A stretch of DNA of 64,000 bases from the IMG/VR virus record IMGVR_UViG_3300043788_000060, positions 46,257 through 110,256 of that record. One strand, given 5' to 3'. The stretch comes from a virus. This document shows positions 1-64,000 of the stretch, one piece after another. Below the pieces are notes generated by a model. The model saw only the letters and a program-made list of their open reading frames with translations. It searched no databases and had not been told where the DNA came from. Every line of letters begins with the position of its first letter. Position 1 is the first letter of the stretch. The translations under genes were made by a program, and so were the position numbers.

Positions 1-180
1 GAGACGCGCCCGCGAGCGGCACTAGGAATCAGGAACAGCGATGTATCAGCTACACCGCCTCCTCAAACTCCGACTGCGCCCACAGACGAGGACCTAGAGA
101 ATCTTCCTGACGAACAGATCAGCGCATTGCTGAGAGGCGTTCGCAAGATGAAAGCTCAACAGGCCCGGCGCTCTAACTAA
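1..180 (+). CDS. 3' end of a gene directly upstream of the capsid gene, probable scaffolding protein (partial)
   Basis: Frame 1 is open to TAA at 178-180 (...PTDEDLENLPDEQISALLRGVRKMKAQQARRSN). Position and short terminal helix fit a scaffold (inference). Confidence 0.5.
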   Translation, partial: ETRPRAALGIRNSDVSATPPPQTPTAPTDEDLENLPDEQISALLRGVRKMKAQQARRSN

Positions 181-196
181 ACAACAAGGAGTAACC

Positions 197-414
197 ATGA
201 GTTACTCTCCTACAAGTATCGTCACGAGCGGGGCGCTTCCGAACTTAGTCGCAATTCACTATGAGCGCGAAGCTGTTCCCAACCTCAAGGCGCAAACTCC
301 TTTCCTTTCCATGACCAAGCAGCGTCCGCTGCCGTTGCGGCAAGGTAACCAGATTCAGTTCTACACCTACGCGATCTTGGCTGCAAACCTGAACCAAGCC
401 GCTGAGGGAACCGT
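197..414 (+). CDS. Major capsid protein (N4-gp56-like family), exon 1; join(197..414,1472..2078,2297..2350,2573..2677), about 327 aa
   Basis: SD AAGGAG before ATG. MSYSPTS...KQRPLPLRQGNQIQFYTY...AEGTV continues in frame into GSPISESSTKIVATIGQYAD once the intron is removed. The exons total 984 nt, one open frame. Confidence 0.88.
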
Positions 415-461
415 GAATAAACCTGCGGTTCTAAAATTCGCCCAAATCCGTCAATACCTGT

Positions 462-489
462 TTGCAGAAGCCGCCTAGTGTGGTATAAT
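462..489 (+). promoter_or_regulatory. Sigma70-type promoter inside intron 1, upstream of the homing endonuclease
   Basis: TTGCAG-16 nt-TATAAT with extended -10 TGTGGTATAAT; the same motif recurs at other phage promoters. Confidence 0.65.
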
Positions 490-516
490 GTGAATAGACA
501 AGACGGAGGAAAATTC

Positions 517-1461
517 TTGCGAAGCGACATCCATCCCAAGCGTTGGGCTTTCATAGCCGGTCTAATTGACGGTGATGGAAGTTTCAGTATCCGATATGAC
601 AAAGAGTCCGGATATCAATTAACTGTTAACATATATTCGACATCGAGAAATCTGATGAACTGGTTGGTCAAGCTGATTGGTGGCCAGTATCGAAAGATGC
701 CTACGAAGGGCAATCGTAAACAGCGGTATGCTTGGTATTCAGGGAATTCAGAAATTCCCACCAATGTTGCTCCGTATCTCATTCTCAAGAAAAGTCAGGC
801 AGAGTCTTCCGTTCTATTCTTTAATCTTGGCTCAGAGAGAAATCCTCAAGCTAGAGAAGAATTGATGAGAGACATTCAAAATGCTAATGACTTTTATGTA
901 CCAGCCAATAAAAAAGATGTACAGGATAGTCGAAAAAATCCGATAGAACCCACCAAACTGGATTGGGCCTATCTCTCCGGATTGTTTGATGCTGAGGGGT
1001 CTTTCGGCCTCCAAAGGCGCAGCAAAAAGGGCAACGGTTCCTATACATCTTACGCACGAATTTCAAACACAGATAATCGGGTATTCTTGTGGATCGCGCC
1101 CCGCTTCGGCGGTCGGTTTTCGGTTACTACCAAGGAACACGATAAAGATGAAGGCGCATGGACGTTGTCCGGCTCCATCGGTTTAGAAGGAAGAAAAGAT
1201 CGAGAGAACAAACTCTTGGCTTTGGTTCCTTATCTGGTTGCTAAGAAAGAACGTGCGGTGCTCTTTATGGAGTGGATTAGAAATAACCACCTATTGACCA
1301 AAGAGCAAAAATTGGATTATTTTCTGAGAATGAAGGCGTTGAACAAACGCGGAATCTCTCTAGAGACTAATACGGCGAACTGTCCAGAAAATGGACAGAT
1401 GATAGAGTCCGATCCTGATAGCGATATCAGGTGCGACCCAGCAGTGATGTTGGAGTCCTAA
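517..1461 (+). CDS. Intron-encoded double-motif LAGLIDADG homing endonuclease
   Basis: Motifs FIAGLIDGDG and YLSGLFDAEG. TTG start at 517 follows SD GGAGG at 505-509. The track start at 478 falls inside the promoter. Confidence 0.9.
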   Translation: MRSDIHPKRWAFIAGLIDGDGSFSIRYDKESGYQLTVNIYSTSRNLMNWLVKLIGGQYRKMPTKGNRKQRYAWYSGNSEIPTNVAPYLILKKSQAESSVLFFNLGSERNPQAREELMRDIQNANDFYVPANKKDVQDSRKNPIEPTKLDWAYLSGLFDAEGSFGLQRRSKKGNGSYTSYARISNTDNRVFLWIAPRFGGRFSVTTKEHDKDEGAWTLSGSIGLEGRKDRENKLLALVPYLVAKKERAVLFMEWIRNNHLLTKEQKLDYFLRMKALNKRGISLETNTANCPENGQMIESDPDSDIRCDPAVMLES

Positions 1462-1471
1462 AACACAAATA

Positions 1472-2078
1472 AGGAAGCCCGATCTCCGAATCGAGCACCA
1501 AGATCGTTGCTACCATCGGGCAGTATGCCGATTTTATCAACAGTTCTGACTTGGCTCTCGACGTAGCAATCGACGATCCGGGTTTGCTCCAGAATCTGGC
1601 AAACGAACTCAACTACCGGCTTGCTCTTACCCTCAACTCTCTTGTCCAGATCACAGCGGACTCGGCAGTTGCGGTGGACTCGCTGGTCAACACACAACTG
1701 GCCAACGGCTCGTATCTGACGGCGAACAACCTTCGTTCGGCAGTTCAGTCGCTGGTATCGGTCAACGCACGGCCTCTCGTAAATAACTCCTACGGTGGAA
1801 TCATTCACCCGAACGTGGTACGAGACATCCTCAACGACACGTCTTTCAATGGTCTAACCGACATTGTAAAGCGCGATCCTGAGATGGCGAAGATGCTGTA
1901 CGAACTCCCGAAGAATGATGATGTTATCAAGTTCGCCGGGGTCACGTTCAAGCAAACAAGCACTGCGCCGACGGTGACCATCAGTTCGAACACGTATTAC
2001 AACACTTACATCTTCGGGGACGACGCGATTTTCAGCGTCTTCTTGGGCAAGAATCCCGAGGATGGATCGAAGAACTAT
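1472..2078 (+). CDS. Major capsid protein, exon 2
   Basis: GSPISESSTKIVATIGQYADFINSSDLALDVAIDDP...YGGIIHPNVVRDI...GVTF...KNY, typical N4-gp56-family capsid motifs. Confidence 0.9.
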
Positions 2079-2296
2079 TTGCAAAAAGTAGCTTGAGCGG
2101 GCAACTGCTCTCGAACAGACCGTAAATTCGGTGGAACCCTCACAGAGGCAATACCGAGCCAAGTCGCGAAAGCGGAAGGTGTAGAGACTAGAGACGGTCC
2201 TCCCTATGGGATGATAGTATAGTCCGGACTGCACAGCGATGTGCAGAGGCAAACAGAAATGATTTGCCCGTCCGAATAATGGACAGTAACAAAACG
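2079..2296 (+). ncRNA. Group I intron 2 (218 nt, no ORF)
   Basis: P1 CUAU/GUAG with U2078-G2088; P3 GACCGU/ACGGUC; P4 UUCGGU/ACCGAG; P7 GAGACUA/UAGUCC; P9 GCGA-loop hairpin; terminal G2296. Removal restores the frame (KNY-KLF). Confidence 0.92.
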
Positions 2297-2350
2297 AAAC
2301 TCTTCATCCAGAGTGCGCCTGAGCAGGGAAGTGTAAGTGATCCAGCACGT
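2297..2350 (+). CDS. Major capsid protein, exon 3 (18 codons, KLFIQSAPEQGSVSDPAR)
   Basis: Lies in frame between the terminal G of intron 2 and the P1 splice site of intron 3. Confidence 0.85.
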
Positions 2351-2572
2351 CAACTTTAGGCGTCACTAAGGCGAAATCCTTAGAAGAAAATTCTATCTAA
2401 TTGACTTGGAAGCTGAGAAGCCAACAAGGCGGAACCCAGAAATCGGGACCGTGAGAGACTAAACGATAGAACACCCTTTGGGGTGATGCGATAGTCCGGC
2501 CTCATACGAAATGAAGTATGAGAGGTGTGCAGAAATGACGCACCCCGTCCATTTTAGACGAGTAACATTCCG
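2351..2572 (+). ncRNA. Group I intron 3 (222 nt, no ORF)
   Basis: P1 ACGU/GCGU with U2350-G2360; P3 UUCUAUC/GAUAGAA; P7 GAGACUA/UAGUCC; P9.0 GG/CC; terminal G2572. Confidence 0.92.
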
Positions 2573-2677
2573 CAAATTGGAGGCTGGGTTTCTTACAATG
2601 TACGGTACACAAACACTTTGCGTCCGGGCAGCACAATGACGCTAAGACGTTTGCAATCAGAGACATCCAGTTCATAG
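2573..2677 (+). CDS. Major capsid protein, exon 4
   Basis: QIGGWVSYNVRYTNTLRPGSTMTLRRLQSETSSS-stop; the DP..Q.G.W pattern matches the C-terminus of this capsid family. Confidence 0.85.
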   Translation, partial: QIGGWVSYNVRYTNTLRPGSTMTLRRLQSETSSS

Positions 2678-2726
2678 GAGTCTTTGAAAAAATAGTTTCG
2701 AAATTCTTTACACAAAGCCATTAAAC

Positions 2727-2737
2727 TGTGGTATAAT
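2727..2737 (+). promoter_or_regulatory. Extended -10 promoter upstream of the GIY-YIG gene
   Basis: TGTGGTATAAT in intergenic DNA, with TTTACA upstream. Confidence 0.6.
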
Positions 2738-2817
2738 GTATTTGAGTTTCGAAATTCAAACCGGGAAGGGCGGTACCTCACTACCGCCCAACTCGACTCA
2801 TGTGAGGATGAGAGAAC

Positions 2818-3597
2818 ATGTATTACATCTATTTGGTAACGAATAAAGTCAACGGAAAGATTTATGTTGGTCAGACTGGGTTGACCATAGAGGAACGTTT
2901 TAAAAGTCACATCTGGTCTCGGAACAAGGACGATCATTTTCATGCGGCAATCCGAAAGTATGGAGAAGACGCTTTCGTCATCCAAGAGTTGGGCAAGTTC
3001 GAATCTCTCGAAGAAGCCAACAACGCAGAATCTTTGTGGATAATCTCCCTTCGATCCTACGACAGCAAAATTGGCTACAACACGAAATTTGGTGGCGAAA
3101 ACGGAGGAGCCCCCACCGAAGAAACAAGAATCAAAATCGGATTAGCAAGCAGCCAAAGAGTTCATGCTGCTGAGACTCGGGAAAAGATGCGAAATTCTCA
3201 TCTCAAACGCCAAGGAAAAACTACTTCCCACGAGGGAGTGGGGGTTTTTAAAGGACGTTTTCGGGCGAGAATCAAGATTCACGGAAAAGAAATTTCTTTG
3301 GGACAACACGATACCATTGAAGAGGCGGTTGAGTTTCGAAAAAAGAGTTTAGAACGGCTGAGCCAAATCGGACTAGAAGCTTTCACGGGAGAACTAGAAA
3401 TCTTCCGTAAAGAAGTAAACAAGAAAAGAATCGCAAACCGGCCTCACAGAGGACCTTTATCTGACGAAGAAAAGGAACAGATTAGTATTCGCACCAAGAA
3501 ACGATGGGCGAAGAACTTTAATTGGATGGACGCTCAATTCGTTTCTCCCTTTGTAACGGACGCCCAAACCCAGCAGAACGATCAGGTTGCATCATGA
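2818..3597 (+). CDS. Free-standing GIY-YIG homing endonuclease (NUMOD3-like and AP2-like DNA-binding parts)
   Basis: YIYLVTNKVNGKIYVGQT...GYN; EETRIKI and ETREKMR repeats; FRARIKIHGKEISLGQHDTIEEA. Confidence 0.88.
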   Translation: MYYIYLVTNKVNGKIYVGQTGLTIEERFKSHIWSRNKDDHFHAAIRKYGEDAFVIQELGKFESLEEANNAESLWIISLRSYDSKIGYNTKFGGENGGAPTEETRIKIGLASSQRVHAAETREKMRNSHLKRQGKTTSHEGVGVFKGRFRARIKIHGKEISLGQHDTIEEAVEFRKKSLERLSQIGLEAFTGELEIFRKEVNKKRIANRPHRGPLSDEEKEQISIRTKKRWAKNFNWMDAQFVSPFVTDAQTQQNDQVAS

Positions 3598-3863
3598 GCT
3601 ACGAAACTTGGTTTCACGGCACGAACGAGGATTCGGCTCGTCTAATTATTCAAACCGGATTTCAACCCGGAACATATTTTGCAAAACACATGGAAGACGC
3701 AATCATATTTGGCGGTCCCTGCGTTTTCTGGATTAGAGTAGAATGGGAGCGAAAGAGTTTGGACGGATGGCAGCAGATAAGTTCTAACCATATTCCATCC
3801 AAGGCAATTGTAGGATTTTTCCTTGGAGAAGGTTGGTTCGAAGAAGCCAAGGAGGCCGCATGA
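3594..3863 (+). CDS. Small ADP-ribosyltransferase-fold-like protein
   Basis: WFHGT...IIQTGF...YFA pattern of ART-fold proteins; ATGA overlap with the upstream stop. Confidence 0.5.
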   Translation: MSYETWFHGTNEDSARLIIQTGFQPGTYFAKHMEDAIIFGGPCVFWIRVEWERKSLDGWQQISSNHIPSKAIVGFFLGEGWFEEAKEAA

Positions 3864-4108
3864 TCGCCTGTTGCGGGAGCCGGGCTATTGCGGATTATTG
3901 CAAACGGTGCGGTCGGAATTTAACGGCTCTTGGGCAATACCGAGATTATGTTCACTATGTCCCCGGAACTCAGACCCCATGTTTGACCATCGAAGAAGCC
4001 CTCGGAATGACCGAAGAGGAATTTGACGAGATAATAAATCCTCTTCAAGAAGAACTCGCAAGAAAGCTATCCGAAACCATTGACCTTTTAGTAAAGGATT
4101 TCACCTAA
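3860..4108 (+). CDS. Hypothetical protein with Cys motifs
   Basis: SD AGGAGG, ATGA coupling, CC..CxxC. Confidence 0.6.
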   Translation: MIACCGSRAIADYCKRCGRNLTALGQYRDYVHYVPGTQTPCLTIEEALGMTEEEFDEIINPLQEELARKLSETIDLLVKDFT

Positions 4109-4215
4109 TGCCCGTCTCCCCAGCATCCTCCAGTACCGGCCTGACAACTACCACAGCGGTTTTCTACGGCGCGAAAAAGAAACCCAAGCCGAGGAAGAAG
4201 CCAAAGAAGAAATGA
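4108..4215 (+). CDS. 35-aa peptide with a Lys-rich tail (MPVSPASSSTGLTTTTAVFYGAKKKPKPRKKPKKK)
   Basis: TAATG coupling at the start and ATGA coupling at the end; below the ORF-track cutoff. Confidence 0.55.
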   Translation: MPVSPASSSTGLTTTTAVFYGAKKKPKPRKKPKKK

Positions 4216-4334
4216 CGGCGCTTTGGATAGTCGGGATAAGTTTAGGATGCCTTCTTGTAGCCACAATTGCAGCGGCGGTCGTCATCGGCATTGCTAAACA
4301 AGCTATCAACTATTTCATTGGTCGCTCTCGATGA
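4212..4334 (+). CDS. 40-aa single-TM membrane peptide
   Basis: Coupled start and a long hydrophobic stretch. Confidence 0.5.
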   Translation: MTALWIVGISLGCLLVATIAAAVVIGIAKQAINYFIGRSR

Positions 4335-4447
4335 CGACGATCTAGTAGCCGACGGAACCCTGTCCGAAGAAGAACTGAAAGAAGCGGTCGAGAAATTCAG
4401 GCGGCTGCGGTCGGCGCACTCCGAAGTTTGGGAAGAAGAGGAGTCCG

Positions 4448-4714
4448 ATGTTTAAAAAGGTCCGCCTGAGCCTGCCTGCCTATTATTGCGTTCTTGGACA
4501 GTTCCCGCATTGTGACCAAAGAATTCTTCACGCCCGGGGCGAGTGCCAATATTGTGATAAGCACCCAGACTGGCAAGCTCTTCGGGAGGCGTGGGGAATA
4601 TCCTTTACTGGATACGAACCGGAAGACAAAGAATTGCCCTGTCCGGCGGATTATGCACGAGGAGATTCTCATAAGCTCTGGTATGGAAACGTAGCAGCGA
4701 AGGAGTCCGAATAA
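4448..4714 (+). CDS. Hypothetical Cys/His-rich protein
   Basis: SD GAGGAG; HC..H..CxxC. Confidence 0.65.
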   Translation: MFKKVRLSLPAYYCVLGQFPHCDQRILHARGECQYCDKHPDWQALREAWGISFTGYEPEDKELPCPADYARGDSHKLWYGNVAAKESE

Positions 4715-4950
4715 TGGACAAATTCAACCCATTTCGCAAGCTGGTCCCAAAGTCCAACCGAGTTGTCGGCGCAGTCAAAGCAATCCCGCTGTGGTTCCGG
4801 CCTAACATCAAACCGTGGGGTTACTACTCCGGAAGATTGGAAAGTCGTCCGGATTTCCGGAGACCGAACAGGGTACATCGAATCGAGATTTGTGCAGTAG
4901 TTTTTTACTGCATTTGCAGTAAAATGCCCGAGAGGGCCAAAACCAACTGA
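4714..4950 (+). CDS. Hypothetical basic protein
   Basis: TAATG coupling supplied by a copy of the 15-bp site. Confidence 0.4.
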   Translation: MDKFNPFRKLVPKSNRVVGAVKAIPLWFRPNIKPWGYYSGRLESRPDFRRPNRVHRIEICAVVFYCICSKMPERAKTN

Positions 4951-4995
4951 CTTTAATTCTGAGCACCTAGTCAGTGTGCTGTTCAAGGAGAACAC

Positions 4996-5940
4996 ATGAT
5001 GTACACGCAGGGATACATAGCATCTTTGAAGGTCGGAGGTAAAATCCTCCGGGAATCAAACGGAACAGTTTCGCTCCCATTTGGGTCTGAATATTCCGTG
5101 CTCCTCAAAAACAAACTCTCCCGTCGGGCTCAAGTCAAAGTCGAAGTAGACGGCCAAGACGCGACCGAGGGAACCAAGCTGATCCTGCCCGCAAACGGAT
5201 CGCTGGAGCTAGAACGCTTTATCAAGTCTGGCAACCTAAAAGCGGGCAACAAGTTCAAGTTTATCGAACGGACTTCGAAGATCGAAGAACACCGGGGAAT
5301 CAAAGAAGACGACGGCTTGATCCGAATCGAATTCTGGGCTGAGAAAGAAGTCGTAGATGTACCGGTTGTCCGGCATCATTATTACGATGATTGGGTTCCA
5401 GTCCGCAGATATTACTGGGATCGCCCGTGGTATGATCCGTACTACCCGACATGGCCTCAACCGACGATTACTTGGAATTCCAATTCCGGTATCCAAACTT
5501 CCTGCTATAATACAAGCGGAAGTTTAGGAGAGGCACAAAGCGATAATCTGGGCTCGGCGCAAAATTTTTCTGGCAGTTTGCAAAAATCTTCTGCGAGACA
5601 GACCAGAAGTCTACACCCGCAAGCGTCTAGCGGCATCACTCGCGATTCAGGTCAGCAAGTTCATGCTCAGAACTGCATGATGGCGGAAACCAGTTTCAAC
5701 GACGCAGGAATCACGGTCCCGGGAAGTCACTCAAACCAAGAGTTCCAAAGCACTTACGGGTTTGAAACCGAATCGAACAGTCACGTGATTGTACTTCAGT
5801 TGCGGGGTGTGGTTGGGGACAAACCAGTCGTAGTTCCGGTTACCGTAGACCACAAGCCGGTCTGCCCAACCTGCGGAACTACAAACAAGGCGCAAAATAA
5901 ATTCTGCAAAGAATGCGGAACGGCCTTGCAATTAGTCTAA
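4996..5940 (+). CDS. Hypothetical phage protein with a beta-rich N-domain and C-terminal double zinc ribbon
   Basis: SD AAGGAG; 314 aa; CPTCG..NKFCKECG. Confidence 0.8.
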   Translation: MMYTQGYIASLKVGGKILRESNGTVSLPFGSEYSVLLKNKLSRRAQVKVEVDGQDATEGTKLILPANGSLELERFIKSGNLKAGNKFKFIERTSKIEEHRGIKEDDGLIRIEFWAEKEVVDVPVVRHHYYDDWVPVRRYYWDRPWYDPYYPTWPQPTITWNSNSGIQTSCYNTSGSLGEAQSDNLGSAQNFSGSLQKSSARQTRSLHPQASSGITRDSGQQVHAQNCMMAETSFNDAGITVPGSHSNQEFQSTYGFETESNSHVIVLQLRGVVGDKPVVVPVTVDHKPVCPTCGTTNKAQNKFCKECGTALQLV

Positions 5941-5953
5941 AGTGTGGTATAAT
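5926..5953 (+). promoter_or_regulatory. Sigma70-type promoter in front of the large ncRNA candidate
   Basis: TTGCAA-16 nt-TATAAT with extended -10. Confidence 0.7.
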
Positions 5954-5959
5954 GTATTT

Positions 5960-6750
5960 GTTAGGTAGCGGGTTTCACCGGCCAAGGCGGAGTCTTTAAG
6001 CGAGAACAAAAACGGGAATGACTCTAACCGGTAGAGTGACCTTGGTTTGCAGATAGCAACATAACCGCCCAGAGCGTGATTATGCTGCCTATAAATTTCG
6101 AGTTTGCGTAAATCGAGGGATGCTGGCTACTGAGGAGCGAAGGTAGCTGGATCGGGAACTTCCCAAACCACCCCGATCTTTGCCCTCCTTGCTCAGAAAT
6201 GACGATTTACGCAATGAAGGTGAGGGCCACGGTTGGTCATACGTCCAAACTGTTGGGTAGGTACTGGATGGGACAGCCTCCAACAGCCCGTGGCCTGATT
6301 CCCAAAGGACAACATGATTGATTCAGAGTTTGGTTGGTGGCGTAGTTGGATTAGTGAGCTTCTTTCCTAGATCGATCTGGGAAAGATGAACCAGAGGTAG
6401 TTTCAGTTCAGCCCTCTCACCCCCGGAAGTCATGAGCCGGACTCGGGTGCTTATTAGAACTGAAGCGGGGATGGGGCTCGGGTTTGGCCTCAACGCATAC
6501 CCACGGGGTTCATTACCCAACAGGCCCAACATTTTAGGTTTGACCCTCTTCGGAGGAGAACAGCAACAAGCGGAACTTTAGTTCACACAAACTTGAGTTT
6601 TGACGCATCCCCCTCGCCCGGTACCTGCTTGTTTGGGGTGGCCCCTGAATTCCTAGGAATTCAGTAATCCGGTGGTCAAATGGTGGTGACACCTACCAGC
6701 CTGTGTGGGCAAAGTGGTGTGACTCTAGCATTCTCAGAGTAGAAGCTTAA
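5960..6750 (+). ncRNA. Large (~790 nt) structured ncRNA candidate, GOLLD/ROOL size class
   Basis: No + strand ORF of 60 aa or more in a gene-dense genome; own promoter; long-range helices 5962-5969/6084-6091, 6104-6115/6203-6214, 6225-6232/6288-6295, 6402-6409/6457-6464, 6357-6363/6741-6747. Confidence 0.7.
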
Positions 6751-6782
6751 TTTCGTCCAGATAATGGACTAGGGAGAAAACG

Positions 6783-6938
6783 ATGGCACCAAAGCATCCG
6801 GGGTTCAAAGCAGTTCAATCGAAGATCGCAGGAGAAGGCTATAGCAAGAAAGCAGCCGGAGCGATCCTCGCAAACGCGACACGAAATGCCAGCAAGTCTG
6901 CGAAGGCAAAGAACCCCAAACTCCGCAAAGTCAAGTAG
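6783..6938 (+). CDS. 51-aa very basic protein (MAPKHPGFKAVQSKIA...KNPKLRKVK)
   Basis: SD GGGAG; abuts the next gene; Lys/Ala-rich. Confidence 0.7.
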   Translation: MAPKHPGFKAVQSKIAGEGYSKKAAGAILANATRNASKSAKAKNPKLRKVK

Positions 6939-7166
6939 ATGGAAGAATCTCTTCAAATCCACCACAGCGAGCAGATTCACTGGGCTTCCTACGATCCGGA
7001 CACCCAGCAATTGAACCTGACGCTCAACGACCGGAGAAAGCACGGGTATTCGCCGGTCCCCCAAAAGGTGGTTAACGGATTTGTCCGCGCTAAATCCCAC
7101 GGGGATTTTTTCCACAAGAACATCAGAAACAACCCGAATTACCGATACCACGGAAAGGTAGAATGA
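6939..7166 (+). CDS. KTSC-domain protein
   Basis: S..I..ASYD...L.L....Y..VP...F..A.S.G.FF..NIR pattern. Confidence 0.75.
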   Translation: MEESLQIHHSEQIHWASYDPDTQQLNLTLNDRRKHGYSPVPQKVVNGFVRAKSHGDFFHKNIRNNPNYRYHGKVE

Positions 7167-7492
7167 ACATGAAACTGGCTTTACTTTCAGTGTTCCTAGC
7201 GTTACCACTTTTGCTTCCGGCGCAAGTCGTGGTTTCTCCCGCCCCGGAAACGACCGTGACCTTGTCTGGAGCGGGCACAATTTCCTCCTACAGTATTTTG
7301 GTTTCAACGGGGGACCCATGTGCGCTATACGGGGGAAAACAACTCAAGGATGGAACCTGTCAAACGACCTTTGATTTTCATATGGGTCCGGACAATTCCG
7401 TTTGTCTCTTGCATTTTTCTCTAAAACTCTGGCACGATCCGAAGGTAATTTGCACTTGGACTCCCAACACCTCGAAAGGAAACACCAAATGA
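7163..7492 (+). CDS. Exported protein (signal peptide, four Cys)
   Basis: MKLALLSVFLALPLLLPA-Q. Confidence 0.7.
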   Translation: MNMKLALLSVFLALPLLLPAQVVVSPAPETTVTLSGAGTISSYSILVSTGDPCALYGGKQLKDGTCQTTFDFHMGPDNSVCLLHFSLKLWHDPKVICTWTPNTSKGNTK

Positions 7493-7800
7493 AGAAAGTA
7501 TCCGGCCTACTGGCGGTACTGTTCGCCGCAACACTCGTAGCACAAACACCGCTTCCGCCTAAGATTCCGGTGGAAGTTCTCAAACAGTTTTATGCGGCAG
7601 ACGCCGCCCAGCAAAGGGCCCAGCGCGAATTGGATTCAGCGCAGAGAGATATCCAATCAGCAAACGACGGCTGGAAGCAGGCTGTTAGTTCTCTACAAAA
7701 GATTTGTGGAGATAAATTTGCTCTGAAACAGGATACAGTCAACACCGACCCGTATTGTGTGGCCAAACCTGAACCAGAGAAACCATCTGAAAAGAAATAA
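7489..7800 (+). CDS. Exported coiled-coil protein
   Basis: MKKVSGLLAVLFAATLVA-Q; ATGA coupling; one Cys pair. Confidence 0.7.
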   Translation: MKKVSGLLAVLFAATLVAQTPLPPKIPVEVLKQFYAADAAQQRAQRELDSAQRDIQSANDGWKQAVSSLQKICGDKFALKQDTVNTDPYCVAKPEPEKPSEKK

Positions 7801-7805
7801 GCTCG

Positions 7806-7876
7806 GCTCGGCGCTTTATCCTCCTTTCTCGCCGAGTCACCGGGGACGGAATAATTCCTCCTTCCTCCGTCCCCGG
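7806..7876 (+). promoter_or_regulatory. Two tandem hairpins with CCUCCUU (anti-SD) loops
   Basis: Stems 7806-7813/7830-7837 and 7840-7850/7866-7876; both loops contain TCCTCCTT. Confidence 0.55.
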
Positions 7877-7899
7877 AGTTCTTCAATCGAAAGGCTTTT

Positions 7900-8265
7900 A
7901 TGACAAACTGGCGCACTTTCCAACCGGTGTCGAAAGAAGAACACCTGATTCTCATTAACGAAATTCAACTTCTCCGAAAGGAAATTAAAGAACTCATGAG
8001 CACCGTACCTACTGGACTAGCAGCACTTACCCAAGCCGATGCCGATCTCGCGGCAGCAATCACAGCTAACACCACCGAAACCACCGCAGTTGTTGCGGCA
8101 ATTGCAGCACTTAGCGCACAGCTTACTGCGCTGAATAGCGAGGACCCGCAGGTAGCGACTATCGCCGCCGATCTCGAAACCAAAGTTGCTGCCCTGACAG
8201 CGAATACAACCGCGTTGACAGCCGCTATTGCTCCGCCCGCATCGACAACCCCAGCAGCTTCCTAA
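7900..8265 (+). CDS. Ala/Thr-rich coiled-coil protein
   Basis: ORF with heptad pattern; start uncertain (7900 or 7996). Confidence 0.65.
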   Translation: MTNWRTFQPVSKEEHLILINEIQLLRKEIKELMSTVPTGLAALTQADADLAAAITANTTETTAVVAAIAALSAQLTALNSEDPQVATIAADLETKVAALTANTTALTAAIAPPASTTPAAS

Positions 8266-8267
8266 CC

Positions 8268-8393
8268 ATGCGCCGTCTACTGTTTGACCTTTCGCTTCCG
8301 TTCGTTATCTGTTGGGGATTACTTATCTGGTTTATCGCCAACTGCGGAAATGGGGGCGATTGGCAAACATGGATGGAAGACCATCTTTCGTAG
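8268..8393 (+). CDS. 41-aa membrane peptide
   Basis: MRRLLFDLSLPFVICWGLLIWFIANC..., starts 2 nt after the upstream stop. Confidence 0.45.
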   Translation: MRRLLFDLSLPFVICWGLLIWFIANCGNGGDWQTWMEDHLS

Positions 8394-8660
8394 TTTGCGC
8401 GGGGAGCCTAAATACACCGGCCAAGACTCTGAGAGGGCCGGACGCGCAAAGTTTTAATGTCCGAATAATGGACAGCAGGTTGCCTTTCACAGAGGAGTCG
8501 AACCGCTGGTTTACTAGCCCTAATCTGGCGGCAAGGTTACTTTAACAGGTTGTTCCAAGGAGCAGGACTCGCCGCAGACGATCTCTACGGAGGAGCAGTT
8601 TCTGAAGCGCAACCGGGCAACGTCATCGTAATATCCGAAACGAATCGCGACCTGCCCTTT
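8394..8660 (+). ncRNA. Structured RNA candidate(s)
   Basis: Helices 8394-8401/8443-8450, 8417-8422/8436-8441 and closing stem 8475-8483/8647-8655 followed by a U-run; no convincing ORF. Confidence 0.4.
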
Positions 8661-8923
8661 TTACTTCCATGCCAAATCATATCAAAAATCTCGGTATATG
8701 TGCTCTTTGCAGACAAGAGGTATTGTCAGTAATGGACCTAAAGGAGCATGTCATGGGAGATGTTAATAAAAATGGTTTGATTGGCTGGTCCGAAGGGAAA
8801 GATTTATCTCCTCTTTGAAAGCAACTTTGGTGCAGCAAATGTATTGCTCGCATCCACCCACGGATATGTATCTGTCCACATTGCAAAGCCGCCAAACTAT
8901 CCGAATAATGGACTAAGGAACTC

Positions 8924-9394
8924 ATGCCAATCGATCCGCTCGATAGTATCCACATCACCAAAAACTTCCCAGACCACGTCCTCTTAGATATTGCTCGCAA
9001 CGGTTCCGCCCAGCAAGATTACCGGTTACTCGCTGTTGAAATCCTGAACGCCCGCAAGTCTCCCAAACTACAGCATCCGGACATACAATTTCTGGTTCGT
9101 GATTTGGAAATCGAGTTGGAAGGAATTGTGTTTGAGCACCCGGCCCCCTCGGGACCGGGGCCGCTGACTGCTGGTGTGACGACCGCGACTATGTTTGCGG
9201 ACGTGCCGATTCAAAACGAGTTTACGGGGTTTGAGTCCATCGATATGGACTCCTTGCGTGAGGATGGAATTCTTGTAGATGCTGTAACAACGGAGGTCAT
9301 CTCTGACATTCCGCCGACAGAGCCCGAAGCCGTTTCGACCAAGCCGAAGAGAAATCCAAAGCCACCAAAGGATAAACCCGATGCCGCCGAATGA
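8924..9394 (+). CDS. Hypothetical protein
   Basis: SD AAGGA; 156 aa. Confidence 0.7.
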   Translation: MPIDPLDSIHITKNFPDHVLLDIARNGSAQQDYRLLAVEILNARKSPKLQHPDIQFLVRDLEIELEGIVFEHPAPSGPGPLTAGVTTATMFADVPIQNEFTGFESIDMDSLREDGILVDAVTTEVISDIPPTEPEAVSTKPKRNPKPPKDKPDAAE

Positions 9395-10007
9395 TCCCGC
9401 AGTATATGTCGTCCGGCACGGGCGAACTGAACTCAACGCAACCCAAAAATTTAGAGGAAACGCCAATCCCCCTCTTGATAGTGTCGGAATAAAGCAAGCC
9501 CATAAATTAGCCAGCCTGTTCTCAAACATTCCAATCTCCCACATCTTCTGCTCCGATAAACAGCGAGCAACTAAAACAGCCGAAATCATAGCGCAAGCCA
9601 AGGGTGGTCAGATTCACCAGTCCGAAGCCTTACGGGCTCTTAATGTAGGAGAATTCTCCGGCAAACCCCGCAACAAAGAATCCGAAGCAGAACTTCAGCA
9701 GTATCTCGATGACCCTGATTGCTGCATACCCGGTGGAGAGTCGTTAAACGACTTTAGAGCCCGCATCAGACCCTGTCTACTAGAAGCGATAGATATTTAT
9801 CTTGAGTGCGGAGTGCCTCCCATGTTGGTCGCGCATTCCTCGGTGGTTCATGAGGTTTCGAATATCGCAACAGGTAATCATAAAAAGATTCTAGTAGAGC
9901 CCGGCGGAGCAATCGCTGTGTACTGCGATGGCGGAAAAATTACCGCCGAACCAATTTTCAAACCAGTCAAGATTGAGCACGGAACACCCGCTCAGATTAT
10001 CACATAA
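9381..10007 (+). CDS. Histidine phosphatase (phosphoglycerate mutase family)
   Basis: VVRHGRT, SDKQRA..TA, PGGES, LVAHS motifs. Confidence 0.9.
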   Translation: MPPNDPAVYVVRHGRTELNATQKFRGNANPPLDSVGIKQAHKLASLFSNIPISHIFCSDKQRATKTAEIIAQAKGGQIHQSEALRALNVGEFSGKPRNKESEAELQQYLDDPDCCIPGGESLNDFRARIRPCLLEAIDIYLECGVPPMLVAHSSVVHEVSNIATGNHKKILVEPGGAIAVYCDGGKITAEPIFKPVKIEHGTPAQIIT

Positions 10008-10052
10008 TTCACAAACCCGCTCTGCGGGCATAATCAAACAAAGGAAACAATC

Positions 10053-10733
10053 ATGTCCAATCCAGCATCAATAGCGGGTTTCACGGGTTCCGGTACTGTA
10101 CGCAATACGTGGCCCACGCAAACTGTGGCTACCGTCACGGAAACAATTTTACAGATCAACACCGACGGATCGGCGGTAGGAGCCTACATAACGGTGCCTA
10201 CTGGCGGTCAGTATTTGGGTGCCCAAACCAACCTTAACGTAAACGCTAACGCCTCCATTACGGGACGTTCAGGCCGTCATTACGGCCTAGCCGCAGGCGT
10301 ATCAAACGATCAATTCTCTTCTGAATCTTGGAGCGGTCGCCCGTTCTTTGTCCGGGTATCCGGAATAGGTAATGCAGGCGCTAACGCTGCTCAGTCAATT
10401 CAGGTTAACCTATATCAGGGTTCATCGGCAACCGTAGCTTCGAACAAGAAGGTTGGAACGACCGGAACGGGCCTTGCAGCAGTGGCTGGCGGCGCGTTCA
10501 ACTTCTATGTGGAAGCGGAGATGCTGTGGGACCCAACATCGCAGATTTTGTCCGGTTCGTACACAGCAAACATTGCCTTCGGAACTACGTCACAGTTCAC
10601 AACTACGACTGTTTCTCCAAGCGTTGTGGCTTCGGTAACCGCAGCAAACTTGGTGTTCAACGCAACGTTGGTTCTTGGTAACGGTGCGTCGAGCACTATC
10701 ACGGTCAAGGAATTTGTGATCGACCAAATCTAA
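10053..10733 (+). CDS. Beta-rich putative virion protein (decoration/cement-like)
   Basis: SD AAGGA; Ser/Thr/Gly/Ala-rich with few charges; function inferred from composition and position. Confidence 0.55.
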   Translation: MSNPASIAGFTGSGTVRNTWPTQTVATVTETILQINTDGSAVGAYITVPTGGQYLGAQTNLNVNANASITGRSGRHYGLAAGVSNDQFSSESWSGRPFFVRVSGIGNAGANAAQSIQVNLYQGSSATVASNKKVGTTGTGLAAVAGGAFNFYVEAEMLWDPTSQILSGSYTANIAFGTTSQFTTTTVSPSVVASVTAANLVFNATLVLGNGASSTITVKEFVIDQI

Positions 10734-10777
10734 AGTAACCGAGTTTCCGGCCTCGACAAAACCGGATTGTCCGAATA

Positions 10778-11116
10778 ATGGACTACGGAGTCAAAATGTC
10801 AGTTGTTATTAAGATTCTCCATGAACGGGACTGGAACGGAAGAGAGTACGCGGAAGCGGCTATCAGGGACCCCAGACTTACGTCTGACGCGATTTCCGGA
10901 GTCATCGGTTACGTTGTCGCGGCCCTTGTCAAACATCCTTCGGATGGGGCAGTTACCCTTGAAAGGGCTATCGCTGTAACCGCCGATAACTCCGAAGACA
11001 ATGAACTCGCCGAGTCAGTCGTCAAAACCATCGAACGCAAACTGAACGAGGCTTTTCCTGACCCAAATCAACAGGAAGTTCCCGAAGTCTCGCTCTGGGT
11101 ACCCGATGGCAATTGA
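10778..11116 (+). CDS. Hypothetical protein
   Basis: ORF; alternative start at 10796 has SD GGAG. Confidence 0.7.
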   Translation: MDYGVKMSVVIKILHERDWNGREYAEAAIRDPRLTSDAISGVIGYVVAALVKHPSDGAVTLERAIAVTADNSEDNELAESVVKTIERKLNEAFPDPNQQEVPEVSLWVPDGN

Positions 11117-11822
11117 GTCTGATTACGACGTACTTGACTACGAAGCTGGAGCGGACAACGAAGTTCGTGGACAAGAATGTTGTAGCTGCTTTCGACTACT
11201 CCGGTGGGAGTTCTTCGATAGAAATTCTGCCTATAAAAACGGCTACTCTCCGCAATGTAGCTGGTGCAAGCAACAGCCCGTTCTTAGCGTAGCCGAGCAC
11301 ACCGCTCGTTTACGGCAGATGAACTACAACTCCGATGGAACCAAACGTCAGAGGCACATAGATCAAGACGAGTTCCATAAAGAGCGCAAGGGCGAAGTCG
11401 TGGACTTTTCCTTGTTCCTTCAGAAACTCCACCACATCTATCCAAATCTCTATATCACCCCCGGAGCAGTAACCGTAAACGGTAAAATCGCCGATATCTC
11501 ACTGTTCGCCACCAGCGGCGTAGCCAAATCCGAATGGAGAGGCCAAACCGCAAAATACATGGGATACATTACCATAGGCCCCATGCCCGAGTACAACGAG
11601 TACGAGTTCGATTCGAGAGATATTATGCTACGAGCAACTCGGATTGGATGGAGAGATGTCCTTCTTCGGTTTATCAAGAACGGAATTTTGACCGAAGAAC
11701 AATGTAACAGAGAATTTGGACCCCCGTCTGGGTTCGCAGATTCGACCTACTGGTACAAGAAATTGCATCAGTTTAGAAATTCCAAGAAACTCGTAAACAC
11801 ACCTTCCGTTAGTTCGGATTGA
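11106..11822 (+). CDS. Hypothetical protein with N-terminal CxxC..CxxC
   Basis: 238-aa ORF in operon context. Confidence 0.75.
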   Translation: MAIESDYDVLDYEAGADNEVRGQECCSCFRLLRWEFFDRNSAYKNGYSPQCSWCKQQPVLSVAEHTARLRQMNYNSDGTKRQRHIDQDEFHKERKGEVVDFSLFLQKLHHIYPNLYITPGAVTVNGKIADISLFATSGVAKSEWRGQTAKYMGYITIGPMPEYNEYEFDSRDIMLRATRIGWRDVLLRFIKNGILTEEQCNREFGPPSGFADSTYWYKKLHQFRNSKKLVNTPSVSSD

Positions 11823-11836
11823 ACTAGGAGCCCGAA

Positions 11837-12439
11837 ATGTCCATAAAACCCATCAAGCCCAAATCAGATTCACCCGAAGAGCCAGTTTCAGCAAACGTTG
11901 AAATTCCCCCAGTCGTTGAAACTGCTGTAGATACTAGCGCGAAGCCCTTGTCTACCGAGCAGTTGCTTCAGATCATCGTTTCCCTGCAACAGGACAACGC
12001 CAAAGCGAACGCCGCTCTGGCCAACGCTATCTTGGAAACCACCAAGCCCCGCGAAGTTCTCAAGACTAAAGAGCAACTCGCTCGGGAAGCCAACGACAAG
12101 ATTTTCGAAGAGCAAGCCAAAGAAACCAGACGGCGTCAGAGGCAAACCAAGCAAACCGAGCAAGAACAGTGCGACCACATCGCCGGTAGTCTTGGAGAGA
12201 CCCGAGACGTTCACCAACGTACCTCGATTGTCTGGCACCGCACAGACGCTCAAGTGGACATCGGAATTTGCTCAACCTGCCAGCGATTGTTCCACCCCGA
12301 AGACCCGGTCGATGCCCAAGGCCACAACTATTCGTATTGGCGTCGTAAGGGCTCGTTCAACCGCATCTCCGCAGCCGGTGTCCGCCAGTTTATGGACCCG
12401 CTCCGAGCCCAACACGATTCGTTTTTGCGCGACAGCTAA
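11837..12439 (+). CDS. Hypothetical coiled-coil protein with a zinc-binding motif
   Basis: SD AGGAG; CDH..CSTC. Confidence 0.75.
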   Translation: MSIKPIKPKSDSPEEPVSANVEIPPVVETAVDTSAKPLSTEQLLQIIVSLQQDNAKANAALANAILETTKPREVLKTKEQLAREANDKIFEEQAKETRRRQRQTKQTEQEQCDHIAGSLGETRDVHQRTSIVWHRTDAQVDIGICSTCQRLFHPEDPVDAQGHNYSYWRRKGSFNRISAAGVRQFMDPLRAQHDSFLRDS

Positions 12440-12449
12440 CTGAGGATAT

Positions 12450-12863
12450 ATGGAAGAACTTCTTGATTATGAAAGCTGGGTACGCCAGTTCATAGAGAAC
12501 CTGTTCTCCTATTTTGATATTGTTGGATGGGAACTCCGCATTGAATTTGCTAACGCTCCATCGGAAAAACACGGGGGAAATGCCTACGCAAGTATCGATG
12601 TGGAGCCCACCTATCAAATGGCCACCATTACCTGCTTTCCAATCGTAAAAGAAGATTTTGACGAGAAGAAGATAGATGACATGGTCCAACGCCTGACTCA
12701 CGAAGTCGTGCATGTTTTCCTCTCTCCGTTTCAAGAATTTGTAGAACCCCACCTCTCGACAACCACTTCTCCTTATTTCAATAAAATCCTAGAACAGCAG
12801 ACGCAAAAGCTGACGATGGTTTTCTTGAAAACCCTTCCTAAAAATCTAATCCCACCAAGGTAG
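12450..12863 (+). CDS. Small zincin-like (HExxH) protein
   Basis: LTHEVVH motif followed by a Glu-containing helix. Confidence 0.55.
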   Translation: MEELLDYESWVRQFIENLFSYFDIVGWELRIEFANAPSEKHGGNAYASIDVEPTYQMATITCFPIVKEDFDEKKIDDMVQRLTHEVVHVFLSPFQEFVEPHLSTTTSPYFNKILEQQTQKLTMVFLKTLPKNLIPPR

Positions 12864-12864
12864 C

Positions 12865-13581
12865 ATGGCTTCCTCCACGATCCAACTTCAGCGGACGATC
12901 AACCGCTCCTCGCAATACGCCCGCTTGGAGCCACTGACGTTTGTCTCAAATACCGCTAATGACCCGGCGTTTTCAAACGCCGATTGGGTGATGCAGACTA
13001 TTTTGGCTCCCCCGTTTGCGTGGAGATGGAACAGGACCTCGGAAGGAACTCCGTCGGCCCCTGCGTTTGTCACTGAAATCGGCGTAACGGACTATCAAGT
13101 TAATCTCCCAACTTTTGGTTGGCTCGAAAAGGCTACTTTGTACGATCCAACTTCTGGATACGCGGCTCTGGAATTGCAAGTAGAACTGATCAAGGCTATC
13201 GAAACCAACCCTATCCAACCCCAGCGTATCGCAACACAACTTGACGACGGACAAGGAAACATAACGTTCCGATTATTCGGGTCCCCGGATCAGGTCTATA
13301 ATGTTTGTCTGGAATTTCAAAACGCGGCCCAATTATTCACCGATCCAACAAATACGTGGGCTCCTATTCCGGACTACTTATCATACATCTACAACGAAGG
13401 CATGGATTATAAGACGTTTGAATATTTGTCGGACCCCCGTATGCAGACATCTGGACAGTTGTTCTTTCAATCCCTCGCTGCGGCTTCTGAAGGGCTGACG
13501 GAATCTCAGAAAAATCTTTGGCTAAGTGACAAAATGAATACGCTCCGTCAGACTGCATCCGTTCAATCGGGGAGGGCCTAA
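12865..13581 (+). CDS. Head-tail adaptor / tail tubular A-like protein, paralog 1
   Basis: IL.PPFAWRWNR...DY...GWLE...FRL..P...IPDY pattern shared with 26096..27187. Confidence 0.55.
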   Translation: MASSTIQLQRTINRSSQYARLEPLTFVSNTANDPAFSNADWVMQTILAPPFAWRWNRTSEGTPSAPAFVTEIGVTDYQVNLPTFGWLEKATLYDPTSGYAALELQVELIKAIETNPIQPQRIATQLDDGQGNITFRLFGSPDQVYNVCLEFQNAAQLFTDPTNTWAPIPDYLSYIYNEGMDYKTFEYLSDPRMQTSGQLFFQSLAAASEGLTESQKNLWLSDKMNTLRQTASVQSGRA

Positions 13582-13880
13582 TGGGAACAGCAACTACCGG
13601 GTTTCATCGCTTTAGTAACGTCACTGCTCGGGCTCCATACTCAACTACCCAAGAGGTGGTTCCCGGGGCTACTATTTATGTAACTTTGACGACGACCGGA
13701 GCCGGGGCTGTTATTTATTCGGACCCGGGACTGTCTGTAGTTATACCGGGGTCGTTGATTACTGCCGACCCCTCGGGGTGGTACGAATATTATATTCCCC
13801 TGAATTACAACGTGACAGAAACCATTACCTCGGTTTCCGGATTGAATTTTACGATCACGAACATCGTGTCTAACACATAG
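13581..13880 (+). CDS. 99-aa protein paralogous to the N-terminal domain of the giant fibre (no signal peptide)
   Basis: TTGFHR..VVP.A.I.VT.T.TG..A.IYSDP.LS..I....TAD..G.Y.YY.PLNY.VTETIT aligns directly with the fibre N-terminus. Confidence 0.8.
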   Translation: MGTATTGFHRFSNVTARAPYSTTQEVVPGATIYVTLTTTGAGAVIYSDPGLSVVIPGSLITADPSGWYEYYIPLNYNVTETITSVSGLNFTITNIVSNT

Positions 13881-13887
13881 GATTGGA

Positions 13888-16800
13888 ATGAAGAAATTTC
13901 TTCTCATCGTCGCTTTGTTCCTCGCAATCTGTCCATTATCCGGACTGAATGCTCAAGCCACGACCGGCTATCATCGGGTAAATCAGGTGCTGTCCCGAGC
14001 CTCTACCGGGATCAACGCTCAGGTGGTCCCCAACGCCAGAATCACGGTTACCCAAACGGCTACCGGAACTGCGGCAACTATCTATTCCGACCCCCTGTTG
14101 TCCAACCTTATAACTCCGTCTGTAGTCACTGCCGATAACGCAGGGAACTATTCATATTATGTCCCTCTGAACTATTGTGTAACAGAAACAATCACTGCCC
14201 CCGGTCAGGGGACTCAGATAATCCCTAACATCTGTTCAAACAGCGCCAGCAGCAGTACCTTTCCTTCCCCTCCGTCATTTTCTGTACAATTCGCAAACAG
14301 CGGGTCATCGGCTTTTGATAGTGATTCGACTATTAACGTCACTCCCTCTACTCATACCCTTACTTCTCCAACGGTACAACCGGGTCAGGATGTTACCCAG
14401 AGTTCTCCTGTTATAGACATTCGCAACACTGCCTTTGCGGGCGGTGCGGTGATCGACGGCCACACCGATATTAGCCCCGCAGTGTGCGCCGCCCGTGAAA
14501 GTTGGAGCGCCTCACATCCGGGTCAAAGTCAGACAATTTTATTGGCCTGCGGCGGCGGTGGTTCATCCGCTTCTTGCTGGTGGGCTAACCCTTTGGCGAG
14601 TTGTTCTGGAAGCATAGGCAGTGATTTTAAGTACGTCCTGCAAGGCACTCTCAATGTAGGTACCACGTTGTCCGTTGGTGCGGGTGGGGCTTCTATAGGC
14701 GCGTCAGAGTTCGATGGGGAATCGGGAGAGTTTGGAACTCAATTCCAAGGCACTTTGGCGACAGCAGTAGTCAACGGTCCTCTATGTTTTGGTACGCTCG
14801 GCACCGCAATCACAACGATCAACACCCCGGTCACGGTGACGCCGACATTTTCCGGAACGACTATCGGCGGTGCATGTTCGATTGCAAATCTTCCGGTAAA
14901 TTCCGCGCTGACTATGCGCGGCATGGAAACGTCAGCGGCTACGGGTACGCGGTCTTCAACTTCACTCAGCGGAAGCGGTGGGTACGCGGTACTGACCTTA
15001 TCTTCTGCCGTGCGTATTTCGGCGGGGTCGAACATTCAGGTAACTGGCTGCTCAGACACAGCGTTCAATACCGGTACTCTGGGAACGCTGTCACAAAGCG
15101 TAGTCGCCACTCCGGATTATCCCAATCAGCAACTCGGCTATTACATCTCGACATCTGGTACCGGGTCATCAACAGGATGCACGGTGAAGGGGGCCAGTGA
15201 CGACCGTTTTGAGACAGAGCTAGTGCAGTGCTCAAACGGCACGGCTAATCCCGGATACTCCTGCGGCGCGGGACAGATCACTTTCGTAAACGCCCATACA
15301 TACGCATCGACTGACCAGTGGGGCGAAGTGGCGATGGAAAGCCCGTTCAACGACGGGGCCGGTGGAACTGGGTTGGTAATGAAGCGGATTCTAGTCCAAG
15401 GTTCCGCAGGAGCAGAATTCTTCTCCGATGAGTCCATCCATGAGACGTTCGAGGATGATGGGTTTATTGCCTTTGGGACGCCCACTTCGATTCCTTTCGA
15501 GGCAGATTACCCGCAGAACCTCACAGTCCATTCATCGGCTTTTAATTCGGTCAACAATGGGTATAGCACTTGCCAATCCGGTAACTGTGGGAACGTGAGT
15601 TACCCGTTCGGATTTCGCTGTACCATGATCCCGCCCAGTATCAGTTCTTATCAGGCGGGAACGTGTAACAACTCGAAAATTGATACTTACTCTCAGGTTC
15701 GCGGTGGAATCAAAGTCGATACCAACGGATTCTCTCTGAACTTCGGTATTGAGGCAGCAGCCCCGGAACTTGACCGTGTTTTAATCGAGGAGCCTGTATG
15801 GGGTGGAATTACTTTCGATACCCGAGATGGAGTCACAGGCCCGGTTTACATCAAGGATAGCTACTTACAGGATTTCGTTTCTGGGAGCACCGATCAGGCT
15901 TTTATTGCTGCGGAAAATCCGGGGGGCACTGGATATATTTTTGAGAACAATACCTACTCAGAAAATCCTTTTCTCGTCAATAAATATTGGTATAGTCCAG
16001 CAATCAGTGTGCGCGGAAACATCTCTGATCAGCTTTATACTCCGTGGCCTTATCAAGGGATAGGGGCTGTAGGGCTATTTGAGGACAATGGATTTCTCAA
16101 GGGTGAAGTTGAAGCTCCCGCATTTACTGGTTTCGAGAGTTTGCCCTTCGGTTCGCTCGCTGTAAATCAGTCGCCTGCATCTTGGACTTCGGCTTGCAGC
16201 ACGAACTGTACGGTAACAACGGTTCAAGACCCCACAGGCGGTCAGAACGGCGCTAATATCGCCTCAAACTCAACCACTCATCAAACGATCCTGATTAGCA
16301 TACAATCCGTATCCACCTACCCCGGCGATCAGTTTATCTTTATGGATTGGTTGCGTCCCGGTACCGGACAACTCATACCTAATGACTGGCGAGGTAACTA
16401 TCCATTCCAACTCCAAACTTTGGGCACGGATACCTTTCAGAACAACGGATGCGAAAGCGGCATTGGGTCAAATACAGCCTGCGCTACTAATTACGGACTT
16501 CCTATGTTGAACGACGACTGGGCACCTTACGTGGCTACCGCCACTATCGGGACAGGCGAGTCAGCAGCGCACTTCATGGAGTTTAATCTCGAAAGCGGCC
16601 AATGCACGAATGGTTCGATCCTCAACTGCGGAACACAGCATTTCTGCCCGCAGTGGGCTTTTGTACCGGGGCCTAATAACCCCTCCTACACAGGTGTTTC
16701 TACGTTCGACGTGCAAATCGCCCGCATGTACAACTATCACGGTTGTGCGCCGGGCGGGTTACTTGCCGGACAGGTGGCGACTAATCAAACTGTTGTAGCC

Positions 16801-19800
16801 GCCCAGATTATCGATTCAGGAACCCCATCCAGCACAGCCCCGCTATGTCCAAACGGTCCTAACGGTCAATTCACTACTTCTGGTTGCGTAGCTGGTGCGG
16901 TAACCTCCGTCTCCAACTCCGATGGAACTTTAACTATCTTCCCAACAACGAGTGCGGTAGTAGCCTCTCTAAACACAAGCCACGCGAATTCATGGACCGG
17001 GTTACAGACGTTTGGAACAGATATCTCTATAGGCGGTGTAACAGCTACAGGGGCCACAGGAACTGGTAACGTCGTATTCTCGGCTGCTCCGACCTTTACC
17101 GGAACAATCACGGGGGTAAATCTTACGTTGACCGGTATTGAGTCGGGCAGCGGAAGTTCTTGCTTGCAGATCAGCACTGCCGGAGTCATCAGCAATACAG
17201 GAGCCCCCTGCGGATCGGGAAGCGGCGCGGTTAATTCTATCACCGGAGACGGCGGTATAATCACCAACAGCCTATCTACCGGTGCCGTTACTCTGACTTT
17301 AGGAGCTACAGAAGCAGGCCAGTTTATAGTGGCTTCTGGGTCGGGAACCGCCGTATGGGGAAAGCAAGTCACGCTTGGTCACCAAAATGATAGCGGCGCT
17401 TTAGCTAACGGCTCTCTTACGATTGCCGGTAGCACAACTGCGTCTGGAAATTTAACTCTTAACGGAACAGGGTCTTCTCCCGGACAGATGTCGTTATTCC
17501 TTAATTCTGCCGGAACTATTATGGATTTGGGAAGCACCAACGCCACGGTATCGGCAGCCGGGGCCTATGTTGGAACGAATGTAACTGATTCAGCACTAAA
17601 CGTGGCTGGATTGGTAACTAACTCGTCTGCTGGACTTCTAGGAACAGAAGCTAATTGTACTATCGCACAAGGATGTACGAACGCAACTAGTGCGACGGCG
17701 GGTACAGTTCCTAACGCTACTAGCGGGACTGCGTCTAGCTGGACCCCAACTCCTGCGTTGGGAACAGACAACAGTGTGTCCGGAACTCTACAACTTTCGA
17801 ATAACACCGCAAACGCCCACTCAATTCTCGGAAGCGCGGCTACGACAAGCAACACGGTCAAGTTATTTGCTACCACTCCTACAAATCTGGATTTGATCTA
17901 TTGTGCCAGTTCTGGAGGAGTATGCACGCTAACCGACGCCGGTTATGCCTACAACTCAATTCCATTAGCTGATATTGCTTCACAATCAGCCAATATCATA
18001 GTTGGAACCACAACCAGCGGTAGTCCCGTAGCTCTGTCCGCTCCTTCTTGTTCAGGGGCAACTAACGCTCTAATTTGGACAACTGGAACGGGTTTTGGTT
18101 GCAACACAATCACCACAAGCAGTGTTGCTTTCTCTGGGCTCACCTCCTCGACCAATACCACAGCAGCTATGGTCGTTGGAACCGGAGCAAGTCTGTCTAC
18201 CTCCGGATCGGGAACTATCGTAGCCACAAGCAGTCCATTTTCCGGACTAACTACCTCTACAAATACTACGGCTACCATGACTGTCGGAACTGGGGCAACT
18301 ATTACCTATTCCGGGTCGGCGGTGATAAACTCCACCGCAGTAGAATCGGCTGGAGCTATTACAACTAACGCAACTTATTATTTCCCGATTATATCTTCAA
18401 GTTCGTCCGGAAACTACGAGTTGAATGCTGTAGCTGGTCTAACAATTAACCCGTCAACCGGGTCTATGGATGTTCCTTCGGGCATCGCAACTGGCGGACT
18501 ATCCAACACAATCTCCGGGGGAACAGCAGGATTCTATGGTCCAATAGAAGGAACCGCTCCCACTGCTATAACGGGCTCTGGCAATTTTGATATCATCTAT
18601 GCGGATTCGACTCTGCACGCCGACATGGAGTGCCCGGAGTCTAATTCAACCGCCGTGACTACATGCCTGCCCGTTGCCTTGATGCCAGCTACGAGCACGG
18701 CTGGGGATGTGGTGTATAGCACTAACTCAAACGGGTATAACCTATCGGATGCTGGATACCCATACAACGCAATCCCCAACGCCGATCTTGCTCATTCTGC
18801 AATAACCATCGCAGGCACCTCAGTATCTTTGGGTGGATCAACTACTTCGCTCCCGAGTCCCGGCGTAATCGGCGGAACAACCCCGGCGGCGGCTACCTTC
18901 ACGGCTCTGACCGCCAACACGAGTCTCGTAATCAACGGCGGAACGGCTCAAACTGGAACACAAGGCACTGATACAAAGCTACTGACAGCCGGAACTATAA
19001 GCGGTACCAGTATACTTCTTTGCACGGATGCAAACGGCGGAGCAACCACCACAAGCTGCCCGAGCGGTGGTTCTGGGGTTGTGTCAGCCGCTGCACAATA
19101 CGATATCGCATACTACACTCAGTCGGGGACTACAGCACAAGTCGGCGGAGCGGCAATTAGTGGTTTCCAATTCGATTCAACTTCCGGAGCACCAGCCGCG
19201 GCTACCGCAGCGCAACTTGGAACTCTGGCTGCTATTGCAACTGGAGATTTGGTCTACAGCGGAGGAACGTCATCGGCGCTCCAAGGAAGCGCAGACTTCA
19301 CGATTTCATCGCATACTCTGACTGGAGGATCAAACGCTATCTTCGATATGAGTGCTGGCGTGAACGTGAAACTGCCGGTCACCGCTTCTTACACTAGCGC
19401 AGCCAATGGCGAACAGGGTTACGACTCAACAAATAAGAATTGGCATATATGGGGAAACGCTGTTGATAATTTCAATGTGATCGTACCGGTATCAACATCG
19501 ATCACGAACGGCCACTGTTCTCAATGGTCTCTATCAGGCGGTGTGCTGACGCTCATCGATGCTGGTTCAACGTGTGGCTCGGACTCCGGTGGAGGAATAT
19601 CGGGGTGGTCTGGAACACCGTTAACCTTTATTTCAAGCACTACACAATATGCTCCCCCAGTGGGCGGAGGCTTGACCGCCACTTCCGAATCGACGGCAGA
19701 CGTAGCTGCGCCTGCTGCCGAAACTATCTCCAGCCTTGCTGTAAGTCTTAGTGCGGCCTTGGGCGCTGGTGCAACACTCCAAGTCACCTTCCGAGATAAC

Positions 19801-20775
19801 GGCGCGTCAACGGCGCTTACTTGCACTACAGCATCGGGTGGAACGTCCTGTACCGACACGACGCACAGCGTGAACATCGCTAAGGGCGATTTGATCGATC
19901 TATTGTTGGTCTCTTCCGGCACGGTAACCGCTGGTGTTCCTCAAATTATCGCAAACTATGCAGTCGGCACGAGTGGTGTCGGTGTGACTAGTATTGCCAC
20001 TACAGGCCCCATCACTGGCGGGACAATCACTTCGACGGGTACCATCGCCTGCGCGACGTGCGTTACCAGCGCCGCGTCACTGACGGCCAACGGCATCGTA
20101 ATTGGCGCAGGGAGTCAAGGGGCACAAACCTTGGCTTTAGTGGCGAACGCGGTCCTCAGCACAAACAGTATCGGCGTGCCATCGGAAAGCACAACGTTGC
20201 CTATCGCGCTGACGATTCCCGACGCTGCATCGATTCAGGCGCAGACGGTTCTTCCGCTCACGCAAGTTGGCATCTACAATACAGCGGCTCTGCCGGTAAC
20301 GACTACCAATCCGGCATTGACTTCTTACACTGTCTCAAAGAATCGTCGCGCCTGCGTGATCGATAACGATACGCAGTCAGCGACCGCACTGACAGCGGCG
20401 CAGTTCTCAGGGAAATGCGTCATTCCGTTTGCGGCGACCATCGTCGAAGTAGACGTTTCGGGCGGAACGCAGACCTTGAACGGAACCGCGACGGCTCCGA
20501 CTTACACAGGTACAAGTTCGATCCAGATCGGCAAATCTGGAGCGCAAAACGTAACCGGAATTCTTTCGGGAGTTCTTGCTACGGCTTCGGGCAGGGCCTG
20601 TGCGGTTGCGGGAACTTCGGGAACCTGCATTTTCGATAACGGTATGACCAGCAGCACGACAGTACAACTGTCTGATACCTCGGTCGCAGCCGGAGATCAA
20701 CTTTACATTTCTGCCGCAACGGCGGACGCAACACAGACGTGGTACGACGTAACCATTGTCTACACGGTAAATTAA
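13888..20775 (+). CDS. Giant (2295 aa) tail fibre/spike-like protein with an N-terminal signal peptide
   Basis: MKKFLLIVALFLAICPLSGLNA-Q; fibre-type repeats (AVTSVSNSDGTLTI, GAVNSITG, GVTSIATTGPITGGTITSTGTI); probable beta-helix region; many Cys pairs. Confidence 0.75.
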   Translation: MKKFLLIVALFLAICPLSGLNAQATTGYHRVNQVLSRASTGINAQVVPNARITVTQTATGTAATIYSDPLLSNLITPSVVTADNAGNYSYYVPLNYCVTETITAPGQGTQIIPNICSNSASSSTFPSPPSFSVQFANSGSSAFDSDSTINVTPSTHTLTSPTVQPGQDVTQSSPVIDIRNTAFAGGAVIDGHTDISPAVCAARESWSASHPGQSQTILLACGGGGSSASCWWANPLASCSGSIGSDFKYVLQGTLNVGTTLSVGAGGASIGASEFDGESGEFGTQFQGTLATAVVNGPLCFGTLGTAITTINTPVTVTPTFSGTTIGGACSIANLPVNSALTMRGMETSAATGTRSSTSLSGSGGYAVLTLSSAVRISAGSNIQVTGCSDTAFNTGTLGTLSQSVVATPDYPNQQLGYYISTSGTGSSTGCTVKGASDDRFETELVQCSNGTANPGYSCGAGQITFVNAHTYASTDQWGEVAMESPFNDGAGGTGLVMKRILVQGSAGAEFFSDESIHETFEDDGFIAFGTPTSIPFEADYPQNLTVHSSAFNSVNNGYSTCQSGNCGNVSYPFGFRCTMIPPSISSYQAGTCNNSKIDTYSQVRGGIKVDTNGFSLNFGIEAAAPELDRVLIEEPVWGGITFDTRDGVTGPVYIKDSYLQDFVSGSTDQAFIAAENPGGTGYIFENNTYSENPFLVNKYWYSPAISVRGNISDQLYTPWPYQGIGAVGLFEDNGFLKGEVEAPAFTGFESLPFGSLAVNQSPASWTSACSTNCTVTTVQDPTGGQNGANIASNSTTHQTILISIQSVSTYPGDQFIFMDWLRPGTGQLIPNDWRGNYPFQLQTLGTDTFQNNGCESGIGSNTACATNYGLPMLNDDWAPYVATATIGTGESAAHFMEFNLESGQCTNGSILNCGTQHFCPQWAFVPGPNNPSYTGVSTFDVQIARMYNYHGCAPGGLLAGQVATNQTVVAAQIIDSGTPSSTAPLCPNGPNGQFTTSGCVAGAVTSVSNSDGTLTIFPTTSAVVASLNTSHANSWTGLQTFGTDISIGGVTATGATGTGNVVFSAAPTFTGTITGVNLTLTGIESGSGSSCLQISTAGVISNTGAPCGSGSGAVNSITGDGGIITNSLSTGAVTLTLGATEAGQFIVASGSGTAVWGKQVTLGHQNDSGALANGSLTIAGSTTASGNLTLNGTGSSPGQMSLFLNSAGTIMDLGSTNATVSAAGAYVGTNVTDSALNVAGLVTNSSAGLLGTEANCTIAQGCTNATSATAGTVPNATSGTASSWTPTPALGTDNSVSGTLQLSNNTANAHSILGSAATTSNTVKLFATTPTNLDLIYCASSGGVCTLTDAGYAYNSIPLADIASQSANIIVGTTTSGSPVALSAPSCSGATNALIWTTGTGFGCNTITTSSVAFSGLTSSTNTTAAMVVGTGASLSTSGSGTIVATSSPFSGLTTSTNTTATMTVGTGATITYSGSAVINSTAVESAGAITTNATYYFPIISSSSSGNYELNAVAGLTINPSTGSMDVPSGIATGGLSNTISGGTAGFYGPIEGTAPTAITGSGNFDIIYADSTLHADMECPESNSTAVTTCLPVALMPATSTAGDVVYSTNSNGYNLSDAGYPYNAIPNADLAHSAITIAGTSVSLGGSTTSLPSPGVIGGTTPAAATFTALTANTSLVINGGTAQTGTQGTDTKLLTAGTISGTSILLCTDANGGATTTSCPSGGSGVVSAAAQYDIAYYTQSGTTAQVGGAAISGFQFDSTSGAPAAATAAQLGTLAAIATGDLVYSGGTSSALQGSADFTISSHTLTGGSNAIFDMSAGVNVKLPVTASYTSAANGEQGYDSTNKNWHIWGNAVDNFNVIVPVSTSITNGHCSQWSLSGGVLTLIDAGSTCGSDSGGGISGWSGTPLTFISSTTQYAPPVGGGLTATSESTADVAAPAAETISSLAVSLSAALGAGATLQVTFRDNGASTALTCTTASGGTSCTDTTHSVNIAKGDLIDLLLVSSGTVTAGVPQIIANYAVGTSGVGVTSIATTGPITGGTITSTGTIACATCVTSAASLTANGIVIGAGSQGAQTLALVANAVLSTNSIGVPSESTTLPIALTIPDAASIQAQTVLPLTQVGIYNTAALPVTTTNPALTSYTVSKNRRACVIDNDTQSATALTAAQFSGKCVIPFAATIVEVDVSGGTQTLNGTATAPTYTGTSSIQIGKSGAQNVTGILSGVLATASGRACAVAGTSGTCIFDNGMTSSTTVQLSDTSVAAGDQLYISAATADATQTWYDVTIVYTVN

Positions 20776-20788
20776 CCAAGGAGAATCT

Positions 20789-21580
20789 ATGAAGAAGTTT
20801 ATTTTTGTGATCGCGATGCTGGTAATTGCCGCCGTGATTGGGGGTGCCCAGAACCAAGCTCCTGTTACAGGTCCAATTGCTCCTAACGGGTTTGCCATAC
20901 CAAACGTCAATTTGATAGACGATTTTCTCGGCAATACTCCAGCGACTTCGACGACAATCGGGCAATTGGGGTGGGATTCTACCGTTGTTTCTGGTGGAAC
21001 CAACCCAGTTGCTGCTACGGCTTCTGTAGCCAATCATCCGGGGCTGATTACCCTCACTACTGCTGCAACAACTGGTGACGGTGTATATGTGTCGTTGGGT
21101 CACGCGGTGGGAGTTCTATTTCCCGGTAACACAACCAACTGGCAAGCGGAATGGATTCAGGAGTACAACCAGATATCCACAGGTTCAACTAGAATCGGTT
21201 TTGGTACTGTCGATTCGTCTTCTGCTATTCCGACAAACGGCATCTATATCCGATATCTTCAAGGCACGGACTCTTTCTTGAATGTCTGCTCGGATACTTC
21301 TTCAACAGAGACCTGCGGGGCGACGACCATTCTTCCAACCGCAGCGGACTACGTTGACATCATTATGAGTTCGTCTGCTACCGGGACGATCAGCGTCACG
21401 GTAAACGACATCACGACTCCGGCGACTTCTACGATAAGGGTATGCTCAAGCGGCTGCAACGTTACAGCGACTCCTCCAACAGGAGTCCTATCACCTATGT
21501 TCTCAATCGTTTCAACCAGCAACACGGCGGATGTCCTGACTGTGGATTATTGGAACTATCAACAAATCGCCGCCAGATAA
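20789..21580 (+). CDS. Exported beta-sandwich/lectin-like protein
   Basis: SD AAGGAG; MKKFIFVIAMLVIAAVIGGA-Q; two Cys pairs. Confidence 0.7.
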   Translation: MKKFIFVIAMLVIAAVIGGAQNQAPVTGPIAPNGFAIPNVNLIDDFLGNTPATSTTIGQLGWDSTVVSGGTNPVAATASVANHPGLITLTTAATTGDGVYVSLGHAVGVLFPGNTTNWQAEWIQEYNQISTGSTRIGFGTVDSSSAIPTNGIYIRYLQGTDSFLNVCSDTSSTETCGATTILPTAADYVDIIMSSSATGTISVTVNDITTPATSTIRVCSSGCNVTATPPTGVLSPMFSIVSTSNTADVLTVDYWNYQQIAAR

Positions 21581-21584
21581 TATA

Positions 21585-23117
21585 ATGAAACGACTTATCC
21601 TATTTTTGTTCTTTCTGTTCTCGGTACCTACGTGGGCGGTTACCCCAGTTGTTCTTCAGTATTTCGGCGGTCCGAATGAGTCAAACGAGTTTGCGCTTAC
21701 GACCAGTTTGACAAAGAATGTTCCGTTGGCTAGAGCCGCGACTGCTGGGGATACGCTCGTCTGGTGCATGTACTACAACACCGGAAGCGGCTGGGCTGTC
21801 AAGACAGATGCAGGCGCTGAGACTTTTACCGAAGGCGTTCATGGAACCGATTCGGGTGTCGGAACATTGGACTGCTACTACTTCATCAACTTGGCAGGCG
21901 GTGAAACTAGTATCCAGATCACGCACACGTCAGGGAGTCCTACCTATGTGGGCGGAGTGGGATACGAAGTGAACAACATCACCGCTCATCACGTCGCCGG
22001 AACCTGTACGTCGGGGTCAGGGGCACTAGGACAGGCAGCTTCTACGACAGTTACTTCCGGCACTACAGGGACAGTCGCATCGGGAGATTGGCTTTCTGTC
22101 TACACCTTTCAATTCTCGACGCCGCAATTGACGGTTGCCTACGCTCCTGTGACCCACGCGAACATCACTTGGCAGATGATTCATTCGGAACTGATGGTCG
22201 CGCAAGCCATGATGGTAGGTCAATATAGCACTACCACAGCCTTCCAGCCTTCAATGACTCAAGCCAACGTGCAGACCTCGAATATGTGTACGGATGCTTT
22301 CACGACGGGCACCAGTGGAGCGGCGGGATTCCCGACAGGCGAAGTTGTGGCTGGAGTGCAGGCCGAGACGTTCTTGAACGGTGGCACGAATCCGATGGAT
22401 ATAGAAATAACGCCTATCGGAAACACGCTCGTGGTAATGGGACCAACGGGGTTTGGTGGATATTTCACGTCGGTCACGAGCAGTCCAAGTGCAACGTGGA
22501 AGTGGAATGACGGGTCGGGCAGCGACCCGGCTAGGTGTTTCGATTCAGGCGATGTTACCGAGACGCCTTACTTCTACGCTACGGGTCTGACTCCGGGCAC
22601 GACCTACACCATCACGGTAACTTCTAATACGGCGGCAGTCGATACAGCCTTCGCTGAGTTCGATATTGCTAAAGGGTCAACCCCGAACATCGGTAGCGCC
22701 GGTTCATGTAATACCGGTGTTTTTTCTGCGACCAGTGGAAATCTGAATATCAGCCTTACCACAGGAGGCGGTGCGGCGACCAATGCGGCCTTTGTACCAA
22801 CGAGCGCCAATGGGATCGTTATTTCCAGCGACAGCGTATCGTTCGATACAAACTCTGGCACTACAACCTCCGGCGCATTTGTCAATATGGGCTACAACAG
22901 CGGAGCGACCCAGATTGGAAACAGCCCGTGGTACGAGAATGACGGAGATTTAAGCTATCCGCATAGTTCAACGTCGAGTGTGGCCTTCATCTACACAATC
23001 ACCAGTTCTCCCCCCAACACATCAAGTGATGTAAGTGATTGGTCCGCTTCTACCATCGATGTTCCCGCAGCGTCATCACCGAGCACTTCCATACACCATA
23101 AGGTTACATCGGAATGA
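21585..23117 (+). CDS. Exported Thr/Ser/Gly-rich protein, probably two beta domains
   Basis: MKRLILFLFFLFSVPTWA-V. Confidence 0.7.
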   Translation: MKRLILFLFFLFSVPTWAVTPVVLQYFGGPNESNEFALTTSLTKNVPLARAATAGDTLVWCMYYNTGSGWAVKTDAGAETFTEGVHGTDSGVGTLDCYYFINLAGGETSIQITHTSGSPTYVGGVGYEVNNITAHHVAGTCTSGSGALGQAASTTVTSGTTGTVASGDWLSVYTFQFSTPQLTVAYAPVTHANITWQMIHSELMVAQAMMVGQYSTTTAFQPSMTQANVQTSNMCTDAFTTGTSGAAGFPTGEVVAGVQAETFLNGGTNPMDIEITPIGNTLVVMGPTGFGGYFTSVTSSPSATWKWNDGSGSDPARCFDSGDVTETPYFYATGLTPGTTYTITVTSNTAAVDTAFAEFDIAKGSTPNIGSAGSCNTGVFSATSGNLNISLTTGGGAATNAAFVPTSANGIVISSDSVSFDTNSGTTTSGAFVNMGYNSGATQIGNSPWYENDGDLSYPHSSTSSVAFIYTITSSPPNTSSDVSDWSASTIDVPAASSPSTSIHHKVTSE

Positions 23118-25537
23118 AGAAACTCTTTCTTCTTGCATTTGCTATCGTGCTGACGGCACCGTTATGCGCCCAATCGTGGTCGAACGTACTATCTTCTTCG
23201 CGGGCCATAAACTGGACCAACGCCGGATTACCTGCCACGTTGCCTGATGGGGAAACGACTCCCAATCCGTGGACCCCTCCGACTCGTCCCGCATGTACCA
23301 CGGGGCAGGCCGGAACAACCGTTCCCATTCCCTCGGGTGCTTCGGTTACGACGATCAACTCGGCCATTGCTTCCTGTGCAGCAGCCAACCCAAACGGATC
23401 ATACCTGCTGCTTGGTGGGTCTACAGCCAGTCCTGCGACGTTCACTGTCGCGTCCACGCAGTTAAGACTCGTTGATACCTCGGGCGGCATTTCGCACAAC
23501 GCTGTCACCCTGCGAGGTGGCGGAGCAATGGCAACGAAGATTGTAGTGACAGGTACAGGTGTAGTTGTCTTTGGAAATGCTTGGAGTTCTGGATCGGCTC
23601 CGTGGACCGCCGGGTTTAGTCAAGGCACAACATCAATCACCGTTGGAACTCCTACATCAGGAACTATTCCTGTGGCAGGCAATTTGGTTCTATTACAGAT
23701 GTGCAACACCGGGTTTTCTGGAGCGGGCTGCTCTACCGGATCAGTTGCAGATAACGGCAATGTGTTTCTGTGTGGTGGATCAACTTTCTGCGCAAATCAG
23801 GCAGGCAACGATACTCTTCAGGGTCAGATGGTAAGAGTCACCAGCGTAACCGGCTCAGGCCCATACACAGTTAATTTCACACCCGGTCTTTACATGCAAA
23901 ATTGGACTTCTACCGGAGGGGGTTCGACGATGAGTTGGACCGGGGCTGGGTCGATTAACTCTCCTTATGGTATAGGTCTGGAAGATTTGACGGTTGATGA
24001 GACGGGAATATGGAACACAGAAAACTTTGGCATTCAATTTGATTATGTCTACGCATCGTGGATGAAAGGCGTCCGCGTAGTGGGGTCAGGAGAAGCGGAT
24101 TCGGTCGAGTTCGAGGATTGCAAAAATAGTCTGATATTCAACTCTATGTTTGATGACTATTCCTACAATCGTGGAGATTTATCTCTTTCTATTCAGGAAA
24201 CCAACGATTCCGATAATCTAATCCTAAATACTCAGATGCTCCACGGACTGTCTTGGGAAGGTCATGGACCCAACGAGGGGGATATTCTGGCGTACAACTT
24301 CATTGGCCAGACTCATACCCTTTATTATGAAGCAAATCCGTTTCAGCACACCCCGGGCACGGCGTTTACTCTTTATGAAGGAAATGAAACCGGCCATATC
24401 ACAGACGATGACACTTGGGGAACCGCAAACCTGAATACGTTTTTCCGGAACTATATGTCGGGATGGGACCCGCCGTATCTTCTCTCAAGCCAGTGCGCTT
24501 CTTTATCATGTGTGGCAATGAAAGTGGATGGGGGGCACCGATTCGCTAATGTCATTGGTAATGCTATTGGAAGCCCGTTCCTGACGAACTATCAGGCTAC
24601 ATTGTCAACCCCAACTAACGGGATCACCAATAACGCTGTCTATCGATGGTCAGCAGACATGAACGACCCCCTCGTTTTGCTCACAGTCATGAGATGGGGA
24701 AATGTTTCTTCAGTAACGCAATCGTCAGACACTCCTGCTAATTCAGGTATCCGGTTTGTATCGTCAGAAGTTCCCTCTTCGATCAACGTCAATGGGCAGT
24801 GTTCTGCTAGCGCCAGTCCATATTCCTGTTGCACAGGATCGGGAACAGGAACATGCTCTGCTTCGACGTGGGCGAATTCAGTACCTTCCAATGACAATCT
24901 GCCGTGTTCGTTTTTCCTTGCCGGATATACTGGAACCAGTTGTACTCCTACCCACACAGGTGGTACTGGGCTAAGCTGGTGGAAAGTATGCAAAACATGG
25001 GCGACTTTTCCCACTTCCTGCTCCGCCACCCAAACCCAAGCCTTTCCGATTGCCGGTCCAGACATCACGAGCGGTCCATACGTTGGGGGAACGGCTTATG
25101 ATGTTCCGGCCTACGTTGCGTTTACCACTCTGCCGGTTGATACGACCTACGAGAATTCCTACTCGATCACCGGCTCCAGCTGGTCGGGGACTTGCGCAAA
25201 CCAACCATCGGGAACCTATGCTTGTGAAACCCTGACTGTCACCGGATTACCTTCCGGCAGCGCCCACATTATGGGCGATATCCAGATATCAGGGACTTCC
25301 GGATGCAACACGTCTACGAACGGTGTATTTACCATGACAGCGTCAAGTCTTAGCGGCACTACAGGAACCATAGTGTATCCTTTGGCTTCTAACCCCGGTT
25401 CATGTTCTGGCGGAACCATGCTATTTCCGGTGGTACGTCAGTTCGATGAAGCAGTCTATCAAAACGATCCTGCGGGAAACCCAATCGGATCAGTCCTATC
25501 CCCCTCAAACATATTTGGAAAATCAGTAATTCAATAA
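23114..25537 (+). CDS. Exported pectate-lyase-like beta-helix protein (possible depolymerase/adhesin)
   Basis: MKKLFLLAFAIVLTAPLCA-Q; TINSAIASC..VTLRGGG..T.I; IGLEDLTVD; Asn-ladder repeats; Cys-rich. Confidence 0.7.
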   Translation: MKKLFLLAFAIVLTAPLCAQSWSNVLSSSRAINWTNAGLPATLPDGETTPNPWTPPTRPACTTGQAGTTVPIPSGASVTTINSAIASCAAANPNGSYLLLGGSTASPATFTVASTQLRLVDTSGGISHNAVTLRGGGAMATKIVVTGTGVVVFGNAWSSGSAPWTAGFSQGTTSITVGTPTSGTIPVAGNLVLLQMCNTGFSGAGCSTGSVADNGNVFLCGGSTFCANQAGNDTLQGQMVRVTSVTGSGPYTVNFTPGLYMQNWTSTGGGSTMSWTGAGSINSPYGIGLEDLTVDETGIWNTENFGIQFDYVYASWMKGVRVVGSGEADSVEFEDCKNSLIFNSMFDDYSYNRGDLSLSIQETNDSDNLILNTQMLHGLSWEGHGPNEGDILAYNFIGQTHTLYYEANPFQHTPGTAFTLYEGNETGHITDDDTWGTANLNTFFRNYMSGWDPPYLLSSQCASLSCVAMKVDGGHRFANVIGNAIGSPFLTNYQATLSTPTNGITNNAVYRWSADMNDPLVLLTVMRWGNVSSVTQSSDTPANSGIRFVSSEVPSSINVNGQCSASASPYSCCTGSGTGTCSASTWANSVPSNDNLPCSFFLAGYTGTSCTPTHTGGTGLSWWKVCKTWATFPTSCSATQTQAFPIAGPDITSGPYVGGTAYDVPAYVAFTTLPVDTTYENSYSITGSSWSGTCANQPSGTYACETLTVTGLPSGSAHIMGDIQISGTSGCNTSTNGVFTMTASSLSGTTGTIVYPLASNPGSCSGGTMLFPVVRQFDEAVYQNDPAGNPIGSVLSPSNIFGKSVIQ

Positions 25538-25545
25538 GGAAAACA

Positions 25546-26061
25546 ATGAAAAAGTTTGTTCTTTCGCTTATCTTTTCGGCATCGGCGTTATTAGCTGGAG
25601 TCGGTTGCGCACACGCAGGTCAGCTTCCTCCAACGCCCGGATACAACACCGTGTGGACATGGACGGCCCCTAGCCCGTGTAGCGGGTGTACCTATGTTGT
25701 GTCCACGCTCGTTCTGTCCAGTGGGACGACTTGCCCCGCGTCAACAGGATCGAATTACATCCCTCAACAAACTGTGACCACAGGAGTAACTGGGACGACT
25801 TGGACCCAGACAAACACAACTGGGTTGACGTTGTGTGCTGTTGCCCAGACAATTCAGGGGGGAAATACTTCCACTGCTTCAGCACAAAGCGCAGCGGTAA
25901 TTAACCCGACCCTGCCATCAGCCCCCGGAGTACCAAGCGGAAATTCGGCGGTATCTGCGTTGGCTCCCCCTGTCTCCCCAAACTCCCTGCCAGTGCCTAG
26001 CTCCCAGATGGCAATGAATATTCCTATGCAGATTGTAGGACATTCGGTTCCGAGACAATAA
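25546..26061 (+). CDS. Exported FN3-like small protein (possible lipoprotein)
   Basis: MKKFVLSLIFSASALLAGVGCAHA; WTWTAP..Y.V..C.V....S..S..PSAP. Confidence 0.65.
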   Translation: MKKFVLSLIFSASALLAGVGCAHAGQLPPTPGYNTVWTWTAPSPCSGCTYVVSTLVLSSGTTCPASTGSNYIPQQTVTTGVTGTTWTQTNTTGLTLCAVAQTIQGGNTSTASAQSAAVINPTLPSAPGVPSGNSAVSALAPPVSPNSLPVPSSQMAMNIPMQIVGHSVPRQ

Positions 26062-26095
26062 TTAGCAATTAGTCCATTATTCGGACGGAGAAACG

Positions 26096-27187
26096 ATGCC
26101 TGTATTACCCGGGAACCAAGCTAATTCGCCGACAGTTCAGCAGATAGCTCAACAACTAAAAGCGGACCCCTCTTTCTATAACATATTAGGAGGGGCTGCT
26201 GGTTGGGCTACCGAACCAATCCTGACTATCGCCAACGAAGTTCTGTCGCGAATTCTCGCCGAGAACATGCCTTGGATTTGGAATCGGGCAATCGTTCCTC
26301 CGTTCTTAACTGTCAGCCTTCAGCAGGATTATTGCACTCAGCTTACGGATATTGGGTGGTTGGAAGATGGCTGGCGTATAGACATCAACAACTCGACATC
26401 GAATAACAACGGGGCCCCGAAACCTATCTTTAGCCTCGAAACGGTCAGGTACACCCCGCAGGCGTCCGCCCAATCCGTACCATTCAACATTAGCTTCGTC
26501 CCTAACTCACAGGCGTTTCTAGGATCGTGGCAGGCTAATACTGCTTATGGTTGTGGGTATGGAGTTCCTATGACTCCTCGAACCCCCATCCAGCAGTTCA
26601 TGGATGTAAATGGCAACATCCTATACATCGACTCGACCCAACTAGGATTGACCATTTCTTCTCCGGGGTACACTGGAACTACCATCCTTCCCCCCGGAAC
26701 AGTGTTTCCTTACGGCACATCTGGGGCTACTCAACCCGCCGCTCCTCCTAACGCTACTCCCGGAACTTTAGTTCAGGATGGTTCGGTCATTTGGGCAGTC
26801 GCTGATCCAAATGGTTATGCGATACGGCTATTTCCTCTTCCGGCGTTGAACGGTCTCTGTTGGTGGATCGTAACTCAGTATCAGGTAGCTCCCCCGGTTA
26901 TCGCAAGATTGCAAGATTCGATTGCTCCTATTCCTAACTACATGGCGTACCTCTTCCGTCAAGGGTGCCGGGCGATGCTCTATCAGTTTCAAGGAAACCA
27001 GCAAGGTACTCAAATGTATCAGGAGTGGGAAGAGCAACTTTTTAAGGCTTTGAGAGCGGGGGACCGCCAGCAATCAGACGAGCGTCTATACCCTGATCAT
27101 TCAATTATGGGAAGCTACAACCCGTGGATGGACCCTGCTGGCATTGGCGCAGCTTGGCCTTATGGCCCCGGCCCGTATGCCTATTGA
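26096..27187 (+). CDS. Head-tail adaptor / tail tubular A-like protein, paralog 2, with an inserted Trp-rich module
   Basis: MPWIWNR..QQDY..GWLE..IRLFP.P..PIP; insert WQANTAY..GTSG..QDGSVIW. Confidence 0.55.
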   Translation: MPVLPGNQANSPTVQQIAQQLKADPSFYNILGGAAGWATEPILTIANEVLSRILAENMPWIWNRAIVPPFLTVSLQQDYCTQLTDIGWLEDGWRIDINNSTSNNNGAPKPIFSLETVRYTPQASAQSVPFNISFVPNSQAFLGSWQANTAYGCGYGVPMTPRTPIQQFMDVNGNILYIDSTQLGLTISSPGYTGTTILPPGTVFPYGTSGATQPAAPPNATPGTLVQDGSVIWAVADPNGYAIRLFPLPALNGLCWWIVTQYQVAPPVIARLQDSIAPIPNYMAYLFRQGCRAMLYQFQGNQQGTQMYQEWEEQLFKALRAGDRQQSDERLYPDHSIMGSYNPWMDPAGIGAAWPYGPGPYAY

Positions 27188-27909
27188 TATTGGTCTGTGA
27201 TTGATGGTCTCATTTTGATTCCGGCCTTTTTGAGCCTGTGCCGCACCCCAGCTTCCGTTAAAGGAAATAGTTTGGAAATTTGTGGGCAACTTTTTCCTTC
27301 CAAATAAAGCTTAATCAGGTCTTCCGTTTTTACTTCTTGGTTGAAGGAAGTACTCTTATCTCCAGAAAATCTTTCCCTAAGTTTCTGTCGAGTTTCTTCG
27401 GATAAAGAAGGACGATTCTTTTGGGCTTCCCCGATCTTTTTCCTTGTTATTTCTGATACGGGCGGTCGAGGATTGATGAGCAAAGATTTTTTAATGGCTT
27501 CGCTCATCTTCTTTCGAGATTCTAAGCTGTGTTTGAATCCTTTTGGAAGACCGCCGCTTTCCCTCACTTCTTCCGATGGTTTTCCATTAGCTCCCCCTCT
27601 TTTTAGGTTATAACCTTTGGATTTATTCATCGAATCATAAGCCGCTATGTAGAGGTCTTCCATCAAGTCTAATTCCTCTTTTGATTGGCAAGAACAAAGA
27701 AGTTCGATTTTGAATGATTCTTTTCCATACCGACGAATTGCCCGGAAAAGAGGCGTATCCTGCCCCTTGTATTTTCCCGACAGATATGCCACGGCGTGGG
27801 ATACGTGATTGCGAAACCGCAGTTTTAGGGACGACACTGTCTGGCCAACATAAATCTTTTTGTTGACTAAGCATGTAATCAAGTAAATTCTACCGTAAAC
27901 CAAAATCAT
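27181..27909 (-). CDS. Free-standing GIY-YIG homing endonuclease, antisense to the structural operon
   Basis: RIYLITCLVNKKIYVGQT..GYN; NUMOD3-like HSLESRKKMS repeats; C-terminal HTH. The track start at 27927 lies inside the promoter. Confidence 0.88.
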   Translation of the reverse strand: MILVYGRIYLITCLVNKKIYVGQTVSSLKLRFRNHVSHAVAYLSGKYKGQDTPLFRAIRRYGKESFKIELLCSCQSKEELDLMEDLYIAAYDSMNKSKGYNLKRGGANGKPSEEVRESGGLPKGFKHSLESRKKMSEAIKKSLLINPRPPVSEITRKKIGEAQKNRPSLSEETRQKLRERFSGDKSTSFNQEVKTEDLIKLYLEGKSCPQISKLFPLTEAGVRHRLKKAGIKMRPSITDQYQ

Positions 27910-27915
27910 AGTTTT

Positions 27916-27943
27916 ATTATACCACACTTCCCCAGTTTGTCAA
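27916..27943 (-). promoter_or_regulatory. Consensus sigma70 promoter
   Basis: TTGACA-16 nt-TATAAT with extended -10; ATG 6 nt downstream. Confidence 0.8.
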
Positions 27944-27973
27944 CACCCAACGTAAAAATTTCTTTAGAGGACC

Positions 27974-30900
27974 ATGCCCAATAACCTTCAAAAAGTCGGA
28001 GCACAGCCCAGCAGGCCCGCACGGTTTGGCGTTCTCTGGCACAACAATTTCTATCTCGGCATGGTTACTCAGCGGAATCCGCTGCACAGCTACCTGCAAC
28101 ACATCGAAGAGGAGTTTTACGGAAACCAACCGGCGCTGATTGGCGGGTCTAATACCGAGGTCTCTACCAAGCTGACGTTAATCCGCAGACCGGGACACTC
28201 TGTCTACAACTCAAGTACCTTTCCGACAATAAACCGGTTCTACGAAAACCGGTTGTCGATTTTCAATGCCACCCAAACGACGACCACCGAGTCAATTCAG
28301 ATCGTCGCAGATTGCGCACCTGTCACACAAGGACCGTTTACCTTCAATATTTCCAGTGTACAGGTTCTGAAAATTCAAACGAATTTCAGCATCATCCATC
28401 CTACATATACCTACTACGCTCTGGTAACTTTCTCGACGACTCTACCAAGCGTTGTCTATGGACAAACTTTTACCTTTTCCGGTCTTACTGGATATACCGC
28501 CTTAAACGGACATGCGTTAATCGGCGTATCGTCCGTAATTAGATATCATTTGTCTGCTGGACCCAATCAGGCGCTTTTCTCGTTTGGGTCTGCTGCTTAT
28601 CCAAATACCCCGGATACCGGAATAGCGACGGTTCCTGCTGTAACCGGAGTAGGAACCGTAAGAGATGTTACCGGCCCTTCGACTAACAAAGTTCTGTTTT
28701 CTAAAACAGCGGGGGCCGGAACCGCGAGTTTTCAATCGGTCGGAAACACTCTATATTTTTCGGACGGCCCCGATCAGGAAAAACTGATTACCCCTAATCT
28801 AATCTGGTCGGCTAATCAGACTTTCAATACCGGAAACCAAGTTTTAGACACCAACGGAAATCTTCAGATCGTCCAAGGAACCGGAACAGCCACGATAACG
28901 GAAATCGCAGTTATCAGTTCTACTCTAGGAGTAGTCGGCGGTCCTACCCAATATTTCTTACAGATAACTTTCTCTTCCGAAGTGTTCTGGACTCAAGGAA
29001 CACTCGTTACTTTCTCCGGGGTTACAACTTATACGTCTATAAACGGTCAGACCCAGACCGTTGTGGTGAATCCTACCTATCTTCCTCCGGGAGTTAACAC
29101 AGCTTATTTCACGACAGCAGCAATCACTACCTACGGTCCGGCGGTGGATACAGGCACAGCCACTTCTACGAATTCTACCGGCAGTGGAACCAGCGGAGGC
29201 ACAACTCCTTCTTGGAGTCCAACAATAGGCGGATTTACTACCGACGGAGATTTGACGTGGCAAAACTTCGGAATCCCTCTTTATAACTGGGCAGTACCCC
29301 CTCCGACTCTCCCCCCCACTTTAAGCATACCGTCTGGAAACAGATACTGGCAGCCAAATTTTTCGGTTCCTCAGTGGTACTCCGTTTTAGACCAGAACAA
29401 TCATATTCAGTTTGTATCCTCCCCGGGAATCACAGGAACCCAACAACCTGTTTGGAGTAGCTTATACGATACCGGGTCTTCGTCCAACGGAGTTGTAGCG
29501 GGGTCTACTACAGACGGGACTGTAACTTGGCTAAACGCCGGTCCATTAGGCACGTGGCAGGCCGACACGACGTATTATGTTTTCCAGTGTATCTTGGATT
29601 CAAACGGGAATATTCAAATCGCAGAAAGCGGAGGAACCAGCGGAGGCTCCGCGCCTGTCTGGAACACAACTATTGGAGTAACTACCACAGACAACACTAT
29701 TACTTGGGTTTGTGCAGGTCCCGGTCACGTTATCATAACCGGAAATGTATATTACGGGTATAGTTGGGTCTCTACGGACGGAAGTGTAACCACCTCCTCG
29801 CCAGTAGTTTCTCTAAATATCAACAGTGCGGTTTTAGGCCCCGCAGGAAACCCGATAGCGACAGTGTCCGGAAGTTTCCCGGCTGATCAACAGGTAACGC
29901 AGGCATGGGTATGGAGATCGGTTCAAGGTGGGTCAGCAGCAGAGTTATTCTTCGACTCTGCCCAGTACAACCCCACTCCCGGTGCCGGGTCTAACTGGTC
30001 GTTCAACGATGTAATCCCAGATGTTTATCTGAACGAACTAATTCAGGCACCTCTGGATGACCAAAACGATCCTCCTCCTGTAGGACTAACGGCTCTTGCC
30101 TATCACCTCAACCGCGTGTGGGGCTCCGTCGGAAATATTGTTTTCAGTTCTCAGACCTCCGGTATCGTCGGAAACCCCTACACAGCTTGGGACCCGGGAG
30201 TGTTCTTCACTTTCCCGGACACCGTGGTACGATTGTGGCCTACCTCAAACGGTCTGCTCGTATTTACGGTCGCCGATATTTTTGTCATTCAAGGATTGGG
30301 AGATGCTTCTAGTTCCTTCTTTTCGACACCGTTCTTACAAGGAACGGGGCTTGCGAATTACGATGCTTTTACAGTAAAAGGCGCGATTCCGTATTTTTAT
30401 ACCACAGACAATCAGGTACTTACAATCGACCCAAGCACTGGACTATCAGAAGTAGGGGCCCCGGTCGGAGATCAATTTGGTCCGAATAATGGAACAAACA
30501 CCTTTCTTCCTTCTACGGCTCGGTTGACTTGGAATTTCTCCGGGTCGCAGGAAAAGGCGTTGTACGTTTCGGATTTCTCTCAGAACTGGTGGAGGATGTT
30601 ACCCACCCCGTCTCCAGAAACCGGAACAACGTGGTGCCCAATGGCAACTATTGTCGGCGGGTTCTCCGCTGTTCAGTCGGTAGAAACTTCCCCGGGAATT
30701 CATAACTTGTTGCTGGGTCCACAGACGACCGGTCCGATTCTTATGAGAGACCCGTCTGTCTATTCCGACAACGGTTCGTCGTACAGCGCCTATACCATAA
30801 TCGGCAGCATAGTTCTGGCCCAGCCGGGACAATTGGCGTACATCAAATTGTTAACAACAGACTGTCAGGCAGTAGGAACTCCGATAACCCTTGAAGTTCA

Positions 30901-31138
30901 ATTGGATGAGATAGCTCCGTTGTCTTCCGGGTATTTCGAACCCTTAACTTTGTATGTTCCTGATCCGACCCAGTTAACCGCCCCTAACAGCTTATATGCA
31001 CAACGATTCTATATGTCGCAGACGCAACAACCGGCGGTATGCAGGCACTTCCAAGTTCTAGTTTCTTTTGGAACCGATGTTGTTAAGAACGAATTACTTA
31101 GCCTGTCTATTTTCGGTGCCTACGATCAAGAGGACTAA
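27974..31138 (+). CDS. Tail nozzle / stabilisation (tail tubular B-like) protein with inserted repeats
   Basis: LIRRPG N-terminal motif, propeller-like C-half (LAYHLNRVW..VFSS), Trp-rich repeats; lies before the ejection genes. Confidence 0.6.
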   Translation: MPNNLQKVGAQPSRPARFGVLWHNNFYLGMVTQRNPLHSYLQHIEEEFYGNQPALIGGSNTEVSTKLTLIRRPGHSVYNSSTFPTINRFYENRLSIFNATQTTTTESIQIVADCAPVTQGPFTFNISSVQVLKIQTNFSIIHPTYTYYALVTFSTTLPSVVYGQTFTFSGLTGYTALNGHALIGVSSVIRYHLSAGPNQALFSFGSAAYPNTPDTGIATVPAVTGVGTVRDVTGPSTNKVLFSKTAGAGTASFQSVGNTLYFSDGPDQEKLITPNLIWSANQTFNTGNQVLDTNGNLQIVQGTGTATITEIAVISSTLGVVGGPTQYFLQITFSSEVFWTQGTLVTFSGVTTYTSINGQTQTVVVNPTYLPPGVNTAYFTTAAITTYGPAVDTGTATSTNSTGSGTSGGTTPSWSPTIGGFTTDGDLTWQNFGIPLYNWAVPPPTLPPTLSIPSGNRYWQPNFSVPQWYSVLDQNNHIQFVSSPGITGTQQPVWSSLYDTGSSSNGVVAGSTTDGTVTWLNAGPLGTWQADTTYYVFQCILDSNGNIQIAESGGTSGGSAPVWNTTIGVTTTDNTITWVCAGPGHVIITGNVYYGYSWVSTDGSVTTSSPVVSLNINSAVLGPAGNPIATVSGSFPADQQVTQAWVWRSVQGGSAAELFFDSAQYNPTPGAGSNWSFNDVIPDVYLNELIQAPLDDQNDPPPVGLTALAYHLNRVWGSVGNIVFSSQTSGIVGNPYTAWDPGVFFTFPDTVVRLWPTSNGLLVFTVADIFVIQGLGDASSSFFSTPFLQGTGLANYDAFTVKGAIPYFYTTDNQVLTIDPSTGLSEVGAPVGDQFGPNNGTNTFLPSTARLTWNFSGSQEKALYVSDFSQNWWRMLPTPSPETGTTWCPMATIVGGFSAVQSVETSPGIHNLLLGPQTTGPILMRDPSVYSDNGSSYSAYTIIGSIVLAQPGQLAYIKLLTTDCQAVGTPITLEVQLDEIAPLSSGYFEPLTLYVPDPTQLTAPNSLYAQRFYMSQTQQPAVCRHFQVLVSFGTDVVKNELLSLSIFGAYDQED

Positions 31139-31368
31139 TGCCGTCAATCGCCTCCAGACTTCGTCCTAGTCTTCCCCGCATATCGGCAGTTCCCCCGGTT
31201 GCTCTTCAGCCGAAGCCCCCGATTCCTCCCCCGTCTCCGGGAATTAGCTCCACTCTCCGGTCGCCACTTCCAAATATTGTTGTTACTCAACCAGACTCTC
31301 TTCGCCAGTATTACGCCGGAGGTAAAGTCCCTCAATACCGTTTTCCGCCTCTCAAACCAATTTCATAG
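31138..31368 (+). CDS. Pro-rich small protein
   Basis: TAATG coupling and SD GAGGA. Confidence 0.6.
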   Translation: MPSIASRLRPSLPRISAVPPVALQPKPPIPPPSPGISSTLRSPLPNIVVTQPDSLRQYYAGGKVPQYRFPPLKPIS

Positions 31369-31375
31369 GATATTT

Positions 31376-31678
31376 ATGCAATTCTTTCAGTGGATAGTTT
31401 CAAACTGGCAGGTAGTGTGCGGGTGGGTGACGGGAATTTTCGTTCTCAGTAAATTACTCAGAGGTTTTACTCGTCTTATTTCTTCCGTTCTGGCTGTAGT
31501 GACACGGTTCGAAAAAGCCGAAGGGACTTTAACTTCTTTGGCCATCAATCATATCCCTCACTTACAAATGGAACTTGAGCGAGTTAACAAAGCATTAGAT
31601 TCTCAAAGCTCACTACTTGAAAGTATGGACGAGATTCTGAAGAAAAGCTACGAGAAGCAGTTCGGAGATTATGTCTAA
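31376..31678 (+). CDS. Membrane protein, TM plus coiled coil (holin-like candidate)
   Basis: SD AGGA; N-terminal hydrophobic helix. Confidence 0.55.
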   Translation: MQFFQWIVSNWQVVCGWVTGIFVLSKLLRGFTRLISSVLAVVTRFEKAEGTLTSLAINHIPHLQMELERVNKALDSQSSLLESMDEILKKSYEKQFGDYV

Positions 31679-32075
31679 ACCTGTTTTTGTCAGATCGGTG
31701 AAACCGGACGAAGGTAAAATTTTTCTGGATTGGGTTCGAGAAAATCCGGTCAATGAGTTCGATCCGGATGTTGCTTTGTTTCCGTCCAGCATTACGTGGT
31801 GCGCCTACGACAAAGATGGGCCCCTTGCGTACCAAACGGTACAGCGCCCTCTAATGTTGGAGTCTCTCGCCCCAAGACCCGGCGCAACAAAACAGCAGGT
31901 AGCTTCGGCCCTAAAAGAGCTAACTCAAAATGCTGTTACTCAAGCCGGATTGTCTGGGGCTGGTGAGATTTATTTCTTGGGCAGCGATTCGGCCACGAGC
32001 GAGTTTGCAACCAATCATATCTTCGAAGAAGTCAAGATGAAGGTATATCGCGTTAAGATCAAGGATTTGGAATGA
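31671..32075 (+). CDS. Hypothetical protein, possibly a GNAT-like virion assembly factor
   Basis: Position between nozzle and ejection genes; VRSVKPDE start; fold inferred only. Confidence 0.45.
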   Translation: MSKPVFVRSVKPDEGKIFLDWVRENPVNEFDPDVALFPSSITWCAYDKDGPLAYQTVQRPLMLESLAPRPGATKQQVASALKELTQNAVTQAGLSGAGEIYFLGSDSATSEFATNHIFEEVKMKVYRVKIKDLE

Positions 32076-32875
32076 GAATAACCACGTCAGCACAGTTTGT
32101 CTGGAGCGAGAAGCAGAATAAATATCTGCTCGTTAAAAAGTCGTCCATTATCTGGACTGGCGATATTTTGTATTGCAAGGGCGCGTCTGCCGCACAGGAG
32201 AATTTGGCGAATCAGCAGGCGCAATTCTACCAAACACTGACTTCGGATTACGGACAGCAATTCGCAAATCAATCAGCAATTCTTAATACTCTTCAGAATT
32301 CTTTGAACCCTATCGTCCAAGCCGGACCAAACCAGTTCGGCTTCAGCCAAGCAGAGACCAACAACCTCAACGCGCAGGCTATCCAAGGAACCGGGGCGCA
32401 ATACGCCAACGCCTCGAAAGCTTTGGGTGCCCAGCAGGCCGCACAGGGCGGGGGAAATTCATATCTTCCAACCGGGGCGCAAGCCGCACAGCAAGGAGCG
32501 TTAGCTTCGTCTGCTGCAAATCAAGCTTCGAATCAACTTATGGGGGTTCAGCAGGCGGGTTACCAGCAAGGCTATAACCAATATCAATCTGCTATCGGCC
32601 AACTCGGCGGAGTAGCTTCTCAATACAATCCAACCGGATACGCCGGACAGGCAACTGGTGCCGGATCGTCTGCCTTCAATTCTGCAACTCAAGTTCAGCA
32701 AATGAACAACGCAGCAAGTCCGTGGAATGTAGTCGGCGGAATCCTCGGAGGAGCCGTAGGCGCAGGACTCGATGCGTTTACTGGCGGTCTTGGCGGGGCT
32801 GGGGCCAGCGCGTTAGGTGGCATGTTCAGTGGAGGTAATGGGGGACCATCGACCGGCGGCGGACTAGATGACTAA
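32072..32875 (+). CDS. DNA ejection/pilot protein (small)
   Basis: Gln/Ala/Gly-rich with a C-terminal Gly-rich hydrophobic segment. Confidence 0.6.
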   Translation: MRITTSAQFVWSEKQNKYLLVKKSSIIWTGDILYCKGASAAQENLANQQAQFYQTLTSDYGQQFANQSAILNTLQNSLNPIVQAGPNQFGFSQAETNNLNAQAIQGTGAQYANASKALGAQQAAQGGGNSYLPTGAQAAQQGALASSAANQASNQLMGVQQAGYQQGYNQYQSAIGQLGGVASQYNPTGYAGQATGAGSSAFNSATQVQQMNNAASPWNVVGGILGGAVGAGLDAFTGGLGGAGASALGGMFSGGNGGPSTGGGLDD

Positions 32876-32887
32876 CAGGAAAAAACA

Positions 32888-33283
32888 ATGAATGAAAAAC
32901 GGATTGAGGCGTTAGTAGATGCAATCGCGAATTTGAAGGGGTCCACGACCAACCCAGACGGCGTTTTGTATCAGATAAAGAACCCGACAGGAATACTCAG
33001 TTTTTCCCGTCCGGGTAAAAATGAAATAGACTCTGAAGGCCGACGGATTTTCAAAAGCTGGCTTGCCGGATACAGGGCTGCGTGTTTTGACGCCGGTATT
33101 AAAATCGAGGGAAGGTCTCGTGCCGGAATCAAAGAAGAAGATCGCTTAGAAAACTTCCTTCGTGTAATGGGAATCGACCAACGACTTGGGCAACAGCAGG
33201 TTGTGAAGTTCCTACGCAGAGCCCTCAAGGATCAAAATATTACACCAGAAACCCCGCTTTCGTATTTTCGTGAGGAGAACTAA
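32888..33283 (+). CDS. Virion-associated protein, possibly lysozyme-fold (NNPGNI-like)
   Basis: KNPTGI....GRRIFKSWLAGYRA resembles NNPGNI..F.S...G..A. Confidence 0.4.
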   Translation: MNEKRIEALVDAIANLKGSTTNPDGVLYQIKNPTGILSFSRPGKNEIDSEGRRIFKSWLAGYRAACFDAGIKIEGRSRAGIKEEDRLENFLRVMGIDQRLGQQQVVKFLRRALKDQNITPETPLSYFREEN

Positions 33284-34857
33284 TGCCTGATCCAGTTCCA
33301 AATCCCGTAGCCTCCGCAATAGTCACTCCTCCTCCGTCTCCTGTTCCTCCACAGGTTCAGAATCCTCCTGCGCCCGACCAACTACAACAGGGACCCGGTC
33401 CACAGAACGTTACACCTCCAACTCAAAATCAGCCGGTAAAACCCCCAAGCCCGTGGCAAAGAGCGGTTCACGCTTTACTGGGAAGTCAAACCGAATATCA
33501 GCAAACGCCTAACGGCCCGGTTCCTGTCCAAGTTCAGAACAAACCCGGACAGCTATTTCGCAGCATTTTAGCCGGAGCTATTTTGGGTGCTGGAGCCGGG
33601 TCGGCAAACGCCGAACATGATGCAGGCAGCGGTTGGTCTGCTGCTGGTCGCGGTGCGGCTGCTGCGGCACAAAACCAGCAACAGCAGCAACAGCAACGTG
33701 CGGCGCAGGCCCAGAAACAGTGGGAGAACCAGAGGCAGGCACAACAGGATAATCAGGAAGAAATGGTGCGTAAGGCACAAATTGCCGAGGCCAACGCCAA
33801 CACCCTCCGGATTAACAAAGAGAGTAACGGTCTCGATTATACCCAACACAAAGAAATAGCCGATGCCGGAAAGGCCGCAGTTCAGGCTTACGATGACGCG
33901 GGAATACACCCGGTAGCTGAATCCATACCTGAGTCTCAAATGCAGCAGTATATCCAAGACCACCCCGGGTCGTCTTCCTTAGATTGGGAACACACCGGAG
34001 TAAAAACGGTTATTGGTGCTGACGGAACTCCCACCTACGAATACACTTTGTCCGCATACGATCCGAAAGGAAAAGTATCGGTTCCTCCGGTACTTTATGA
34101 TCAATGGAAGAAAGACGGGGTTTTTGACAGATATCCGGAGTATGGTCAGATTCTAAAGGACGGTAAAACTCTGACCGCTAGTCAATATATTCAGGTCAAA
34201 AGGGATGCCGAAAAGGTTCAGGCAGATAATTTAGCCAAAACCAATCAAGGACTCGAAACCACTCTGAAGCAGACTCAAATAGACGCAGCTAAGGCGGAGA
34301 TCACGGAACGCAGAGCAGCGGCTTGGAACGATAGTTTGTCCGCAAAGGAAAAACAGGATCAGGAAAAAGAGAAGAACGAACTTAATACCGCTTGGGATCA
34401 TTTGGCTAAAGCGGATAACGATCCTTCTAAATCTCCTATGACTGCCGAAGATCGGGTGGCTATTGCCAGAAACGCACAGCCCCTCATCCAAGATTCTTTG
34501 AATGCGATTAAAGTCGCAGCGGCGGACCCGTCTCAGGCCGATCAGCTTCCACAGCTTTGGGAAACCTACCACTCTCTGTCTAGGTTGGCTAATCTGGGCG
34601 GAGGAGGGTCCGCAGCCGATCCTATCCAAAAAACCGTGGATACCCTGAAAGGTAAAACTCCGCAGGAAATCCAAGCAGCACTCGACGACCCTAAGAACGG
34701 AGTTCCCGATGCAGCTAAAACGGAAATCTGGAAAAGGCTGGGAATGGCTCCTCCGGCTTCTAAATCAGCCATTGCTCTTAACCCAGCAGGAAAAGCGGTA
34801 TCTAATTTTGTTCAAACAGCCGCACCTGTCGTTGCCAATATCCCAGTAATACCATAA
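33283..34857 (+). CDS. DNA ejection protein (middle)
   Basis: Pro/Gln-rich N-terminus, ILAGAILGAGAG segment, coiled coils. Confidence 0.6.
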   Translation: MPDPVPNPVASAIVTPPPSPVPPQVQNPPAPDQLQQGPGPQNVTPPTQNQPVKPPSPWQRAVHALLGSQTEYQQTPNGPVPVQVQNKPGQLFRSILAGAILGAGAGSANAEHDAGSGWSAAGRGAAAAAQNQQQQQQQRAAQAQKQWENQRQAQQDNQEEMVRKAQIAEANANTLRINKESNGLDYTQHKEIADAGKAAVQAYDDAGIHPVAESIPESQMQQYIQDHPGSSSLDWEHTGVKTVIGADGTPTYEYTLSAYDPKGKVSVPPVLYDQWKKDGVFDRYPEYGQILKDGKTLTASQYIQVKRDAEKVQADNLAKTNQGLETTLKQTQIDAAKAEITERRAAAWNDSLSAKEKQDQEKEKNELNTAWDHLAKADNDPSKSPMTAEDRVAIARNAQPLIQDSLNAIKVAAADPSQADQLPQLWETYHSLSRLANLGGGGSAADPIQKTVDTLKGKTPQEIQAALDDPKNGVPDAAKTEIWKRLGMAPPASKSAIALNPAGKAVSNFVQTAAPVVANIPVIP

Positions 34858-34869
34858 CCATAGGAAAGC

Positions 34870-37800
34870 ATGGCTACCGACTCAGTAGACCTAAGCAGCA
34901 TCTGGGGGAATACCTCCGCTTCGGCTCCTCAATCTAGCTCGACCGACTTGAGCAAAATTTGGGGTTCGGGAGGGGGTGTTCCTCCTGTTGTGTCTCGGGC
35001 GCAAGAAACCCCTTCGTCCAGCATAGACCTCAGTTCAATCTGGGGCGGAGGAGAAGCTCGTCCGAATAATGGACAAACCGCCCCGTTACCGGTTCAGCAC
35101 CTCTACCAAGACTCTTCGCAGCCGTGGTATAAACGGGCATGGGATTTCGCGAATACACCACTGACCGAGAGCCTGTTCGGCCTACCCGAAGAACGCCAAG
35201 GCGCGGGTGGTTTTGAACGCGGGGTCGAACACATTGTTTCCGGATTGACAAGTCCGCTTTCCGTGGCTCTAACCGCTGCTACGTTTGGGACCGGTGGAAT
35301 CATTGAATCAGCCGGAGCTTCTGCACTCAAGGAAGCCGGTTTGACGGCTGCTGAGATTGCGGACGCTACCAAGGCTTCCCAAGTCGCGGTGGACGCGGCT
35401 AAAGCCGTCCCAGAGGGCGCTACAGCTATTACTGACGCTGTCAAGGACGCTGGACTCGATCCGGCTCTCTGGAAGCGGGCACAGGGCATTTTGTATGACA
35501 ACGGCCTGACCGAGCATGACCTGCTGGGGGGCAATGCTGTCGAGCGCGGGGCGTTCCAAGTTCTACGCAATACCGTACCCGATCTACCAATTGCCGTAAC
35601 TGCGAGGGCCGCTAAAACCGCCAATACCCTGTTGAACGCAGGATTCACCCTCCAACAATTGGAATCAGCATCCGCGATGTCCCCCCGGTTTTTGGATGCT
35701 CTTAAAGAGGGGGACTACGACCACGCCCTAGAATACGGCACAGAGATGTTTGCTTCGGGGGCCCTCGGAGTTCTGGGAGCAAGTCATGCCCTGCACTCCG
35801 CTGGCGAATTATTCAAACCCCTAGTTGAAAACAACGCCGTTCGTCCTTCCGACGAATGGAACGCGATTACCCGGGCCAACCAAGAGCGCGAAGCCCAGCA
35901 CGCCGAAGCCGAACAACACGCCATCAATTTGTCCAAGCAAGCCAAGGATTTGCTAGGGCACGCGGAACCACGTCCGATTTTGGGTGATACCGCCGAAGTG
36001 AAATCCCAGAAGAATCTGGAACTGGCTACGGTTCTACATCAGATTGTAACCGGCGGAGACCAGACGAAAGCTGCAACTTGGCATGACGCATTGGCCGAAG
36101 CCGCTGGCCGCACCGAAGAACCAACGCTGGTTCATCCGAATAATGGACCGGTCGGCAACCCCGACGTTCAATCGCTGGCCGAAAGCTATACCAAATCCGC
36201 AGGCATCGACAAAACTCCACACGAAGGTCTGGTCACCGTAGACCCGGAAGCCGCGAAACGGGTTGCTGACGCCTACGAGGAGATGCAACATAACCCGAAC
36301 GACCCGAAGGTCAAGGCGTCCTACGACGCTTTAATCCGGGAAACCAAGGCCCAGTGGGATGCCGCTAAAGCCGCCGGATACAAACTAGAGCCGTGGCCGG
36401 AAGCTGGACAGCCCTACGCCAATTCCGCAGAAATGGCTGCGGATGTTCGGGACAACAAGCACCTCTACTACTTCCAAGGCGGAGAAGTCCCAGAAGGGCA
36501 CCCGCTCGCGCAGATAGACCCAGAAACCGGAGAAACCTACAACAACATTTTCAGAGCGGTCCACGATTTATTGGGACACGCCAAAAACGGCTACGAGTTC
36601 GGCCCTCGTGGTGAAGAGAATGCTTTCTTAGCTCACAGCCGGATGTACTCGGACGAAGCCATCCCCGCGCTGCTATCCGAAACCAAAGGCCAGAATTCAT
36701 GGGTAAACTTCGGTAAGCACCTCCGCGACGAGAACGGAAATCTGCCCGCCAAAGGTGAGAAGGGTTTTATCCCACCGCCGGAAAGGCCCTACGCCGATCA
36801 GAAAGCTGGCATCCTACCTCCCGAGATCGTCAACCCGCATCTCGGCAAAGAACCTCAAGTAGGAACCCCGATTGAAACACCGAGTCGTGCCAACACCCAA
36901 GTCGTTCACTCGAACGCTGCGGGTGAAGTGCGTGTCGGCGCAGACGGCAGACCGATTGTCTGGTTGAGCCCGGAGGCGTGGGAAGCGTATAATAGAATCG
37001 CGCACCCGGGTGCCATAATTCTAGGGGTCAGCTACTCTCCGGACGAAGCTGCTGACATTGCCAAGAAACTGCTCAAAGCAAACGAACCGGGAGACGCCCA
37101 ACAAGTTCTCGATTTGTTCTGGAAAGCCCAGAATGTTTCAAAACAAGGATTGCTCACAGCGGCTAAAACCGGAACGGATGTCACGGTTGCTGCCGAGGAA
37201 CTCCACCATACATGGGCCCGAGAATTGTCTAAGGACGGAGAAATTGCAAACCATCTAAAACCCAAGCAGTGGATCAAACTAAATGATATAATACCCCCAG
37301 CTTGGACTGCGGACATGGATCGGCTGGGGTACGAAAAAGACCCGATCTCCCGTGTCATAGAAACCGCACACCAGTTTAGGGCTGGAAAAGCAAAGGGTAT
37401 AGTTCCAGATACCGATATTGTTCGGTTTTTGGACTCCTACTATTCCGAAGTTGAAGCAACCCACGGGAAGAATGTTCTTGAAGAAGCAAACAAAATCAAT
37501 GACATTGCTGCCCAACACATAAAGGACATTTATGAAAACAGAAGAACGAGACAAACTACTCCAGAAGGTGGGCTGGCCGACCGACAAACAGACAACGGAC
37601 AGCTACCTAGCGTGGAAGCAGGGCGGGAAACTGGGCCTCCTAAAGTGGGTTCAGGAGAACCACCAGAAGGCTTAACCGCCCGCGAAGACAAAGAATTCAG
37701 CAAACTTTCCGGTCTAAAACTCCGTGTAGGAATGGGAGACGCGGGGAGTGCCGGTTTAGTAACTGGGGACAACGATGTATTGATTGGTAGAGACCACGCC

Positions 37801-40800
37801 GAACTCGCAAGAGAAGCTGGGTACAAAGCTACGCCTGCTGTCGGAAACAAACCCGGAGAAGACCTCTACTCCAAGTTCTTCAGAGATGGTGGTGTCAGAA
37901 TCCGGTCGTTTGGCGGAACTGTCAATATCGACTTCATGGAACCGAACGCCGATACTTGGGACAGAGTCTATCGCTCGATAGCCTCGGTTCCGGACGCAAA
38001 TTATTATCGGGTAGAATTCCGTCCACTAAAAGGTGGAACCGGTTTCAATATCGATGCCTACGACAAAGACAACCTGTTATTCAAACTCAAGGATTTGGAA
38101 AACGGCGGAACTCGCCCGGCTCCTGCGGGAAGTGTGCAATATTTCAGGCAAGGATTGTTATCTCGCGAAGGGGAATACAGGAATAAAGAACCCAGATTTC
38201 CCGGGTTGGCCGCTCGGGGCTCCGTAGACTTCGAAGACATCAAGCCATATCTAACGGATGAAGAGCTTACCAAACATGACTCTCCCGAAAAGAAAGCTCT
38301 GCTTACCGCCGCATTTAACGCGATGCCCGACGCCGACGAATGGAAAGAAGCAATTAAAGCTGGACGTGCCGGACAGATGTGGTATGAAAGATCGTCCCGC
38401 GCCTTCGATGCCCTGCTCGATTCCGGTGCTGACTTCATCTCGAAGAAAGATAAATCGAAATTCCTGAATTTCGTCGCCGCTCTTTCTCCGGTTCAGCCGG
38501 TCCGTCAAAACCTGCTCATGGCTTTGAACCTTTGGTCAAAGTGGGACAAAGCCGGTCGTCCGACAGACGTTGAATGGAAAGACGGAGCCCCGAATAAGAA
38601 CGCTTCGCTCTGGAGAATTCTCAAGGGACGAGGAAACACACAGGGAGTAGACCTGCCAGCAAGAATGAACAACGCAATTCGTGCGTTGCAGGGCGAGCCC
38701 CTGTCCGGACCCAAAGTATCGGCGTTTACCACCAACTTGGGTAAGGATGTCAACCGGGTCACCAACGACACATGGATGGCCGTGTTCGGCGGTCACGATC
38801 CGAACCGGATCAACAAGCCCGCCGTTTACGACGCCATGTCCGCCAAGGTCCGCGAAGCGGCTAAATCGGAAGGCATCGCCCCGCGTCAAGCCCAAGCTGC
38901 GATCTGGAGCTTCATCAAGTCCCTAGCCGAACTATCAGGCTGGGGCAATGACCGCTGGATTCCGCCCCAAGAAATCATCAAGCAAGGTCTGCTCACGCCA
39001 GAGTTAGTTGGTATGCACTCGGCGGATTTCGCAGACATGCTTCAGAACGATCCCGAAATCCGGGAAGCTATCCGGAAAATAGGAGGAGACCTAAATGCCC
39101 TCGACTCAAAACTCAAATCTTACGTCCCCGGAAAGCCTGCCGAGGGAGAAGCTGCGGTCGCTAGTCCTCAACTTCTTAACGCGGCTCAAAGACTCGAAGC
39201 CGCCCGCACCGACTCAAGAATAGCAGCGCACCTCGCACGCAAACAAGAACCCGGTTTGTTCGATACGGAATTCCGTCCGAATAATGGACTATTTGCGCGA
39301 AACCCAGAACTCACCCAGCAGATCGATTCGAACGTCTTCAAAAACCAGCCCAAGGAATATCAGGACCTTGTCCTCAACTCGTTACGTAGAGTAGCGAACG
39401 GAGAACTGTCTGACCGCGAGCAAGCGGCAGCGAAATTCCTGCGCGACGAACAGGATAAGAACTTTGAAATCGGCTCGTCGAACGACCTGCTCCATCACTA
39501 CCTCGAAGACTATATGACCCGCGTGTACAAGGACACCAACCCACAGGGCAAGGTGATTTTGTCGGACGCCAAGGGCGGCAGATTCGCGACCAATGTTTCG
39601 ATGGCCAAGCAGCGGGTGTACGACTCGAACCTGACTGCGTTGCTCAAATCTCCGAAGCAGATGCTGCTGGACCCGGTAGACATCACGGCCAGAGGTCGGG
39701 CTATGCTCATTAAAGCAGCGGCGAACCGGCAGTTGATTGATACGCTTCGGGATAAGTTTACTCGTGCGTCAGACGGTCGGCCTGCGGTTGTATTGTCTGG
39801 GGCCGGACAGGTTGTCTCTGGCGCAAACGGCGAGGACCCGAAGACGTTCATCGATCCGAACCGCGTTCGTAAAATCAACATCTCACCGAATGTCGTAGAG
39901 CAGTTATCAAAATCCGGCGACTTACAGAGATTTTTGGACGAGGGTACGATCCGGGATATCACACCGTATGTCCGCCCAAACAATATTTCTGCTGCAATCG
40001 AAAAGTTGGAAGCGCAATACGATGAAGTGGGTAACAACAAACTTCGCACAGATATCATGTATCTGAAGTCGGTGTTGAACAACAAAGATTTCTCGGGACT
40101 CAAAGATTTCAACGACAAACAGCCGAAGCAATACGCTTGGGACCCGCAGGACTATATCAGCTTGGCGAACGGCGCGATGAAGGGCTGGAATTTTGTTACA
40201 AACGACTCCGCCGGGAACGGTGTGTATGTCCGTAGCGATATCAAGGTACATCCTGAATTTGCCGAGTATCTCCAGAATCGTTTGGGTCTAGCTCCGTCCG
40301 ACATTGCAAAGCACCCTGTGGGTAAAGCGTTACTCGGAGCAGGAACTAAGTTGAAGGAAACCCTGCTATCGCTGTCACCATTCCACATGGTGCAGGAAGC
40401 TCTGCGTGGAATTATGGTGGGAGTGAATCCGTTCCATATCACCGGTCCAGACATTCTGACCGGCGAGAAAGTAGACCCCACCGATCCGAATTCGCCGACG
40501 ATCATCCGCAAGGCCGTCGAGCATGGGTTTACGACCGGCACGGATTACAATGCCTTACAAGCACACAGCGAGGGCGTGGCGTCTGGTGGCGGTGGATTGC
40601 TTTCGAAAATTCCGGGAGTAGGCAAAGTCCTGTCTAATTCTCTAGATTGGTACCAGAACTTCCTCTTCAAGCGGTACATACCGGCGCTCAAGGCCCGCTC
40701 TGTTGAATTGATGTACCACGAATATCAGAATGCTCACCCTGATTGGTCGGTAGATAAGATCGCCAAAGCTGCTGCTATGCACACAAACGATACGTTCGGC

Positions 40801-41838
40801 GGAATCAACTGGAAGGCAATGGGCCGGTCTGCTACTACTCAGGATTGGGGCCGGTTAATGTTACTCGCGCCCGACTGGCTCGAATCCGAAATGCGGTCTG
40901 GTGCAAGACTATTTAACAAGGACGAAGGCGGACTGGGCCGGGCACAAGTAGCTAAGATGGCTTTGGGACTTTGGGGAATTGCCAGAGTTCTCAACTTAGT
41001 AACTACAGGTAAGCCGCACTTAGAAGCACCATTCGGGCTGGCTGTGAAAAATAAGGAAGGCAAGGAAACGGTATTTTCTATCCGGACTTTGCCAACCGAT
41101 TTGTTACATGCCGCGAGCGATCCTGTCGGATTCGTTCAAGGTCGTCTATCTCCTGTTGTTCGCTCCGGAACCGAGTTAGTAACTCAGCGCGATCAATTTG
41201 GCCGCAAGTTACAGCCACAGGATTTATGGGCTGACGTGTTCAGAAATATGGCACCCATCCCGCTACAGGCCGTAAACCAAGCTATATCTGGGACTGGCCC
41301 GCAAGTCGGAAACGTCGGACAAGCCGTAAAGGCCGTAGGCGGAACTGCGCAAACTTACCAGACCCCTGCACAGAAATTAGCCGCCGATCTGGCTAGTTCT
41401 CATACCGAATCGGGACCGGTAGACCCGGCCCAGATGGCAAGGCACTCCCGGATAATTCAACTCGAAGATCAGGCAAGGGCCGGAGAAATTTCTTGGCCGG
41501 ACCTCTACAAGCTGGCCTACCAGACGGATCAGATTTCTGAGTCCGAGTTGAAAACCATAGAGGCAAATGTCAAGTCCACCCAAGGTATGGACCCGAGCAT
41601 GGCCGCGCTTTACACCAGAGCTTCGCGCCTACCTGCCAAGGAGTATCTGGACCTCTTGGATATCGCTAATCCCTCGGAGAAAGCCGCACTGGTTCCTCTA
41701 ACTATCAAAGTTCAGAAGCGGTACCTGACCAAAGCGAAAAAGGAAGAAACCCCGGAAGAGCGGGCCCATGATCCTGTGTTTATGCGGCTATTAAACATGA
41801 TCCCCCAATCGCTCCAACAGAAACAAACCCAGAAATAA
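34870..41838 (+). CDS. Giant (2322 aa) ejection / polyvalent internal virion protein
   Basis: DLSSIWG N-terminal repeats; internal RAVHDLLGH, EELHH and WY..LSP..GPKV..VTND.W domains; helical C-terminus. Confidence 0.7.
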   Translation: MATDSVDLSSIWGNTSASAPQSSSTDLSKIWGSGGGVPPVVSRAQETPSSSIDLSSIWGGGEARPNNGQTAPLPVQHLYQDSSQPWYKRAWDFANTPLTESLFGLPEERQGAGGFERGVEHIVSGLTSPLSVALTAATFGTGGIIESAGASALKEAGLTAAEIADATKASQVAVDAAKAVPEGATAITDAVKDAGLDPALWKRAQGILYDNGLTEHDLLGGNAVERGAFQVLRNTVPDLPIAVTARAAKTANTLLNAGFTLQQLESASAMSPRFLDALKEGDYDHALEYGTEMFASGALGVLGASHALHSAGELFKPLVENNAVRPSDEWNAITRANQEREAQHAEAEQHAINLSKQAKDLLGHAEPRPILGDTAEVKSQKNLELATVLHQIVTGGDQTKAATWHDALAEAAGRTEEPTLVHPNNGPVGNPDVQSLAESYTKSAGIDKTPHEGLVTVDPEAAKRVADAYEEMQHNPNDPKVKASYDALIRETKAQWDAAKAAGYKLEPWPEAGQPYANSAEMAADVRDNKHLYYFQGGEVPEGHPLAQIDPETGETYNNIFRAVHDLLGHAKNGYEFGPRGEENAFLAHSRMYSDEAIPALLSETKGQNSWVNFGKHLRDENGNLPAKGEKGFIPPPERPYADQKAGILPPEIVNPHLGKEPQVGTPIETPSRANTQVVHSNAAGEVRVGADGRPIVWLSPEAWEAYNRIAHPGAIILGVSYSPDEAADIAKKLLKANEPGDAQQVLDLFWKAQNVSKQGLLTAAKTGTDVTVAAEELHHTWARELSKDGEIANHLKPKQWIKLNDIIPPAWTADMDRLGYEKDPISRVIETAHQFRAGKAKGIVPDTDIVRFLDSYYSEVEATHGKNVLEEANKINDIAAQHIKDIYENRRTRQTTPEGGLADRQTDNGQLPSVEAGRETGPPKVGSGEPPEGLTAREDKEFSKLSGLKLRVGMGDAGSAGLVTGDNDVLIGRDHAELAREAGYKATPAVGNKPGEDLYSKFFRDGGVRIRSFGGTVNIDFMEPNADTWDRVYRSIASVPDANYYRVEFRPLKGGTGFNIDAYDKDNLLFKLKDLENGGTRPAPAGSVQYFRQGLLSREGEYRNKEPRFPGLAARGSVDFEDIKPYLTDEELTKHDSPEKKALLTAAFNAMPDADEWKEAIKAGRAGQMWYERSSRAFDALLDSGADFISKKDKSKFLNFVAALSPVQPVRQNLLMALNLWSKWDKAGRPTDVEWKDGAPNKNASLWRILKGRGNTQGVDLPARMNNAIRALQGEPLSGPKVSAFTTNLGKDVNRVTNDTWMAVFGGHDPNRINKPAVYDAMSAKVREAAKSEGIAPRQAQAAIWSFIKSLAELSGWGNDRWIPPQEIIKQGLLTPELVGMHSADFADMLQNDPEIREAIRKIGGDLNALDSKLKSYVPGKPAEGEAAVASPQLLNAAQRLEAARTDSRIAAHLARKQEPGLFDTEFRPNNGLFARNPELTQQIDSNVFKNQPKEYQDLVLNSLRRVANGELSDREQAAAKFLRDEQDKNFEIGSSNDLLHHYLEDYMTRVYKDTNPQGKVILSDAKGGRFATNVSMAKQRVYDSNLTALLKSPKQMLLDPVDITARGRAMLIKAAANRQLIDTLRDKFTRASDGRPAVVLSGAGQVVSGANGEDPKTFIDPNRVRKINISPNVVEQLSKSGDLQRFLDEGTIRDITPYVRPNNISAAIEKLEAQYDEVGNNKLRTDIMYLKSVLNNKDFSGLKDFNDKQPKQYAWDPQDYISLANGAMKGWNFVTNDSAGNGVYVRSDIKVHPEFAEYLQNRLGLAPSDIAKHPVGKALLGAGTKLKETLLSLSPFHMVQEALRGIMVGVNPFHITGPDILTGEKVDPTDPNSPTIIRKAVEHGFTTGTDYNALQAHSEGVASGGGGLLSKIPGVGKVLSNSLDWYQNFLFKRYIPALKARSVELMYHEYQNAHPDWSVDKIAKAAAMHTNDTFGGINWKAMGRSATTQDWGRLMLLAPDWLESEMRSGARLFNKDEGGLGRAQVAKMALGLWGIARVLNLVTTGKPHLEAPFGLAVKNKEGKETVFSIRTLPTDLLHAASDPVGFVQGRLSPVVRSGTELVTQRDQFGRKLQPQDLWADVFRNMAPIPLQAVNQAISGTGPQVGNVGQAVKAVGGTAQTYQTPAQKLAADLASSHTESGPVDPAQMARHSRIIQLEDQARAGEISWPDLYKLAYQTDQISESELKTIEANVKSTQGMDPSMAALYTRASRLPAKEYLDLLDIANPSEKAALVPLTIKVQKRYLTKAKKEETPEERAHDPVFMRLLNMIPQSLQQKQTQK
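37532..37675 (+). CDS. Candidate overprinted 47-aa ORF (+1 frame) inside the giant protein
   Basis: SD AAGGA 5 nt before ATG; MKTEERDKLLQKVGWPTDKQTTDSYLAWKQGGKLGLLKWVQENHQKA; the main frame is linker-like here. Confidence 0.5.
   Translation: MKTEERDKLLQKVGWPTDKQTTDSYLAWKQGGKLGLLKWVQENHQKA
39095..39223 (+). CDS. Candidate overprinted 42-aa ORF (+1 frame) inside the giant protein
   Basis: SD AGGAGG 8 nt before ATG; contains amphipathic PREKLRSLVLNFLTRLKD. Confidence 0.45.
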   Translation: MPSTQNSNLTSPESLPREKLRSLVLNFLTRLKDSKPPAPTQE

Positions 41839-41855
41839 ACATCCCCACAAACACG

Positions 41856-41886
41856 AAGGCCCTCCTGATTTCTCGGGAGGGCTTTT
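41856..41886. terminator. Rho-independent terminator between the convergent arms
   Basis: AAGGCCCTCCTGA-TTTC-TCGGGAGGGCTTTT. Confidence 0.75.
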
Positions 41887-41904
41887 CTGTGTCCATTATT
41901 CGGA

Positions 41905-42273
41905 TTAAATTTGATCTGTTGGGTCTCGCAGGATGTTTGCTTCTCGTTGCGCGGCTCCTTGGGCCTTGGCTTGGTTACTGCGCTCCTCCAAAATCTTCTC
42001 TGCGACCGCGCAAGCTCTCCACGCCATAGCCCCGGCATGGCTCACCCCGTTTTCGTCTGGGTCGTTTCGCTGTATGGCGTGTCTAATCATGGCATCGAAG
42101 TCGTCTTTACTTTTTGATCTGTCCCAGTGAAGCGGGGTTCCCGGAACGTGCTGTTTGTTTCCGGCTACACTCGCTTTCGCTATCTCAGTCATTGTCAGAG
42201 GAAAGTAATCCAGCACTCCGGTTCCGATAGGAATCTCCTTTCGTTCTTTTGCGTCAGTCGGCAACAACGGCAT
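41905..42273 (-). CDS. dATP/dGTP diphosphohydrolase-like protein (DUF5664-type)
   Basis: RK..P...YFP....IA..S..GN.QH...W.R.KS....A..RH...H....AWRA. Confidence 0.65.
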   Translation of the reverse strand: MPLLPTDAKERKEIPIGTGVLDYFPLTMTEIAKASVAGNKQHVPGTPLHWDRSKSKDDFDAMIRHAIQRNDPDENGVSHAGAMAWRACAVAEKILEERSNQAKAQGAAQREANILRDPTDQI

Positions 42274-42667
42274 TTTGAATCCCTCCAGTTATAAATTCCG
42301 CGATCTCGCTCCAATTTTCTTGATACCGAATCGCTTTGTCGTCGATATAGTAGGCGGCGTAGACTTTGCCCATTGTGCCGTCGTCCACGTCATCGTAAGG
42401 CACTTGGTTCTCGTCCAGATAGGCAATCATCTGCTTAACTGTTGGGCGGCTCATATCCAAAATCTCCCCGGTCGGGTTGAATATTTCCGGATAGAATTTG
42501 CAAGTTCGACAGGACCAAACGATGATCCAATATCCAGATTCCTTTATTTTGGACAAAGCCTCTCGAACTCCGGGTTTCAATGACCCCAAAGTTGGGTAAG
42601 TAGAATCGCAGATCGTCTTGTCAAAATCGACGGCGACAATCCTTTCGATATTTGGAGGTTGGATCAT
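42254..42667 (-). CDS. HAD-family phosphatase
   Basis: VAVDFDKTI, WSCR, K..A.YYIDDKA. Confidence 0.8.
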   Translation of the reverse strand: MIQPPNIERIVAVDFDKTICDSTYPTLGSLKPGVREALSKIKESGYWIIVWSCRTCKFYPEIFNPTGEILDMSRPTVKQMIAYLDENQVPYDDVDDGTMGKVYAAYYIDDKAIRYQENWSEIAEFITGGIQNAVVAD

Positions 42668-42705
42668 ATTATCCGTCCATTATTCGGACAAATCGTGTGA
42701 AAAGG

Positions 42706-43215
42706 CTAAACTTGATTGAATTCCACTAAAGGTCCGTACCCCAACATCACGGGATGGCTGGGGTGCCCTTGCTTCGTTTTATTCAAGCACCAAAGTTTTC
42801 GGTTCAGTAGCTCTATGGTTTTCCGTACCCGATCCTCCACCCAAGGCTTGTTGGCAAAAGTTGCACCCCACGCTACGCATACGGTTTCTTCCGGCGGCAA
42901 GTCTCGAACATAGGCATCGTTATCCGGACCCACGATGTCTGCCCGGTAGTTCACATATTCTCGTTGCAACACCTTCGGGTCGGTCGAGCGAAAAGCGAAG
43001 AGATTGACGATCCGGATCGCGTTGAAATCGTTCAACTTGGCAAATCCTATACACTTACGCACAGTTGCATCGTCCTGCAATCCGTCTGCCGTGCTGGGAT
43101 TCAACATACAAAAATTTAGAACACGGACTCCGACAAAGATGGGGTTTTCGGCCCATTCCCGGTACAACGTGTATCGGTATTTCCGGTCATCACTGATTAC
43201 GGCTTCCCGAATCAC
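42706..43215 (-). CDS. DUF1643-family protein
   Basis: YRYTL.R.W, MLNPSTAD..DD.T, NLFAFRSTDP, AWG, G.P.HP. Confidence 0.85.
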   Translation of the reverse strand: MIREAVISDDRKYRYTLYREWAENPIFVGVRVLNFCMLNPSTADGLQDDATVRKCIGFAKLNDFNAIRIVNLFAFRSTDPKVLQREYVNYRADIVGPDNDAYVRDLPPEETVCVAWGATFANKPWVEDRVRKTIELLNRKLWCLNKTKQGHPSHPVMLGYGPLVEFNQV

Positions 43216-43466
43216 AACCTAATTACCTGCCCATTCGATTTAACTCCGTACTTCTCCCCGAGTTCGTACTGCCTTGGTTGCCGGTCTTTATCCCTACGCC
43301 CTGTAAGGGGTTTCGTCTCGTCCAGATTTCGGACGGGTTCGTAGGTGCCGTCGAGGTCTTTCAACCATTGACGCCATACGGCAAAGAGCCCGGGATCACG
43401 TTGTCTGAATAATGGACTTCCTCCGGAGGCGTGGCCATAGATTGAGGTTCCGATGTTTTGGTTCAT
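43212..43466 (-). CDS. Hypothetical protein
   Basis: Coupled at both ends. Confidence 0.6.
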   Translation of the reverse strand: MNQNIGTSIYGHASGGSPLFRQRDPGLFAVWRQWLKDLDGTYEPVRNLDETKPLTGRRDKDRQPRQYELGEKYGVKSNGQVIRL

Positions 43467-44299
43467 ATTGGTCTCACTGGAAAACCGGTTTTGAATCCGG
43501 CGGCGTGTTTATGGCCCCCGCCCCCGTACTGTTTTGCGATTTCGGACACATCAATCCCGTCATCAGTCGATCTCAAACTGAAGTGGGCGTAGTTTCCGTC
43601 GAGATAAAACGTCGATCCAAATGGTTGTCCTTGTGCCAGAATATGTCCGGCGTCCGACGAAAACGTGTATGGTAAGTTACAGGTCCAAGTCTCGTATCCG
43701 CCAATTGTAATCCGGAATTTGTTTTGTAGAAGTTCCTTGGTGTCCTTCTCCTGTTTCCGAATAATGGATTTTCCAGCTAACAAGAGTTCGTTGGGTAATT
43801 CGCCTCGCTCTGCATCATACTCAACTTCTGTGTGGGTTACTTCCCAGAGGCTGAAATCGTACTCAAGACTGAAAAGGTAAGCAGAGAACGCTTTAGTTTC
43901 CGGGTACACAAATCTCCACAAATCCCGATCTTCTACATATCTCACAAGATTCGGAACATCGACGTAAGAGTGAAAATGCTCCCAAGCCAGACGTGCTCCG
44001 GACTTTCCCAGATCGAAATGCACGAAAACATTATCGGGCAAATTGACTAGATCAGCCTCGGCGGTTTTGTGGTGGTCCAAGATTGTGATGTCTTGGGCCT
44101 GTTTTGCTAATTCCAAAATCACCGGTCGCTTGTAAGAGAAGTCCACCATGTAGACGATTCTATCTGTCACATCAGGCGGCGGGTCTCCGTGTTTAGCGGG
44201 ATAGAAATCCCATCCCGGATGCGCCCGCCATACGGCCCAAGCTGCGGTAAATCCGTCCTGACAGTTGCCGTGATATATGACGATAGGTTTGTCAGTCAT
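43463..44299 (-). CDS. DHH/DHHA1 phosphoesterase
   Basis: YH..C.DG, VDFS, LDHHKT, SGA.LAW, DRDLW, SLRS, GGGGHKHAAGF; start placed at the coupled ATG 44299. Confidence 0.9.
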   Translation of the reverse strand: MTDKPIVIYHGNCQDGFTAAWAVWRAHPGWDFYPAKHGDPPPDVTDRIVYMVDFSYKRPVILELAKQAQDITILDHHKTAEADLVNLPDNVFVHFDLGKSGARLAWEHFHSYVDVPNLVRYVEDRDLWRFVYPETKAFSAYLFSLEYDFSLWEVTHTEVEYDAERGELPNELLLAGKSIIRKQEKDTKELLQNKFRITIGGYETWTCNLPYTFSSDAGHILAQGQPFGSTFYLDGNYAHFSLRSTDDGIDVSEIAKQYGGGGHKHAAGFKTGFPVRPI

Positions 44300-44856
44300 G
44301 CCGCCCTCATTTCTCGAAAATCTCGTATTGCTTTTCCAATATGCTTCCATTCTTCATAAGAAAAAGAATCTCCTTTTCCCATGTTACATCGGCTACAACA
44401 TACCACACAGTTGGCTGGGGTATATCCAACATTGTTATCTATCCGGTCTAGATAGTACGCTTCTCTTTCTGGTCCCTTGCTACGGCTGTATTCGGGCCAC
44501 TCTATCGGAAACGAACAATAGTGACACGAATTGATTTTTGTAAAAATTAGGAAATCTTCATACGTTAGAGAATGGGGGATATCTCTTCTGTCAGACGCAG
44601 AAGTAAAGATATTAAACAACCATTCAAAAGGTCTTAACCTGTTTCTGTCTCGAAGAGATTCAAAACGCAAACACCCACAAGACAAGCACGCCCCAGCAGT
44701 AAGCCTGCTTCCCTCTGTTGTTATTTTATTCCCGCACTCACACTGGCAAAGGTACCTCGATCTTCTTCTTTTGGGGCCACCCTCGGAAGGAATTATTCTT
44801 TCTATGGCGGTTAAACGACCAAACACTTGTCCAGTAAGATTCTTCCTTTTCCCCAA
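44296..44856 (-). CDS. HNH homing-endonuclease-like protein
   Basis: LTGQVFGRLT..CQCECG..SCGC; CHYC..LDRIDNNVGY..NCVVCC..CN..K. Confidence 0.8.
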   Translation of the reverse strand: MGKRKNLTGQVFGRLTAIERIIPSEGGPKRRRSRYLCQCECGNKITTEGSRLTAGACLSCGCLRFESLRDRNRLRPFEWLFNIFTSASDRRDIPHSLTYEDFLIFTKINSCHYCSFPIEWPEYSRSKGPEREAYYLDRIDNNVGYTPANCVVCCSRCNMGKGDSFSYEEWKHIGKAIRDFREMRAA

Positions 44857-44858
44857 GA

Positions 44859-45995
44859 TTAAGAAAACCTCTTTTCATAGAATTTTCTGTCGAAGAAAGG
44901 ACACCACTGAACCTGAAACCCGGCTATTGCCCCAGATTCTTCTTGTTTTATCCTGACAATCGAGTACCCGACGTGGGCTTGTAATCTTTTCTTGCGCATA
45001 AACAAACTCTGGTCGGTCGTACAGCCACCCTGCAATGTGTGGACCTCTCGTGGGTATCCGTAGTTGAATTTGTGATAATGTCCGACGAGTTCGATCTGAG
45101 GTTTCTCTCCGCCCTGATAACTTTCCACGCGCTTCTGATCGGTGTATGAAATTGCGTAGGCAGAACCTCCGCCCGGATGGACAACGCGCATCACCGAGGA
45201 ACCCCGTCCGAACGAAAGTTGGACATCTGCTTCCCCGTATCCCAAATACTTGAGATCAGTCCTACCCGCGTCTTCTGCCCGGTTCTGGAGGTATCTTCCA
45301 ACTTCCAAACCTTCGCGCTGCTGGTACCAGCCCTCGTGATCGTCTCCAGCAATGTAGTGCGTCTCGATACCTTCGCGGATCGGGAAATTGTCAATCATGT
45401 AGTCCAATTGGTTGTCAAGCCCCGGAGCCACGATCAGTTCGGTCTTGTTAAATCGGGCTTCTCCGTCGATCCAGTTGCCCGCGTTATAAACGATGTTTAT
45501 ACCCTCCCGCTCGAAGTGGTCGTAGGCCGCGTTCAAAACGTCGAGTCTGGAGTGTCGGTTGCACAAATGGTTGTCGGTCGTAAACCCGAATATATGTGTC
45601 CAGTCTCCCTTCTCGCCCCGGACCTCGCTCTTGCCGGGCTCCAATAATACTGAGTCGCCAAGATCGTGCTTGCCATCCACGGTTGTGAGCAGGAGCACGC
45701 CCTTGGACTTCATCTCCTTAATGGCGTCTCGCACTAGCTTGACAGGGGCATCCAAAGATTTGGCCAGTTGCTCAGTTGAAGCCGGGCCCTTCTTGAGCAG
45801 CTTGCGAATATCGTCGTGCCCAATTGATTTTACCCCAGCGATTTCGATCTCGGGCTCTCGAAGAATCTTGTTAACCGTCTTTTGATGGTATCCGACGAAC
45901 CCCGCTATCTCGCGTCCGGACTTCTCCGGGTGGAGTTGCTTGATCCTGCGTATCGCTTTCTTGTCTACTTCAGGTACCTGTGTGGTTTTAGGCAT
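44859..45995 (-). CDS. Calcineurin-like metallophosphoesterase with N-terminal HTH regions
   Basis: TDNHL, GNWIDG, GDDHE, VHP, GHYH. Confidence 0.85.
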   Translation of the reverse strand: MPKTTQVPEVDKKAIRRIKQLHPEKSGREIAGFVGYHQKTVNKILREPEIEIAGVKSIGHDDIRKLLKKGPASTEQLAKSLDAPVKLVRDAIKEMKSKGVLLLTTVDGKHDLGDSVLLEPGKSEVRGEKGDWTHIFGFTTDNHLCNRHSRLDVLNAAYDHFEREGINIVYNAGNWIDGEARFNKTELIVAPGLDNQLDYMIDNFPIREGIETHYIAGDDHEGWYQQREGLEVGRYLQNRAEDAGRTDLKYLGYGEADVQLSFGRGSSVMRVVHPGGGSAYAISYTDQKRVESYQGGEKPQIELVGHYHKFNYGYPREVHTLQGGCTTDQSLFMRKKRLQAHVGYSIVRIKQEESGAIAGFQVQWCPFFDRKFYEKRFS

Positions 45996-46189
45996 TAGTC
46001 TGGTTGTCCTTCCCACGGATTTTCGCCCGTGACTGCTACGAATCCTTGTTTCAGTTCTCGAACCACTTCGGGCAGAATAGATTTCAATTGCACGATGTGA
46101 AAAGTATCTGACATCGGGAGTTGCAGTCCGTGTGTCAAATTATCAAGTCGATCTATAGCCTGCCCCAGAATCTCTTTCGCGTCGTCCAT
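45995..46189 (-). CDS. Hypothetical protein
   Basis: TAATG coupling at both ends. Confidence 0.65.
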   Translation of the reverse strand: MDDAKEILGQAIDRLDNLTHGLQLPMSDTFHIVQLKSILPEVVRELKQGFVAVTGENPWEGQPD

Positions 46190-46380
46190 TATTCGGACTC
46201 CAATTCCGCCGGAACTTCCACATCCGGCTTCAACTCTCCCAGAATGTCTTGGGCCAGCAAAGTCTGCCCGTCCTCAAGACCCTTGGCATAAATCCACTGG
46301 TCTTCCGAATCGATTTTCCTTGCCAAGGCTCGGGTTGCGTATTTGTTCAACAAACCCACGGCGGCGTCTGAAATTTTCAC
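46189..46380 (-). CDS. Hypothetical protein
   Basis: SD AGGAGG; coupled. Confidence 0.65.
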   Translation of the reverse strand: MKISDAAVGLLNKYATRALARKIDSEDQWIYAKGLEDGQTLLAQDILGELKPDVEVPAELESE

Positions 46381-46676
46381 TTGACCTCCTTGAGGCAGAC
46401 AATGTCGTAACTGAGTTTTGATCCAACGGTCGATGTCATGATTTTTCCGGGCGCAACGTAATATAAATCTCTGTCCTCCGGAATTTTACCCCGGACAGCC
46501 ACGTACACGTCAAACCCTTCCGGACATCCGCGCAGCTTCTTGTCCGGTCCTATCACAAACGCTTTCGAGGACAGTTCCCCGGAATCGACATACGCCGGTT
46601 TGGTTTCGAGACGTAGTTCCTGCGGTAAAGCCAAAGCGGTCCCGAGCAGGAATAGAACGACTAAAGCAAATCGCAT
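46377..46676 (-). CDS. Exported small protein
   Basis: MRFALVVLFLLGTALA signal; one Cys pair; SD GGAGG. Confidence 0.6.
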   Translation of the reverse strand: MRFALVVLFLLGTALALPQELRLETKPAYVDSGELSSKAFVIGPDKKLRGCPEGFDVYVAVRGKIPEDRDLYYVAPGKIMTSTVGSKLSYDIVCLKEVK

Positions 46677-46827
46677 TGAGCCTCCGGGTCATGGGCCGCG
46701 CACCGGGGTTGCACAGACGATTTGTCCGGGCTCCCGAAAATATCTTTGGATGCCAGTACCCAGACAGTCGCCGGTTGTTGGCAAACCGTGCATTTTCTCG
46801 GCGTTGAATATTGGGAAATCGGTCGGC

Positions 46828-47010
46828 TCATTTTGTTCCTTCACTAAGACAATAGAGTAGGAAAAGAAATTCTATTGCACATATTACGGAGTGAAAAATA
46901 GACTCAGAAAACTCTCCTGTAAATATTGGGTGGGGTACAGGAACAATCAGATCGCGGAATCCAATAAAGAACATGATAGCCCACGCAAAACGCATTACTA
47001 GCTTTTTCAT
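46828..47010 (-). CDS. Small two-TM membrane protein
   Basis: SD GGAGGAG; hydrophobic. Confidence 0.55.
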   Translation of the reverse strand: MKKLVMRFAWAIMFFIGFRDLIVPVPHPIFTGEFSESIFHSVICAIEFLFLLYCLSEGTK

Positions 47011-47189
47011 TGCTCCTCCTCCTCTTCGATATCTGCCCGCTCCTGAATAAACAAAGCGGCTCCGGCAGCTATCACTAATACCCCCGCGATCCAAGATTTC
47101 TGGACAACAGAGACCACCAACGCACCACCTAAAATCGAGGCGAGAATATCTCGTAATACGTGGCGCTCAACTCGGATGGTGTGTTTCAT
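47007..47189 (-). CDS. Small two-TM membrane protein
   Basis: Two hydrophobic helices and an acidic tail. Confidence 0.6.
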   Translation of the reverse strand: MKHTIRVERHVLRDILASILGGALVVSVVQKSWIAGVLVIAAGAALFIQERADIEEEEEQ

Positions 47190-47623
47190 ATTTTTACTCC
47201 TTGGTGCTTTTCCAGATAATCAGCAGCAGACCGCAGAATTTTGGGGTCATCCTGAAATTTTTGAAGACCCGCGTTGTGTGTATAGCACAAAAGGCCCCGG
47301 ACACTGGCTCGTTTGAGCCTGCTCTTCACTTCTTTCAATGCCGCTGACTTCGTCCGTTCAGTAGCGTAGAACTCCGTTCCGTTATATACAGCTACCGCTT
47401 GCCAGCAATCCGGATAGTTGGTCGATTCAATCTTAACTTTCTTCCAGCCATGGTCGTGATCCACGTGCAATCTCTTTGCTCCGGGAGGCCGGTGACAGAT
47501 GTAACACCCCCCTCGTCCCTCGCGCAACAAAACTTCGTATTCAGCCAGTGTGATGCCGTATTTGTTCCTGAGCCTCCGGTCGGTTTCTCTATCGAGTTGT
47601 TCCTGTGTCTTGGGTGTGGTCAT
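47186..47623 (-). CDS. Endonuclease VII-family nuclease
   Basis: KYGIT..Y..L....C.IC..LHVDHDH..VRGLLC..N.GL..F.DDP..L..A..YL. Confidence 0.85.
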   Translation of the reverse strand: MTTPKTQEQLDRETDRRLRNKYGITLAEYEVLLREGRGGCYICHRPPGAKRLHVDHDHGWKKVKIESTNYPDCWQAVAVYNGTEFYATERTKSAALKEVKSRLKRASVRGLLCYTHNAGLQKFQDDPKILRSAADYLEKHQGVKI

Positions 47624-47784
47624 AAAGAACCTTTACTGCATTTCCAAACCGCTGGACTCGGCGTACTCCAGACCTGCACGGTCTTTTTCCCGCACCCCGG
47701 ACACTCAGGCGGTTCGTCCATTTTTCGGACTAACCGGTCGAACTTGGTGTTGCAGTGGGCACATGAATACGAATAGACGGGCAT
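47620..47784 (-). CDS. FmdB-like zinc-ribbon protein (54 aa)
   Basis: MPVYSYSCAHCNTKFD..CPGCG. Confidence 0.75.
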   Translation of the reverse strand: MPVYSYSCAHCNTKFDRLVRKMDEPPECPGCGKKTVQVWSTPSPAVWKCSKGSL

Positions 47785-47786
47785 GG

Positions 47787-47996
47787 TTACTCGTTGATGA
47801 AAATCGTCCGGATTTCCGGGTCTTGACTGTCGTAATGATCGCCTTGGATATCGATGAAGTCGTCAATTTTTAGTTCTTGAGCCTTGGACACAGCCTCCTC
47901 CCAAGAGGACGCAGAGATATCTATTCCAATGTCGGCTCGGATTCGCCCAGTTACATTATAAGACTTTGTGCCTGTCGTTGCTTTCTTCGTCGCCAT
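47787..47996 (-). CDS. Hypothetical protein
   Basis: SD GAGGAG. Confidence 0.65.
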   Translation of the reverse strand: MATKKATTGTKSYNVTGRIRADIGIDISASSWEEAVSKAQELKIDDFIDIQGDHYDSQDPEIRTIFINE

Positions 47997-48004
47997 GTTT
48001 CTCC

Positions 48005-48370
48005 TCATTTGCAGAAAATCATTTGTCCGATTTCCGCAGTTCTTGTGAATGGTTTAAGCAAGTCCGGGGTCAGCTTGTCTTTCGATACAAACCATAGTGC
48101 CCCGTCAGTTTTGTCCGGCACTCTACCATCGAGCACCGATTCGATTTTTGAAATCAAGTTCTGAAATTGCGGGTCCCGGATATCAGGAAAATCGCCGTCT
48201 GGATTTTCATCAATGTAAGAGGCGGCTACTCGGTAGATATCTTGTTGTATAGCCCGAGCCCTGTTCATGAACGTCTGGCAGACCGCCAGCATCACCGAAT
48301 GAAGTTCGGTTCTGGCCGCCCTCCAGCAGGCCAAAGCGATGATCGAAGTGGTAAAGTCGTTAGGCGTCAT
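48005..48370 (-). CDS. SleB/Hydrolase_2-like cell-wall hydrolase homologue, catalytic Glu apparently absent
   Basis: ALACWRAARTE..MLAV....NR..D.TDGALWF..IG.MIF. Confidence 0.6.
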   Translation of the reverse strand: MTPNDFTTSIIALACWRAARTELHSVMLAVCQTFMNRARAIQQDIYRVAASYIDENPDGDFPDIRDPQFQNLISKIESVLDGRVPDKTDGALWFVSKDKLTPDLLKPFTRTAEIGQMIFCK

Positions 48371-48761
48371 GCGGCTCGCCCCCCGGGTCGTCAGAACTAT
48401 ACCCGTCCGGTTGGGGAATTGGATCGTTCTCCGATCTCATTTGCATCGGTTGATCCAATTTATGTGCCAGCCACGGAGGTAATGTAGATTTTTCCTCGGC
48501 ATCTTTGGGAAATTCGATTACCTTCTTCTGTACTGCTTCGTATCCGGGCGGTAGGAAGTATTGAGCGGCGTGCAACTGGCAGCAGAAGGCCATCTGGTTC
48601 CCGTTGATGTTGAGCAGTACCAAGTATTTTGATTCATCTGGGGCCTGCTGCCTGCCCGCCTCGACTTCGGTCATGTTCCACGAAACAACTGCCGGAACCC
48701 CTTGTGGGGTCTTACATCCGGAGTAATCGCAAGTAACCATTACTGATTTCGAAACGCCCAT
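48360..48761 (-). CDS. Hypothetical protein with Cys motifs
   Basis: SD GAGGT; CD..C, FCC. Confidence 0.7.
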   Translation of the reverse strand: MGVSKSVMVTCDYSGCKTPQGVPAVVSWNMTEVEAGRQQAPDESKYLVLLNINGNQMAFCCQLHAAQYFLPPGYEAVQKKVIEFPKDAEEKSTLPPWLAHKLDQPMQMRSENDPIPQPDGYSSDDPGGEPHDA

Positions 48762-49262
48762 TTACACCTCAAACTTTTGACGCAATTTCATTATACCACA
48801 CTTTTGTCTCCAGCGCACAGCATCAACCGAAATTCCTAATTTTTCTGCGGTTTTTGCTTGGGTGAGACCTTCGATGAATAAGCTCCGGATCACGGATTGT
48901 TCCTCCCCGGGCAACGAATCGATAGCCTGATATAATTCCGATTCCGAAACTTCGCCTTCGATTTCTGCTGCGATTCTTTCTAGATGCCGGGCCATCGACG
49001 GATCATCTGCTGACACCAGTTTGGGGGGTTTGCTGTACCCTGTCCACGGTCTCAGAATATTTCGAACCTGCTTTTGACAAATCTCCAGTGCTATGTCTTC
49101 GTGGTCGGGCCCAGTAAGTTTGTCCTGATTCTCAAGTAACGCCACATAACAATCTTGAGTCAGGTCTTCTTTCTGAGTTTTGTTGAGCCTGATTTTGCCC
49201 AGCCCTATTCTCGATGTGAGAGCGATTTTGATTACCGGTGCGTATTGAGTAACGTCTGCCAT
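48762..49262 (-). CDS. ECF/sigma70-like factor (regions 2 and 4)
   Basis: EDLTQDCYVALL; LYQAIDSLP.EEQSVI..LFIEGLTQAKTAEKLGISVDAV. Confidence 0.75.
   Translation of the reverse strand: MADVTQYAPVIKIALTSRIGLGKIRLNKTQKEDLTQDCYVALLENQDKLTGPDHEDIALEICQKQVRNILRPWTGYSKPPKLVSADDPSMARHLERIAAEIEGEVSESELYQAIDSLPGEEQSVIRSLFIEGLTQAKTAEKLGISVDAVRWRQKCGIMKLRQKFEV
48790..48800 (-). promoter_or_regulatory. Extended -10 promoter candidate
   Basis: TGTGGTATAAT, 29 nt upstream of the ATG at 48761. Confidence 0.5.
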
Positions 49263-49270
49263 TTTGTCCT

Positions 49271-49645
49271 TTAGGACTTGATTTTTGCTGTGTGCCAACG
49301 CCGATTCCCATGAGCAGAATCCGGACTTCCTGTGTGGCATTGGTGGCACAACGCCTCACAATTTTTCATCGAAACTTCGCCTCCACTGCCTTTGGGAATT
49401 GTTTCGTGCATCTCGAACGTTTCCCACCGAATATTTCTACCGCATCTCTCGCATTCACTGGTTTCTCCGCCTGCGGGGGAATCTCCGGTTGCCCTAGCGA
49501 AAACCTGAGCCCGGATTGCCCCTACCGCGTGTGCTCTGTCCATTATTCGGACTTCGTCTACGGGCAGGTCTCGCCAACTGCGGTCTCGGAAAATCCGGAT
49601 TGGCAGGCCATTCAATCCGATTTGGACGTGGACTTGCTTAGACAT
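49271..49645 (-). CDS. HNH endonuclease
   Basis: CERCG..EMHE.IPKGSGG..NCEALC..CH. Confidence 0.75.
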   Translation of the reverse strand: MSKQVHVQIGLNGLPIRIFRDRSWRDLPVDEVRIMDRAHAVGAIRAQVFARATGDSPAGGETSECERCGRNIRWETFEMHETIPKGSGGEVSMKNCEALCHQCHTGSPDSAHGNRRWHTAKIKS

Positions 49646-50124
49646 TAGAGAGAAACCACCCTAGATAGCATAATAAGGGATTCCAAAGCCGAGTTATGAT
49701 GAATGAATACTCCTCCCATTTCTTCCCACAGATGTTTATACTTAAGATAATCATCAATGAGGATATCTCCGGGTTTGGCATGGTCTCTTTTGTTCTTGGA
49801 CAGAGTCGTAATCATTGGGACTCCGGGAAAGTTTTTGTTTCTCCACCTAAGTTTTTGTTCTTGGGCCCAACCTCCTTGGGGACACCCCGTTATGATGATT
49901 GGGTTCAAATGCCGAGTCGCCTCATAAAGTGCAGAAGCGTCTTCCATAACAGGTAGATTCTCATAGAATTTAGGGTGGGCGTGCAATGTTGCCCAGAATT
50001 TTTCTGTCCCGTGCTCATTCTCATATTTTCTGGGATGACAACCAAAAACAGTCTCCGCCCCTCTATCGAAATCTGCTAGGACGCCGTCGCAATCCAAAAA
50101 TAGTTGTGGCGGTCTAATTCGCAT
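49645..50124 (-). CDS. 5'(3')-deoxyribonucleotidase-like HAD phosphatase
   Basis: FLDCDGVLADF, IITG, QK..W, ILIDD...WE..GG.FI.H. Confidence 0.85.
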   Translation of the reverse strand: MRIRPPQLFLDCDGVLADFDRGAETVFGCHPRKYENEHGTEKFWATLHAHPKFYENLPVMEDASALYEATRHLNPIIITGCPQGGWAQEQKLRWRNKNFPGVPMITTLSKNKRDHAKPGDILIDDYLKYKHLWEEMGGVFIHHNSALESLIMLSRVVSL

Positions 50125-50824
50125 TTGCACTCCATTCTCCAAGACATTCTCTCACCCCATCCATAAACACTACCTTCTTCCACTTCCAGTCGTCGGTTTC
50201 GTCTTGCGGATGCAGGAGTTTCTTGCCTAGTTCCCAAAACTGGTTGATTTCTTTTCGCTCGTCGGGCGTAGCATAAAACCCGCCGAGGTCTAACCACAAC
50301 CCTTGTACGTCTTCCTTGACATGAAGGACCTCGTTGACCTTAACCCGGAGTTGTTTGGCGGTTACCTTCGGGTCGGCAGCATAGTCCATTATTCGGACGA
50401 GCGGCCTGCTCGCGTCTCCTTCTTCGAACTCAATTCTTGGGTCCGGAAATCCGGCTTGTAGATTTCCGCCTTGAGCCACTAGCCTCCGCAATTCGTGCGC
50501 CTTGGTAATCCCGATTGTTTCTAGTTGTTCTTCGGTCATTACAGGAAGCAGGGCTTCAGCCACTTGTAAGATCGCATAGACCTGACTGCGCTCCCTGCCT
50601 ATTCTTGACCGAATAGATTCCAGATACGACGAGAACCGCTCGAACCCATAGCTCATCCAGTATTGCTGATTCTTGACTTCTCGGAGTTTGCTGCCCAGTC
50701 TTGCGTAACTTTTTGCTAGGCGGAGTTCGTGAGTTGAAATCTGGCCGACAAGCTGGTCGATTTCTGCTGCAACTTGGATCGCTGCTTCTTTATTTAGGGG
50801 TTCGAGGATGGCGATTTCGGTCAT
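50114..50824 (-). CDS. Hypothetical helical protein, possibly DNA-binding
   Basis: LG..L.EVK....W..YGF..F..YL pattern. Confidence 0.65.
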   Translation of the reverse strand: MTEIAILEPLNKEAAIQVAAEIDQLVGQISTHELRLAKSYARLGSKLREVKNQQYWMSYGFERFSSYLESIRSRIGRERSQVYAILQVAEALLPVMTEEQLETIGITKAHELRRLVAQGGNLQAGFPDPRIEFEEGDASRPLVRIMDYAADPKVTAKQLRVKVNEVLHVKEDVQGLWLDLGGFYATPDERKEINQFWELGKKLLHPQDETDDWKWKKVVFMDGVRECLGEWSANAN

Positions 50825-51876
50825 TTCTTTCCCCCGGGCATAGTCAGCACCACCACGTTGTCCGATTCCAGCCTCACCGGCATATCGATAATTCCCAGAG
50901 TTGCCTCGGCTCCGGCCTTGCTCAGAAATCCGGACAGATATTTTGCTGACAGTCTCAAATCAAATTCCTTTGGATCGAAAATCGGATCGGGGTCTAGCTG
51001 CTCGTACCCGGCTTCGTCTGACGCCGTGTTTCCAATTCCAACGTTAAGAAATTGTACCACATCCGAGCTAAAATGTAAAGCGATTTGACCGTTGTCCTTT
51101 TCTTCGTCGATCAGCGGCTCCACGGTTTTGATCGCAGTCAGCCAGTCTGCCGGTTTGAAACTGAGTTTGATCGTCGGCTTTTTGACCAGTAGTACATCGA
51201 AATTTGGATAAGCCTGCACTGGTTTCGATGCGTAGACCGTCACGTTTTCGGACTGAAGTTGTAGATGGGTGTCCGATTCCCCGATCCGCAGAGTCTTTCC
51301 GTCCATTATCTGGACAACCGAGGCGGCGGTCAGGTTGAGCAGCCATTTGAATTGATCAGGCAGCGGCTGAGAAACAGTGACTACCGTTAGCACGATTGAA
51401 TCGGTTCCTACAATTCGGTATCCCGGAGAGTGCGTGTCTTCGATACCCAACGACAGGTTTTGAATCTGAACCGAGCCCCCGAACGAAGCAGATTTTGCTG
51501 GAGAGGCTGAAGCGGCTGCTAAAGCCAACGCTTTTTTGAACTCAGGCAGGTCGAAGCTAACAACGTTGTCCGTGAGCTTCGGCAGGGTAACCGATTTTAC
51601 CGGCTGAATTTCTAATTCGATGCGGGCCTTGGCAGACTTCAAGACCAGCGATTTTTCCGCCCGTTCAATTTCGATCTGCCCGCCCATCCGGTTTACGACC
51701 GAAGTCAGCTTCTTGCTGTTCGCATTAAACGCGCCGTCAAACGCGGGCCCGGGGGCCGATACAGCGGCGTCCGAATCTTGCGCAACAATTGTTCCTCCGT
51801 CAAACCGGAATATCTCGGTCTTGACCGGCTGTAGCCGCTTGAGCGCGTGTTTGAGTTCAGATGCTTGGACTATCAT
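50821..51876 (-). CDS. dnaN: DNA polymerase III beta-type sliding clamp
   Basis: 351 aa; VGTDS..L, YPNF..LL, L.AKYL..FL, VLTMP at the C-terminus. Confidence 0.75.
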   Translation of the reverse strand: MIVQASELKHALKRLQPVKTEIFRFDGGTIVAQDSDAAVSAPGPAFDGAFNANSKKLTSVVNRMGGQIEIERAEKSLVLKSAKARIELEIQPVKSVTLPKLTDNVVSFDLPEFKKALALAAASASPAKSASFGGSVQIQNLSLGIEDTHSPGYRIVGTDSIVLTVVTVSQPLPDQFKWLLNLTAASVVQIMDGKTLRIGESDTHLQLQSENVTVYASKPVQAYPNFDVLLVKKPTIKLSFKPADWLTAIKTVEPLIDEEKDNGQIALHFSSDVVQFLNVGIGNTASDEAGYEQLDPDPIFDPKEFDLRLSAKYLSGFLSKAGAEATLGIIDMPVRLESDNVVVLTMPGGKK

Positions 51877-52516
51877 TGTTTCCTTTCACGCAAACGCAGG
51901 GATCATATCCGCAGTGTTCGCAAAGTTGTAAAGTCAATAGCATCTCCGTTCGGTGTTTTCGCAGAAAATCACAGAGTTGAAGTTTGCCGATGTGGAAAGC
52001 GATGTGACCAAGTTTAGAAATCAAGAGTTTGTATTCATTTTCTTTACCCAGCGGACTCAGTCGCTTCTCCTTAGCTGCCCATTCCTCGTCTTTCCATCCG
52101 GTTATCTTTTTGGAGATTCGTATTTGTGTAGGATGAGCAACCAAAAGCCCCCATGAATTATGATAATTCCAATGTAAAGGGGTCCATCGATCCTTGGGTC
52201 CTTCTAAAACCCTTTTTGCATCTTCTTCTAACTCCTTTGGGACTAGATACCACCGATAATTACCCATTCCCAAGTCCGGATAGAGTCTCCACGGCTTCTT
52301 GAAATCTGCTTTAAGGTTCTCAATAGATGCTTTACATTCAACCAAAATGCTGATGCCGTTGTGCCATCCAATAGCGTCCGGCATTTCCCCGACGCCCCCA
52401 CCGCCCTGCTCCGATAAAACGATCTGGCAATCCTGAGATTCGGAGAGCCACCAGACGGCTCGACGAACTAAATCATCATGAGTCATTGGTTTGGGTTCGC
52501 TTGCCGGGGTGATCAT
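51857..52516 (-). CDS. PD-(D/E)XK-like nuclease-fold protein
   Basis: EMPDAIGW..SILVECKAS. Confidence 0.6.
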   Translation of the reverse strand: MITPASEPKPMTHDDLVRRAVWWLSESQDCQIVLSEQGGGGVGEMPDAIGWHNGISILVECKASIENLKADFKKPWRLYPDLGMGNYRWYLVPKELEEDAKRVLEGPKDRWTPLHWNYHNSWGLLVAHPTQIRISKKITGWKDEEWAAKEKRLSPLGKENEYKLLISKLGHIAFHIGKLQLCDFLRKHRTEMLLTLQLCEHCGYDPCVCVKGNNDSPSI

Positions 52517-52770
52517 CAGTTTGCCTTCCGTGCGCAGAACTGCGGTACCGTTTCCCTATCCACGTCGTAAACGCCGATCTCAGAGCCATCTTCTCTCTGA
52601 ATTATCAAAGTAATCGGCCAGAGGGCTTCGAACCCTTCGTGCTTGTTGTGATAATTTTCAGCAGCGGCTTCTGCCAACCAGTCCCCATCTGTCTCATCGA
52701 AATTCGATTTGAATTCGTTGTAATCTTCCGGCCCCATTGTTTCAGGACGATTGTAGCGATATGTTTTCAC
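52516..52770 (-). CDS. Hypothetical acidic protein
   Basis: GTG start after SD GAGGAGG. Confidence 0.6.
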   Translation of the reverse strand: MKTYRYNRPETMGPEDYNEFKSNFDETDGDWLAEAAAENYHNKHEGFEALWPITLIIQREDGSEIGVYDVDRETVPQFCARKAN

Positions 52771-54691
52771 CCGGTGCCTCCTCGTAGTTGGATTCCAATT
52801 GCTCGAACGAAGCGAACTCCCCAAAACAGGTGATGTAAGTAGCAGACGCCCCGGTACCCATCGACCGGCCCTTCAGAAGTTTCACCAGTGTTTTGTCTTC
52901 GTACACACCTTTGGACAGTGTGGGGTCCTCTGATTTATTCAGATCACGATGTAGGACAATTGCAGCGTTTGCCGCGTCTCCCCACGCTCCCGAACCCTTG
53001 AAATCCGAGATGTGGAGGTGCTTTCCTTTGGTCTGCTGGGTAGCCTTTCTCGGTTGGCCCACATTGATGAAAATCACTTTGTAGACCTGAGCTATTTGTT
53101 TGATCCGGGTCATAGCCGTCTGCTGAATCTTGGTTTCGTTGTCCATTCCGGTAGTGAGATGGTGGAAGTGGTCAAGAATTACAATATCGGCCCCCAATCT
53201 GCGGACAGCCGCTTCAATTACATCCAGAACCTCGTTGATGTCCGTCAGCAGGGGGTTGTTGCCCACATAGTAATTCACCCCGTCCAGTTCGCTTGCCGCC
53301 AGTTTCCGGTCTTCAGCGGTCAGGAAGTTCCGATCTCTTCGCAGGGCCTGAGCCGCAATCATTGTGGCAATTTCGGAAGGTCGCATCTCGACTTGATAAT
53401 TCAACACTGTCTTCCCGTATTTCCGGGCATTAAACAGCGATAGCTGAACCGTCCACATAGTTTTGCCCATACCGGTGTTGGTAGAACCCACTCCAAGCAC
53501 ATCTTCTGGTAAGACGTTAACCATTTTGTCAGCCGACGGCCAAGGGAATCTGAGCCTGTCGGGGTGCTCTGAAAGCACCGGTACGTCCCCATTTTCAAGA
53601 ACACTCTGAATGGAATACACATCCGGCATGGGTTGGAGTTTAGCTTTGCTGGTTAGCTCATTAACCAACGCCCGAAACTTATCTAAATCCCTTGAGCAGT
53701 GCTCCAAGAAGGTTTGATTCCCATCCTTCATCAAAGAGGGCCAAAATAGCAGGTAAGTCCTTTCCGACAACTCTTTCCAAAGTTTGGACATATACCCCGC
53801 ACCGGTCGAGTCCGTGTCGCCAGCTAGAATCACTTCGCTGGCCTGCATCAGTTTGTCTTTCATTTCGGGGGTCAGCTTGGTGCCTCCCGAGGGCACACTG
53901 ACGGCCCGAAAACCAGCAGCCTCTAGGATACATGCGTCGAATTCTCCTTCTGTGAGATACACCGGGGAAAATGGATCGATGGTTTCGGTGTTGAACATCG
54001 CGGTTGCCATGCCGGGCTGTCTGGCGAACCCTCCGGGTTTTTTCCGAATAATGGACCGGTATTTGACACTGATAATTTTGTCTCCTTCGATGCAAGGAAA
54101 AGCAATCCAGCCTTTGTCGGCAATATCGGCTCCGGCTTCCCCGGCAAGGTTGCCTAAGTTCTGGACAAATCCTAGCTTCAACTGTCGCGCAGTTTTTAGC
54201 TCGATTCCCCGTTCCTGCTGAAGCCACTCTATTGCCCGGGGCGTTAAAGCTAACCCAATCTCTAATTTTTCCCAAGCAGACAGGGGAATGGTCTTGTATG
54301 TTTTCGGTTCGGTTACCGGCTTAAAAACCGATTCGACTTTTTCCTTGGCCTCGCCCCATGATCCGAGTTCTTTCTTCACTTTCTCGACCGCCGTTTTGAA
54401 ATCGCAGGAGTCCATTATCTGGACAAGCTGAAAAATGTTTCCCGCTTCTCCGCAACCAAAGCACTGGTAACGCATGTCGGGATAAATTGTAAAGCTGGGA
54501 GTTTTCTCCTGATGCAGGCAGCAACATCCGGAATACTTATCCCCAACTTTCTTGAGCCGGAGATATTGGCTGTAGACCCGCAAGCATCCGATATCCGATT
54601 TGATTTGATCTAAATCTTCCACATTAAGTCCAGTCCGAATATCCCAAAATGTTGATTCGCCTGATTTGATGTTCCCAGTCTTCGGTTTCAT
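52742..54691 (-). CDS. Bifunctional DNA primase-helicase (CHC2 zinc finger, TOPRIM, SF4 helicase)
   Basis: C.LH.EKTPSF..CFGC; TEGEFDA; DTD..G; TGMGKT; ILDH; FKGSG. The true start may be near 54622. Confidence 0.9.
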   Translation of the reverse strand: MKPKTGNIKSGESTFWDIRTGLNVEDLDQIKSDIGCLRVYSQYLRLKKVGDKYSGCCCLHQEKTPSFTIYPDMRYQCFGCGEAGNIFQLVQIMDSCDFKTAVEKVKKELGSWGEAKEKVESVFKPVTEPKTYKTIPLSAWEKLEIGLALTPRAIEWLQQERGIELKTARQLKLGFVQNLGNLAGEAGADIADKGWIAFPCIEGDKIISVKYRSIIRKKPGGFARQPGMATAMFNTETIDPFSPVYLTEGEFDACILEAAGFRAVSVPSGGTKLTPEMKDKLMQASEVILAGDTDSTGAGYMSKLWKELSERTYLLFWPSLMKDGNQTFLEHCSRDLDKFRALVNELTSKAKLQPMPDVYSIQSVLENGDVPVLSEHPDRLRFPWPSADKMVNVLPEDVLGVGSTNTGMGKTMWTVQLSLFNARKYGKTVLNYQVEMRPSEIATMIAAQALRRDRNFLTAEDRKLAASELDGVNYYVGNNPLLTDINEVLDVIEAAVRRLGADIVILDHFHHLTTGMDNETKIQQTAMTRIKQIAQVYKVIFINVGQPRKATQQTKGKHLHISDFKGSGAWGDAANAAIVLHRDLNKSEDPTLSKGVYEDKTLVKLLKGRSMGTGASATYITCFGEFASFEQLESNYEEAPGENISLQSS

Positions 54692-54845
54692 CGAAGAAAT
54701 CGCAGATGATTTTGGACGCCTTGTCTATTGCTTCTCCAGCCTGAAAGTTTTCGCCGAACTGCTGGCCATGTCTTTCAAGATATACCCCTGCATAAGCCAC
54801 CTCTGGGGTAACGGGATTGATTTTAGCCCATTCTGGAAAGTTCAT
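54624..54845 (-). CDS. Hypothetical protein
   Basis: Coupled ORF. Confidence 0.6.
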   Translation of the reverse strand: MNFPEWAKINPVTPEVAYAGVYLERHGQQFGENFQAGEAIDKASKIICDFFDETEDWEHQIRRINILGYSDWT

Positions 54846-55015
54846 TCGTCATCCCTCGAATAGCCCGCGTCTGACGCCCAGTCTGATAAGGCTTCGTCGT
54901 CAAACACATCTTCAGGCGCAAGATTGGCACCGATCCATTCGACCATGTCTTCCAAAAGATTATGTGGAACGGTTTCAGAGATGAATCGGGCGTTGAGATT
55001 AACTGGTAAGCTCAT
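54842..55015 (-). CDS. Hypothetical acidic protein (57 aa)
   Basis: SD AAGGAG; ATGA coupling at both ends. Confidence 0.6.
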   Translation of the reverse strand: MSLPVNLNARFISETVPHNLLEDMVEWIGANLAPEDVFDDEALSDWASDAGYSRDDE

Positions 55016-55275
55016 GGTTTCTCCTTTATTTCTTCTAACTTTTGAAGAATCTTGTTTGTGCAGAATCCTATTAGTTGCATGAGGTCTCTGTCCCCATATT
55101 GTTCCGGATATTCTACGGAATTTCCAATGAATGATTCAGCGCATAATTCACACAATCTTTTTGGTTGTTTTCTTCCGCTGAACGGGTTCGCTTGGTAGGT
55201 TTCAAGGATTAAACCCGGGAACCGGCATCCATCGCATTCTTCTGGTTCTTCGTTATTTAGAATAGGTTCGCTCAC
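55012..55275 (-). CDS. Hypothetical zinc-finger protein
   Basis: CDGC..CELC. Confidence 0.65.
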   Translation of the reverse strand: MSEPILNNEEPEECDGCRFPGLILETYQANPFSGRKQPKRLCELCAESFIGNSVEYPEQYGDRDLMQLIGFCTNKILQKLEEIKEKP

Positions 55276-55760
55276 TTGCTACCCACCGTCTGGGAGCGGG
55301 CGGCGAGGGCATTCTTCGCGTTCATCCACGCATCGCCGGGGGTTTTTCCTGCGGCCAATGTCTGAGCCCATTCGATGCAACTAGCGCGGATAACGTAGTA
55401 ATCGGGATACGTCGCCTCAGCCATCGGTGCAGCGTGTGCCCCCGGATACATCTCTTTAACGGCACGTTCGGCTTCCACCGGCTGCTTGAGCTTCGTATTC
55501 TCAGCCCGCAGTTGTGCGTTCTCCTGCTGCAAGGCTTCCAGCGTGGCCTCGGCCAGCTTTGCCTCTTTGCGTAGATCAGTCTCCAGTTGCCGTGCGCGGT
55601 CGAGTTCTTCCTCCCTCATCGACACGCGCAAGATCAGAGCGTACTTCTCGTCCGGCAGCTTCTTGCCTTCCATGTAGGGCCGCGCCATCGGGATGAGGTC
55701 GCGGGGTATTTGGGGCACCTTCGGGTTATCGGTCACTGGTTTGCTCCTTCGTCTCGACAA
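55272..55760 (-). CDS. Hypothetical coiled-coil protein
   Basis: ORF; start uncertain. Confidence 0.6.
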   Translation of the reverse strand: MSRRRSKPVTDNPKVPQIPRDLIPMARPYMEGKKLPDEKYALILRVSMREEELDRARQLETDLRKEAKLAEATLEALQQENAQLRAENTKLKQPVEAERAVKEMYPGAHAAPMAEATYPDYYVIRASCIEWAQTLAAGKTPGDAWMNAKNALAARSQTVGSK

Positions 55761-56067
55761 TGCTTTCCAGCCTTTTCAGCTTCGCCATGAGTTCCTGCCA
55801 CTCGCGCTTGGTGACTGGGTGCATGTCGTCCACGCATTTGTCGGGCGGCGGCGAAGAGCATTCAGCGGTGCAGACCTGGCTCGATAGGTCACAATGCGAA
55901 GGGCCGCACTGACCGGGCCAGTGATCGACGTGCTGATACTTCCCGCACTTGAGCACGGGCGGAGACTGCGCTTGGGTTTGAGCGTTCTGAACAAAAGTTG
56001 GCTGGACCCACGGCTGCTGCGCCCCGCACGCCGCCGCAAAGATCAGGATTCCGATGATTGCCTTCAT
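55726..56067 (-). CDS. Exported Cys-rich small protein
   Basis: SD AAGGAG; MKAIIGILIFAAACGA-Q; six further Cys. Confidence 0.65.
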   Translation of the reverse strand: MKAIIGILIFAAACGAQQPWVQPTFVQNAQTQAQSPPVLKCGKYQHVDHWPGQCGPSHCDLSSQVCTAECSSPPPDKCVDDMHPVTKREWQELMAKLKRLESIVETKEQTSDR

Positions 56068-57041
56068 TTTTGCTCCTTCTGTTGGGCGAGTTCCTGCCGC
56101 AGACCGTTGGCGTAGCGTTCGGCGTGGTGCTGGCCGAATATTTTCTTGCCCGCATACCAGCCACTTTTGAAGTGCTGCCATAGAAATTCTGTTTCCTGAA
56201 ATGAATAAGGAATATCCGGGTGCTTAGAAATACGCCCGAAGCCCTTTCGTGCAATCGTCTTCTCAAACGCTGGCCGAATCAATCGCTCTTGCTCAACTAA
56301 TTGAGGATCATGCGAATGTGGCGTGTCTGCACCGCATATATCGCACTGGAATGTCCCCTTATCTAGCTCGGGCTCCGGCACTCTCTCACGCGCTGTGAGA
56401 CGGGCGATCTCGACCTCAGCTTTCGTCGCCCTTTCTTCCCAGTGCTTCATGTATTCCGCCACGCTCGAATTGCGGACAGATACCTCAACAATTCCCCACG
56501 CGCCCCATTCTGCATCTCTGGATTCCTGTGCAACTTTCACTGCGGCAGCAATGATGCGCTTACCCCATTCGGTAGACCGAAAACGAAGATGTCCGCAACC
56601 TAAAGCATCTGCGACTTTTTGGGCTGCTTGAGTTGCGCTGTCCACAATCTGCTCCCCTGAGTGGAGCGCATCCGCGTCCTTGTACACGAGCGGCTCGGGG
56701 GCGGGATAGTTGACCGTGGTCACGCCGGTTGTCAAGTGCGGCATGGGGGTATCGCAATCGTCACAGACCGCTACGCCGGGATGCGCAGTGTTCTCCTTGT
56801 AGACCCATCGCGTGCAAGGCAGTTTACAGACTTGCGGCGCATCCTCGACCGGCTGCGCATCGGCGGTGAGGGCGGCGCGGAGTTCGTGATAGGCTTCATT
56901 GCCTTCCTTGCGGAAGTCGCTGTCTTTCCAGTTCACGATGGATTGCCCGCGTTCCAGCGCAAGATCGTTGCCGTTCAGGATGTTCCGCAGCGCCTCTAAT
57001 GCTCTCCGCGCGGCCTTCGCTACTCTCTCGCTGTCGATCAT
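56064..57041 (-). CDS. Mosaic hypothetical protein
   Basis: Start placed at the coupled ATG (MIDSE). Confidence 0.65.
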   Translation of the reverse strand: MIDSERVAKAARRALEALRNILNGNDLALERGQSIVNWKDSDFRKEGNEAYHELRAALTADAQPVEDAPQVCKLPCTRWVYKENTAHPGVAVCDDCDTPMPHLTTGVTTVNYPAPEPLVYKDADALHSGEQIVDSATQAAQKVADALGCGHLRFRSTEWGKRIIAAAVKVAQESRDAEWGAWGIVEVSVRNSSVAEYMKHWEERATKAEVEIARLTARERVPEPELDKGTFQCDICGADTPHSHDPQLVEQERLIRPAFEKTIARKGFGRISKHPDIPYSFQETEFLWQHFKSGWYAGKKIFGQHHAERYANGLRQELAQQKEQK

Positions 57042-57234
57042 GCCTTGTCTCCGTTGTCTCGCTTTTCCGCCCACGCCAGCAATTCTTCGATTGTTTGCGG
57101 CTCCGGGATTGAAGAATCGTAATCAGGATTTTCGCAACCACACGCTGGCCAATACTGCACCCAAGGATTCAGCGGCTTGTGTGTCCTGCCGCAAGGTCCG
57201 GTTTCAACTCGATCCTCGCTGTCGATCATGCCTT
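57027..57234. repeat. 20-bp direct repeat (57027-57046 and 57215-57234)
   Basis: CTCGCTGTCGATCATGCCTT twice; each copy covers the start of a gene. Confidence 0.85.
57038..57229 (-). CDS. Hypothetical protein
   Basis: Lies between the direct repeats. Confidence 0.6.
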   Translation of the reverse strand: MIDSEDRVETGPCGRTHKPLNPWVQYWPACGCENPDYDSSIPEPQTIEELLAWAEKRDNGDKA

Positions 57235-57252
57235 CAGTCCTTTCCGAGCGGA

Positions 57253-57876
57253 TTAAAAATCCTTGGTTTTCAGTTTCACAATTAGACGTGAACTCTTTTT
57301 GTCGAAGAGAGCTTCAATCGGTCTACCCACCATTCCTTCAGCCTGCGCAAGTCCAGCACCGACAGCAGATTTGAAACCGACGCGCACTTTTTCCGTAGCT
57401 TCGGCCAACGTCATTTCACCAATCAGGGGTACAGCCTGCAAATTGAGTTTCTGCGCCACATCACGCATATTCTCATCGCTCAACCACCAACCGCCGATCT
57501 TCACATCAAAGACAATCAGTTGCTTCGTGGCCGAATACAGACCCCCGCCTTTCTGGATGCCCGCTCCAAAACCTTCGCCGTAAATCACCGCATCGGTAAC
57601 GTCCGGCGAGAAAGCAGCCGCCAGCTTTTCCGGGGTGATGTGTTCATAGAGCCACTTCACCAATTCGGAATGAATTTGTGCATTGTCAGTCTTGCCGCCG
57701 AACGCGAGTTTGCCATCTTTCCAGATAACGCGGATATTGGTGCCATCGATCTTCTCAGTCCAAATCCACGGGTTTACGATTCCGTAGACACGGTTTTTGA
57801 GGATCAACTCAGGCTTAAGGCGATGTGTTGCTTCGTCACGTTCGTACAGCGTCTCGATTTTGTGATACTCGCTCAT
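57253..57876 (-). CDS. ATP-dependent RNA ligase (Rnl2-like nucleotidyltransferase domain)
   Basis: TEKIDGTN, YGE, VFDV, EGMV, KLK motifs. Confidence 0.8.
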   Translation of the reverse strand: MSEYHKIETLYERDEATHRLKPELILKNRVYGIVNPWIWTEKIDGTNIRVIWKDGKLAFGGKTDNAQIHSELVKWLYEHITPEKLAAAFSPDVTDAVIYGEGFGAGIQKGGGLYSATKQLIVFDVKIGGWWLSDENMRDVAQKLNLQAVPLIGEMTLAEATEKVRVGFKSAVGAGLAQAEGMVGRPIEALFDKKSSRLIVKLKTKDF

Positions 57877-58238
57877 GCTATAGGTCCTTTCATTCCGCGC
57901 CGTAGCTCGTCCAGTGCGGCTTGCTCGCGCGCGATAATTGAGGTCACCATCCCGTTATACTTGAACGCTTCCACATCCAGACGATTCATTAACCATCTAA
58001 TCTCTTGCGCAATCTTCGCGATCTGCTTCTCCCGCTTCTCGGTAAAGGCGCGGGCTGCGGACCATGCTCTTGCGATAGTCGCGTATGCGTCAGTGTGATG
58101 CAGTCCACATCCTGTCACTTCAGCCCAAACCATTGCGCTGTCGTAGACCATCTCCACACGAAAGCGATCAGGCATCGAAGGCAACCAATGCACCCGGACC
58201 TGCTCCCACTTCGATCTCACGTATTGCTCGTCGTCCAT
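57873..58238 (-). CDS. Hypothetical protein
   Basis: SD GAGGGGAG before ATG 58238. Confidence 0.65.
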   Translation of the reverse strand: MDDEQYVRSKWEQVRVHWLPSMPDRFRVEMVYDSAMVWAEVTGCGLHHTDAYATIARAWSAARAFTEKREKQIAKIAQEIRWLMNRLDVEAFKYNGMVTSIIAREQAALDELRRGMKGPIA

Positions 58239-58270
58239 ACTCCCCTCGCTACGAGTCAATCAATACTTAC

Positions 58271-58281
58271 ATTATACCACA
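58271..58281 (-). promoter_or_regulatory. Extended -10 promoter with a 15-bp site over its -35 region
   Basis: TGTGGTATAAT; site copy at 58287-58301. Confidence 0.6.
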
Positions 58282-58291
58282 ATTCCGTCCA

Positions 58292-58921
58292 TTATCCGGA
58301 CAATGGGTCAAAAATTTCCTCCTCCGCCTGTTTCTTTTTAGCGGCCTCTCTTTCCCGCTCTGCTTCTTCCTGCAACTTTCTGGCCATATCTTCCCTCAAA
58401 ACCCGGGCGTCGTCGGCTTCCTGCTTTCGGCGTCGGGCTGAGTAGCACAGGCTGTCCACTATCTGGACAAACTTATTAGGTAAAAATTGCACGTTTTTGG
58501 GGTCATTCAGGTCCTGCTCCTCAAGCCATGCGGAGAATACGGATTTAATCTCCGCAGCCGGGAACTCTCGGAGGACCTCCGCCAACCTCGCCCGTTGTTT
58601 GTCCTGAAACGCTATTTTGCCCTCAGAGGCGTAGGTAAGTTCTCGGGCAAGGGAAACTACCTCTGGGTCCTTGGCGGCGGCTGTAATCGAATTTGTGGGG
58701 CTAGACAGCCTACCGTGGGCGACGTGGGTATACATCGAAACTGCTCCTTGAGGGAAATCGTCTCCCTGCATCTCTTCCAGCCACTCGGTAAAATCTCTAA
58801 CAACAGCCCCGGTTGAGTGGGCAATCGCCAGACTCTGAATTTCCTCCCACGTGCTCTGGTAGCCGCCAGCTTTAATTCCGAACCCGCCGCATACCGCCTG
58901 AAGTTCTTTCTTGATTTTCAT
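58292..58921 (-). CDS. Hypothetical protein, possibly replication-associated
   Basis: SD AGGAG; follows the initiator-like gene. Confidence 0.65.
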   Translation of the reverse strand: MKIKKELQAVCGGFGIKAGGYQSTWEEIQSLAIAHSTGAVVRDFTEWLEEMQGDDFPQGAVSMYTHVAHGRLSSPTNSITAAAKDPEVVSLARELTYASEGKIAFQDKQRARLAEVLREFPAAEIKSVFSAWLEEQDLNDPKNVQFLPNKFVQIVDSLCYSARRRKQEADDARVLREDMARKLQEEAEREREAAKKKQAEEEIFDPLSG

Positions 58922-59003
58922 GTCCGTTTTCTCCTAGTTTCAAAAATCAGCGCCGCAGGCTCCTATCCAATCCATACCTAACCAATACCAAACCAAGAGG
59001 GAG

Positions 59004-59399
59004 TTATCCGGGAGACTCCGGGACAAATCCGTCGTCGAGAATTTTCAAGGGCGGATTTGGCGGTAAGTTCTTGTATCTTTTACGATGTTCCTTACCCGGA
59101 AGCCTCCCGAATTTGTCGATCCCCGTCCAGTATCCCCACCTCTTTCCCGCTTCTGTCCAAATTCTCAATAAATCCACTCTTTCGAAGTCCGCAAACAAAT
59201 CCCGGACCCATCCCGGAGTTATCCCATCCCGGTGGTAAGAATAAGCCAAAGCCCAAACCCGGTCGGGATTGGCCTCAAACACACCGTTCGCTTCGGCCAG
59301 CGGGATGAGATAGCTGTATTCTGCCCGATATTCGGGTTTCAAGGATTTGACTTTATCGGAGAGATAGATAGCGTCTCCGTCCACTACTCGTGCTGGCAT
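59004..59399 (-). CDS. Replication initiator N-terminal-like (winged helix) protein
   Basis: MP.R....I..S.KV..L....Y..LI..A...G.F pattern of phage replisome organisers. Confidence 0.5.
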   Translation of the reverse strand: MPARVVDGDAIYLSDKVKSLKPEYRAEYSYLIPLAEANGVFEANPDRVWALAYSYHRDGITPGWVRDLFADFERVDLLRIWTEAGKRWGYWTGIDKFGRLPGKEHRKRYKNLPPNPPLKILDDGFVPESPG

Positions 59400-59480
59400 G
59401 TCTCTCCGTCCATTATTCGGACAACTCCTGTGACTAGTTAGAGATAGTCAAAATGGTCTTAAACGGCTATCTATAGATTG

Positions 59481-59672
59481 TCAGTCCGGGATTTCTTCGA
59501 TTACGCTAAGTTCTTCCATGTTCTCTGGATATCCGCAACGTTTTAGATAATCGTGGCCCCCGTCTACTGCATTGCCACATAGACAGGCGACGTAATCCCA
59601 CCGATGAAGAGATTCTAGGACTACGTTGCAGGTTTTGCACCGGACTTTGTTCTTAATGATTCGAGTTTTCAT
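59481..59672 (-). CDS. Small zinc-binding phage protein
   Basis: N.VRC..C..VLES.H..DY..C.CG..VDGG..Y.KR. Confidence 0.75.
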   Translation of the reverse strand: MKTRIIKNKVRCKTCNVVLESLHRWDYVACLCGNAVDGGHDYLKRCGYPENMEELSVIEEIPD

Positions 59673-59887
59673 GCCTTCTCCTTAGACCACCAAAGTGTGC
59701 CGAGTTCTCCGGTCCCGCAGGTGAATGTTATCGGTTTACATTTTCTGTACCGCACGGTCGAACCCGGTGGAATGGATGTCGTATATCGATAACGGTAAGA
59801 AACTTCGTCGCGGAAAAATCGTCCGAATAATGGACTAGCCGCCAACCCCGCCAGCATCCCGAAGAAACCACGTCTGGTGGTCGTCAT
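59669..59887 (-). CDS. Small protein with a twin-arginine-like N-terminus
   Basis: MTTTRRGFFGMLAGLAA; SD GAGGT. Confidence 0.55.
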   Translation of the reverse strand: MTTTRRGFFGMLAGLAASPLFGRFFRDEVSYRYRYTTSIPPGSTVRYRKCKPITFTCGTGELGTLWWSKEKA

Positions 59888-60126
59888 GCTAACCTCACTG
59901 TGTGTCGGTGGAATTCTTGTTCCAAACTTTTGATTCGATCTTCCAAATTCTGTTCGTAGCTGCTTGGATGGTAGACATAGCGGGTTCTTGCTGGCCAAAA
60001 TAGAGAACCATCCCCGCATTTTGGACACTTCTTGTAATACTCTGCATAACTACCCCCATACTCAGGACTAACTCCGCAACAATCAGTAACTTCTTGTTGC
60101 CAAGAGGCTTTGTATTCTTCAGCCAT
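59884..60126 (-). CDS. Hypothetical zinc-ribbon protein
   Basis: CCG..CPKCG; SD GAGGAG. Confidence 0.65.
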   Translation of the reverse strand: MAEEYKASWQQEVTDCCGVSPEYGGSYAEYYKKCPKCGDGSLFWPARTRYVYHPSSYEQNLEDRIKSLEQEFHRHTVRLA

Positions 60127-60371
60127 CAGTATCTCCTCGGAGGACTGTCGAACAAGAAACTAACATGGGTGAAACCGGAATAGTCCTCGTTGATTTTCCA
60201 GATTTTTCCTTCGGCATCCAGAGCTAAGACGTTGTCCCTCCAGTACATCAACTGGACAAATTTGTTCGGATTCCATTCTGAGGGATAGACGTAGATTTTG
60301 TCTGGGGCGATGGTCTTTTGTCGCAGTACCCGCCATGCTTGCTTAAATCGGTTGAACATCGTCTGCTCCAT
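60126..60371 (-). CDS. Hypothetical protein
   Basis: Coupled ORF. Confidence 0.6.
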   Translation of the reverse strand: MEQTMFNRFKQAWRVLRQKTIAPDKIYVYPSEWNPNKFVQLMYWRDNVLALDAEGKIWKINEDYSGFTHVSFLFDSPPRRY

Positions 60372-60648
60372 AGTGAAATGGTTCTATCATTTTGCCGCCC
60401 GTAAATACCTTGGGGGCGTCGTGTATTCGGTAGGAGAGTGGTCCGCGTTTATCCTTTTCCCCCTCAATCAAATTCAGACTGTAAGCTAGCCCGGATAACC
60501 AAGCGTCGGCGAGCATAAATTTTAGTTCGCGAAGACTTACCCGGGCAACAGCTTCTTCCCAGCAGGTTTCAGGTCCGTAATAGACAACGAGATCGGTTTT
60601 TAGCGGGGCAACGGCTCTGTCCACGTAATCATCATAAGGTGCGCTCAT
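60343..60648 (-). CDS. Hypothetical protein
   Basis: Start placed at the coupled ATG 60648. Confidence 0.55.
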   Translation of the reverse strand: MSAPYDDYVDRAVAPLKTDLVVYYGPETCWEEAVARVSLRELKFMLADAWLSGLAYSLNLIEGEKDKRGPLSYRIHDAPKVFTGGKMIEPFHYGADDVQPI

Positions 60649-61811
60649 TCCACATCTCCTTCCAGTTCCTTGAGCCAGTCGTCCTCTTCTTCCTTCTTGG
60701 GCTTGGCTCCGGTCTTTATGAGTAACTGATCCACCAAGTCCGGGCGATTTAGGCATAGACCACGCATCCGGCAGTTCGGACACTTGGTGTTCGGGTAGCG
60801 GACGCCGCCAGTTTTAGGAAAGAATCCTGTTTCGACCGCTCGTTTGATCTCAATCAGCTTGTTGCCTATAAGCTGTCCGACTACCGGTACTTCTTTTTCT
60901 GGTACATCGGCGGTCAGAAATTGCAGGCGCGTTTTTGTTATATCAGATTTACTTACAGAACACAGTTTACCATCACAGACGTACTTAGCGATTACCTGCT
61001 CCTTCTTTTCCGTTGCCCCCTTTCCCGAGATGGTGTCAAGTTTTTCGTCCATTATTCGGACGGTTTCTTCTGTGCCCAAAAGAATCAACTCCATTTTATC
61101 ATCTTTCGCGGCGGAAAATTTGGCGACCGTCAGGGAAGTCCCAGCTTTGAAATCCAAAGTGTCGTTCAGGAGTGTTACCGAATCTCCCTTTTTGAAACTG
61201 GGCCGACCCTTGATCAGCCAGAGGAAGGCCACTGTTCGGATTCCTGTGGTCCAAGCATAATCTTTGAGTTGCGGGTCTAGAGCTACCATGCCCGGAGTTG
61301 AATCCAACGGCGACTTGGCTGTTTTTACGTCCACAATCAAACGTGATCCGTCGTCTAAAGTAGACAGGATGTCGATGTATGAAGTGAAGCCTAGACCAGC
61401 CAGATCAGTTCCCGGCCACAAGTCCTTCCGGTAATTCAATTGGAACTTTGGGTTCTTGATTGGCAAAGTGGGCAGGAATATCTCGTAGAGGCGCAGAAGA
61501 TCAGCGCCCATTCCAAGTAGGTCAAACCACGACCCCTCTTGTTCCGTGAAAACCAAAGTAACATCTTTGAACTTTAACCACAGGCGCTTGAACTCATCAA
61601 CCCCTTCGCCCGGTTTCAGCCCATTCTCGTGATAGAACTGGATCGCCGTTTCGACACAATTTCCGAATTGGAAAGCGGCCCGCTTCTCCTTATCTCGGTA
61701 ACCTTCGATGCGACTGAGACGGAACAGTTCCGGACAGTAGTCATAGTCAGAGATTGCCGAGTAAGATAGGTCATTTACCTCTCTGCCCGAAGCCGATTTA
61801 TACAGACTCAT
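60645..61811 (-). CDS. PD-(D/E)XK exonuclease (Cas4/RecB-like)
   Basis: LSYS....YCP; IDIL..IVDVKT; QL..Y; C-terminal CPNC...C. Confidence 0.85.
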   Translation of the reverse strand: MSLYKSASGREVNDLSYSAISDYDYCPELFRLSRIEGYRDKEKRAAFQFGNCVETAIQFYHENGLKPGEGVDEFKRLWLKFKDVTLVFTEQEGSWFDLLGMGADLLRLYEIFLPTLPIKNPKFQLNYRKDLWPGTDLAGLGFTSYIDILSTLDDGSRLIVDVKTAKSPLDSTPGMVALDPQLKDYAWTTGIRTVAFLWLIKGRPSFKKGDSVTLLNDTLDFKAGTSLTVAKFSAAKDDKMELILLGTEETVRIMDEKLDTISGKGATEKKEQVIAKYVCDGKLCSVSKSDITKTRLQFLTADVPEKEVPVVGQLIGNKLIEIKRAVETGFFPKTGGVRYPNTKCPNCRMRGLCLNRPDLVDQLLIKTGAKPKKEEEDDWLKELEGDVE

Positions 61812-61978
61812 TTCCTACCCCCATAAAACCAATCCTGTAGCTTCCGCATAAGGGCTTCTCCGTCCTCTTTTTCTACCCGAATCGTCCAGTCGTGGTCCGC
61901 GTTTCCGTCAGTAAAATCCACACCTAGAACGCCGGGTCTAAGCTGCGGGTCGTATTCGTATATCGTGACGGTTTTCAT
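61808..61978 (-). CDS. Hypothetical protein
   Basis: Coupled ORF. Confidence 0.55.
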   Translation of the reverse strand: MKTVTIYEYDPQLRPGVLGVDFTDGNADHDWTIRVEKEDGEALMRKLQDWFYGGRK

Positions 61979-62244
61979 CTCCAAACCTTTTTCCAAAAAT
62001 CTTTGATTGGTTGGTACCACGGTTCGTCCACAGTAGAGACTCGCATCAAAACAACATGTAGCTGATCTTCCTTCTTCAGACGACCAAAATCTACTCCGGA
62101 CAAGTTGTCCAGAAATGTGTGCGATCTGCCGTCTTTGCTTCTCACGTTGAGAATGATTGTTGGGTCCCGATAGGAGATAAATGGTTCATTTCCCTTGATC
62201 ACACTTATGGTTTGGGAGAGATTGTCGAATCGTAGGCGTTTCAT
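61975..62244 (-). CDS. Hypothetical protein
   Basis: SD GAGGAGG. Confidence 0.6.
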   Translation of the reverse strand: MKRLRFDNLSQTISVIKGNEPFISYRDPTIILNVRSKDGRSHTFLDNLSGVDFGRLKKEDQLHVVLMRVSTVDEPWYQPIKDFWKKVWR

Positions 62245-62744
62245 TTCTTCCTCCTCGTTTTCGGCGTGTCCAGATAATGGATGAATTCGTGGCGGGCCCA
62301 GAACAGGTTTTTGTCACTCGCCCACGTAGATAGGAGTTTTCCTACGTGGGGCCAATAAGCATTATACCATCCCCATTCGCCTTTGTTGATTACAGAATTA
62401 GAAAAGGCTAGTCGGTAGGACAAATCACCCCACTGGGGTTCTGACGTTCTTTTTACCGTCGCGGGCTTCGAGATGCCGCCGCATGTCTGGCACACCCGTC
62501 GTTCTTTGTATCCGTCAATTGAGATGTTGTCGAATGTTTGCATCACGTGTTTCTTCGGGCACACATACCCAAAACAGTATCCGATTACATCTTTGGGTTT
62601 AGTAGACAGATCGGGCGGTGGGTCTTTGGGCGGCACGATAACGGTCTCCTTTGGGTTGTCACACGAAATGATTTCGCCGGGCGTTCCTTTTGCCTCGACC
62701 GCATAAGGCTCTGGCGGTTTAATTTTTCGGTTCCACCGAGTCAT
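62241..62744 (-). CDS. Hypothetical zinc-ribbon protein
   Basis: C.KKH..CQTCG; SD GGAGG. Confidence 0.65.
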   Translation of the reverse strand: MTRWNRKIKPPEPYAVEAKGTPGEIISCDNPKETVIVPPKDPPPDLSTKPKDVIGYCFGYVCPKKHVMQTFDNISIDGYKERRVCQTCGGISKPATVKRTSEPQWGDLSYRLAFSNSVINKGEWGWYNAYWPHVGKLLSTWASDKNLFWARHEFIHYLDTPKTRRKK

Positions 62745-62983
62745 TCTGATACCTCCATTTGCACGGGATGATACAAATCCTCAAATATGTACTGGGTCAT
62801 CAAAATATCCGCCCCGGCGGCAATACGCTGTCGTTCCTCGTCGTCCAGCTTCCATCTGGAGAGAACAGGTTTTCCCGGGTCTTTCAGGATCAGCGCGGGC
62901 AGCGGTAAATATTCCTTCTGGTTTTTGGCGAAGATTACTTCTTTATCTTGGTAACCGTCCAGAACTGGCGAAATGGGTTTCAT
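62741..62983 (-). CDS. Hypothetical protein
   Basis: AKNQKEYLPLPA..SRWKL..EER; start placed at MKPISP. Confidence 0.65.
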   Translation of the reverse strand: MKPISPVLDGYQDKEVIFAKNQKEYLPLPALILKDPGKPVLSRWKLDDEERQRIAAGADILMTQYIFEDLYHPVQMEVSE

Positions 62984-63156
62984 TTCATGTGCTCCTTCTC
63001 GATAGCCTCGTTGAGGATGTTGATCGCCTCTTGCCGACCGGATAGGACACCACGGAGCCACTCAGAGTAGATGATCTCCTTGGTCCCTATGCTGTGCCTC
63101 TTGAAATACCCTTCCAAATAGGTTCGGGCGAAGATGAGGGCATCGAGTCTGTCCAT
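62980..63156 (-). CDS. Hypothetical protein (58 aa)
   Basis: Start supplied by the TAATG in a 15-bp site; ATGA coupling at the end. Confidence 0.55.
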   Translation of the reverse strand: MDRLDALIFARTYLEGYFKRHSIGTKEIIYSEWLRGVLSGRQEAINILNEAIEKEHMK

Positions 63157-63392
63157 TATTTGGACTCCCTTGCTATGATTCTCATAGCTTCCTTCTCTAA
63201 TTCCCGAAGCATCCCTTGGAACTTTCCTTCGTGCAGGGGATTACCTTCGTCATCTTCTTCCTCGGCGTAATCAAGAATCCCCTCGAAATCGCCCGCCTGT
63301 CGGGCGAAGGCCGCGCAGCGTTCGATGATGTCAATACTTGATCCTCGCAGGACCTGATGTTCGTCGGTATAGTGATGTAAACTAACATTCAT
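63156..63392 (-). CDS. Hypothetical protein
   Basis: ORF in operon context. Confidence 0.6.
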   Translation of the reverse strand: MNVSLHHYTDEHQVLRGSSIDIIERCAAFARQAGDFEGILDYAEEEDDEGNPLHEGKFQGMLRELEKEAMRIIARESK

Positions 63393-63792
63393 TGGATGGA
63401 ACTCCTTCGTGATTGATCGGCAGACTGATATAGGCCCAATGGGTCACCTTTATCGGTTTGTAGTTGTTGCAAAACTCGGGTTCGAGAACCTTCGGGCTAT
63501 CTGGACGCCACACAAAACCATCCTCCGTCCACTCCCCGGTTGCGGTACCTATGTTGGGGTAATAAACGCGGTCGGTTTTAATCAGGACTTGGTCGGTATC
63601 CGGACCTACTGGGCTATTTTGCGGAAATCCATTTTCAACCGGGACCCAATTAAGCTCGCCGAGGTGCTGATAGTGCTCGAAATACCCGCCACCTTCGAAA
63701 TAGTAGCGAATATACGGTTCGGAACCGGTCACAGCTATCAGCTTCCTGCCGACAAACCAGTTGTTGTGTAGGTCTACGACGGTTTCGGACAT
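63382..63792 (-). CDS. Hypothetical protein (DUF551-like C-terminal part)
   Basis: WVPV..P...VTHW; SD GAGGAG; promoter-like GTGGTATAAT at 63814-63823. Confidence 0.6.
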   Translation of the reverse strand: MSETVVDLHNNWFVGRKLIAVTGSEPYIRYYFEGGGYFEHYQHLGELNWVPVENGFPQNSPVGPDTDQVLIKTDRVYYPNIGTATGEWTEDGFVWRPDSPKVLEPEFCNNYKPIKVTHWAYISLPINHEGVPSNEC

Positions 63793-64000
63793 AAGGTCTC
63801 CTCGGATTTTTCCATTATACCACTTTCTAGTTCCTCCAGCCAATTATTTTCTTCTGAGATAGCGAGAAGCCCCGGTGGATTTTTCAAATATTTGGCCGCG
63901 TCCCGAAGAATCTTTGGGTTGTCTTGAGCATATCCTATCATCAAATTGCATGTAGAACATAATAAACCACGAACTACCCCTGTTTCGTGGTTGTGATCTA
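63774..64000 (-). CDS. Endonuclease VII-family nuclease, C-terminal part (partial)
   Basis: DHNHETGVVRGLLCSTCN..IG...DNP..L..A..YL read on the - strand; missing from the ORF track. Confidence 0.8.
   Translation of the reverse strand, partial: DHNHETGVVRGLLCSTCNLMIGYAQDNPKILRDAAKYLKNPPGLLAISEENNWLEELESGIMEKSEETLCPKPS

Follow-up and report, generated by a model that had tools for sequence, protein, structure and literature searches.

A phage major capsid gene interrupted by three predicted group I introns, the first of which may end in adenosine

Results

The capsid gene and its exons

The window, i.e. the whole stretch of 64,000 nucleotides that was analysed, belongs to a 110,256-bp genome rated 100% complete by CheckV. 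The phage is of soil type, about 110 kb in size and known from metagenome assembly. At 197-2677 (+) the window holds one major capsid protein (MCP) gene in four exons, which follows TerL, portal and a 382-aa ORF in the gene order (Table 1). It is the single MCP copy of the genome.

Table 1 Predicted features of the capsid locus (positions in the window)
Feature	Position	Strand	Remarks
MCP exon 1	197..414	+	218 nt; ATG at 197, AAGGAG 8 nt upstream
Intron 1, group I	415..1471	+	1057 nt; P2 absent; loop behind P4 holds endonuclease ORF; predicted end A1471
Intron 1 P1	407-414/425-432	+	U414.G425; GGAACCGU/GCGGUUCU
Intron 1 P3; P4	437-442/1374-1379; 448-452/502-506	+	covariation in 8 relatives
Promoter-like site	461..489	+	TTTGCA-17-TATAAT with TG; P5 region of intron 1, upstream of endonuclease ORF
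LAGLIDADG homing endonuclease ORF	517..1461	+	314 aa, inside intron 1; Pfam LAGLIDADG_1
Intron 1 P7; P8	1363,1365-1368/1406-1410; 1380-1385/1393-1398	+	covariation in 8 relatives
Intron 1 P9; P9.1	1414-1420/1425-1431; 1438-1443/1448-1453	+	covariation in 8 relatives
Intron 1 P10	A1472-G1474 with C422-U424	+	AGG with CCU, abuts P1
MCP exon 2	1472..2078	+	607 nt; phrog_1357 profile positions 103-233, E 3.1e-9
Intron 2, group I	2079..2296	+	218 nt, no ORF; last base G2296
Intron 2 P1; P2	2075-2080/2086-2091; 2095-2100/2105-2110	+	U2078.G2088; RNAalifold
Intron 2 P3; P4; P5	2118-2122/2195-2199; 2129-2133/2152-2156; 2138-2141/2145-2148	+	RNAalifold
Intron 2 P6; P6a; P7	2158-2160/2178-2180; 2164-2167/2172-2175; 2184,2186-2190/2220-2225	+	RNAalifold
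Intron 2 P8; P9	2201-2204/2208-2211; 2229-2235/2240-2246	+	RNAalifold
Intron 2 P9.1; P9.2	2248-2253/2263-2268; 2270-2273/2281-2284	+	RNAalifold
MCP exon 3, micro-exon	2297..2350	+	54 nt, KLFIQSAPEQGSVSDPAR; collinear with intron-less alleles at nucleotide level
Intron 3, group I	2351..2572	+	222 nt, no ORF; last base G2572
Intron 3 P1; P2	2347-2351/2359-2363; 2366-2371/2378-2383	+	U2350.G2360; P1 wobble read directly from sequence
Intron 3 P3; P7	2392-2397/2465-2470; 2455,2457-2461/2492-2497	+	P7 strands in sequence
MCP exon 4	2573..2677	+	105 nt incl. TAG; C-terminus identical or near-identical in homologues
Promoter-like site before GIY-YIG gene	2709-2737	+	promoter-like match
Free-standing GIY-YIG homing endonuclease gene	2818..3597	+	141 nt downstream of MCP stop

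Joined together, the exons form a frame of 984 nt (327 codons and a stop). The 327-aa product was aligned without gaps to intron-less homologues of 327-328 aa (e.g. P0004 and P0009), and the spliced gene is collinear with the intron-less alleles L007, L014 and L017 at the nucleotide level. The single frame proposed in an initial annotation of this DNA is thereby borne out; the lengths it gave for intron 2, exon 3 and intron 3 proved exact, and its junction peptides KNYKLFIQ and DPARQIGGW are correct in the joined translation. With a single capsid gene in the genome, its statement that the full-length protein needs three splicing events also holds. A position for junction 1 was not given there. 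Similarity to L007, L014 and L017 ceases beyond the ACCGT at the end of exon 1, and exon 2 starts with A GGA AGC CCG, which corresponds to the third position of a Val codon and the Gly-Ser-Pro of the homologues. Exon 2 is 97-98% identical to relatives in IMG/VR and 41% to the major head protein of Tunturi_3, the only cultured relative, which was found by protein comparison. The 54-nt micro-exon is also present in L022. Predicted peptides of the spliced protein are AAEGTVGSPISESSTK, NYKLFIQSAPEQGSVSDPAR and QIGGWVSYNVR, the first to be compared with ...TVSPISE... or ...TVNKPISE... under other placements of junction 1.

Exon 1 matches the major head protein profile phrog_1357 (positions 21-82, E 8.5e-6), collinear with the match of exon 2. 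For a phage major head protein, this profile, the synteny of the head module and annotated relatives were all found. Below the 60-bit cut-off of NCBIfam TIGR04387 remained the intact homologue P0004 (39.9 bits) as well as exons 1 and 2 (16.8 and 27.1 bits), whose partial scores are collinear on the profile. The expected comparison with N4-gp56 capsids stood as far as collinearity with intron-less homologues is concerned; the family score did not reach the cut-off. The protein is best called a distant relative of the N4-gp56 family (TIGR04387), and family profiles, synteny and the annotated 41% relative suggest an N4-gp56-like head protein of HK97 type. JGI names relatives N4-gp56 family capsid. 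Sequence and profile searches of the PDB with the capsid protein gave no meaningful match, and megablast against the phage collection gave none. The AlphaFold2 model of an intron-less homologue, calculated with an 18-sequence alignment, was poor (pLDDT 47).

Group I features of the three inserts

With Rfam model RF00028 each of the three inserts gave a match, and no further one appeared in the window or in the rest of the genome. The scores were 47.6 bits for intron 2 (E 2.3e-10), 20.8 bits for the 3' core of intron 1 and 20.5 bits for intron 3. All are below the gathering threshold of 50 bits, at which zero matches were obtained, and the inserts surfaced in E-value mode; such scores fit compact or ORF-split introns and are offset by family-specific covariation. 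Model R1, built from intron-2 relatives only and without any intron-3 sequence, detected intron 3 (43.6 bits, E 2e-10) and the core of intron 1 (28.4 bits, E 3e-6); in the window and the whole genome it found nothing beyond the capsid-gene introns.

The splice-site U-G pairs in P1 and the P7 strands noticed in the initial annotation were found at all three introns. The 5' strand of P7, GAGACUA (1363-1369, 2184-2190 and 2455-2461), faces GAGUCC in intron 1 (1405-1410) and UAGUCC in introns 2 (2220-2225) and 3 (2492-2497). The guanosine-binding G-C pair (G1365-C1409, G2186-C2224, G2457-C2496) follows a bulged A in each case and is invariant in relatives. A terminal omega G is present in introns 2 and 3 and absent in intron 1 with its predicted end at A1471. 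Judged from sequence and predicted fold, the three inserts are confirmed as group I introns far above chance; RF00028, a check named at the outset, and covariation agree on this. Splicing would be expected at all three. Inteins, frameshifting and read-through were rejected, as the inserts are closed in all frames and fold as ribozymes.

Intron 1 and its endonuclease

In eight relatives of intron 1, pairing holds for 98% of the cells, and compensatory changes occur in 21 of 43 pairs from seven helices. P1 is paired in all eight, with one compensatory pair (A-U to G-C). The ORF within this intron probably starts with TTG at 517 after GGAGG (505-509), the longest ORF running from 478. It reached 46.8 bits with PF00961 (cut-off 23.1) and contains the two motifs LIDGDGSF and LFDAEGSF. 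Intact orthologues with 58-83% identity lie in the same intron of L015, L019, L021, L024, L061 and L080. The GGAGG overlaps the 3' strand of P4, and the 3' end of the ORF overlaps P7-P9.1. The promoter-like site of the intron is a 10/12 match with extended -10; its TGTGGTATAAT occurs exactly in four of the eight relatives and with one base off in two more. First DNA pattern scans for relatives of intron 1 gave mostly chance matches, and viral contigs gave nothing new. A pattern scan of metagenomes added only L111, and the P7 pattern added L152, L153 and L160.

Introns 2 and 3 and the downstream GIY-YIG gene

All helices of intron 2 from P1 to P9.2 were recovered by RNAalifold. Among ten relatives pairing extends to 97% of the cells; of the 60 pairs in 12 helices, 37 are compensatory, including the P3/P7 pseudoknot, compared with 6-12 in slid controls. 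L022, L025, L037 and L079 carry near-identical copies of intron 3 at the same position, and P2 and P9.1 show compensatory changes among them. Both introns had been thought close to the smallest known. They are small and not extreme: introns of Jug phages average about 206 nt (PMC12880540), and predicted introns of the relatives are as small as 167-191 nt.

The gene downstream of MCP was identified with PF01541 (41.2 bits, cut-off 22.6) and phrog_314, homing endonuclease (E 1e-29); TIGR01453 gave 47.6 bits, under its cut-off. Orthologues with 66-90% identity were found only in loci also bearing intron 3 (L025, L037 and L079), and L022 has a divergent GIY-YIG gene at the same place. Intron 3 thus probably travels together with this gene, as suggested by co-occurrence in five loci only.

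The position of junction 1

Two placements of junction 1, 414/1472 and 424/1482, give 984 nt. We infer that U414 is joined to A1472, splicing after A1471 being guided by P10, and hold this exact site to be slightly better than an even bet. With this junction, intron 1 ends in A and not in the near-universal G. Splicing after A1471 yields ...AEGTVGSPISE... as in all homologues, and similarity to intron-less DNA ends after ACCGT and restarts at N-GGN. The window shares the terminal A of this intron with L019, L024 and L080; L015, L021, L061 and L111 have G in its place. Both forms coexist at this one site, and an A-ending relative occurs at a second one: in L152 the related intron ends ...AAUA, and the junction placed by homology lies between P1 and P10 helices of 6 bp each. 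Homology was used to map 104 junctions, of which 96 are canonical U...G. Clean deviations from this pattern are confined to the four A-ending copies of intron 1, which are mutually related and hence not four independent events. No core nucleotide covaries with the A or G end of intron 1; only third positions of the ORF and exon-flank positions differ. The canonical guanosine site should bind a terminal A only weakly, and the G-C pair in P7 of intron 1 is unchanged.

This unchanged pair, and the prevalence of U...G junctions in the gene family, speak for an end of intron 1 at the in-frame G that follows, since group I introns as a rule end in G. Splicing after G1474 would give an intron of 1060 nt and the sequence ...AEGTV-SPISE..., one Gly shorter, and AGG follows the A in all four A-ending copies, placing a G 3 nt downstream with the frame kept. 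However, the residue is missing in none of the about 110 homologues covering the stretch, which read EGTV(G/Q)SPI throughout. P10 (pairing with C422-C423) and the guanosine site would both require the GG at once, and the shifted exon allows no P10. The last three intron bases align column by column with those of the G-ending relatives (RUA versus RUG or AAG), and L152 with its 6-bp P10 has no in-frame G keeping the conserved His-Pro spacing. An end at G1474 is therefore rather unlikely. Far less probable still is the second 984-nt placement, in which the junction is moved 10 nt downstream on both sides (U424/A1482, ...AEGTVNKPISE...). In its favour, its ends are the canonical U and G, reading frame and length are preserved, and each of the four A-ending copies is open with it (NKP, NKP, NLP and NSP). 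However, U424 adjoins G425, so that the P1 wobble is impossible, and there is no alternative guide sequence. The four G-ending relatives have C or U before AUC, and the placement fails there for the same intron and site. Moreover, the homologues read GSP, encoded at 1473-1481, and the sequence of the P1 loop is not conserved as protein.

RNA data and intron load of relatives

Two metatranscriptome runs (X9 and X12) and two DNA runs were compared with positions 150-2750. Metatranscriptome contigs join 414 to 1479 (CGGCTCA between) and 2078 to 2300 (AAG between); both joins coincide exactly with predicted exon ends. These contigs stem from relatives with 85-95% identity and not from the gene of the window itself, and since intron-less DNA alleles exist, spliced RNA and an intron-less gene are indistinguishable in these data.

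The relatives carry from 0 to at least 8 introns at roughly 20 sites of the capsid gene of about 1 kb, and about half of the distinct relatives are intron-less. A broader reading combines two parts: an intron lineage would splice after a 3'-terminal adenosine, with the guanosine site unchanged and P10 fixing the site, and the capsid gene would be the private intron hot spot of the clade, with about 20 insertion sites and, within 984 nt, as many as 8-9 introns or more; its shortest exons would measure about 15-50 nt, and the rest of the genome would be free of introns. Both parts together are proposed tentatively, at slightly less than even odds.

Discussion

We consider it well supported, with a probability of about 0.85, that a single capsid gene is cut by three group I introns, is spliced to the 984-nt frame and carries these introns as selfish elements. 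The primary transcript over 197-2677 would fold into three ribozymes, and in each an internal guide would pair with the end of the preceding exon (P1, U.G wobble). A guanosine cofactor would cut at each P1 site, and ligation of the exons would give the frame for the 327-aa capsid protein. Intron 1 with its own LAGLIDADG endonuclease and the compact, ORF-less introns 2 and 3 may be mobile elements colonising a conserved essential late gene. The absence of introns from half of the relatives and the endonuclease genes in and beside the introns fit selfish mobile elements. The data lend no support to the suggestion that splicing times or meters capsid production, and the introns are best read as selfish and not as a regulatory device. 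Roles in homing are suggested for both endonucleases by their sequence families.

Three serial splicing steps must nonetheless affect the yield, and the introns might be kept to regulate capsid synthesis by its timing, by dosage or by skipping the 54-nt exon with the frame kept (its length is a multiple of three). For neighbouring group I introns, exon skipping has been documented in Twort orf142 and in Coxiella 23S rRNA (PMC10136302). But intron number varies freely among close relatives, half of which have none; the introns are accompanied by endonuclease genes, and no regulatory element was found in the analysis. Intron 2 has the guide AAGUAG and intron 3 the guide GGCGU, which makes it unlikely that they use each other's splice sites. 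Selection for regulation is thus quite improbable. Even less credit is given to a dead gene, in which at least one intron, above all the A-ending intron 1, no longer splices in a defective phage or an assembly chimera. Splicing is predicted, the 3' end of intron 1 is non-canonical and the genome is a metagenome assembly; yet this is the sole capsid gene of a genome rated complete, and every exon is intact, with 88-98% identity to relatives. Helices and endonuclease ORF are maintained by compensatory and synonymous changes in diverged contigs from different samples, and the A-ending form occurs in four contigs, with endonucleases only 66-79% identical to that of the window.

That phage group I introns mostly interrupt DNA-metabolism genes, as stated in the initial annotation, is an outdated view. 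Splicing is known for capsid and tail genes (PMC3706429), and further cases are MCP genes in five fragments in crAss-like phages (PMC7886860), terL genes split two to three times (PMC12880540) and Twort orf142 with three introns and a 23-nt exon (PMC10136302). Phage capsid-gene introns, several introns per gene and micro-exons are therefore already published. New points are the probable A end of intron 1, the range from intron-less to heavily interrupted capsid genes, and the co-occurrence of intron 3 with the GIY-YIG gene.

Cluster J mycobacteriophages (Pope et al. 2013, PMC3706429) share a major-capsid intron, a genome of about 110 kb, many homing endonucleases and a virion protein requiring splicing. 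They have one intron per gene, verified by RT-PCR, whereas the three introns described here, one with a LAGLIDADG ORF, were read from sequence. Group I introns in core genes including MCP were likewise found in crAss-like Delta and Zeta phages known from metagenomes only (Yutin et al. 2021, PMC7886860). There, up to 14 introns per genome are distributed among many genes and were detected via protein domains; here, they are confined to MCP, mostly ORF-less and backed by RNA covariation. Twort orf142 (Landthaler and Shub 1999, as described in PMC10136302) also has three introns and a very short exon between two similar ones, but its introns belong to IA2 and exon skipping was shown experimentally, in contrast to the compact introns without P7.1/P7.2 of this study. 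The Jug phages (PMC12880540) resemble our phage in ORF-less introns of about 200 nt in essential genes with free-standing homing endonucleases nearby. They are gut phages of 360-400 kb with introns in terL, nrdD, polymerase and other genes, and splicing is supported by metatranscriptomes, whereas our soil-type phage of 110 kb has one target gene.

An ORF-less intron site a few hundred bases from a co-occurring free-standing endonuclease gene, as seen for intron 3, resembles collaborative homing. In such cases an ORF-less intron is combined with a nearby free-standing endonuclease, e.g. cyanophage psbA/F-CphI and T-even examples. The 23S rRNA intron Cbu.L1917 of Coxiella burnetii, reportedly described by Raghavan et al. 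in 2007, is said to be self-splicing without terminal G, to end in A and to adjoin a second intron across a short exon. That is a single case in a bacterial rRNA gene, whereas here the gene encodes a phage protein, one intron appears to exist in A- and G-ending versions, and at a second site there is a related one that is also A-ending. Such matched versions with identical cores would offer a system for the second splicing step without terminal G. The clade is also a natural series of increasing intron number in one essential gene with both endonuclease types, which could serve studies of intron spread and target saturation. The general picture of such introns as selfish passengers is unchanged.

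Automatic gene prediction overlooks or truncates the capsid gene throughout this clade, and the many public fragments distort capsid-based phage taxonomy and detection. The initial annotation had anticipated such fragments, and truncated capsid relatives of 172-284 aa are indeed found in public databases beside those of 327 aa. Some truncated proteins start with MGSPISE (P0001, P0007 and P0096).

Results

The window's source record is a virus of 110,256 bp, rated as complete by CheckV; the window covers its bases 46257-110256. Its capsid gene consists of four open pieces, which join to 984 nt encoding 327 aa. Exons 1 and 2 match PHROG 1357 'major head protein' collinearly (profile positions 21-82 and 103-233), and matches to NCBIfam TIGR04387 (N4-gp56 capsid) were also collinear, under the cut-off. 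Among 263 relatives from a search of 5.8 billion proteins, many are full-length (326-330 aa) and many others truncated (172-284 aa). Some full-length relatives carry the JGI name N4-gp56 family major capsid protein. Collinearity with intron-less homologues, as expected in the initial annotation, was confirmed: the joined product aligned to nine full-length relatives with zero gaps, and over each junction the exons followed the intron-free alleles L007, L014 and L017 base by base. In the 110,256-bp genome, the gene was found only once. From these homologies, the joined product is predicted to be the major capsid protein.

Positions of features in the window and in related loci (L numbers; other viral or metagenome contigs)
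Feature	Sequence	Position	Remark
Large terminase gene			upstream of capsid gene
Portal gene			upstream of capsid gene
382-aa ORF	window	end 180	upstream of capsid gene
Capsid gene	window	197-2677 (+)	exons 197-414, 1472-2078, 2297-2350, 2573-2677
Intron 1	window	415-1471	LAGLIDADG ORF inside
Intron 2	window	2079-2296	
Intron 3	window	2351-2572	
P1 of intron 1	window	407-414, 425-432	GGAACCGU paired with GCGGUUCU
P9.2 hairpin of intron 2	window	2270-2284	exact copy of GTCCGAATAATGGAC
Further GTCCGAATAATGGAC sites (n=29)	window	e.g. 4705, 8459, 10769, 26072, 35060, 39275	
TGTGGTATAATG	window	479-490, 2727-2738	extended -10 type; upstream of each homing-endonuclease ORF
Hairpin GGGCGGTACC...CTACCGCCC	window	2768-2789	G+C-rich
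GIY-YIG gene	window	2818-3597	free-standing
Metatranscriptome match	window	2147-2192	intron 2, P5 to P7
Capsid gene, 8 introns	L061	2059-5682	
Intron-rich locus	L077/L078	~2500-6330	
Intron-rich locus	L037	251-3357	
Intron-rich locus	L022	2270-5348	
Hairpin	L022	~5445-5470	differs from window hairpin
Intron related to intron 1	L152	4390-5025	
Further upstream intron	L152	~3770-3985	

Rfam's group I model RF00028 matched intron 2 with 47.6 bits (E 2e-10), intron 1 with 20.8 bits and intron 3 with 20.5 bits; outside the three inserts, no match was detected in the window or the whole genome. Because all three scores lie under the curated threshold of 50 bits, comparative support was sought. An IMG/VR scan with exon 2 as query gave 80 related loci. 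Ten distinct members of the intron 2 family, inserted at codon 275 or up to a few bases 3' of it, were aligned, and RNAalifold recovered P1, P2, P3, P4, P5, P6, P6a, P8, P9, P9.1 and P9.2. With P7 included as pseudoknot, 97% of cells were paired and 37 of 60 pairs had changed on both sides, compared with 36-40% and 6-12 pairs for slid controls. From intron 2 relatives alone, a covariance model was built for the core (P3-P9). It detected the 3' core of intron 1 (28.4 bits, E 3e-6) as well as intron 3 (43.6 bits, E 2e-10), with no further match in the 64 kb or the whole genome. Four near-identical relatives of intron 3 at the same site show compensatory changes in P2 and P9.1. For intron 1, the full-length alignment with seven relatives (L015/L020, L019, L021, L024, L080, L061, L111) over P1, P3, P4, P7, P8, P9 and P9.1 was 98% paired, with 21 of 43 pairs compensatory. 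The proposal of three group I introns is upheld by the restriction of RF00028 matches to the inserts together with this covariation. We infer that these introns are spliced; the RNA comparison for splicing rested on contigs of relatives. Neither intron 2 nor intron 3 has an ORF, P5abc or P7.1/P7.2; both carry a GUAACA tail, and their P9.1 loop (AGAAAUGA) is conserved.

Two 984-nt exon models exist for junction 1, between exons 1 and 2. The one with sites U424/G1481 has no P1 and fails in relatives with C or U before AUC; it is very unlikely. The second rests on an 8-bp P1, on the points where homology stops and restarts, and on P10. The U.G pair of this P1 is present in 8/8 relatives, and A-U is replaced by G-C in L061 and L111. 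Identity to intron-less DNA ends at ACCGT and restarts at N GGN AGC/TCN CCN, and P10 (AGG with CCU) lies directly next to P1. With this model the product regains EGTVGSPI, a motif of essentially all homologues. Splicing would probably occur after A1471 (probability about 0.55), making A the final base of intron 1.

The aligned 3' ends of intron 1 (slash, splice site) read RUA/A in the window, L019, L024 and L080, and RUG/C or AAG/C in L015, L021, L061 and L111. In the family, 104 distinct junctions were mapped by homology alone, and 96 of them have U...G ends. Of the eight that deviate, only the four of the A-ending intron 1 copies are clean cases; in the remaining four, either the mapping is wrong or a canonical solution fits almost equally well. 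At no position of the catalytic core was a difference between A-ending and G-ending copies found. The A-ending copies might instead splice 3 bases downstream, after the second G of AGG, with loss of one Gly. This appears less likely, as it would clash with P10 and conflicts with the invariant segment length in homologues covering it. For lack of the terminal G, one natural precedent is published, reportedly a self-splicing intron in Coxiella 23S rRNA. The more distant capsid gene of L152 contains a LAGLIDADG-bearing relative of intron 1 at another site, between a conserved His and Pro near residue 185. Its last base, too, is A (...AAUA/CCUUUU), and its junction, placed by homology, is flanked by P1 (6 bp, AUCCAU with GUGGAU) and P10 (6 bp without mismatch, CCUUUU with AAAAGG). 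Another intron lies further upstream in this gene.

The P9.2 hairpin of intron 2 belongs to a genome-wide 15-nt motif, GTCCGAATAATGGAC, of which the window has 30 copies (≤2 mismatches), where 0.16 would be expected. In the P8 hairpin of intron 1 the motif is present with 3 mismatches; in L024 and L080 this hairpin is an exact copy. The loops of the same intron hairpin are unrelated in other phages; hence the motif is dispensable for the ribozyme. It could represent a small mobile module, or else an RNA hairpin to which a phage factor binds.

Of 50 distinct full-length relatives, 25 are intron-free; the others have from 1 to at least 8 introns, a lower bound. Insertions cluster at about 20 positions along the 327 codons. 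Loads much higher than in the window's gene were observed in L061, with 8 introns in a capsid gene of ~984 nt, and L077, with at least nine exonic pieces. All 124 model matches in the 80 loci (124/124) are on the gene's strand and within the capsid gene region. L077 has 8 ribozyme-core matches and one more long gap containing a LAGLIDADG-like ORF, with no ribozyme-model match there. L037 and L022 also have more introns than the window's gene. The shortest predicted introns in relatives are 167-191 nt, the shortest exons ~15-50 nt. The P7/J8-7 sequence and the AGAAAUGA loop recur in group I introns of other viral contigs, L153/L160 (IMG/VR contigs 3300025961_000030, 3300009553_000109). These introns are located in unassigned genes; thus, the intron family extends beyond this capsid gene family. 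Two metatranscriptome runs contained short contigs of high depth that matched intron 2 only in its conserved ribozyme core (P5 to P7) and diverged on either side of it. Related intron cores of other phages seem to be abundant in soil and wetland RNA.

Discussion

Spliced capsid and tail genes were described for Cluster J mycobacteriophages (PMC3706429), and group I introns are published for MCP genes of crAss-like phages, one of these genes being in five fragments (PMC7886860). In Jug phages, each genome has ~18 introns of small size (~206 nt) and a terL split two to three times, with splicing seen in metatranscriptomes (PMC12880540). Short exons are known from Twort orf142 (three introns, a 23-nt exon, exon skipping) and from Coxiella (34 nt, between two introns) (PMC10136302). 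Thus, the three-intron capsid gene belongs to a known kind. No paper on this phage clade was found in the literature. The probable A-ending intron lineage, the confinement of all introns to a single gene and the number of introns that this gene has in relatives go beyond the published cases found.

The introns had also been suggested to regulate capsid production. Nothing pointing to such a role was found; the introns are patchily distributed, linked to endonucleases and inserted at conserved target sites, which is the pattern of homing elements. LAGLIDADG genes are located in long introns. That of intron 1 (Pfam, 46.8 bits) forms a loop following P4. Its Shine-Dalgarno shares bases with the 3' strand of this helix, and its final 100 nt also encode P7-P9.1. 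For the window's downstream GIY-YIG gene, close orthologues (66-90%) are confined to loci also having intron 3, and a fifth intron 3 locus has a divergent GIY-YIG gene in the same place. Both endonuclease genes follow a copy of the promoter-like TGTGGTATAATG, and most relatives retain the copy of intron 1, located in the P5 region; this suggests that the endonucleases may have their own promoters. Between the second such site and the GIY-YIG start lies a hairpin that may control endonuclease translation; L022 has a different one in the equivalent position.

Follow-up and report, generated by a model that had tools for sequence, protein, structure and literature searches.

A phage capsid-gene group I intron with adenosine as its predicted last base, and A- and G-ending relatives at the same site

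An interrupted capsid gene and its endonuclease genes

The window analysed here is a stretch of 64,000 nucleotides, bases 46257-110256 of a 110,256-bp IMG/VR phage record that CheckV rates as complete, and its start falls within the phage late region. At 197-2677 it carries an N4-gp56-family major capsid gene that is split into four exons by three introns (Table 1). A tblastn search with a full-length homologue recovers all four exons, and the product of exon 2 is 75-97% identical to proteins named by JGI as N4-gp56 family major capsid proteins. Comparison of the capsid product with Pfam gave no match, and BLAST of cultured phages returned nothing beyond short chance-like matches. The 110-kb genome encodes only this one capsid gene, so a viable phage has to excise all three introns. 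The last bases of introns 2 and 3, G2296 and G2572, directly precede residues demanded by the homologues, and L022, L021 and L078 carry intron 3 in the same position. The capsid family as a whole is a hotspot for introns: about 80 loci (L001-L125) contain 74 distinct group I introns, which occupy roughly 20 insertion sites, and a single gene carries as many as five (L085, L083, L078). Immediately downstream comes a free-standing GIY-YIG endonuclease gene (2818-3597, Pfam E=2e-10).

Table 1. Exons, introns and predicted intron 1 elements of the capsid gene (window coordinates; arrows here and in the text mark splice junctions)
Feature	Position	Strand	Basis
Exon 1	197..414	+	End ..GAG GGA ACC GU; 93% identical to full-length homologue P0005 in tblastn
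Intron 1, group I, 1057 nt, predicted last base A1471	415..1471	+	Spliced alignment; weak Rfam RF00028; covariation
P1 hairpin, 5' splice site after U414, U414.G425 wobble	408..431 (408-414 with 425-431)	+	Sequence
P10 guide CCU, partner of exon 2 bases 1472-1474	422..424	+	Adjoins G425, contiguous with P1
P3 5' strand UUCGCC, partner GGCGAA 1374-1379	437..442	+	Compensatory changes
P4 stem, 447-452 with 503-508	447..508	+	Sequence; one compensated version, UCUGUC/GACAGA, in L014
LAGLIDADG homing endonuclease ORF, inferred TTG start, stop 1459-1461	517..1461	+	Pfam LAGLIDADG_1
P7, enclosing P3' and P8 (1380-1386 with 1392-1398)	1363..1410	+	Pair counts
J7/9 bases A1412, U1413 (P9.0 partners U1470, A1469)	1412..1413	+	Pair counts, 28 family introns
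P9 (1414-1420 with 1425-1431, GNGA loop) and P9.1 (1435-1442 with 1449-1457)	1414..1457	+	Covariation
P9.0 3' strand A1469, U1470 and predicted terminal (omega) base A1471	1469..1471	+	Homology, alignment, P9.0
Exon 2, first bases AGG form P10	1472..2078	+	tblastn; protein homologue search
Intron 2, group I, last base G2296	2079..2296	+	Rfam RF00028, 47.6 bits; homologue junction SKNY↓KLFIQ
Exon 3, 54 nt	2297..2350	+	tblastn
Intron 3, group I, last base G2572	2351..2572	+	Rfam, 20.5 bits; junction DPAR↓QIGGW
Exon 4, including TAG stop	2573..2677	+	tblastn, 100% identity to P0005 C-terminus

The endonuclease gene of intron 1 matches PF00961 (LAGLIDADG_1, E=5e-12) and PF14528 (E=1e-9). A second motif, LSGLFDAEGSF, is visible in its translation, and the frame is open in all eight homologous introns. 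The ORF overlaps P6', P7, P3', P8, P9 and most of P9.1 (1348-1461); because it reads through these helices, about 110 nt encode both protein and ribozyme core. Upstream of the gene, P4 encloses the promoter-like TGTGGTATAATG (480-491), an extended -10-like box that is also found before the free-standing GIY-YIG gene (2728-2740) and at 5941-5952. The GGAGG ribosome-binding site of the gene shares bases with the 3' strand of P4 (503-508), so that the folded ribozyme may mask endonuclease translation. Such masking, like the promoter role of TGTGGTATAATG, is a putative function.

Ribozyme fold and reading of the 3' junction

Intron 1 displays several hallmarks of group I introns, namely P1 with a U.G wobble, a P3-P8 core including the P7 pseudoknot, a G-C pair beside a bulged A, and P10; the hallmark that it appears to lack is the near-universal terminal guanosine (omega G). 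None of the three introns is recovered by Rfam at the gathering threshold. Below the 50-bit cut-off, RF00028 gives intron 1 a score of 20.8 bits (1255-1431), next to the scores of introns 2 and 3 in Table 1; the intron 1 score is low because the ORF splits the ribozyme core.

The fold is well supported by comparison with the homologous introns described below. The placement of the 5' splice site after U414 in the first-pass annotation of this DNA is supported by the P1 pairing and its wobble; the P1 guide CCUGCGGUUC is kept in seven of the eight homologous introns and compensated in the eighth, L103 (GGACCGU/GCGGUCC). Four compensated versions of P3 occur among the homologues (UUUGCC/GGCAAA, UCUACC/GGUAGA, UUUUCC/GGAAAA and CUCGGU/ACCGAG), and compensatory changes are likewise present in P8, P9 and P9.1, with two-sided changes at five pairs of P9 and six of P9.1. 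In the 3' domain (P7, P8, P9.0, P9 and P9.1), 96.1% of cells are paired, compared with 82.7 +/- 1.4% in shuffles and 30-44% with slid partners, and 16 of its 30 pairs have changed on both sides. The hairpin GUCC-GAAUAAU-GGAC, in this form or as a close variant, makes up P8 of intron 1 (1381-1397) and is found again near the 3' end of intron 2 (2272-2286) and in an intergenic position (4705-4719).

P7 consists of G1363-C1410, G1365-C1409, A1366-U1408, C1367-G1407 and U1368-A1406, with A1364 bulged, and is identical in A-ending and G-ending homologues. The presumed guanosine-binding pair, G1365-C1409, is present, as had been noted. The first-pass annotation had also set an altered 3' strand of P7 beside the terminal A. 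The alteration itself is real (GAGUCC at 1405-1410, UAGUCC in introns 2 and 3), but a link between the two is not supported: GAGUCC is found in every homologue at the intron 1 site, whether ending in A or G, and in 37 metagenome matches of a P7 pattern, some of them 23S rRNA introns of the family with a terminal G ahead of ..GGUCCUAAGGUAGCG. Its occurrence in G-ending members marks it as a trait of the family rather than a correlate of terminal A.

The 3' end of intron 1 reads ..ACACAAAUA (to 1471), AGG (1472-1474), AAGC, and the frame of exon 2 is set by the codon GGA at 1473-1475. Three candidate ends had been distinguished, and the sequence bears out what was said of each: an intron ending at G1473 breaks the frame, one ending at G1474 keeps the frame and removes a glycine, and one ending at A1471 gives GU↓A GGA AGC, that is, V G S. 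With the last of these, the joined cDNA would be ..ACCGUAGGAAGC.. and the peptide TVGSPI, with the glycine kept. The ligated exons expected for A1471 are GGGAACCGU-AGGAAGCCCGAUC, and those for G1474 are ACCGU-AAGCCCG.

A query with the exon 2 protein found 272 relatives, of which about 80 full-length sequences (326-330 aa) were used for reading the junction. They read EGTV-G-SPI; glutamine replaces the glycine in two, and the residue is absent in none, so the homologous capsids answer the earlier question of EGTVGSP or EGTVSP with the former and never the latter. In a spliced alignment that tried all donor/acceptor pairs of the correct total length, two solutions were tied, GU414↓..A1471↓AGG and GUG415↓..A1472↓GGA, and both have a terminal A. 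Because the homologues need the glycine and P1 sets the 5' site after U414, exon 2 should start at A1472 and the last intron base should be A1471; P1 thus selects the first of the tied solutions.

At capsid residue ~22 of L005, the junction that best fits homology (..CACUA↓..UUGU↓UGAA) is without U at -1 and has a terminal U, and the canonical one (..CACU↓..AUUG↓UUGAA) costs just one Tyr-to-Phe change, which indicates that a junction can be misplaced by one base if protein homology is used alone. In a search of RNA data, two metatranscriptome runs shared 6% of words, and the contigs over 150-2700 belonged to relatives 85-95% alike; no joint of the window's own sequence occurred in these two runs. 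At joints such as 414>1479, different letters stand between the flanks (for example, CGGCUCA), so their source is intron-free or spliced relatives.

Two further pairings point to the same base. J7/9 has the form G-A-N in this family; the partner of its A is the U just 5' of omega, and that of N is the next base upstream. The second pair is U-A, C-G, A-U, G-C or U.G across 28 family introns, and a complete two-pair P9.0 is present in all seven A-ending and 15 of 21 G-ending members. P9.0 of intron 1 had been proposed as a G-U pair; two Watson-Crick pairs, A1412-U1470 and U1413-A1469, describe it better and would make A1471 the base delivered to the active site. On the exon side, the proposed complementarity of AGG (1472-1474) to CCU (422-424) is confirmed, with the P10 pairs A1472-U424, G1473-C423 and G1474-C422. 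P9.0 and the 3-bp P10 (AGG/CCU) together support a model in which A1471 occupies the omega slot, and neither of them favours G1474.

A- and G-ending introns in related capsid genes

Scans of IMG/VR and JGI metagenomes yielded seven more introns at the intron 1 site, 1057-1060 nt long. Three of them (L018, L023 and L079) end in ..AAGUA↓AGG and the other four (L014, which equals L019, L020, L113 and L103) in ..UG↓CGG, so that terminal A and terminal G fall at one aligned position. The comparison of 3' ends that the first-pass annotation had proposed therefore finds G or A exactly at the position of A1471. These introns are 59-89% identical to one another. The three A-ending ones were recovered from separate metagenomes and share 69-76% identity with the window; that an A recurs in this position in three diverged introns from independent metagenomes is more than chance and speaks against a sequencing error. 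Two of the G-ending relatives are 79-80% identical overall to the window intron, and closely related A- and G-ending ribozymes have identical catalytic-core strands. A further intron of the form ..AAAUG↓Y GGN is implied by P0004 (..QKQKC-GSPI).

The ORFs of several other relatives (P0001, P0006, P0007, P0010, P0096 and P0119) start with M-GSPI, that is, with NTG before GGN. As a third class of intron end, this pattern was searched for by a scan and found in none of the matches listed; the M-GSPI starts are probably a GTG Val codon miscalled as a start after an upstream interruption.

No ribozyme position was found that separates the A-ending from the G-ending introns. With the G-binding pair unchanged and no core covariation with the terminal base, there is no visible cause for tolerating A. 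P10 does differ: it has three contiguous pairs from +1 in all four A-ending introns at this site and a mismatched first pair in the G-ending ones. Counted more widely, at least three pairs from +1 occur in 5/5 A-ending and 9/43 G-ending introns (Fisher p=0.001), a hint rather than proof, as four of the five A-ending introns share one site.

On the endonuclease tree, the terminal-base label has to change at least four times, and the window clusters with L014 and L020, which end in G (97/97 support). The last dozen bases of the window intron and the start of exon 2 resemble the other A-ending introns, and the body of the intron resembles L020 and L014. A single origin of the A ending, which we considered, does not fit the label changes on the tree, although recombination at the 3' end is inseparable from repeated mutation; 3'-end recombination or co-conversion would be as likely an origin of the window's A as a repeated mutation.

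In the survey of capsid loci, 74 distinct introns have a homology-supported junction with U at -1. They end in G in 69 cases and in A in five, four at site 75 plus the intron of L120. Introns of the same family (GAUAGAGUCC) with terminal A lie at other capsid sites in L120, L096 (its second intron) and L140. The L120 intron, between ..GGIIH and PNVVRD.., ends ..CACAAUUA↓CCUAAU (..AAUUA↓CCU AAU, IIH↓PNVV) and has a 4-bp P10 and a UU/AA P9.0; there is no frame-keeping G within 20 bases on either side of its junction, and use of the first G in frame would cost eight conserved residues. The second intron of L096, at the site of L120 in a divergent capsid, ends ..AAUAAUA↓CCUUUU with a 6-bp P10 and likewise has no frame-keeping G just downstream. 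In L140, the intron of a distantly related capsid gene ends ..CAUUUA↓CAG, where P10 is CAG/CUG; its closest homologues read ETYDQLIFNV, so that the CAG codon is required, and a G also lies three bases downstream. The first intron of L096 (3760-3995, divergent capsid gene) has a 6-bp P10, AUAACC/GGUUAU, and a P9.0 of J7/9 GGA with UC; these indicate the junction ..CAGUCC↓AUAACC and thus a terminal C, the alternative being a G three bases upstream that adds one residue.

These comparisons bear on the possibility that G1474, three bases downstream of A1471, is the terminal base, that AGG is intronic and that the capsid is one residue shorter (EGTV-SPI). Terminal G is the rule in the survey and this end, too, preserves the frame; L140 likewise has a G at this distance. 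We nevertheless regard the G1474 end as improbable. It would remove a glycine that every one of about 80 homologues retains or replaces; P10 would be lost (A-U, then an A/C mismatch, and zero pairs in L018, L023 and L079), as would P9.0; the G-ending homologues splice exactly at the position aligned with A1471; and in L120 and the second intron of L096 the same terminal A occurs with no G just downstream that could take over the role.

Even less probable is that intron 1 no longer splices, either because the A is a disabling mutation in defective genomes or because it is an assembly or sequencing error at 1471. In model ribozymes, replacing the terminal G by A is disabling, and the window comes from a single metagenome assembly. 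However, contigs that are 24-31% divergent from the window and stem from three further metagenomes have the same A, the endonuclease frames are uninterrupted, and the genome is rated complete with its single capsid gene. In addition, the sister introns L023 and L079, both A-ending, differ by a compensatory pair change in P9.1, which indicates that selection preserved the fold in the A-ending state. A one-base rightward shift of both splice sites (GUG415↓...A1472↓GGA), with the same product, a terminal A and a 5' exon ending in G, does as well in the spliced alignment as the preferred junction but is the least credible of all, given the U414.G425 wobble at the canonical P1 position, the candidate junction with U at -1 in all 74 surveyed introns, and the P9.0 pairs that indicate A1471.

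Intron 1 (415-1471) is therefore best described as a mobile, LAGLIDADG-carrying group I intron that is very probably spliced at GU414↓...A1471↓A1472, with A as omega. The proposal of the first-pass annotation that intron 1 ends in A1471 is supported by the homologous capsids, the ends of the homologous introns, P9.0 and P10; we infer this junction from three independent kinds of comparison that agree.

Terminal adenosine in splicing

The terminal G of group I introns is usually called universally conserved, as it occupies the pocket of the guanosine cofactor. In the Tetrahymena ribozyme, exon ligation is strongly impaired when A takes the place of the terminal G. Engineered Tetrahymena ribozymes (1989-1991) pose the same question as intron 1, the recognition of the terminal base in the second step, and reportedly accepted a terminal A when the G-C binding pair was changed to A-U; in contrast, the G-C pair is unchanged here in both A- and G-ending relatives.

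How intron 1 might accommodate its A can be outlined from the predicted fold. The first step should be ordinary, with free guanosine attacking after U414, because P7 retains both the G1365-C1409 pair and the bulged A1364. In the second step, A1471 would be without the usual contacts of G in the pocket and would be positioned mainly by its neighbours, with P9.0 on the 5' side and a gap-free P10 from +1 on the 3' side holding the splice-site phosphate; exon ligation would then restore ..EGTV-G-SPI... The cost of the terminal A may be a slower second step, and its benefit may be less hydrolysis at the 3' site and less circularisation, as suggested for the ND5-717 intron. More broadly, we tentatively suggest, without giving it even odds, that this family of soil-phage capsid introns has relaxed the need for a terminal G, the 3' site being chosen by P9.0 and P10 from +1 and A and G being interchangeable with an unchanged G pocket.

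Terminal-A group I introns are rare exceptions, as the first-pass annotation stated, and the precedent is ND5-717, a hexacoral mitochondrial group I intron that ends in A and is spliced (PMC8146996, PMC6545197). A reduction of hydrolysis and circularisation has been suggested for its terminal A (PMC8146996). A 2025 database of 42,459 introns describes the last base as "most frequently" G. Like intron 1, ND5-717 combines a natural terminal A with an otherwise conventional compact core. Its hosts are sea anemones, corals and mushroom corals, and its removal gives ligated mRNA, whereas the phage junction is read from sequence. ND5-717 is obligatory, non-mobile and organellar, occupies one site, houses ND1 and ND3 within its P8 and undergoes unconventional processing (back-splicing) in some lineages, whereas the phage introns appear mobile, carry LAGLIDADG genes, interrupt capsid genes and exist in A- and G-ending versions at the same site.

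The td, nrdB and sunY introns of T4 and those of Twort and SPO1 resemble intron 1 in that they lie in an essential phage gene and self-splice (a prediction for intron 1), with an endonuclease ORF in a peripheral loop, a promoter-like site of its own and a possibly masked ribosome-binding site. In intron 1, unlike these, the ORF also overlaps the entire 3' half of the core. To our knowledge, all described phage group I introns end in G, and a limited literature check, in which the omega symbol was unsearchable, found no earlier phage or bacterial terminal-A group I intron. Intron 1 would thus be a further case among the rare known terminal-A group I introns, and what it appears to add is the coexistence of A- and G-ending versions of one ribozyme at one site.

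If this family has indeed relaxed the need for a terminal G, its A-ending introns would be the first phage or bacterial examples of self-splicing group I ribozymes with a terminal A. Related ribozymes would end in G or A at one capsid site, with the A ending at two further sites, and near-identical natural G-ending partners allow direct comparison. A swap of G and A at omega, or gain and loss of the +1 pair of P10, would make a simple test system for how the second step picks its site, and this system could also reveal if side reactions such as hydrolysis, circularisation and reverse splicing become less frequent with a terminal A. Annotation tools and databases that assume a terminal G would misplace the junctions of such introns or call the capsid gene broken.

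Follow-up and report, generated by a model that had tools for sequence, protein, structure and literature searches.

An uncultured phage carries a 15-bp, near-palindromic word, GTCCGAATAATGGAC, at approximately 70 places on its chromosome, and these sites most likely serve as docking points for a DNA-binding phage protein that acts in pairs, not as oriented stops or promoters. In the window, the 64,000-nt stretch analysed here (bases 46257–110256 of the 110,256-bp virus record), we counted 14 exact copies and 30 within 2 mismatches, against means of 0.00 and 0.16 in dinucleotide shuffles, which confirmed the 14 exact and about 16 near-exact copies reported in an earlier note on this DNA. The whole record contained 26 exact copies and 63 within 2 mismatches, with none for a reversed-pattern control, and approximately 70 unique sites with the core pattern [G/T]TCC-N4-AATGGA[C/A], or one per ~1.5 kb, so that the proposed genome-wide extent of the system held. 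The two arms always came together (AATGGAC, n = 70;.TCC-N4 in front in 56/70), and the spacing of sites was slightly regular, with a CV of 0.70–0.86 versus 0.98 for random placement. The word is specific to the phage: a 6.1-Mb candidate host-type MAG gave 21 site matches versus 14 for the reversed control.

Gene positions were taken from a crude in-house caller, so the intragenic and boundary counts are approximate: 38 of 71 sites lay outside called genes in a genome that is 86% coding, and about half were intragenic. The word contains TAATG, and at two gene junctions on the minus strand it supplies both signals, one gene ending at its TAA and the next beginning at its ATG (exact site 46184..46198, genes 46189–46380 and 45995–46189; site 63151..63165). 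TAA alone serves as the stop codon at 4705..4719 (exact, +; ORF 4448–4714) and at 58287..58301 (−; gene 58292–58921); per genome, 5–11 sites provide a stop through their TAA and 2–6 a start through their ATG. Four copies that the earlier note had placed near start codons were indeed found 8–13 nt ahead of them, namely GTCCAGATAATGGAC at 6755..6769 (+; ATG 6783 after 13 nt, GGGAG between) and the exact sites 26072..26086 (−, thus reverse-oriented, 9 nt ahead of the plus-strand ATG 26096), 42675..42689 (−; intergenic, directly ahead of a start codon) and 59408..59422 (−; 8 nt ahead of ATG 59399, with GGAG abutting the site). Similarly placed are 8899..8913 (ATCC..GGAC, +; ATG 8924 after 10 nt) and the exact site 10769..10783 (+), 12 nt ahead of ATG 10796 at a position common to three relatives. 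Exact sites also lie outside called genes at 2270..2284 (+), in intergenic DNA at 8459..8473 (+) and, anti-oriented, at 59821..59835 (+), and a further site, 41891..41905 (−), marks the 3′ end of gene 41905–42273(−) at the point where transcription converges. At sites ahead of genes, the SD begins 0–4 nt past the site; many sites lie just 5′ of an SD or 1–4 nt 5′ of tRNA genes.

Co-oriented sites within plus-strand genes were found at 1382..1396 (GTCCAGAAAATGGAC; ORF 517–1461), at 30480..30494 (GTCC..GGAA; 1054-aa gene) and three times in a 2322-aa gene, at 35060..35074 (exact), 36134..36148 (ATCC..GGAC) and 39275..39289 (exact). On the minus strand, several occupy a codon common to relatives: 51301..51315 in the sliding-clamp gene and the exact sites 50384..50398 (gene of the candidate reader described below; centre inverted in one relative) and 61047..61061 (exonuclease gene; N4 of GAAT, ATAA, GGAT or AGGT) in three relatives each, and 54410..54424 (primase-helicase gene) and 58454..58468 (GTCCAGATAGTGGAC; 209-aa gene) in two each. 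Minus-strand sites are also present at 47716..47730 (GTCCGAAAAATGGAC) and 49538..49552 (exact). Among intragenic copies, the co-oriented ones are read in each of the two stop-free frames (as VRIMD and xPNNG) and the anti-oriented ones in other frames, in agreement with the earlier observation that the word is read in several frames. Relatives with only ~68% nucleotide identity over 15–20 kb carry 66–79 sites each, many at the identical codon of orthologous genes, with N4 and the encoded residues varying. Eight orthologous intragenic sites were invariant in 79/88 fixed motif columns versus 141/480 flanking columns. Because the intragenic sites persist even though adjacent codons, and the encoded residues themselves, change, selection acts on the nucleic acid and not on the protein, as had been proposed.

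The orientation of the sites bears on the proposal, made by analogy with mycobacteriophage L5, that they are stoperators, on which the immunity repressor of a temperate phage would halt elongating RNA polymerase. L5-type stoperators of Cluster A mycobacteriophages are likewise short dispersed sites, more than 20 in number, often located in short intergenic gaps and sometimes in promoters, but each is an asymmetric 13-mer to which a monomer binds, and they function in one orientation only (PMC9283540). In the window, 22 of 30 copies point with transcription (not 24, as first counted). Across genomes the share is 62–75%, leaving 25–38% pointing against transcription, whereas A>T skew of the coding strand by itself predicts 56–66%; the excess over composition was significant only in the studied genome (75%, p = 0.015), where the late block (34.8–57 kb of the genome) had 14/14 sites co-oriented. 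The region at 10.8–26 kb, described before as void of sites, contains two, both anti-oriented: 13931..13945 (−), near the start of a 2295-aa gene, and 18233..18247 (−), within it. Other anti-oriented sites are 32143..32157 (−; intragenic, with codon position and orientation identical in three relatives), 43403..43417 (GTCT..GGAC, +), the weak 43755..43769 (TTCC..GGAT, +), 54042..54056 (+; primase-helicase gene) and 62268..62282 (GTCCAGATAATGGAT, +; retained in one relative). Among the orthologous intragenic sites, one that is anti-oriented was retained in 4/4 genomes.

Two-fold symmetry extends over the site and its flanks, without base-pair covariation. In seven genomes, G hardly ever occurred at position −1 or C at +1, −2 was Y and +2 was R, and Watson–Crick pairs between the flanks were at or below expectation. 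In relative G007 the word is a perfect 14-bp palindrome, TTCCATTAATGGAA, with 31 exact copies and a spacing 1 bp shorter; in relative G006 both arms have changed together, to TTCC...GGAA; and in relative G001 eight sites are fully palindromic. A stoperator-like system is quite unlikely on these grounds, the site being symmetric and weakly oriented, with nearly half of the copies intragenic and a bias that is mostly compositional, compared with one that is 'striking' and functionally required in L5 (PMC9283540). It would account for the many dispersed sites, their enrichment at short gene junctions and the one that covers the −35 region of a strong promoter. The relatives share a conserved Xer-type tyrosine recombinase, which makes a temperate or plasmid-like state possible; a search of 185,579 species genomes gave no prophage copy, its sole match being a 50.7-kb MAG contig, perhaps itself derived from a free phage.

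The same symmetry argues against a hairpin in RNA or extruded single-stranded DNA, with a 4–5-bp stem and a pentaloop or heptaloop, that would direct the processing or stability of transcripts or their binding by a protein. Pairing is always kept where positions 5 and 11 vary (G.U, A-U, G-C), the outer pair changes jointly from G-C to U-A in G006 and G007, and the placement 5′ of SDs and tRNA genes would suit such a role. However, such stems have little stability (−3 to −5 kcal/mol), the right arm is invariant and only the left arm varies, the symmetric base preferences of the flanks involve no pairing, anti-oriented sites are conserved though they give a different loop, and the orientation bias is near compositional expectation. 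The hairpin option raised in the earlier note is thus weak, and we regard it as very unlikely.

Promoters form a separate class. The promoter word TGTGGTATAATG / TGGTATAAT has 17 exact copies in the genome, each oriented with the gene downstream, and the sites overlap only 2/17 of these strong promoters, too few for simple operator control to be their main role. One of the overlaps had been noted before and was confirmed: site 58287..58301 spans approximately −37 to −23 of the TGGTATAAT extended −10 promoter at 58271..58279 (−).

The sites could instead be promoters for host RNA polymerase carrying a phage sigma factor, by analogy with gp36 of phiEco32/SU10, a phage ECF-like sigma that uses promoters tAATGTATA (PMC12276001, PMC4281155). 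The 166-aa protein encoded at 48762..49262 (−) is a two-domain ECF-type sigma (Pfam Sigma70_r4, 6e-11; full-length Foldseek matches to SigH, SigE, SigL and SigW), no other promoter word is assigned to it, sigma and motif co-occur in the same genomes, and the gp36 element AATGTA, located at −14 to −9, is similar to the invariant AATGGA (PMC12276001, PMC4281155); the uniformly oriented late block would also fit. Yet gp36 has six promoters, all oriented, compared with ~70 symmetric sites in both orientations here, some conserved in opposition to transcription and about half within genes, and no sequence relation between the two sigmas was detectable. No partner −35 or −10 element was found within 60 bp of the sites, a start 6–8 nt downstream would remove the SD, and the sigma-4 recognition helix is hypervariable among genomes with the identical motif. 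We therefore consider a promoter class read by this sigma unlikely. A further feature in common with phiEco32/SU10 is the phage portal, which matches the Pfam SU10_portal family.

Identical boundary words with a built-in TAATG stop/start might also aid gene gain and loss among related phages as a recombination or cassette-junction signal. The use of TAA and ATG at gene boundaries fits this idea, small lineage-specific ORFs are flanked by site copies (for example, at genome positions 1451 and 1612), and repeat-mediated indels have been reported for Cluster O repeats (PMC4351075). Sites conserved deep within essential genes, symmetric flank preferences and genome-specific homogenization of N4 would be left unexplained; we hold such a function to be highly improbable, and selection has probably acted on another function, with recombination as a by-product.

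We infer that the word is a dsDNA site bound by a homodimeric phage protein of two-fold symmetry, whose subunits would each read the half-site Y-(not G)-GTCC-(ATT) in adjacent major grooves ~11 bp apart. To this reading, with the 236-aa protein encoded at 50114..50824 (−) as candidate reader, we give an even chance. The sites would be placed where their cost is lowest, in stop-to-RBS gaps, where some provide the TAA stop and ATG start themselves, and would fall within coding sequence in long genes that lack gaps. The symmetric-dimer reading leaves unexplained why one half-site is systematically degenerate and N4 genome-specific, the shorter spacing in G007, and the co-orientation in excess of composition in the studied genome, including its late block.

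A phage-encoded binder, as suggested earlier, remains plausible; of the proteins named then, the sigma is judged unlikely and the 236-aa protein is now the best candidate, with a predicted ParB/Spo0J/Noc-type helix-turn-helix (HTH) DNA-binding domain, a predicted homodimeric state and no CTPase domain. Its gene directly follows the sliding-clamp gene and was found in every motif-bearing genome examined. ParB/Spo0J/Noc DNA-binding domains were its top structural matches (Z 6.8–7.9, rmsd 2.9–4.5 Å, 97–119 residues) and ranked 1–2 of 48,161 chains in a wide search, although the fold match is middling to weak (Z of about 7–8), values below 8 being common for helical proteins with this tool. Foldseek E-values were ~1, and there was no sequence match in Pfam, PHROG or PDB. 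The homodimer model reached an ipSAE of 0.71 versus 0.00 for the best control, a mark attained by 20/30 proteins solved as same-chain pairs and 1/23 single-chain proteins; runs agreed in at least 93% of contacts, partner pLDDT was at least 78, and the modelled interface comprises the N- and C-terminal helices, leaving the HTH free. The putative recognition helix R79-S-Q-x-Y-A is kept in AATGGAC lineages down to 28–33% protein identity, residue 79 is lysine (K79) in both TTCC lineages, and the helix is R-T-x-x-Y-H in two lineages with TCCG-N5-CGGA sites. This co-variation, based on ~2+1 lineage events, has exceptions: in contig C120 and locus L238, R79 is combined with a mixed G/T outer base. 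The pattern resembles that of ParB R173, a recognition-helix residue that contacts guanine and acts as a specificity switch (PMC7383237, PMC8429893); R79 may be its equivalent, by analogy rather than from an alignment.

Noc has ~70 binding sites (NBS), and KorB has twelve OB operators on RK2, versus ~70 sites here. Like the present word, NBS and ParB parS sites are scattered palindromes read two-fold symmetrically by a ParB-type DNA-binding domain (PMC7383237, PMC8429893), but Noc and ParB are cellular proteins with a CTPase domain and, in Noc, a membrane helix. On the IncP-1 plasmid RK2, too, one palindrome is repeated over a mobile element, and KorB, like the proposed reader, is a ParB-family HTH dimer; it is a global regulator with sites in promoters and far away, and its sliding depends on its CTPase N-domain and its locking on KorA (PMC11790492, PMC13768133). 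The ParB_N domain is absent throughout the phage, so clamp-sliding is not expected. KorB-like occlusion would be expected at the two promoters whose −35 region is covered by a site, and a genome-wide marking, organizing or roadblock role, independent of orientation, at the remaining sites.

The 17-bp dyad TGTTCGGNNNCCGAACA of Corndog and its Cluster O relatives also numbers more than 30 copies per genome, with invariant inverted arms and an A/T-rich, slightly orientation-biased centre, in phages that encode a beta clamp and a ParB-like protein; its authors inferred a dimeric binder and doubted a simple transcriptional role (PMC4351075). As here, about a third to half of those sites lie within genes, positions are common to relatives, and host genomes lack the repeats. 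Phage group, host and sequence are all unrelated, and the present system differs in having twice as many sites, with one half-site degenerate and a genome-specific spacer, in a word that doubles as a stop/start junction and is conserved across much more divergent genomes.

The near-palindromic 15-mer GTCCGAATAATGGAC recurs throughout the 110,256-bp record, which is rated complete by CheckV. The window contains 14 exact copies, and 30 at ≤2 mismatches, against 0.00 and 0.16 in dinucleotide shuffles, which bears out the earlier note's claim of a genome-wide 15-bp site with about 30 copies in the window. The whole record holds 26 exact copies and 63 at ≤2 mismatches, and the reversed control gave none. 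When described by its core pattern, [G/T]TCC-N4-AATGGA[C/A], the site is found at ~70 unique positions in the record, with a mean interval of 1.58 kb. Left and right arms are invariably found as a pair: AATGGAC occurs 70 times in the genome and is preceded by.TCC-N4 in 56 of these instances, and GTCC-N7-GGAC is present at 56 sites, compared with ~1.5 expected. Spacing between sites is slightly regular, with a CV of 0.70–0.86 versus 0.98 under random placement. In a position table of the 63 sites the signal was confined to positions −2 to +16, with no second element within 40–55 bp on either side of the 15-mer. Among 289 pooled sites from six genomes, no partner promoter element was detected within 60 bp; the only words to emerge were SD-like ones downstream and A/T-rich ones upstream.

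An exact-word scan of IMG/VR matched more than 100 stretches, many of them with several copies. Three near-complete related genomes (G001, G003 and G004) can be aligned to the present genome (G000) over only 15–20 kb, at ~68–70% identity, and carry 66–79 sites each. The preferred N4 is genome-specific: GAAT in G000; ATAA, GAAA, ATTT or ATTA in G001, where eight sites are full palindromes (GTCCATTNAATGGAC); GGAT, AGGT, GGGT or GGTT in G003; and AGAT in G004. More distant relatives were ordered by identity of the portal protein, which matches the Pfam SU10_portal family. G006 (portal 71%) has 31 copies of TTCCAGATAATGGAA; G009 (57%) has only 9 sites, of the form [G/T]TCCG-N5-CGGA[C/A]; a MAG contig (C120, JAOAPI010000069.1; 50.7 kb, portal 52%) has only 15 sites, of that same form and also described by [G/T]TCC-N7-GGA[C/A]; in G007 (51%) a perfect 14-bp palindrome, TTCCATTAATGGAA, occurs 31 times without mismatch over 62 kb; and G008 (48%), which is complete with terminal repeats, has ~21 copies of GTCC-RGAA-AATGGAC. 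Because contig C120, with its 52% portal, is binned with a Candidatus Sulfotelmatobacter MAG, the host is probably an acidobacterium, and acidobacteria are the likely hosts of the clade as a whole. A host-derived motif was ruled out, as the 6.1-Mb MAG overall yielded 21 word matches versus 14 in the control, which is chance level. Megablast of window positions 1–20000 against cultured phages returned no close cultured phage, and no integrated (prophage) copy was found among the 185,579 species genomes searched. A Xer-type tyrosine recombinase gene at genome ~15181–16285(−) (locus L009, upstream of the window; the call is probably too short) is kept in G001, G003, G004 and G006 and is suggestive of a temperate or plasmid-like existence, or else of dimer resolution.

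Sites were projected through protein alignments of orthologous genes. The same codons carry a site in two to three relatives in the genes for the RecT-like protein, DNA polymerase, a 236-aa protein, the clamp, the primase-helicase, the exonuclease and a 209-aa protein, and an anti-oriented site in a 267-aa gene is anti-oriented in four of four genomes. At eight orthologous intragenic sites, 79 of 88 fixed motif columns were invariant across genomes; the corresponding count for the 30-bp flanks was 141 of 480. At these sites each genome shows its own N4, and the amino acids encoded there differ accordingly (for example, VRIMD, VHKMD and VQVMD). The earlier note had claimed selection on the nucleic acid and had named conservation in relatives as the check; the conservation is there and, by this comparison, selection acts on DNA.

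In all seven genomes G is almost never found directly 5′ of the site, nor C directly 3′ of it, and two bases outside the site Y is preferred on the 5′ side and R on the 3′ side, each preference the mirror image of the other. Flank–flank pairing was at or below expectation, usually below. In G006 and G007 both outer bases of the word have changed together. The half-sites, Y-H-GTCC(ATT), have arm centres ~11 bp apart and are predicted to suit a two-fold symmetric HTH dimer. Since the flanks mirror each other and do not pair, a pattern to which the joint change in G006 and G007, the palindromes and the fitting arm centres add, the site bears, at the sequence level, the mark of duplex DNA read by a two-fold symmetric protein rather than that of a hairpin. 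The RNA-hairpin option of the earlier note is weak by these comparisons: RNA stems of the 15-mer are worth only −3 to −5 kcal/mol, the flanks are unpaired, only the outer pair co-varies, variation is otherwise limited to the left inner part with the right half invariant, and anti-oriented sites are conserved. A hairpin like lambda boxB/nut, which has the same 15-nt stem-loop shape, is excluded by copy number, flank symmetry and the conserved anti-oriented copies.

Gene calls came from our own crude caller, and the intragenic and boundary fractions are approximate. By these calls the genome comprises three gene blocks (genome coordinates, 1–22.7 kb minus, 23–88.1 kb plus and 88.1–110 kb minus). 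The minus-strand blocks contain the replication module, with genes for primase-helicase, family A DNA polymerase, sliding clamp, clamp loader, SSB, the RecT-like protein, the exonuclease and a UvrD-like helicase; the record further encodes an ECF-type sigma factor, homing endonucleases, the Xer-type tyrosine recombinase and a plus-strand cluster of 31 tRNAs (genome 28751–34746, locus L010, upstream of the window). Two 15-mers sit 1–4 nt 5′ of tRNA genes. With the genome 86% coding by the crude calls, 38 of 71 pattern matches are not wholly within a called gene, ~54% of sites lying at boundaries and ~46% being wholly intragenic. The 15-mer contains TAATG, and at 11 sites its TAA terminates the gene upstream, and at five of these the ATG doubles as the start of the next gene (window 46184 and 63151 are such cases). 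Further sites end 0–4 nt 5′ of a Shine–Dalgarno sequence, including reverse-oriented copies at genome 5394 and 72328. Two sites, in opposite orientations at genome 104543 and 7598, span approximately −37 to −22 of strong promoters. Within genes, co-oriented sites are read in both stop-free frames and anti-oriented sites in all three. Earlier claims of copies just before an RBS or start codon, of a copy over a promoter −35 region (window 58287, which is the genome 104543 site) and of reading in several frames were thus all confirmed.

A split UvrD/PcrA-type helicase (two ORFs of 340 and 269 aa, genome 647–3188, locus L009) has its halves separated here by three small lineage-specific ORFs bounded by 15-mers; in G001 the halves are adjacent. 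The structural block ends with the gene for a 2322-aa protein (window 34870–41838(+); DUF7178, with matches to phrog_3170 and phrog_3842, of no known function). Three 15-mers lie in this gene, and relatives have only ~860–900 of its residues in common.

Sites are co-oriented with local genes in 22 of 30 cases in the window, 52 of 69 in the genome (75%) and 62–75% in five relatives, leaving in each genome 17–30 sites that point the other way, of which some are conserved. The coding strand is A-rich (A 0.24–0.30, T 0.20–0.25), as is the motif centre, and a simple composition model predicts 56–66% co-orientation; the excess is significant in G000 only (p = 0.015) and absent in G001, G003, G004 and G008. 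The co-orientation reported before, with a flip at the 41.9-kb convergence, therefore stands only in part: the flip is real, but the count is 22 rather than 24 of 30, and strand composition together with the use of TAA/ATG junctions would mostly produce it. Strand composition alone can give an orientation bias of A-rich motifs in phage genomes, which calls for caution. The analogy to L5 stoperators made in the earlier note fails, as those sites are asymmetric, monomer-bound and orientation-dependent (PMC9283540), whereas the present 15-mer is weakly oriented (62–75% against the 56–66% expected), has symmetric arms and flanks in seven genomes and is a perfect palindrome in G007.

With the 15-mer masked, TGTGGTATAATG was the sole other over-represented word outside repeated coding sequence. 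The extended −10 element TGTGGTATAATG(T) lies at window 481, 2729, 5945, 27924(−), 48798(−), 58279(−), 62369(−) and 63822(−) and at nine more positions upstream of the window, and several of these promoters have a TTGACA-like −35 element. All 17 exact copies of TGGTATAAT are directed with the gene downstream, and the copy at genome 74180 serves a minus-strand gene within the plus block. TGTGGTATAATG(T) represents the main class of promoter in the phage, its probable reader being the host primary sigma. A search for a T7-like RNA polymerase (PF00940) gave no match in a run in which the control was silent as well. A sigma-70-type −10 (AATAAT) within the 15-mer was rejected, as it is not kept in the G007 word and a separate extended −10 class exists.

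The 15-mer could alternatively be a promoter class read by the phage's own 166-aa sigma (window 48762–49262(−)), in the manner of phiEco32 gp36. This protein is a genuine two-domain ECF-type sigma, so that a phage ECF-like sigma is common to both systems, and AATGGA, which is invariant in the 15-mer, resembles AATGTA in the gp36 promoters of phiEco32 (PMC12276001, PMC4281155). However, its sigma-4 recognition helix is hypervariable among genomes with an identical 15-mer, and the 15-mer is symmetric, has no partner element within 60 bp and includes conserved anti-oriented copies. The uniform orientation of the phiEco32 type is not found: each genome has 17–30 anti-oriented 15-mers, whereas all 17 TGGTATAAT copies are gene-directed. 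We consider recognition of the 15-mer by this sigma unlikely. The sigma is conserved in relatives yet fast-evolving (27–36% identity), and tblastn against phages gave one weak match. No word in the genome could be matched to it as its promoter. A 133-aa gene of unknown function directly after it (window 48360–48761(−)) could be an anti-sigma factor.

Dense arrays of a single palindrome across phage genomes have already been published for Cluster O mycobacteriophages, in which a 17-bp dyad repeat is present in 34 copies, a third to half of them intragenic; its A/T centre is slightly orientation-biased, its positions are common to relatives and it is absent from hosts, and its authors, who deduced that a dimer binds it, were doubtful of a role in transcription (PMC4351075). 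That repeat is the closest published case to the present array, which likewise has more than 30 copies, invariant inverted arms, sites both inside and between genes, positions common to relatives and no excess above chance in the host-type MAG. A Fis-like consensus, GNNYRWWWWWYRNNC, agrees with the word of G000 but does not match the G-rich centres in G003. A tyrosine-recombinase core site was rejected, as the arms of the 15-mer are too short and lack a 6–8 bp overlap region between them, and 70 sites lying in either orientation would scramble the genome. Recognition by primase, given GTC on both strands, is speculative and without support. In form the 15-mer resembles the 13–16 bp palindromic sites of ParB, KorB and Noc, with half-site centres ~11 bp apart.

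The candidate reader is the 236-aa protein (window 50114–50824(−)). Its gene lies directly downstream of the clamp gene, and a homologue is encoded in every motif-bearing genome examined, including contig C120. The protein has no sequence match in Pfam, PHROG or PDB. Its AlphaFold model (pLDDT 79) gave weak Foldseek matches, at E ~1, to the DNA-binding domains of ParB, Spo0J, Noc and KorB. VIA-align placed nine ParB/Spo0J/Noc domains on top (Z 6.8–7.9, rmsd 2.9–4.5 Å over 97–119 residues), and among 48,161 representative chains searched the top two ranks went to Spo0J and ParB (Z 7.0 and 6.9), all at Z values below 8, which are common for helical models. A six-frame search of the entire record at E ≤ 1 found no ParB_N/Srx CTPase domain (PF02195; the control was positive in 11 of 14 genomes), and the Pfam matches listed include no ParA or KorA-type partner. 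Of the HTH proteins named in the earlier note, then, the one at 50114 is retained as candidate reader on a weak ParB-like fold match, and the evidence argues against the sigma at 48762.

A two-copy model of the 236-aa protein reached an ipSAE of 0.71, compared with 0.00 for the best control; among proteins of solved structure, 20 of 30 that are pairs of one chain attain this value, as does 1 of 23 that are single chains. The two-copy runs agreed in at least 93% of contacts, with a partner pLDDT of at least 78, and the predicted interface consists of the N- and C-terminal helices, leaving residues ~60–170 free. The modelling lends support to the predicted dimer. Every lineage with AATGGAC-ending sites, including G008 at 33% protein identity, has R79-S-Q-x-Y-A as its putative recognition helix; the helix reads K79-S-Q-x-Y-A in G006 and G007 (the latter at 28% protein identity), the two TTCC...GGAA lineages; and R-T-x-x-Y-H in G009 and the MAG contig, where the inner bases of the site are CG, not AAT. 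The link is not strict, as R79 is also found in the MAG contig and at locus L238, where the outer base of the site is sometimes G and sometimes T. In ParB, R173, an arginine at the start of the recognition helix, contacts guanine and is a known specificity switch (PMC7383237), and R79 may by analogy be its equivalent. When specificity positions were scanned in 12 core proteins, the 236-aa protein had the most identical changes shared by G006 and G007 (four), all conservative.

Only 2 of the 17 strong promoters overlap a site, and classical operator control therefore cannot be the main purpose of the 15-mers. Sites are placed wherever the coding cost is lowest, are retained within long essential genes, and are indifferent to orientation. 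We infer a role for which bound protein must be sufficiently dense on the chromosome, which the spacing, cheap placement, intragenic retention and orientation indifference fit. The bound array could serve chromosome organisation, phage-DNA marking, roadblocking, or recruitment of replication or late-transcription factors, and the few promoter-overlapping sites might mediate KorB-like repression. KorB–OB and Noc–NBS are the closest mechanistic models, but both require the CTPase domain that is absent in this phage. A density role leaves unaccounted for the genome-specific degeneracy of one half-site and the G007 arms, which are 1 bp closer.

We tentatively suggest, as a possibility rather than a probability, that a CTPase-less ParB-fold homodimer encoded beside the clamp marks the phage's chromosome every 1.5 kb, at sites that run even through essential genes, as a self-marking or organising system and not an operator network, with protein and site specificity co-evolving by substitutions in the recognition helix (R79K alongside G>T; S80T/A84H alongside AAT>CG). 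Such self-marking could, for example, recruit the replication or late-transcription machinery or distinguish phage from host DNA. The clade is an unusually good test case, having ~70 sites per genome and a single conserved candidate protein. Among relatives the word changes in graded steps (arms from GTCC to TTCC, inner bases from AAT to CG, spacing from N7 to N6), and the putative recognition helix of the candidate changes in step with it, making the question of reader and purpose testable.

The record also encodes a MazZ-like dATP/dGTP diphosphohydrolase N-domain. PurZ (adenylosuccinate synthetase family, PF00709) was absent, with the control positive in 14 of 14, and a 2-aminoadenine Z-genome is therefore not indicated. 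Homing-type nuclease genes (HNH, Endonuclease VII, LAGLIDADG and GIY-YIG) are dispersed in the genome, for example at window 49271–49645(−) and at 2–646(−) in locus L009.

Follow-up and report, generated by a model that had tools for sequence, protein, structure and literature searches.

Results

The window analyzed here covers bases 46257-110256, the right-hand 64 kb, of an IMG/VR phage record of 110,256 bp that is rated complete. Positions 5960-6750 of this window form a gene-free stretch of about 790 bases, in which no credible gene was found, flanked by the gene of a 314-aa Zn-ribbon protein (4996-5940) and by two small genes that make up a plus-strand operon (6783-7166) encoding a 51-aa Lys-rich protein (6783-6938) and a KTSC-domain protein (6939-7166; Pfam 9e-14). 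Homologues of both small genes occur in the same order in the phage contigs L003, L088, L220 and L226, and KTSC is found without a 51-aa homologue in L166 and L218. KTSC proteins at least 85% identical to that of the window were present in at least 100 contigs; INPHARED phages gave no match to either a DNA or a KTSC protein query, and no match was found when the KTSC alignment was compared with genome contigs.

The stretch was initially annotated as lying behind a strong promoter, and that promoter is real. A sigma-70-type promoter occupies 5926-5953 on the plus strand (TTGCAA at -35, a 16-nt spacer and the extended -10 TGgTATAAT, or 10 of 12 consensus matches plus the TG), its predicted start is near 5960, and the same promoter follows the Zn-ribbon gene in the relatives L003 and L166. 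The promoter motif TGTGGTATAATG recurs in the tRNA array of this phage and elsewhere in the window, where the family of near-identical extended -10 promoters comprises positions 481, 2729, 5945 and, on the minus strand, 27924, 51059 and 63822. Two promoters of this family drive LAGLIDADG and GIY-YIG endonuclease ORFs, and because of this shared promoter a decayed homing-endonuclease gene was considered for the stretch; the idea was dropped since no remnant was found. No terminator-like site was found in 5700-7000, so that read-through from the promoter into the operon is expected.

The non-coding character claimed for the stretch was borne out. The longest ORF is no more than 69 aa, stop-free six-frame pieces had no Pfam match and no significant PHROGs match (best E 0.068), tblastn of these pieces against approximately 200 related loci left the orphan part (see below) with no match, and a 49-aa ORF at 6432-6581 had zero relatives among 1.8 billion representatives. 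That this was the largest ORF-free stretch of the window is true of credible genes but does not hold from stop to stop, because two minus-strand frames run for 77 and 84 codons. The longest stop-to-stop gap of the genome is a different ORF-free stretch, 781 nt long (L084:2996-3776; genome 22996-23776), which matched no Rfam family at gathering score and is not similar to 5960-6750. ARAGORN found neither tRNA nor tmRNA in the 64-kb window, and neither a tRNA nor an RNase P-type substrate was found in 5800-6900.

No Rfam family was matched in the region at gathering score, including GOLLD (RF01998), ROOL (RF03087), OLE, RNase P and group I and II introns, and the Rfam 15 covariance models gave no match in 5800-6900 even at E<=10, so that membership in the GOLLD/ROOL class, which had been raised for this RNA, is not supported. 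Sensitivity of the search was adequate because the same settings found sub-threshold group I introns within window positions 1255-2515. These matches (1255-1431, 2068-2246 and 2329-2515; best 47.6 bits against a cut-off of 50) adjoin homing-endonuclease ORFs.

Folding statistics for the stretch as a whole were unremarkable. Minimum free energy was no better than that of shuffled sequences (z -1.28 on the plus strand and -1.03 on the minus strand), and in sliding windows local z fell below -2 only at 6100-6300 and was near 0 across 6400-6750. Perfect helices of at least 7 bp numbered 25 compared with approximately 16 expected in dinucleotide shuffles (p ~0.03), and those of at least 10 bp numbered 2 compared with 0.25 (p 0.02), although helix content places the region only in the top 4-6% among other 791-nt windows of this genome. 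With some 16 helices of 7 bp or more expected in shuffles, a single 7-bp helix carries no weight. The 12-bp helix 6104-6115/6203-6214 and the 20-nt palindrome 6645-6664 are both perfect, as described. The arms proposed to close a 3' domain, 6357-6363 and 6741-6747, are perfectly complementary over 7 bp but form a chance-level helix, the 3' arm of which falls in the tail of a separate module (M3, below). Likewise GGGGAUG/CAUCCCC (6467-6473/6606-6612) is perfectly complementary over 7 bp but is at chance level as a pseudoknot helix; its partner ACAAGCGG/CTGCTTGT exists but is shifted by one base and needs a G.U pair. The proposed pseudoknot rests on chance-level helices of 7-8 bp. A perfect 10-bp long-range complement is also present at 6250-6259/6514-6523, the 5' arm of which can pair locally with 6280-6286 in a hairpin (D3, below), giving two alternative pairings.

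Genuine RNA structure was nevertheless found within the stretch, most clearly at its 5' end, where the first transcribed bases had been claimed to pair with 6084-6091. A closing helix does exist there and is backed by covariation, but 5960-5967 and 6084-6091 as written lack complementarity; in fact 5962-5970 pairs with 6083-6091, two G.U pairs included. This helix (P1) and a second one (P2, 5975-5978/6076-6079) belong to a conserved structured RNA module on the plus strand at 5960-6095, here termed element A, which is approximately 135 nt long in the window and 115-140 nt among copies, with invariant internal loops and a variable apical part. The first homologue was found in the 104-kb phage L088, 3' of the KTSC gene, and a two-part pattern built from the conserved halves of A then led to ten more phage contigs, all confirmed by the covariance model (R1). 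Model R1 recovered 12 copies, 9 of them distinct, at 38-170 bits; the window copy, at 169.6 bits, was a seed sequence, and independent copies scored 38-86 bits. In an independent alignment of the nine distinct copies (A9), P1 is an 11-bp closing helix in which 9 of 11 pairs show compensatory changes and 93% of cells are paired, a level reached in none of 500 shuffles, with slid controls only 22-46% paired. A covarying closing helix of 9-11 bp defines the family and is present in the window. P2 is an invariant 4-bp helix (UCAC/GUGA), and invariance extends to some 35 bases within or next to the internal loops, with the core GCGGGUUUCACCG ... CCGCCnAGAGCGUGAUUAUG present in the window copy.

Element A had no match in Rfam 15, even at E<=10, and is a new RNA family. 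Its two-part pattern had two matches in 185,579 prokaryote species genomes, both of which lacked the invariant core, so that none was genuine. An 18-mer from A matched only the L088 contig among viral contigs and had 16 matches among metagenome contigs, none confirmed by R1. A relationship with Ro60 Y RNA was dropped as the putative Y RNA motifs are absent from element A.

In the window, L218, L220 and L226, only a few bases separate the start of A from a TGTGGTAyAAT-type promoter, while some copies have no obvious adjacent promoter. An ORF begins approximately 10-60 nt 3' of A in L218, L219, L221 and L222, in most cases with a readable RBS, and L217 carries element A within a tRNA/Y-like RNA array. 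In about six of the nine copies P1 is followed by a U-rich tract, and some transcripts may therefore end after A. Downstream genes are heterogeneous (Lys-rich peptide, KTSC, Zn-ribbon peptides, membrane proteins and RNA arrays), and no conserved SD-sequestering or terminator platform was found. In L088 the A copy is followed by about 320 nt of strong hairpins (L088:3826-4147; z -3.0 for 3700-4150), two of which carry in their loops CCUCCU, resembling the anti-Shine-Dalgarno end of 16S rRNA.

Immediately 3' of A is D2, a 111-nt plus-strand hairpin at 6104-6214 closed by the perfect 12-bp helix and located between A and a further domain, D3. The fold of 6096-6220 has z -3.84. D2 is lineage-specific: no homologue was found anywhere searched, and it is missing from L220, where the gap between A and D3 is approximately 14 nt. 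D3 (6216-6310, plus strand) is a conserved hairpin domain with an outer helix at 6224-6232/6288-6296 and an inner one at 6250-6256/6280-6286. Window positions 6216-6306 match L220 and its near-duplicate L225 with 86% identity over 93 nt (E 1e-24), and from 6248 onward the 3' core differs by just two substitutions, which make up one compensatory pair at 6260/6278 (G-C to A-U).

The next 375 nt (6311-6685, plus strand) are an orphan spacer, in which searches for homologues, coding signal and thermodynamic signal all found nothing. On the plus strand it holds two palindromes, one near-perfect (6361-6386; 26 nt, 13-nt arms with one mismatch and zero spacer) and one perfect (6645-6664), the latter identified in a short-loop hairpin scan as one of only three perfect hairpins in the 110-kb genome with arms of at least 9 nt and loops of at most 8 nt. 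Another of these three is a perfect 22-bp palindrome at window 4903-4924 (10-nt arms, 2-nt spacer), approximately 70 nt 5' of the Zn-ribbon gene. An 18-codon Trp-rich mini-ORF read from the sequence at 6314-6370 (plus strand), with a weak AAGGA upstream, occupies the place at which L220 starts a real 50-aa gene; it may be a chance occurrence.

At the 3' end of the stretch lies the M3 module (6686-6745, plus strand), composed of GTGACACCTAC (6686-6696), a variable loop, AGTGGTGTGAC (6713-6723), a hairpin at 6722-6740 and an AAUUU tail, with both 11-mers exact in the window. M3 was first recognized through a match of 6708-6769 to another site in the L003 phage, between two tRNA genes of its array, and it has since been found in L190 and 16 further IMG/VR phage contigs; those of these copies with surroundings checked are inside tRNA arrays. 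The genome of the window holds exactly two copies, the other one, likewise exact, in its own tRNA array between tRNA-Thr and tRNA-His (L084:12285-12333). The second hairpin varies in sequence between copies but keeps its pairing, and that of the window is atypical, with 5 bp, a different 9-nt loop and a UUAAUUUC tail as opposed to the usual GAGAGA-type loop followed by CAAUUU. A MAFFT alignment of the whole region to L190 was dropped because homology is confined to the two ends. A sub-threshold tmRNA match (L214:612-691; 29 bits, E 4e-8) is directly upstream of an M3 copy in a phage contig of 100 kb.

The stretch ends, as had been described, beside a 15-bp site (GTCC-N7-GGAC, 6755-6769, plus strand), which is 13 nt 5' of the start codon of the next gene. 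The genome has 56 copies of this site (consensus GTCCGAATAATGGAC), 50 of which fit the oriented consensus, many of these 10-20 nt before a start codon, and a search of five related phage records showed it to be abundant there too. The literature searched contained nothing relevant on the three motifs.

Comparison with syntenic relatives showed how the parts have been combined. L220 and its near-duplicate L225 have, in order, the promoter, A, 14 nt, D3, an RBS, the 50-aa ORF, the 51-aa protein and KTSC, followed in L220 by the same genes 3' of KTSC as in the window. In L218 the order is promoter, A, small ORF and KTSC. Relative to L220, D2 has been inserted between A and D3 in the window, and about 440 nt (6311-6750) replace the 50-aa gene, of which no remnant was detected. 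L003 and L166 have the same promoter and the downstream KTSC gene, but a 125-nt element B instead of A (L003:5935-6060 and L166:2685-2810), nearly identical in these two phages and with no Rfam match. In L166, B runs directly into a small Lys-rich ORF, different from the 51-aa gene, and then into KTSC; L003 keeps the 51-aa gene, and there B is followed by 320 unrelated bases and the 15-bp site that precedes it. No similarity was found between window 6095-6752 and the leaders of L003 and L166. Leaders of the closest syntenic relatives are 160, 240 and 450 nt long and differ in content.

Other RNA features were observed outside the window. A 31-tRNA-gene array lies at L084:8751-14746, preceded by three units sharing TCGCTTGTTC (genome 28873, 28985 and 29060), which are putative Y RNAs. 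A conserved leader RNA of approximately 200 nt is found upstream of tRNA-Thr(tgt) in this phage and in L190 (L084:11888-12200 and L190:1131-1367), headed by the same promoter and first transcribed bases as 5960-6750; a conserved ACCACCGAAA segment is the pairing partner of its 5' end, and the L084 copy holds a 47-aa CxxC...CxxC mini-ORF that is missing from the L190 copy. On the minus strand, HDV-like, twister-P5 and type II hammerhead ribozymes were matched at Rfam gathering level in genome 19.9-21.7 kb (L083:19884-19955, L084:1352-1406 and L084:1633-1701), and the HDV-like and hammerhead matches each contain a copy of the 15-bp site (genome 19898 and 21677).

Discussion

The present study indicates that 5960-6750 is a mosaic, made up of A, D2, D3, an orphan spacer with two palindromes, and M3, with a promoter at its 5' side and the 15-bp site at its 3' side. 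Homologues exist for A, D3 and M3 only, and all three were found separately in other contexts. The existence of the modules, the degree to which they are conserved and how A is structured were observed directly. One ornate RNA of about 790 nt is not supported: there is no Rfam match, z is -1.28 overall, the leaders of relatives are 160-450 nt long, and the modules occur apart from each other elsewhere.

On balance, 5960-6750 is probably a long composite untranslated 5' leader of the 51-aa/KTSC operon, assembled from independent RNA modules. This is consistent with L220, in which promoter, A and D3 stand in the same order ahead of the operon. We infer transcription itself, the extent of the transcript and its mechanism. 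Host RNA polymerase would transcribe the leader from the conserved extended -10 promoter; A and D3 would represent the ancestral leader, D2 and 6311-6685 additions of this lineage, and M3 with the 15-bp site a 3' boundary unit that is reused in the tRNA array of the phage. Element A would be the functional core, a closing-helix RNA with an invariant unpaired core a few bases from the transcript start. Counting against a leader are the positions of A 3' of KTSC in L088 and inside an RNA array in L217, which would fit a free-standing small RNA equally well. The 15-bp site before the 51-aa gene may also be a promoter itself, and if so the operon would not need an upstream leader.

The main rival to a composite leader is that the stretch is an RNA operon, i.e. 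that a promoter-driven precursor is cut into trans-acting small RNAs (A of about 135 nt, D2, D3 and M3) and that the downstream genes are expressed from the 15-bp site. We regard this as rather unlikely, although it is not without evidence. The L088 and L217 copies of A, the former after a gene and not before it, speak for it, M3 sits in tRNA arrays of this phage, of L190 and of the other checked copies, a unit of the tRNA array is headed by the promoter and first transcribed bases of this locus, most copies of A have a U-rich tract after P1, and the genome has ribozyme matches and 31 tRNAs. On the other hand, A is within approximately 60 nt of an ORF start in five phages (in L220 by way of D3) with a mostly readable RBS, no processing signals are known here, and 5800-6900 offers no tRNA or RNase P-type substrate. 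T4 species 1 and 2 RNAs are small stable RNAs of phage tRNA clusters, and both M3 and the A copy of L217 resemble them as non-tRNA structured RNAs among phage tRNA genes; the likeness is one of position, and the window copy is outside a tRNA array.

A less probable possibility still is that the stretch is one large ornate RNA of about 790 nt, of a new GOLLD/ROOL-like class and perhaps able to self-associate by means of its palindromic hairpins. In GOLLD the 5' part varies and the 3' part is conserved, the RNA is associated with tRNA islands and its kissing loops are palindromic; kissing loops also occur in OLE (PMC12286853). Like GOLLD and ROOL (RF01998, RF03087; PMC12286853), the region is phage-encoded, non-coding, of a similar size class and without known function, its limits are set by a promoter on one side and by M3, a 3' module common to tRNA islands, on the other, and its palindromes and helices of at least 10 bp exceed chance. 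It differs in having no covariance-model match at E<=10, in being thermodynamically undistinctive overall and near z 0 for 6400-6750, and in being mostly unconserved: those RNAs have complex structure conserved across many homologues, whereas D2 and the 375 nt at 6311-6685 are orphans. Relatives with leaders of 160-450 nt do without most of the stretch, length varies 5-fold among syntenic phages, and neither the long-range closure nor the pseudoknot helices rise above chance level. GOLLD and ROOL usually lie in tRNA-island neighbourhoods, but no tRNA is adjacent in the window, the tRNA array being about 17 kb upstream in the genome with only M3 common to both. That 5960 to approximately 6750 is nonetheless made and used as one modular RNA, with A as a handle, D3, lineage-specific cargo, M3 and self-association, is unlikely.

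Riboswitch aptamers invite comparison with element A because they too have a conserved unpaired core, covarying flanking helices and a variable periphery within a 5' UTR; the size of 115-140 nt and the U-tracts 3' of P1 in L217 and L218 would also suit a small-molecule sensor controlling downstream genes. However, the genes downstream of A have no common function and do not form a coherent regulated set, no recognizable or conserved expression platform and no ligand go with it, and in the window A is 690 nt from the next gene. A riboswitch thus seems quite improbable, and we do not think that A senses a metabolite. Least credible of all is that the stretch acts as DNA, as a replication origin or operator cluster, or is what a lost gene or mobile element has left behind as a non-functional scar. 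A zero spacer between palindrome arms is a typical feature of protein-binding DNA, the perfect 12-bp terminal inverted repeats of D2 resemble those of an inserted element, the 50-aa gene of L220 is missing from the window, and cumulative GC skew peaks locally near 52-53 kb of the genome. Yet skew falls steadily over the rest of the genome, so that the local maximum is not a clear origin signal, and no iterons or AT-rich tract were found, for which reasons a replication origin was dropped; there is also no detectable remnant of a lost gene, and the covariation in A and D3 acts at the level of RNA.

Returning to a composite leader with A as its core, the cargo downstream of A (several kinds of ORF, a tRNA/Y-like RNA array and this long leader) is too varied to suit a metabolite switch, and the core of A is conserved beyond what a mere hairpin would require, which argues for a cis-acting, promoter-proximal RNA. 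From this diversity we infer that A may act in cis on the transcript or the polymerase. It is possible that A works as the HK022 put RNA does, letting transcription pass the many downstream hairpins; alternatively it could protect the RNA 5' end or serve for docking of a conserved protein. The put RNA is a cis-acting antitermination RNA of approximately 70 nt with two stem-loops, which binds the zinc-binding domain of the RNA polymerase beta' subunit and suppresses termination (PMC9378689). Both put and A are phage RNAs that fold from the first transcribed bases downstream of a sigma-70 promoter (an early one for put), and the stems of put with their conserved bulges, acting whatever cargo follows, can be likened to A. 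Element A differs in its length of 115-140 nt, single closing helix, invariant core and variable apex, and has no known sequence similarity to put. What A shares with put is a promoter-proximal position, and put would be the nearest known way of working for A by analogy in position and logic, not by membership.

The analysis found three conserved phage RNA modules, A, D3 and M3, that Rfam 15 does not match, of which A is the clearest, and in most copies A is at or near the start of a transcription unit, before unrelated cargo. Were the whole stretch of about 790 nt to be one modular RNA after all, it would represent a new, fast-evolving class of large phage RNA. The locus itself shows leader RNA modules being swapped behind a fixed promoter in such phages. 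A role of A in modifying host RNA polymerase or in protecting transcripts, if true, would provide a second natural case of a put-like mechanism, here in environmental virulent phages.
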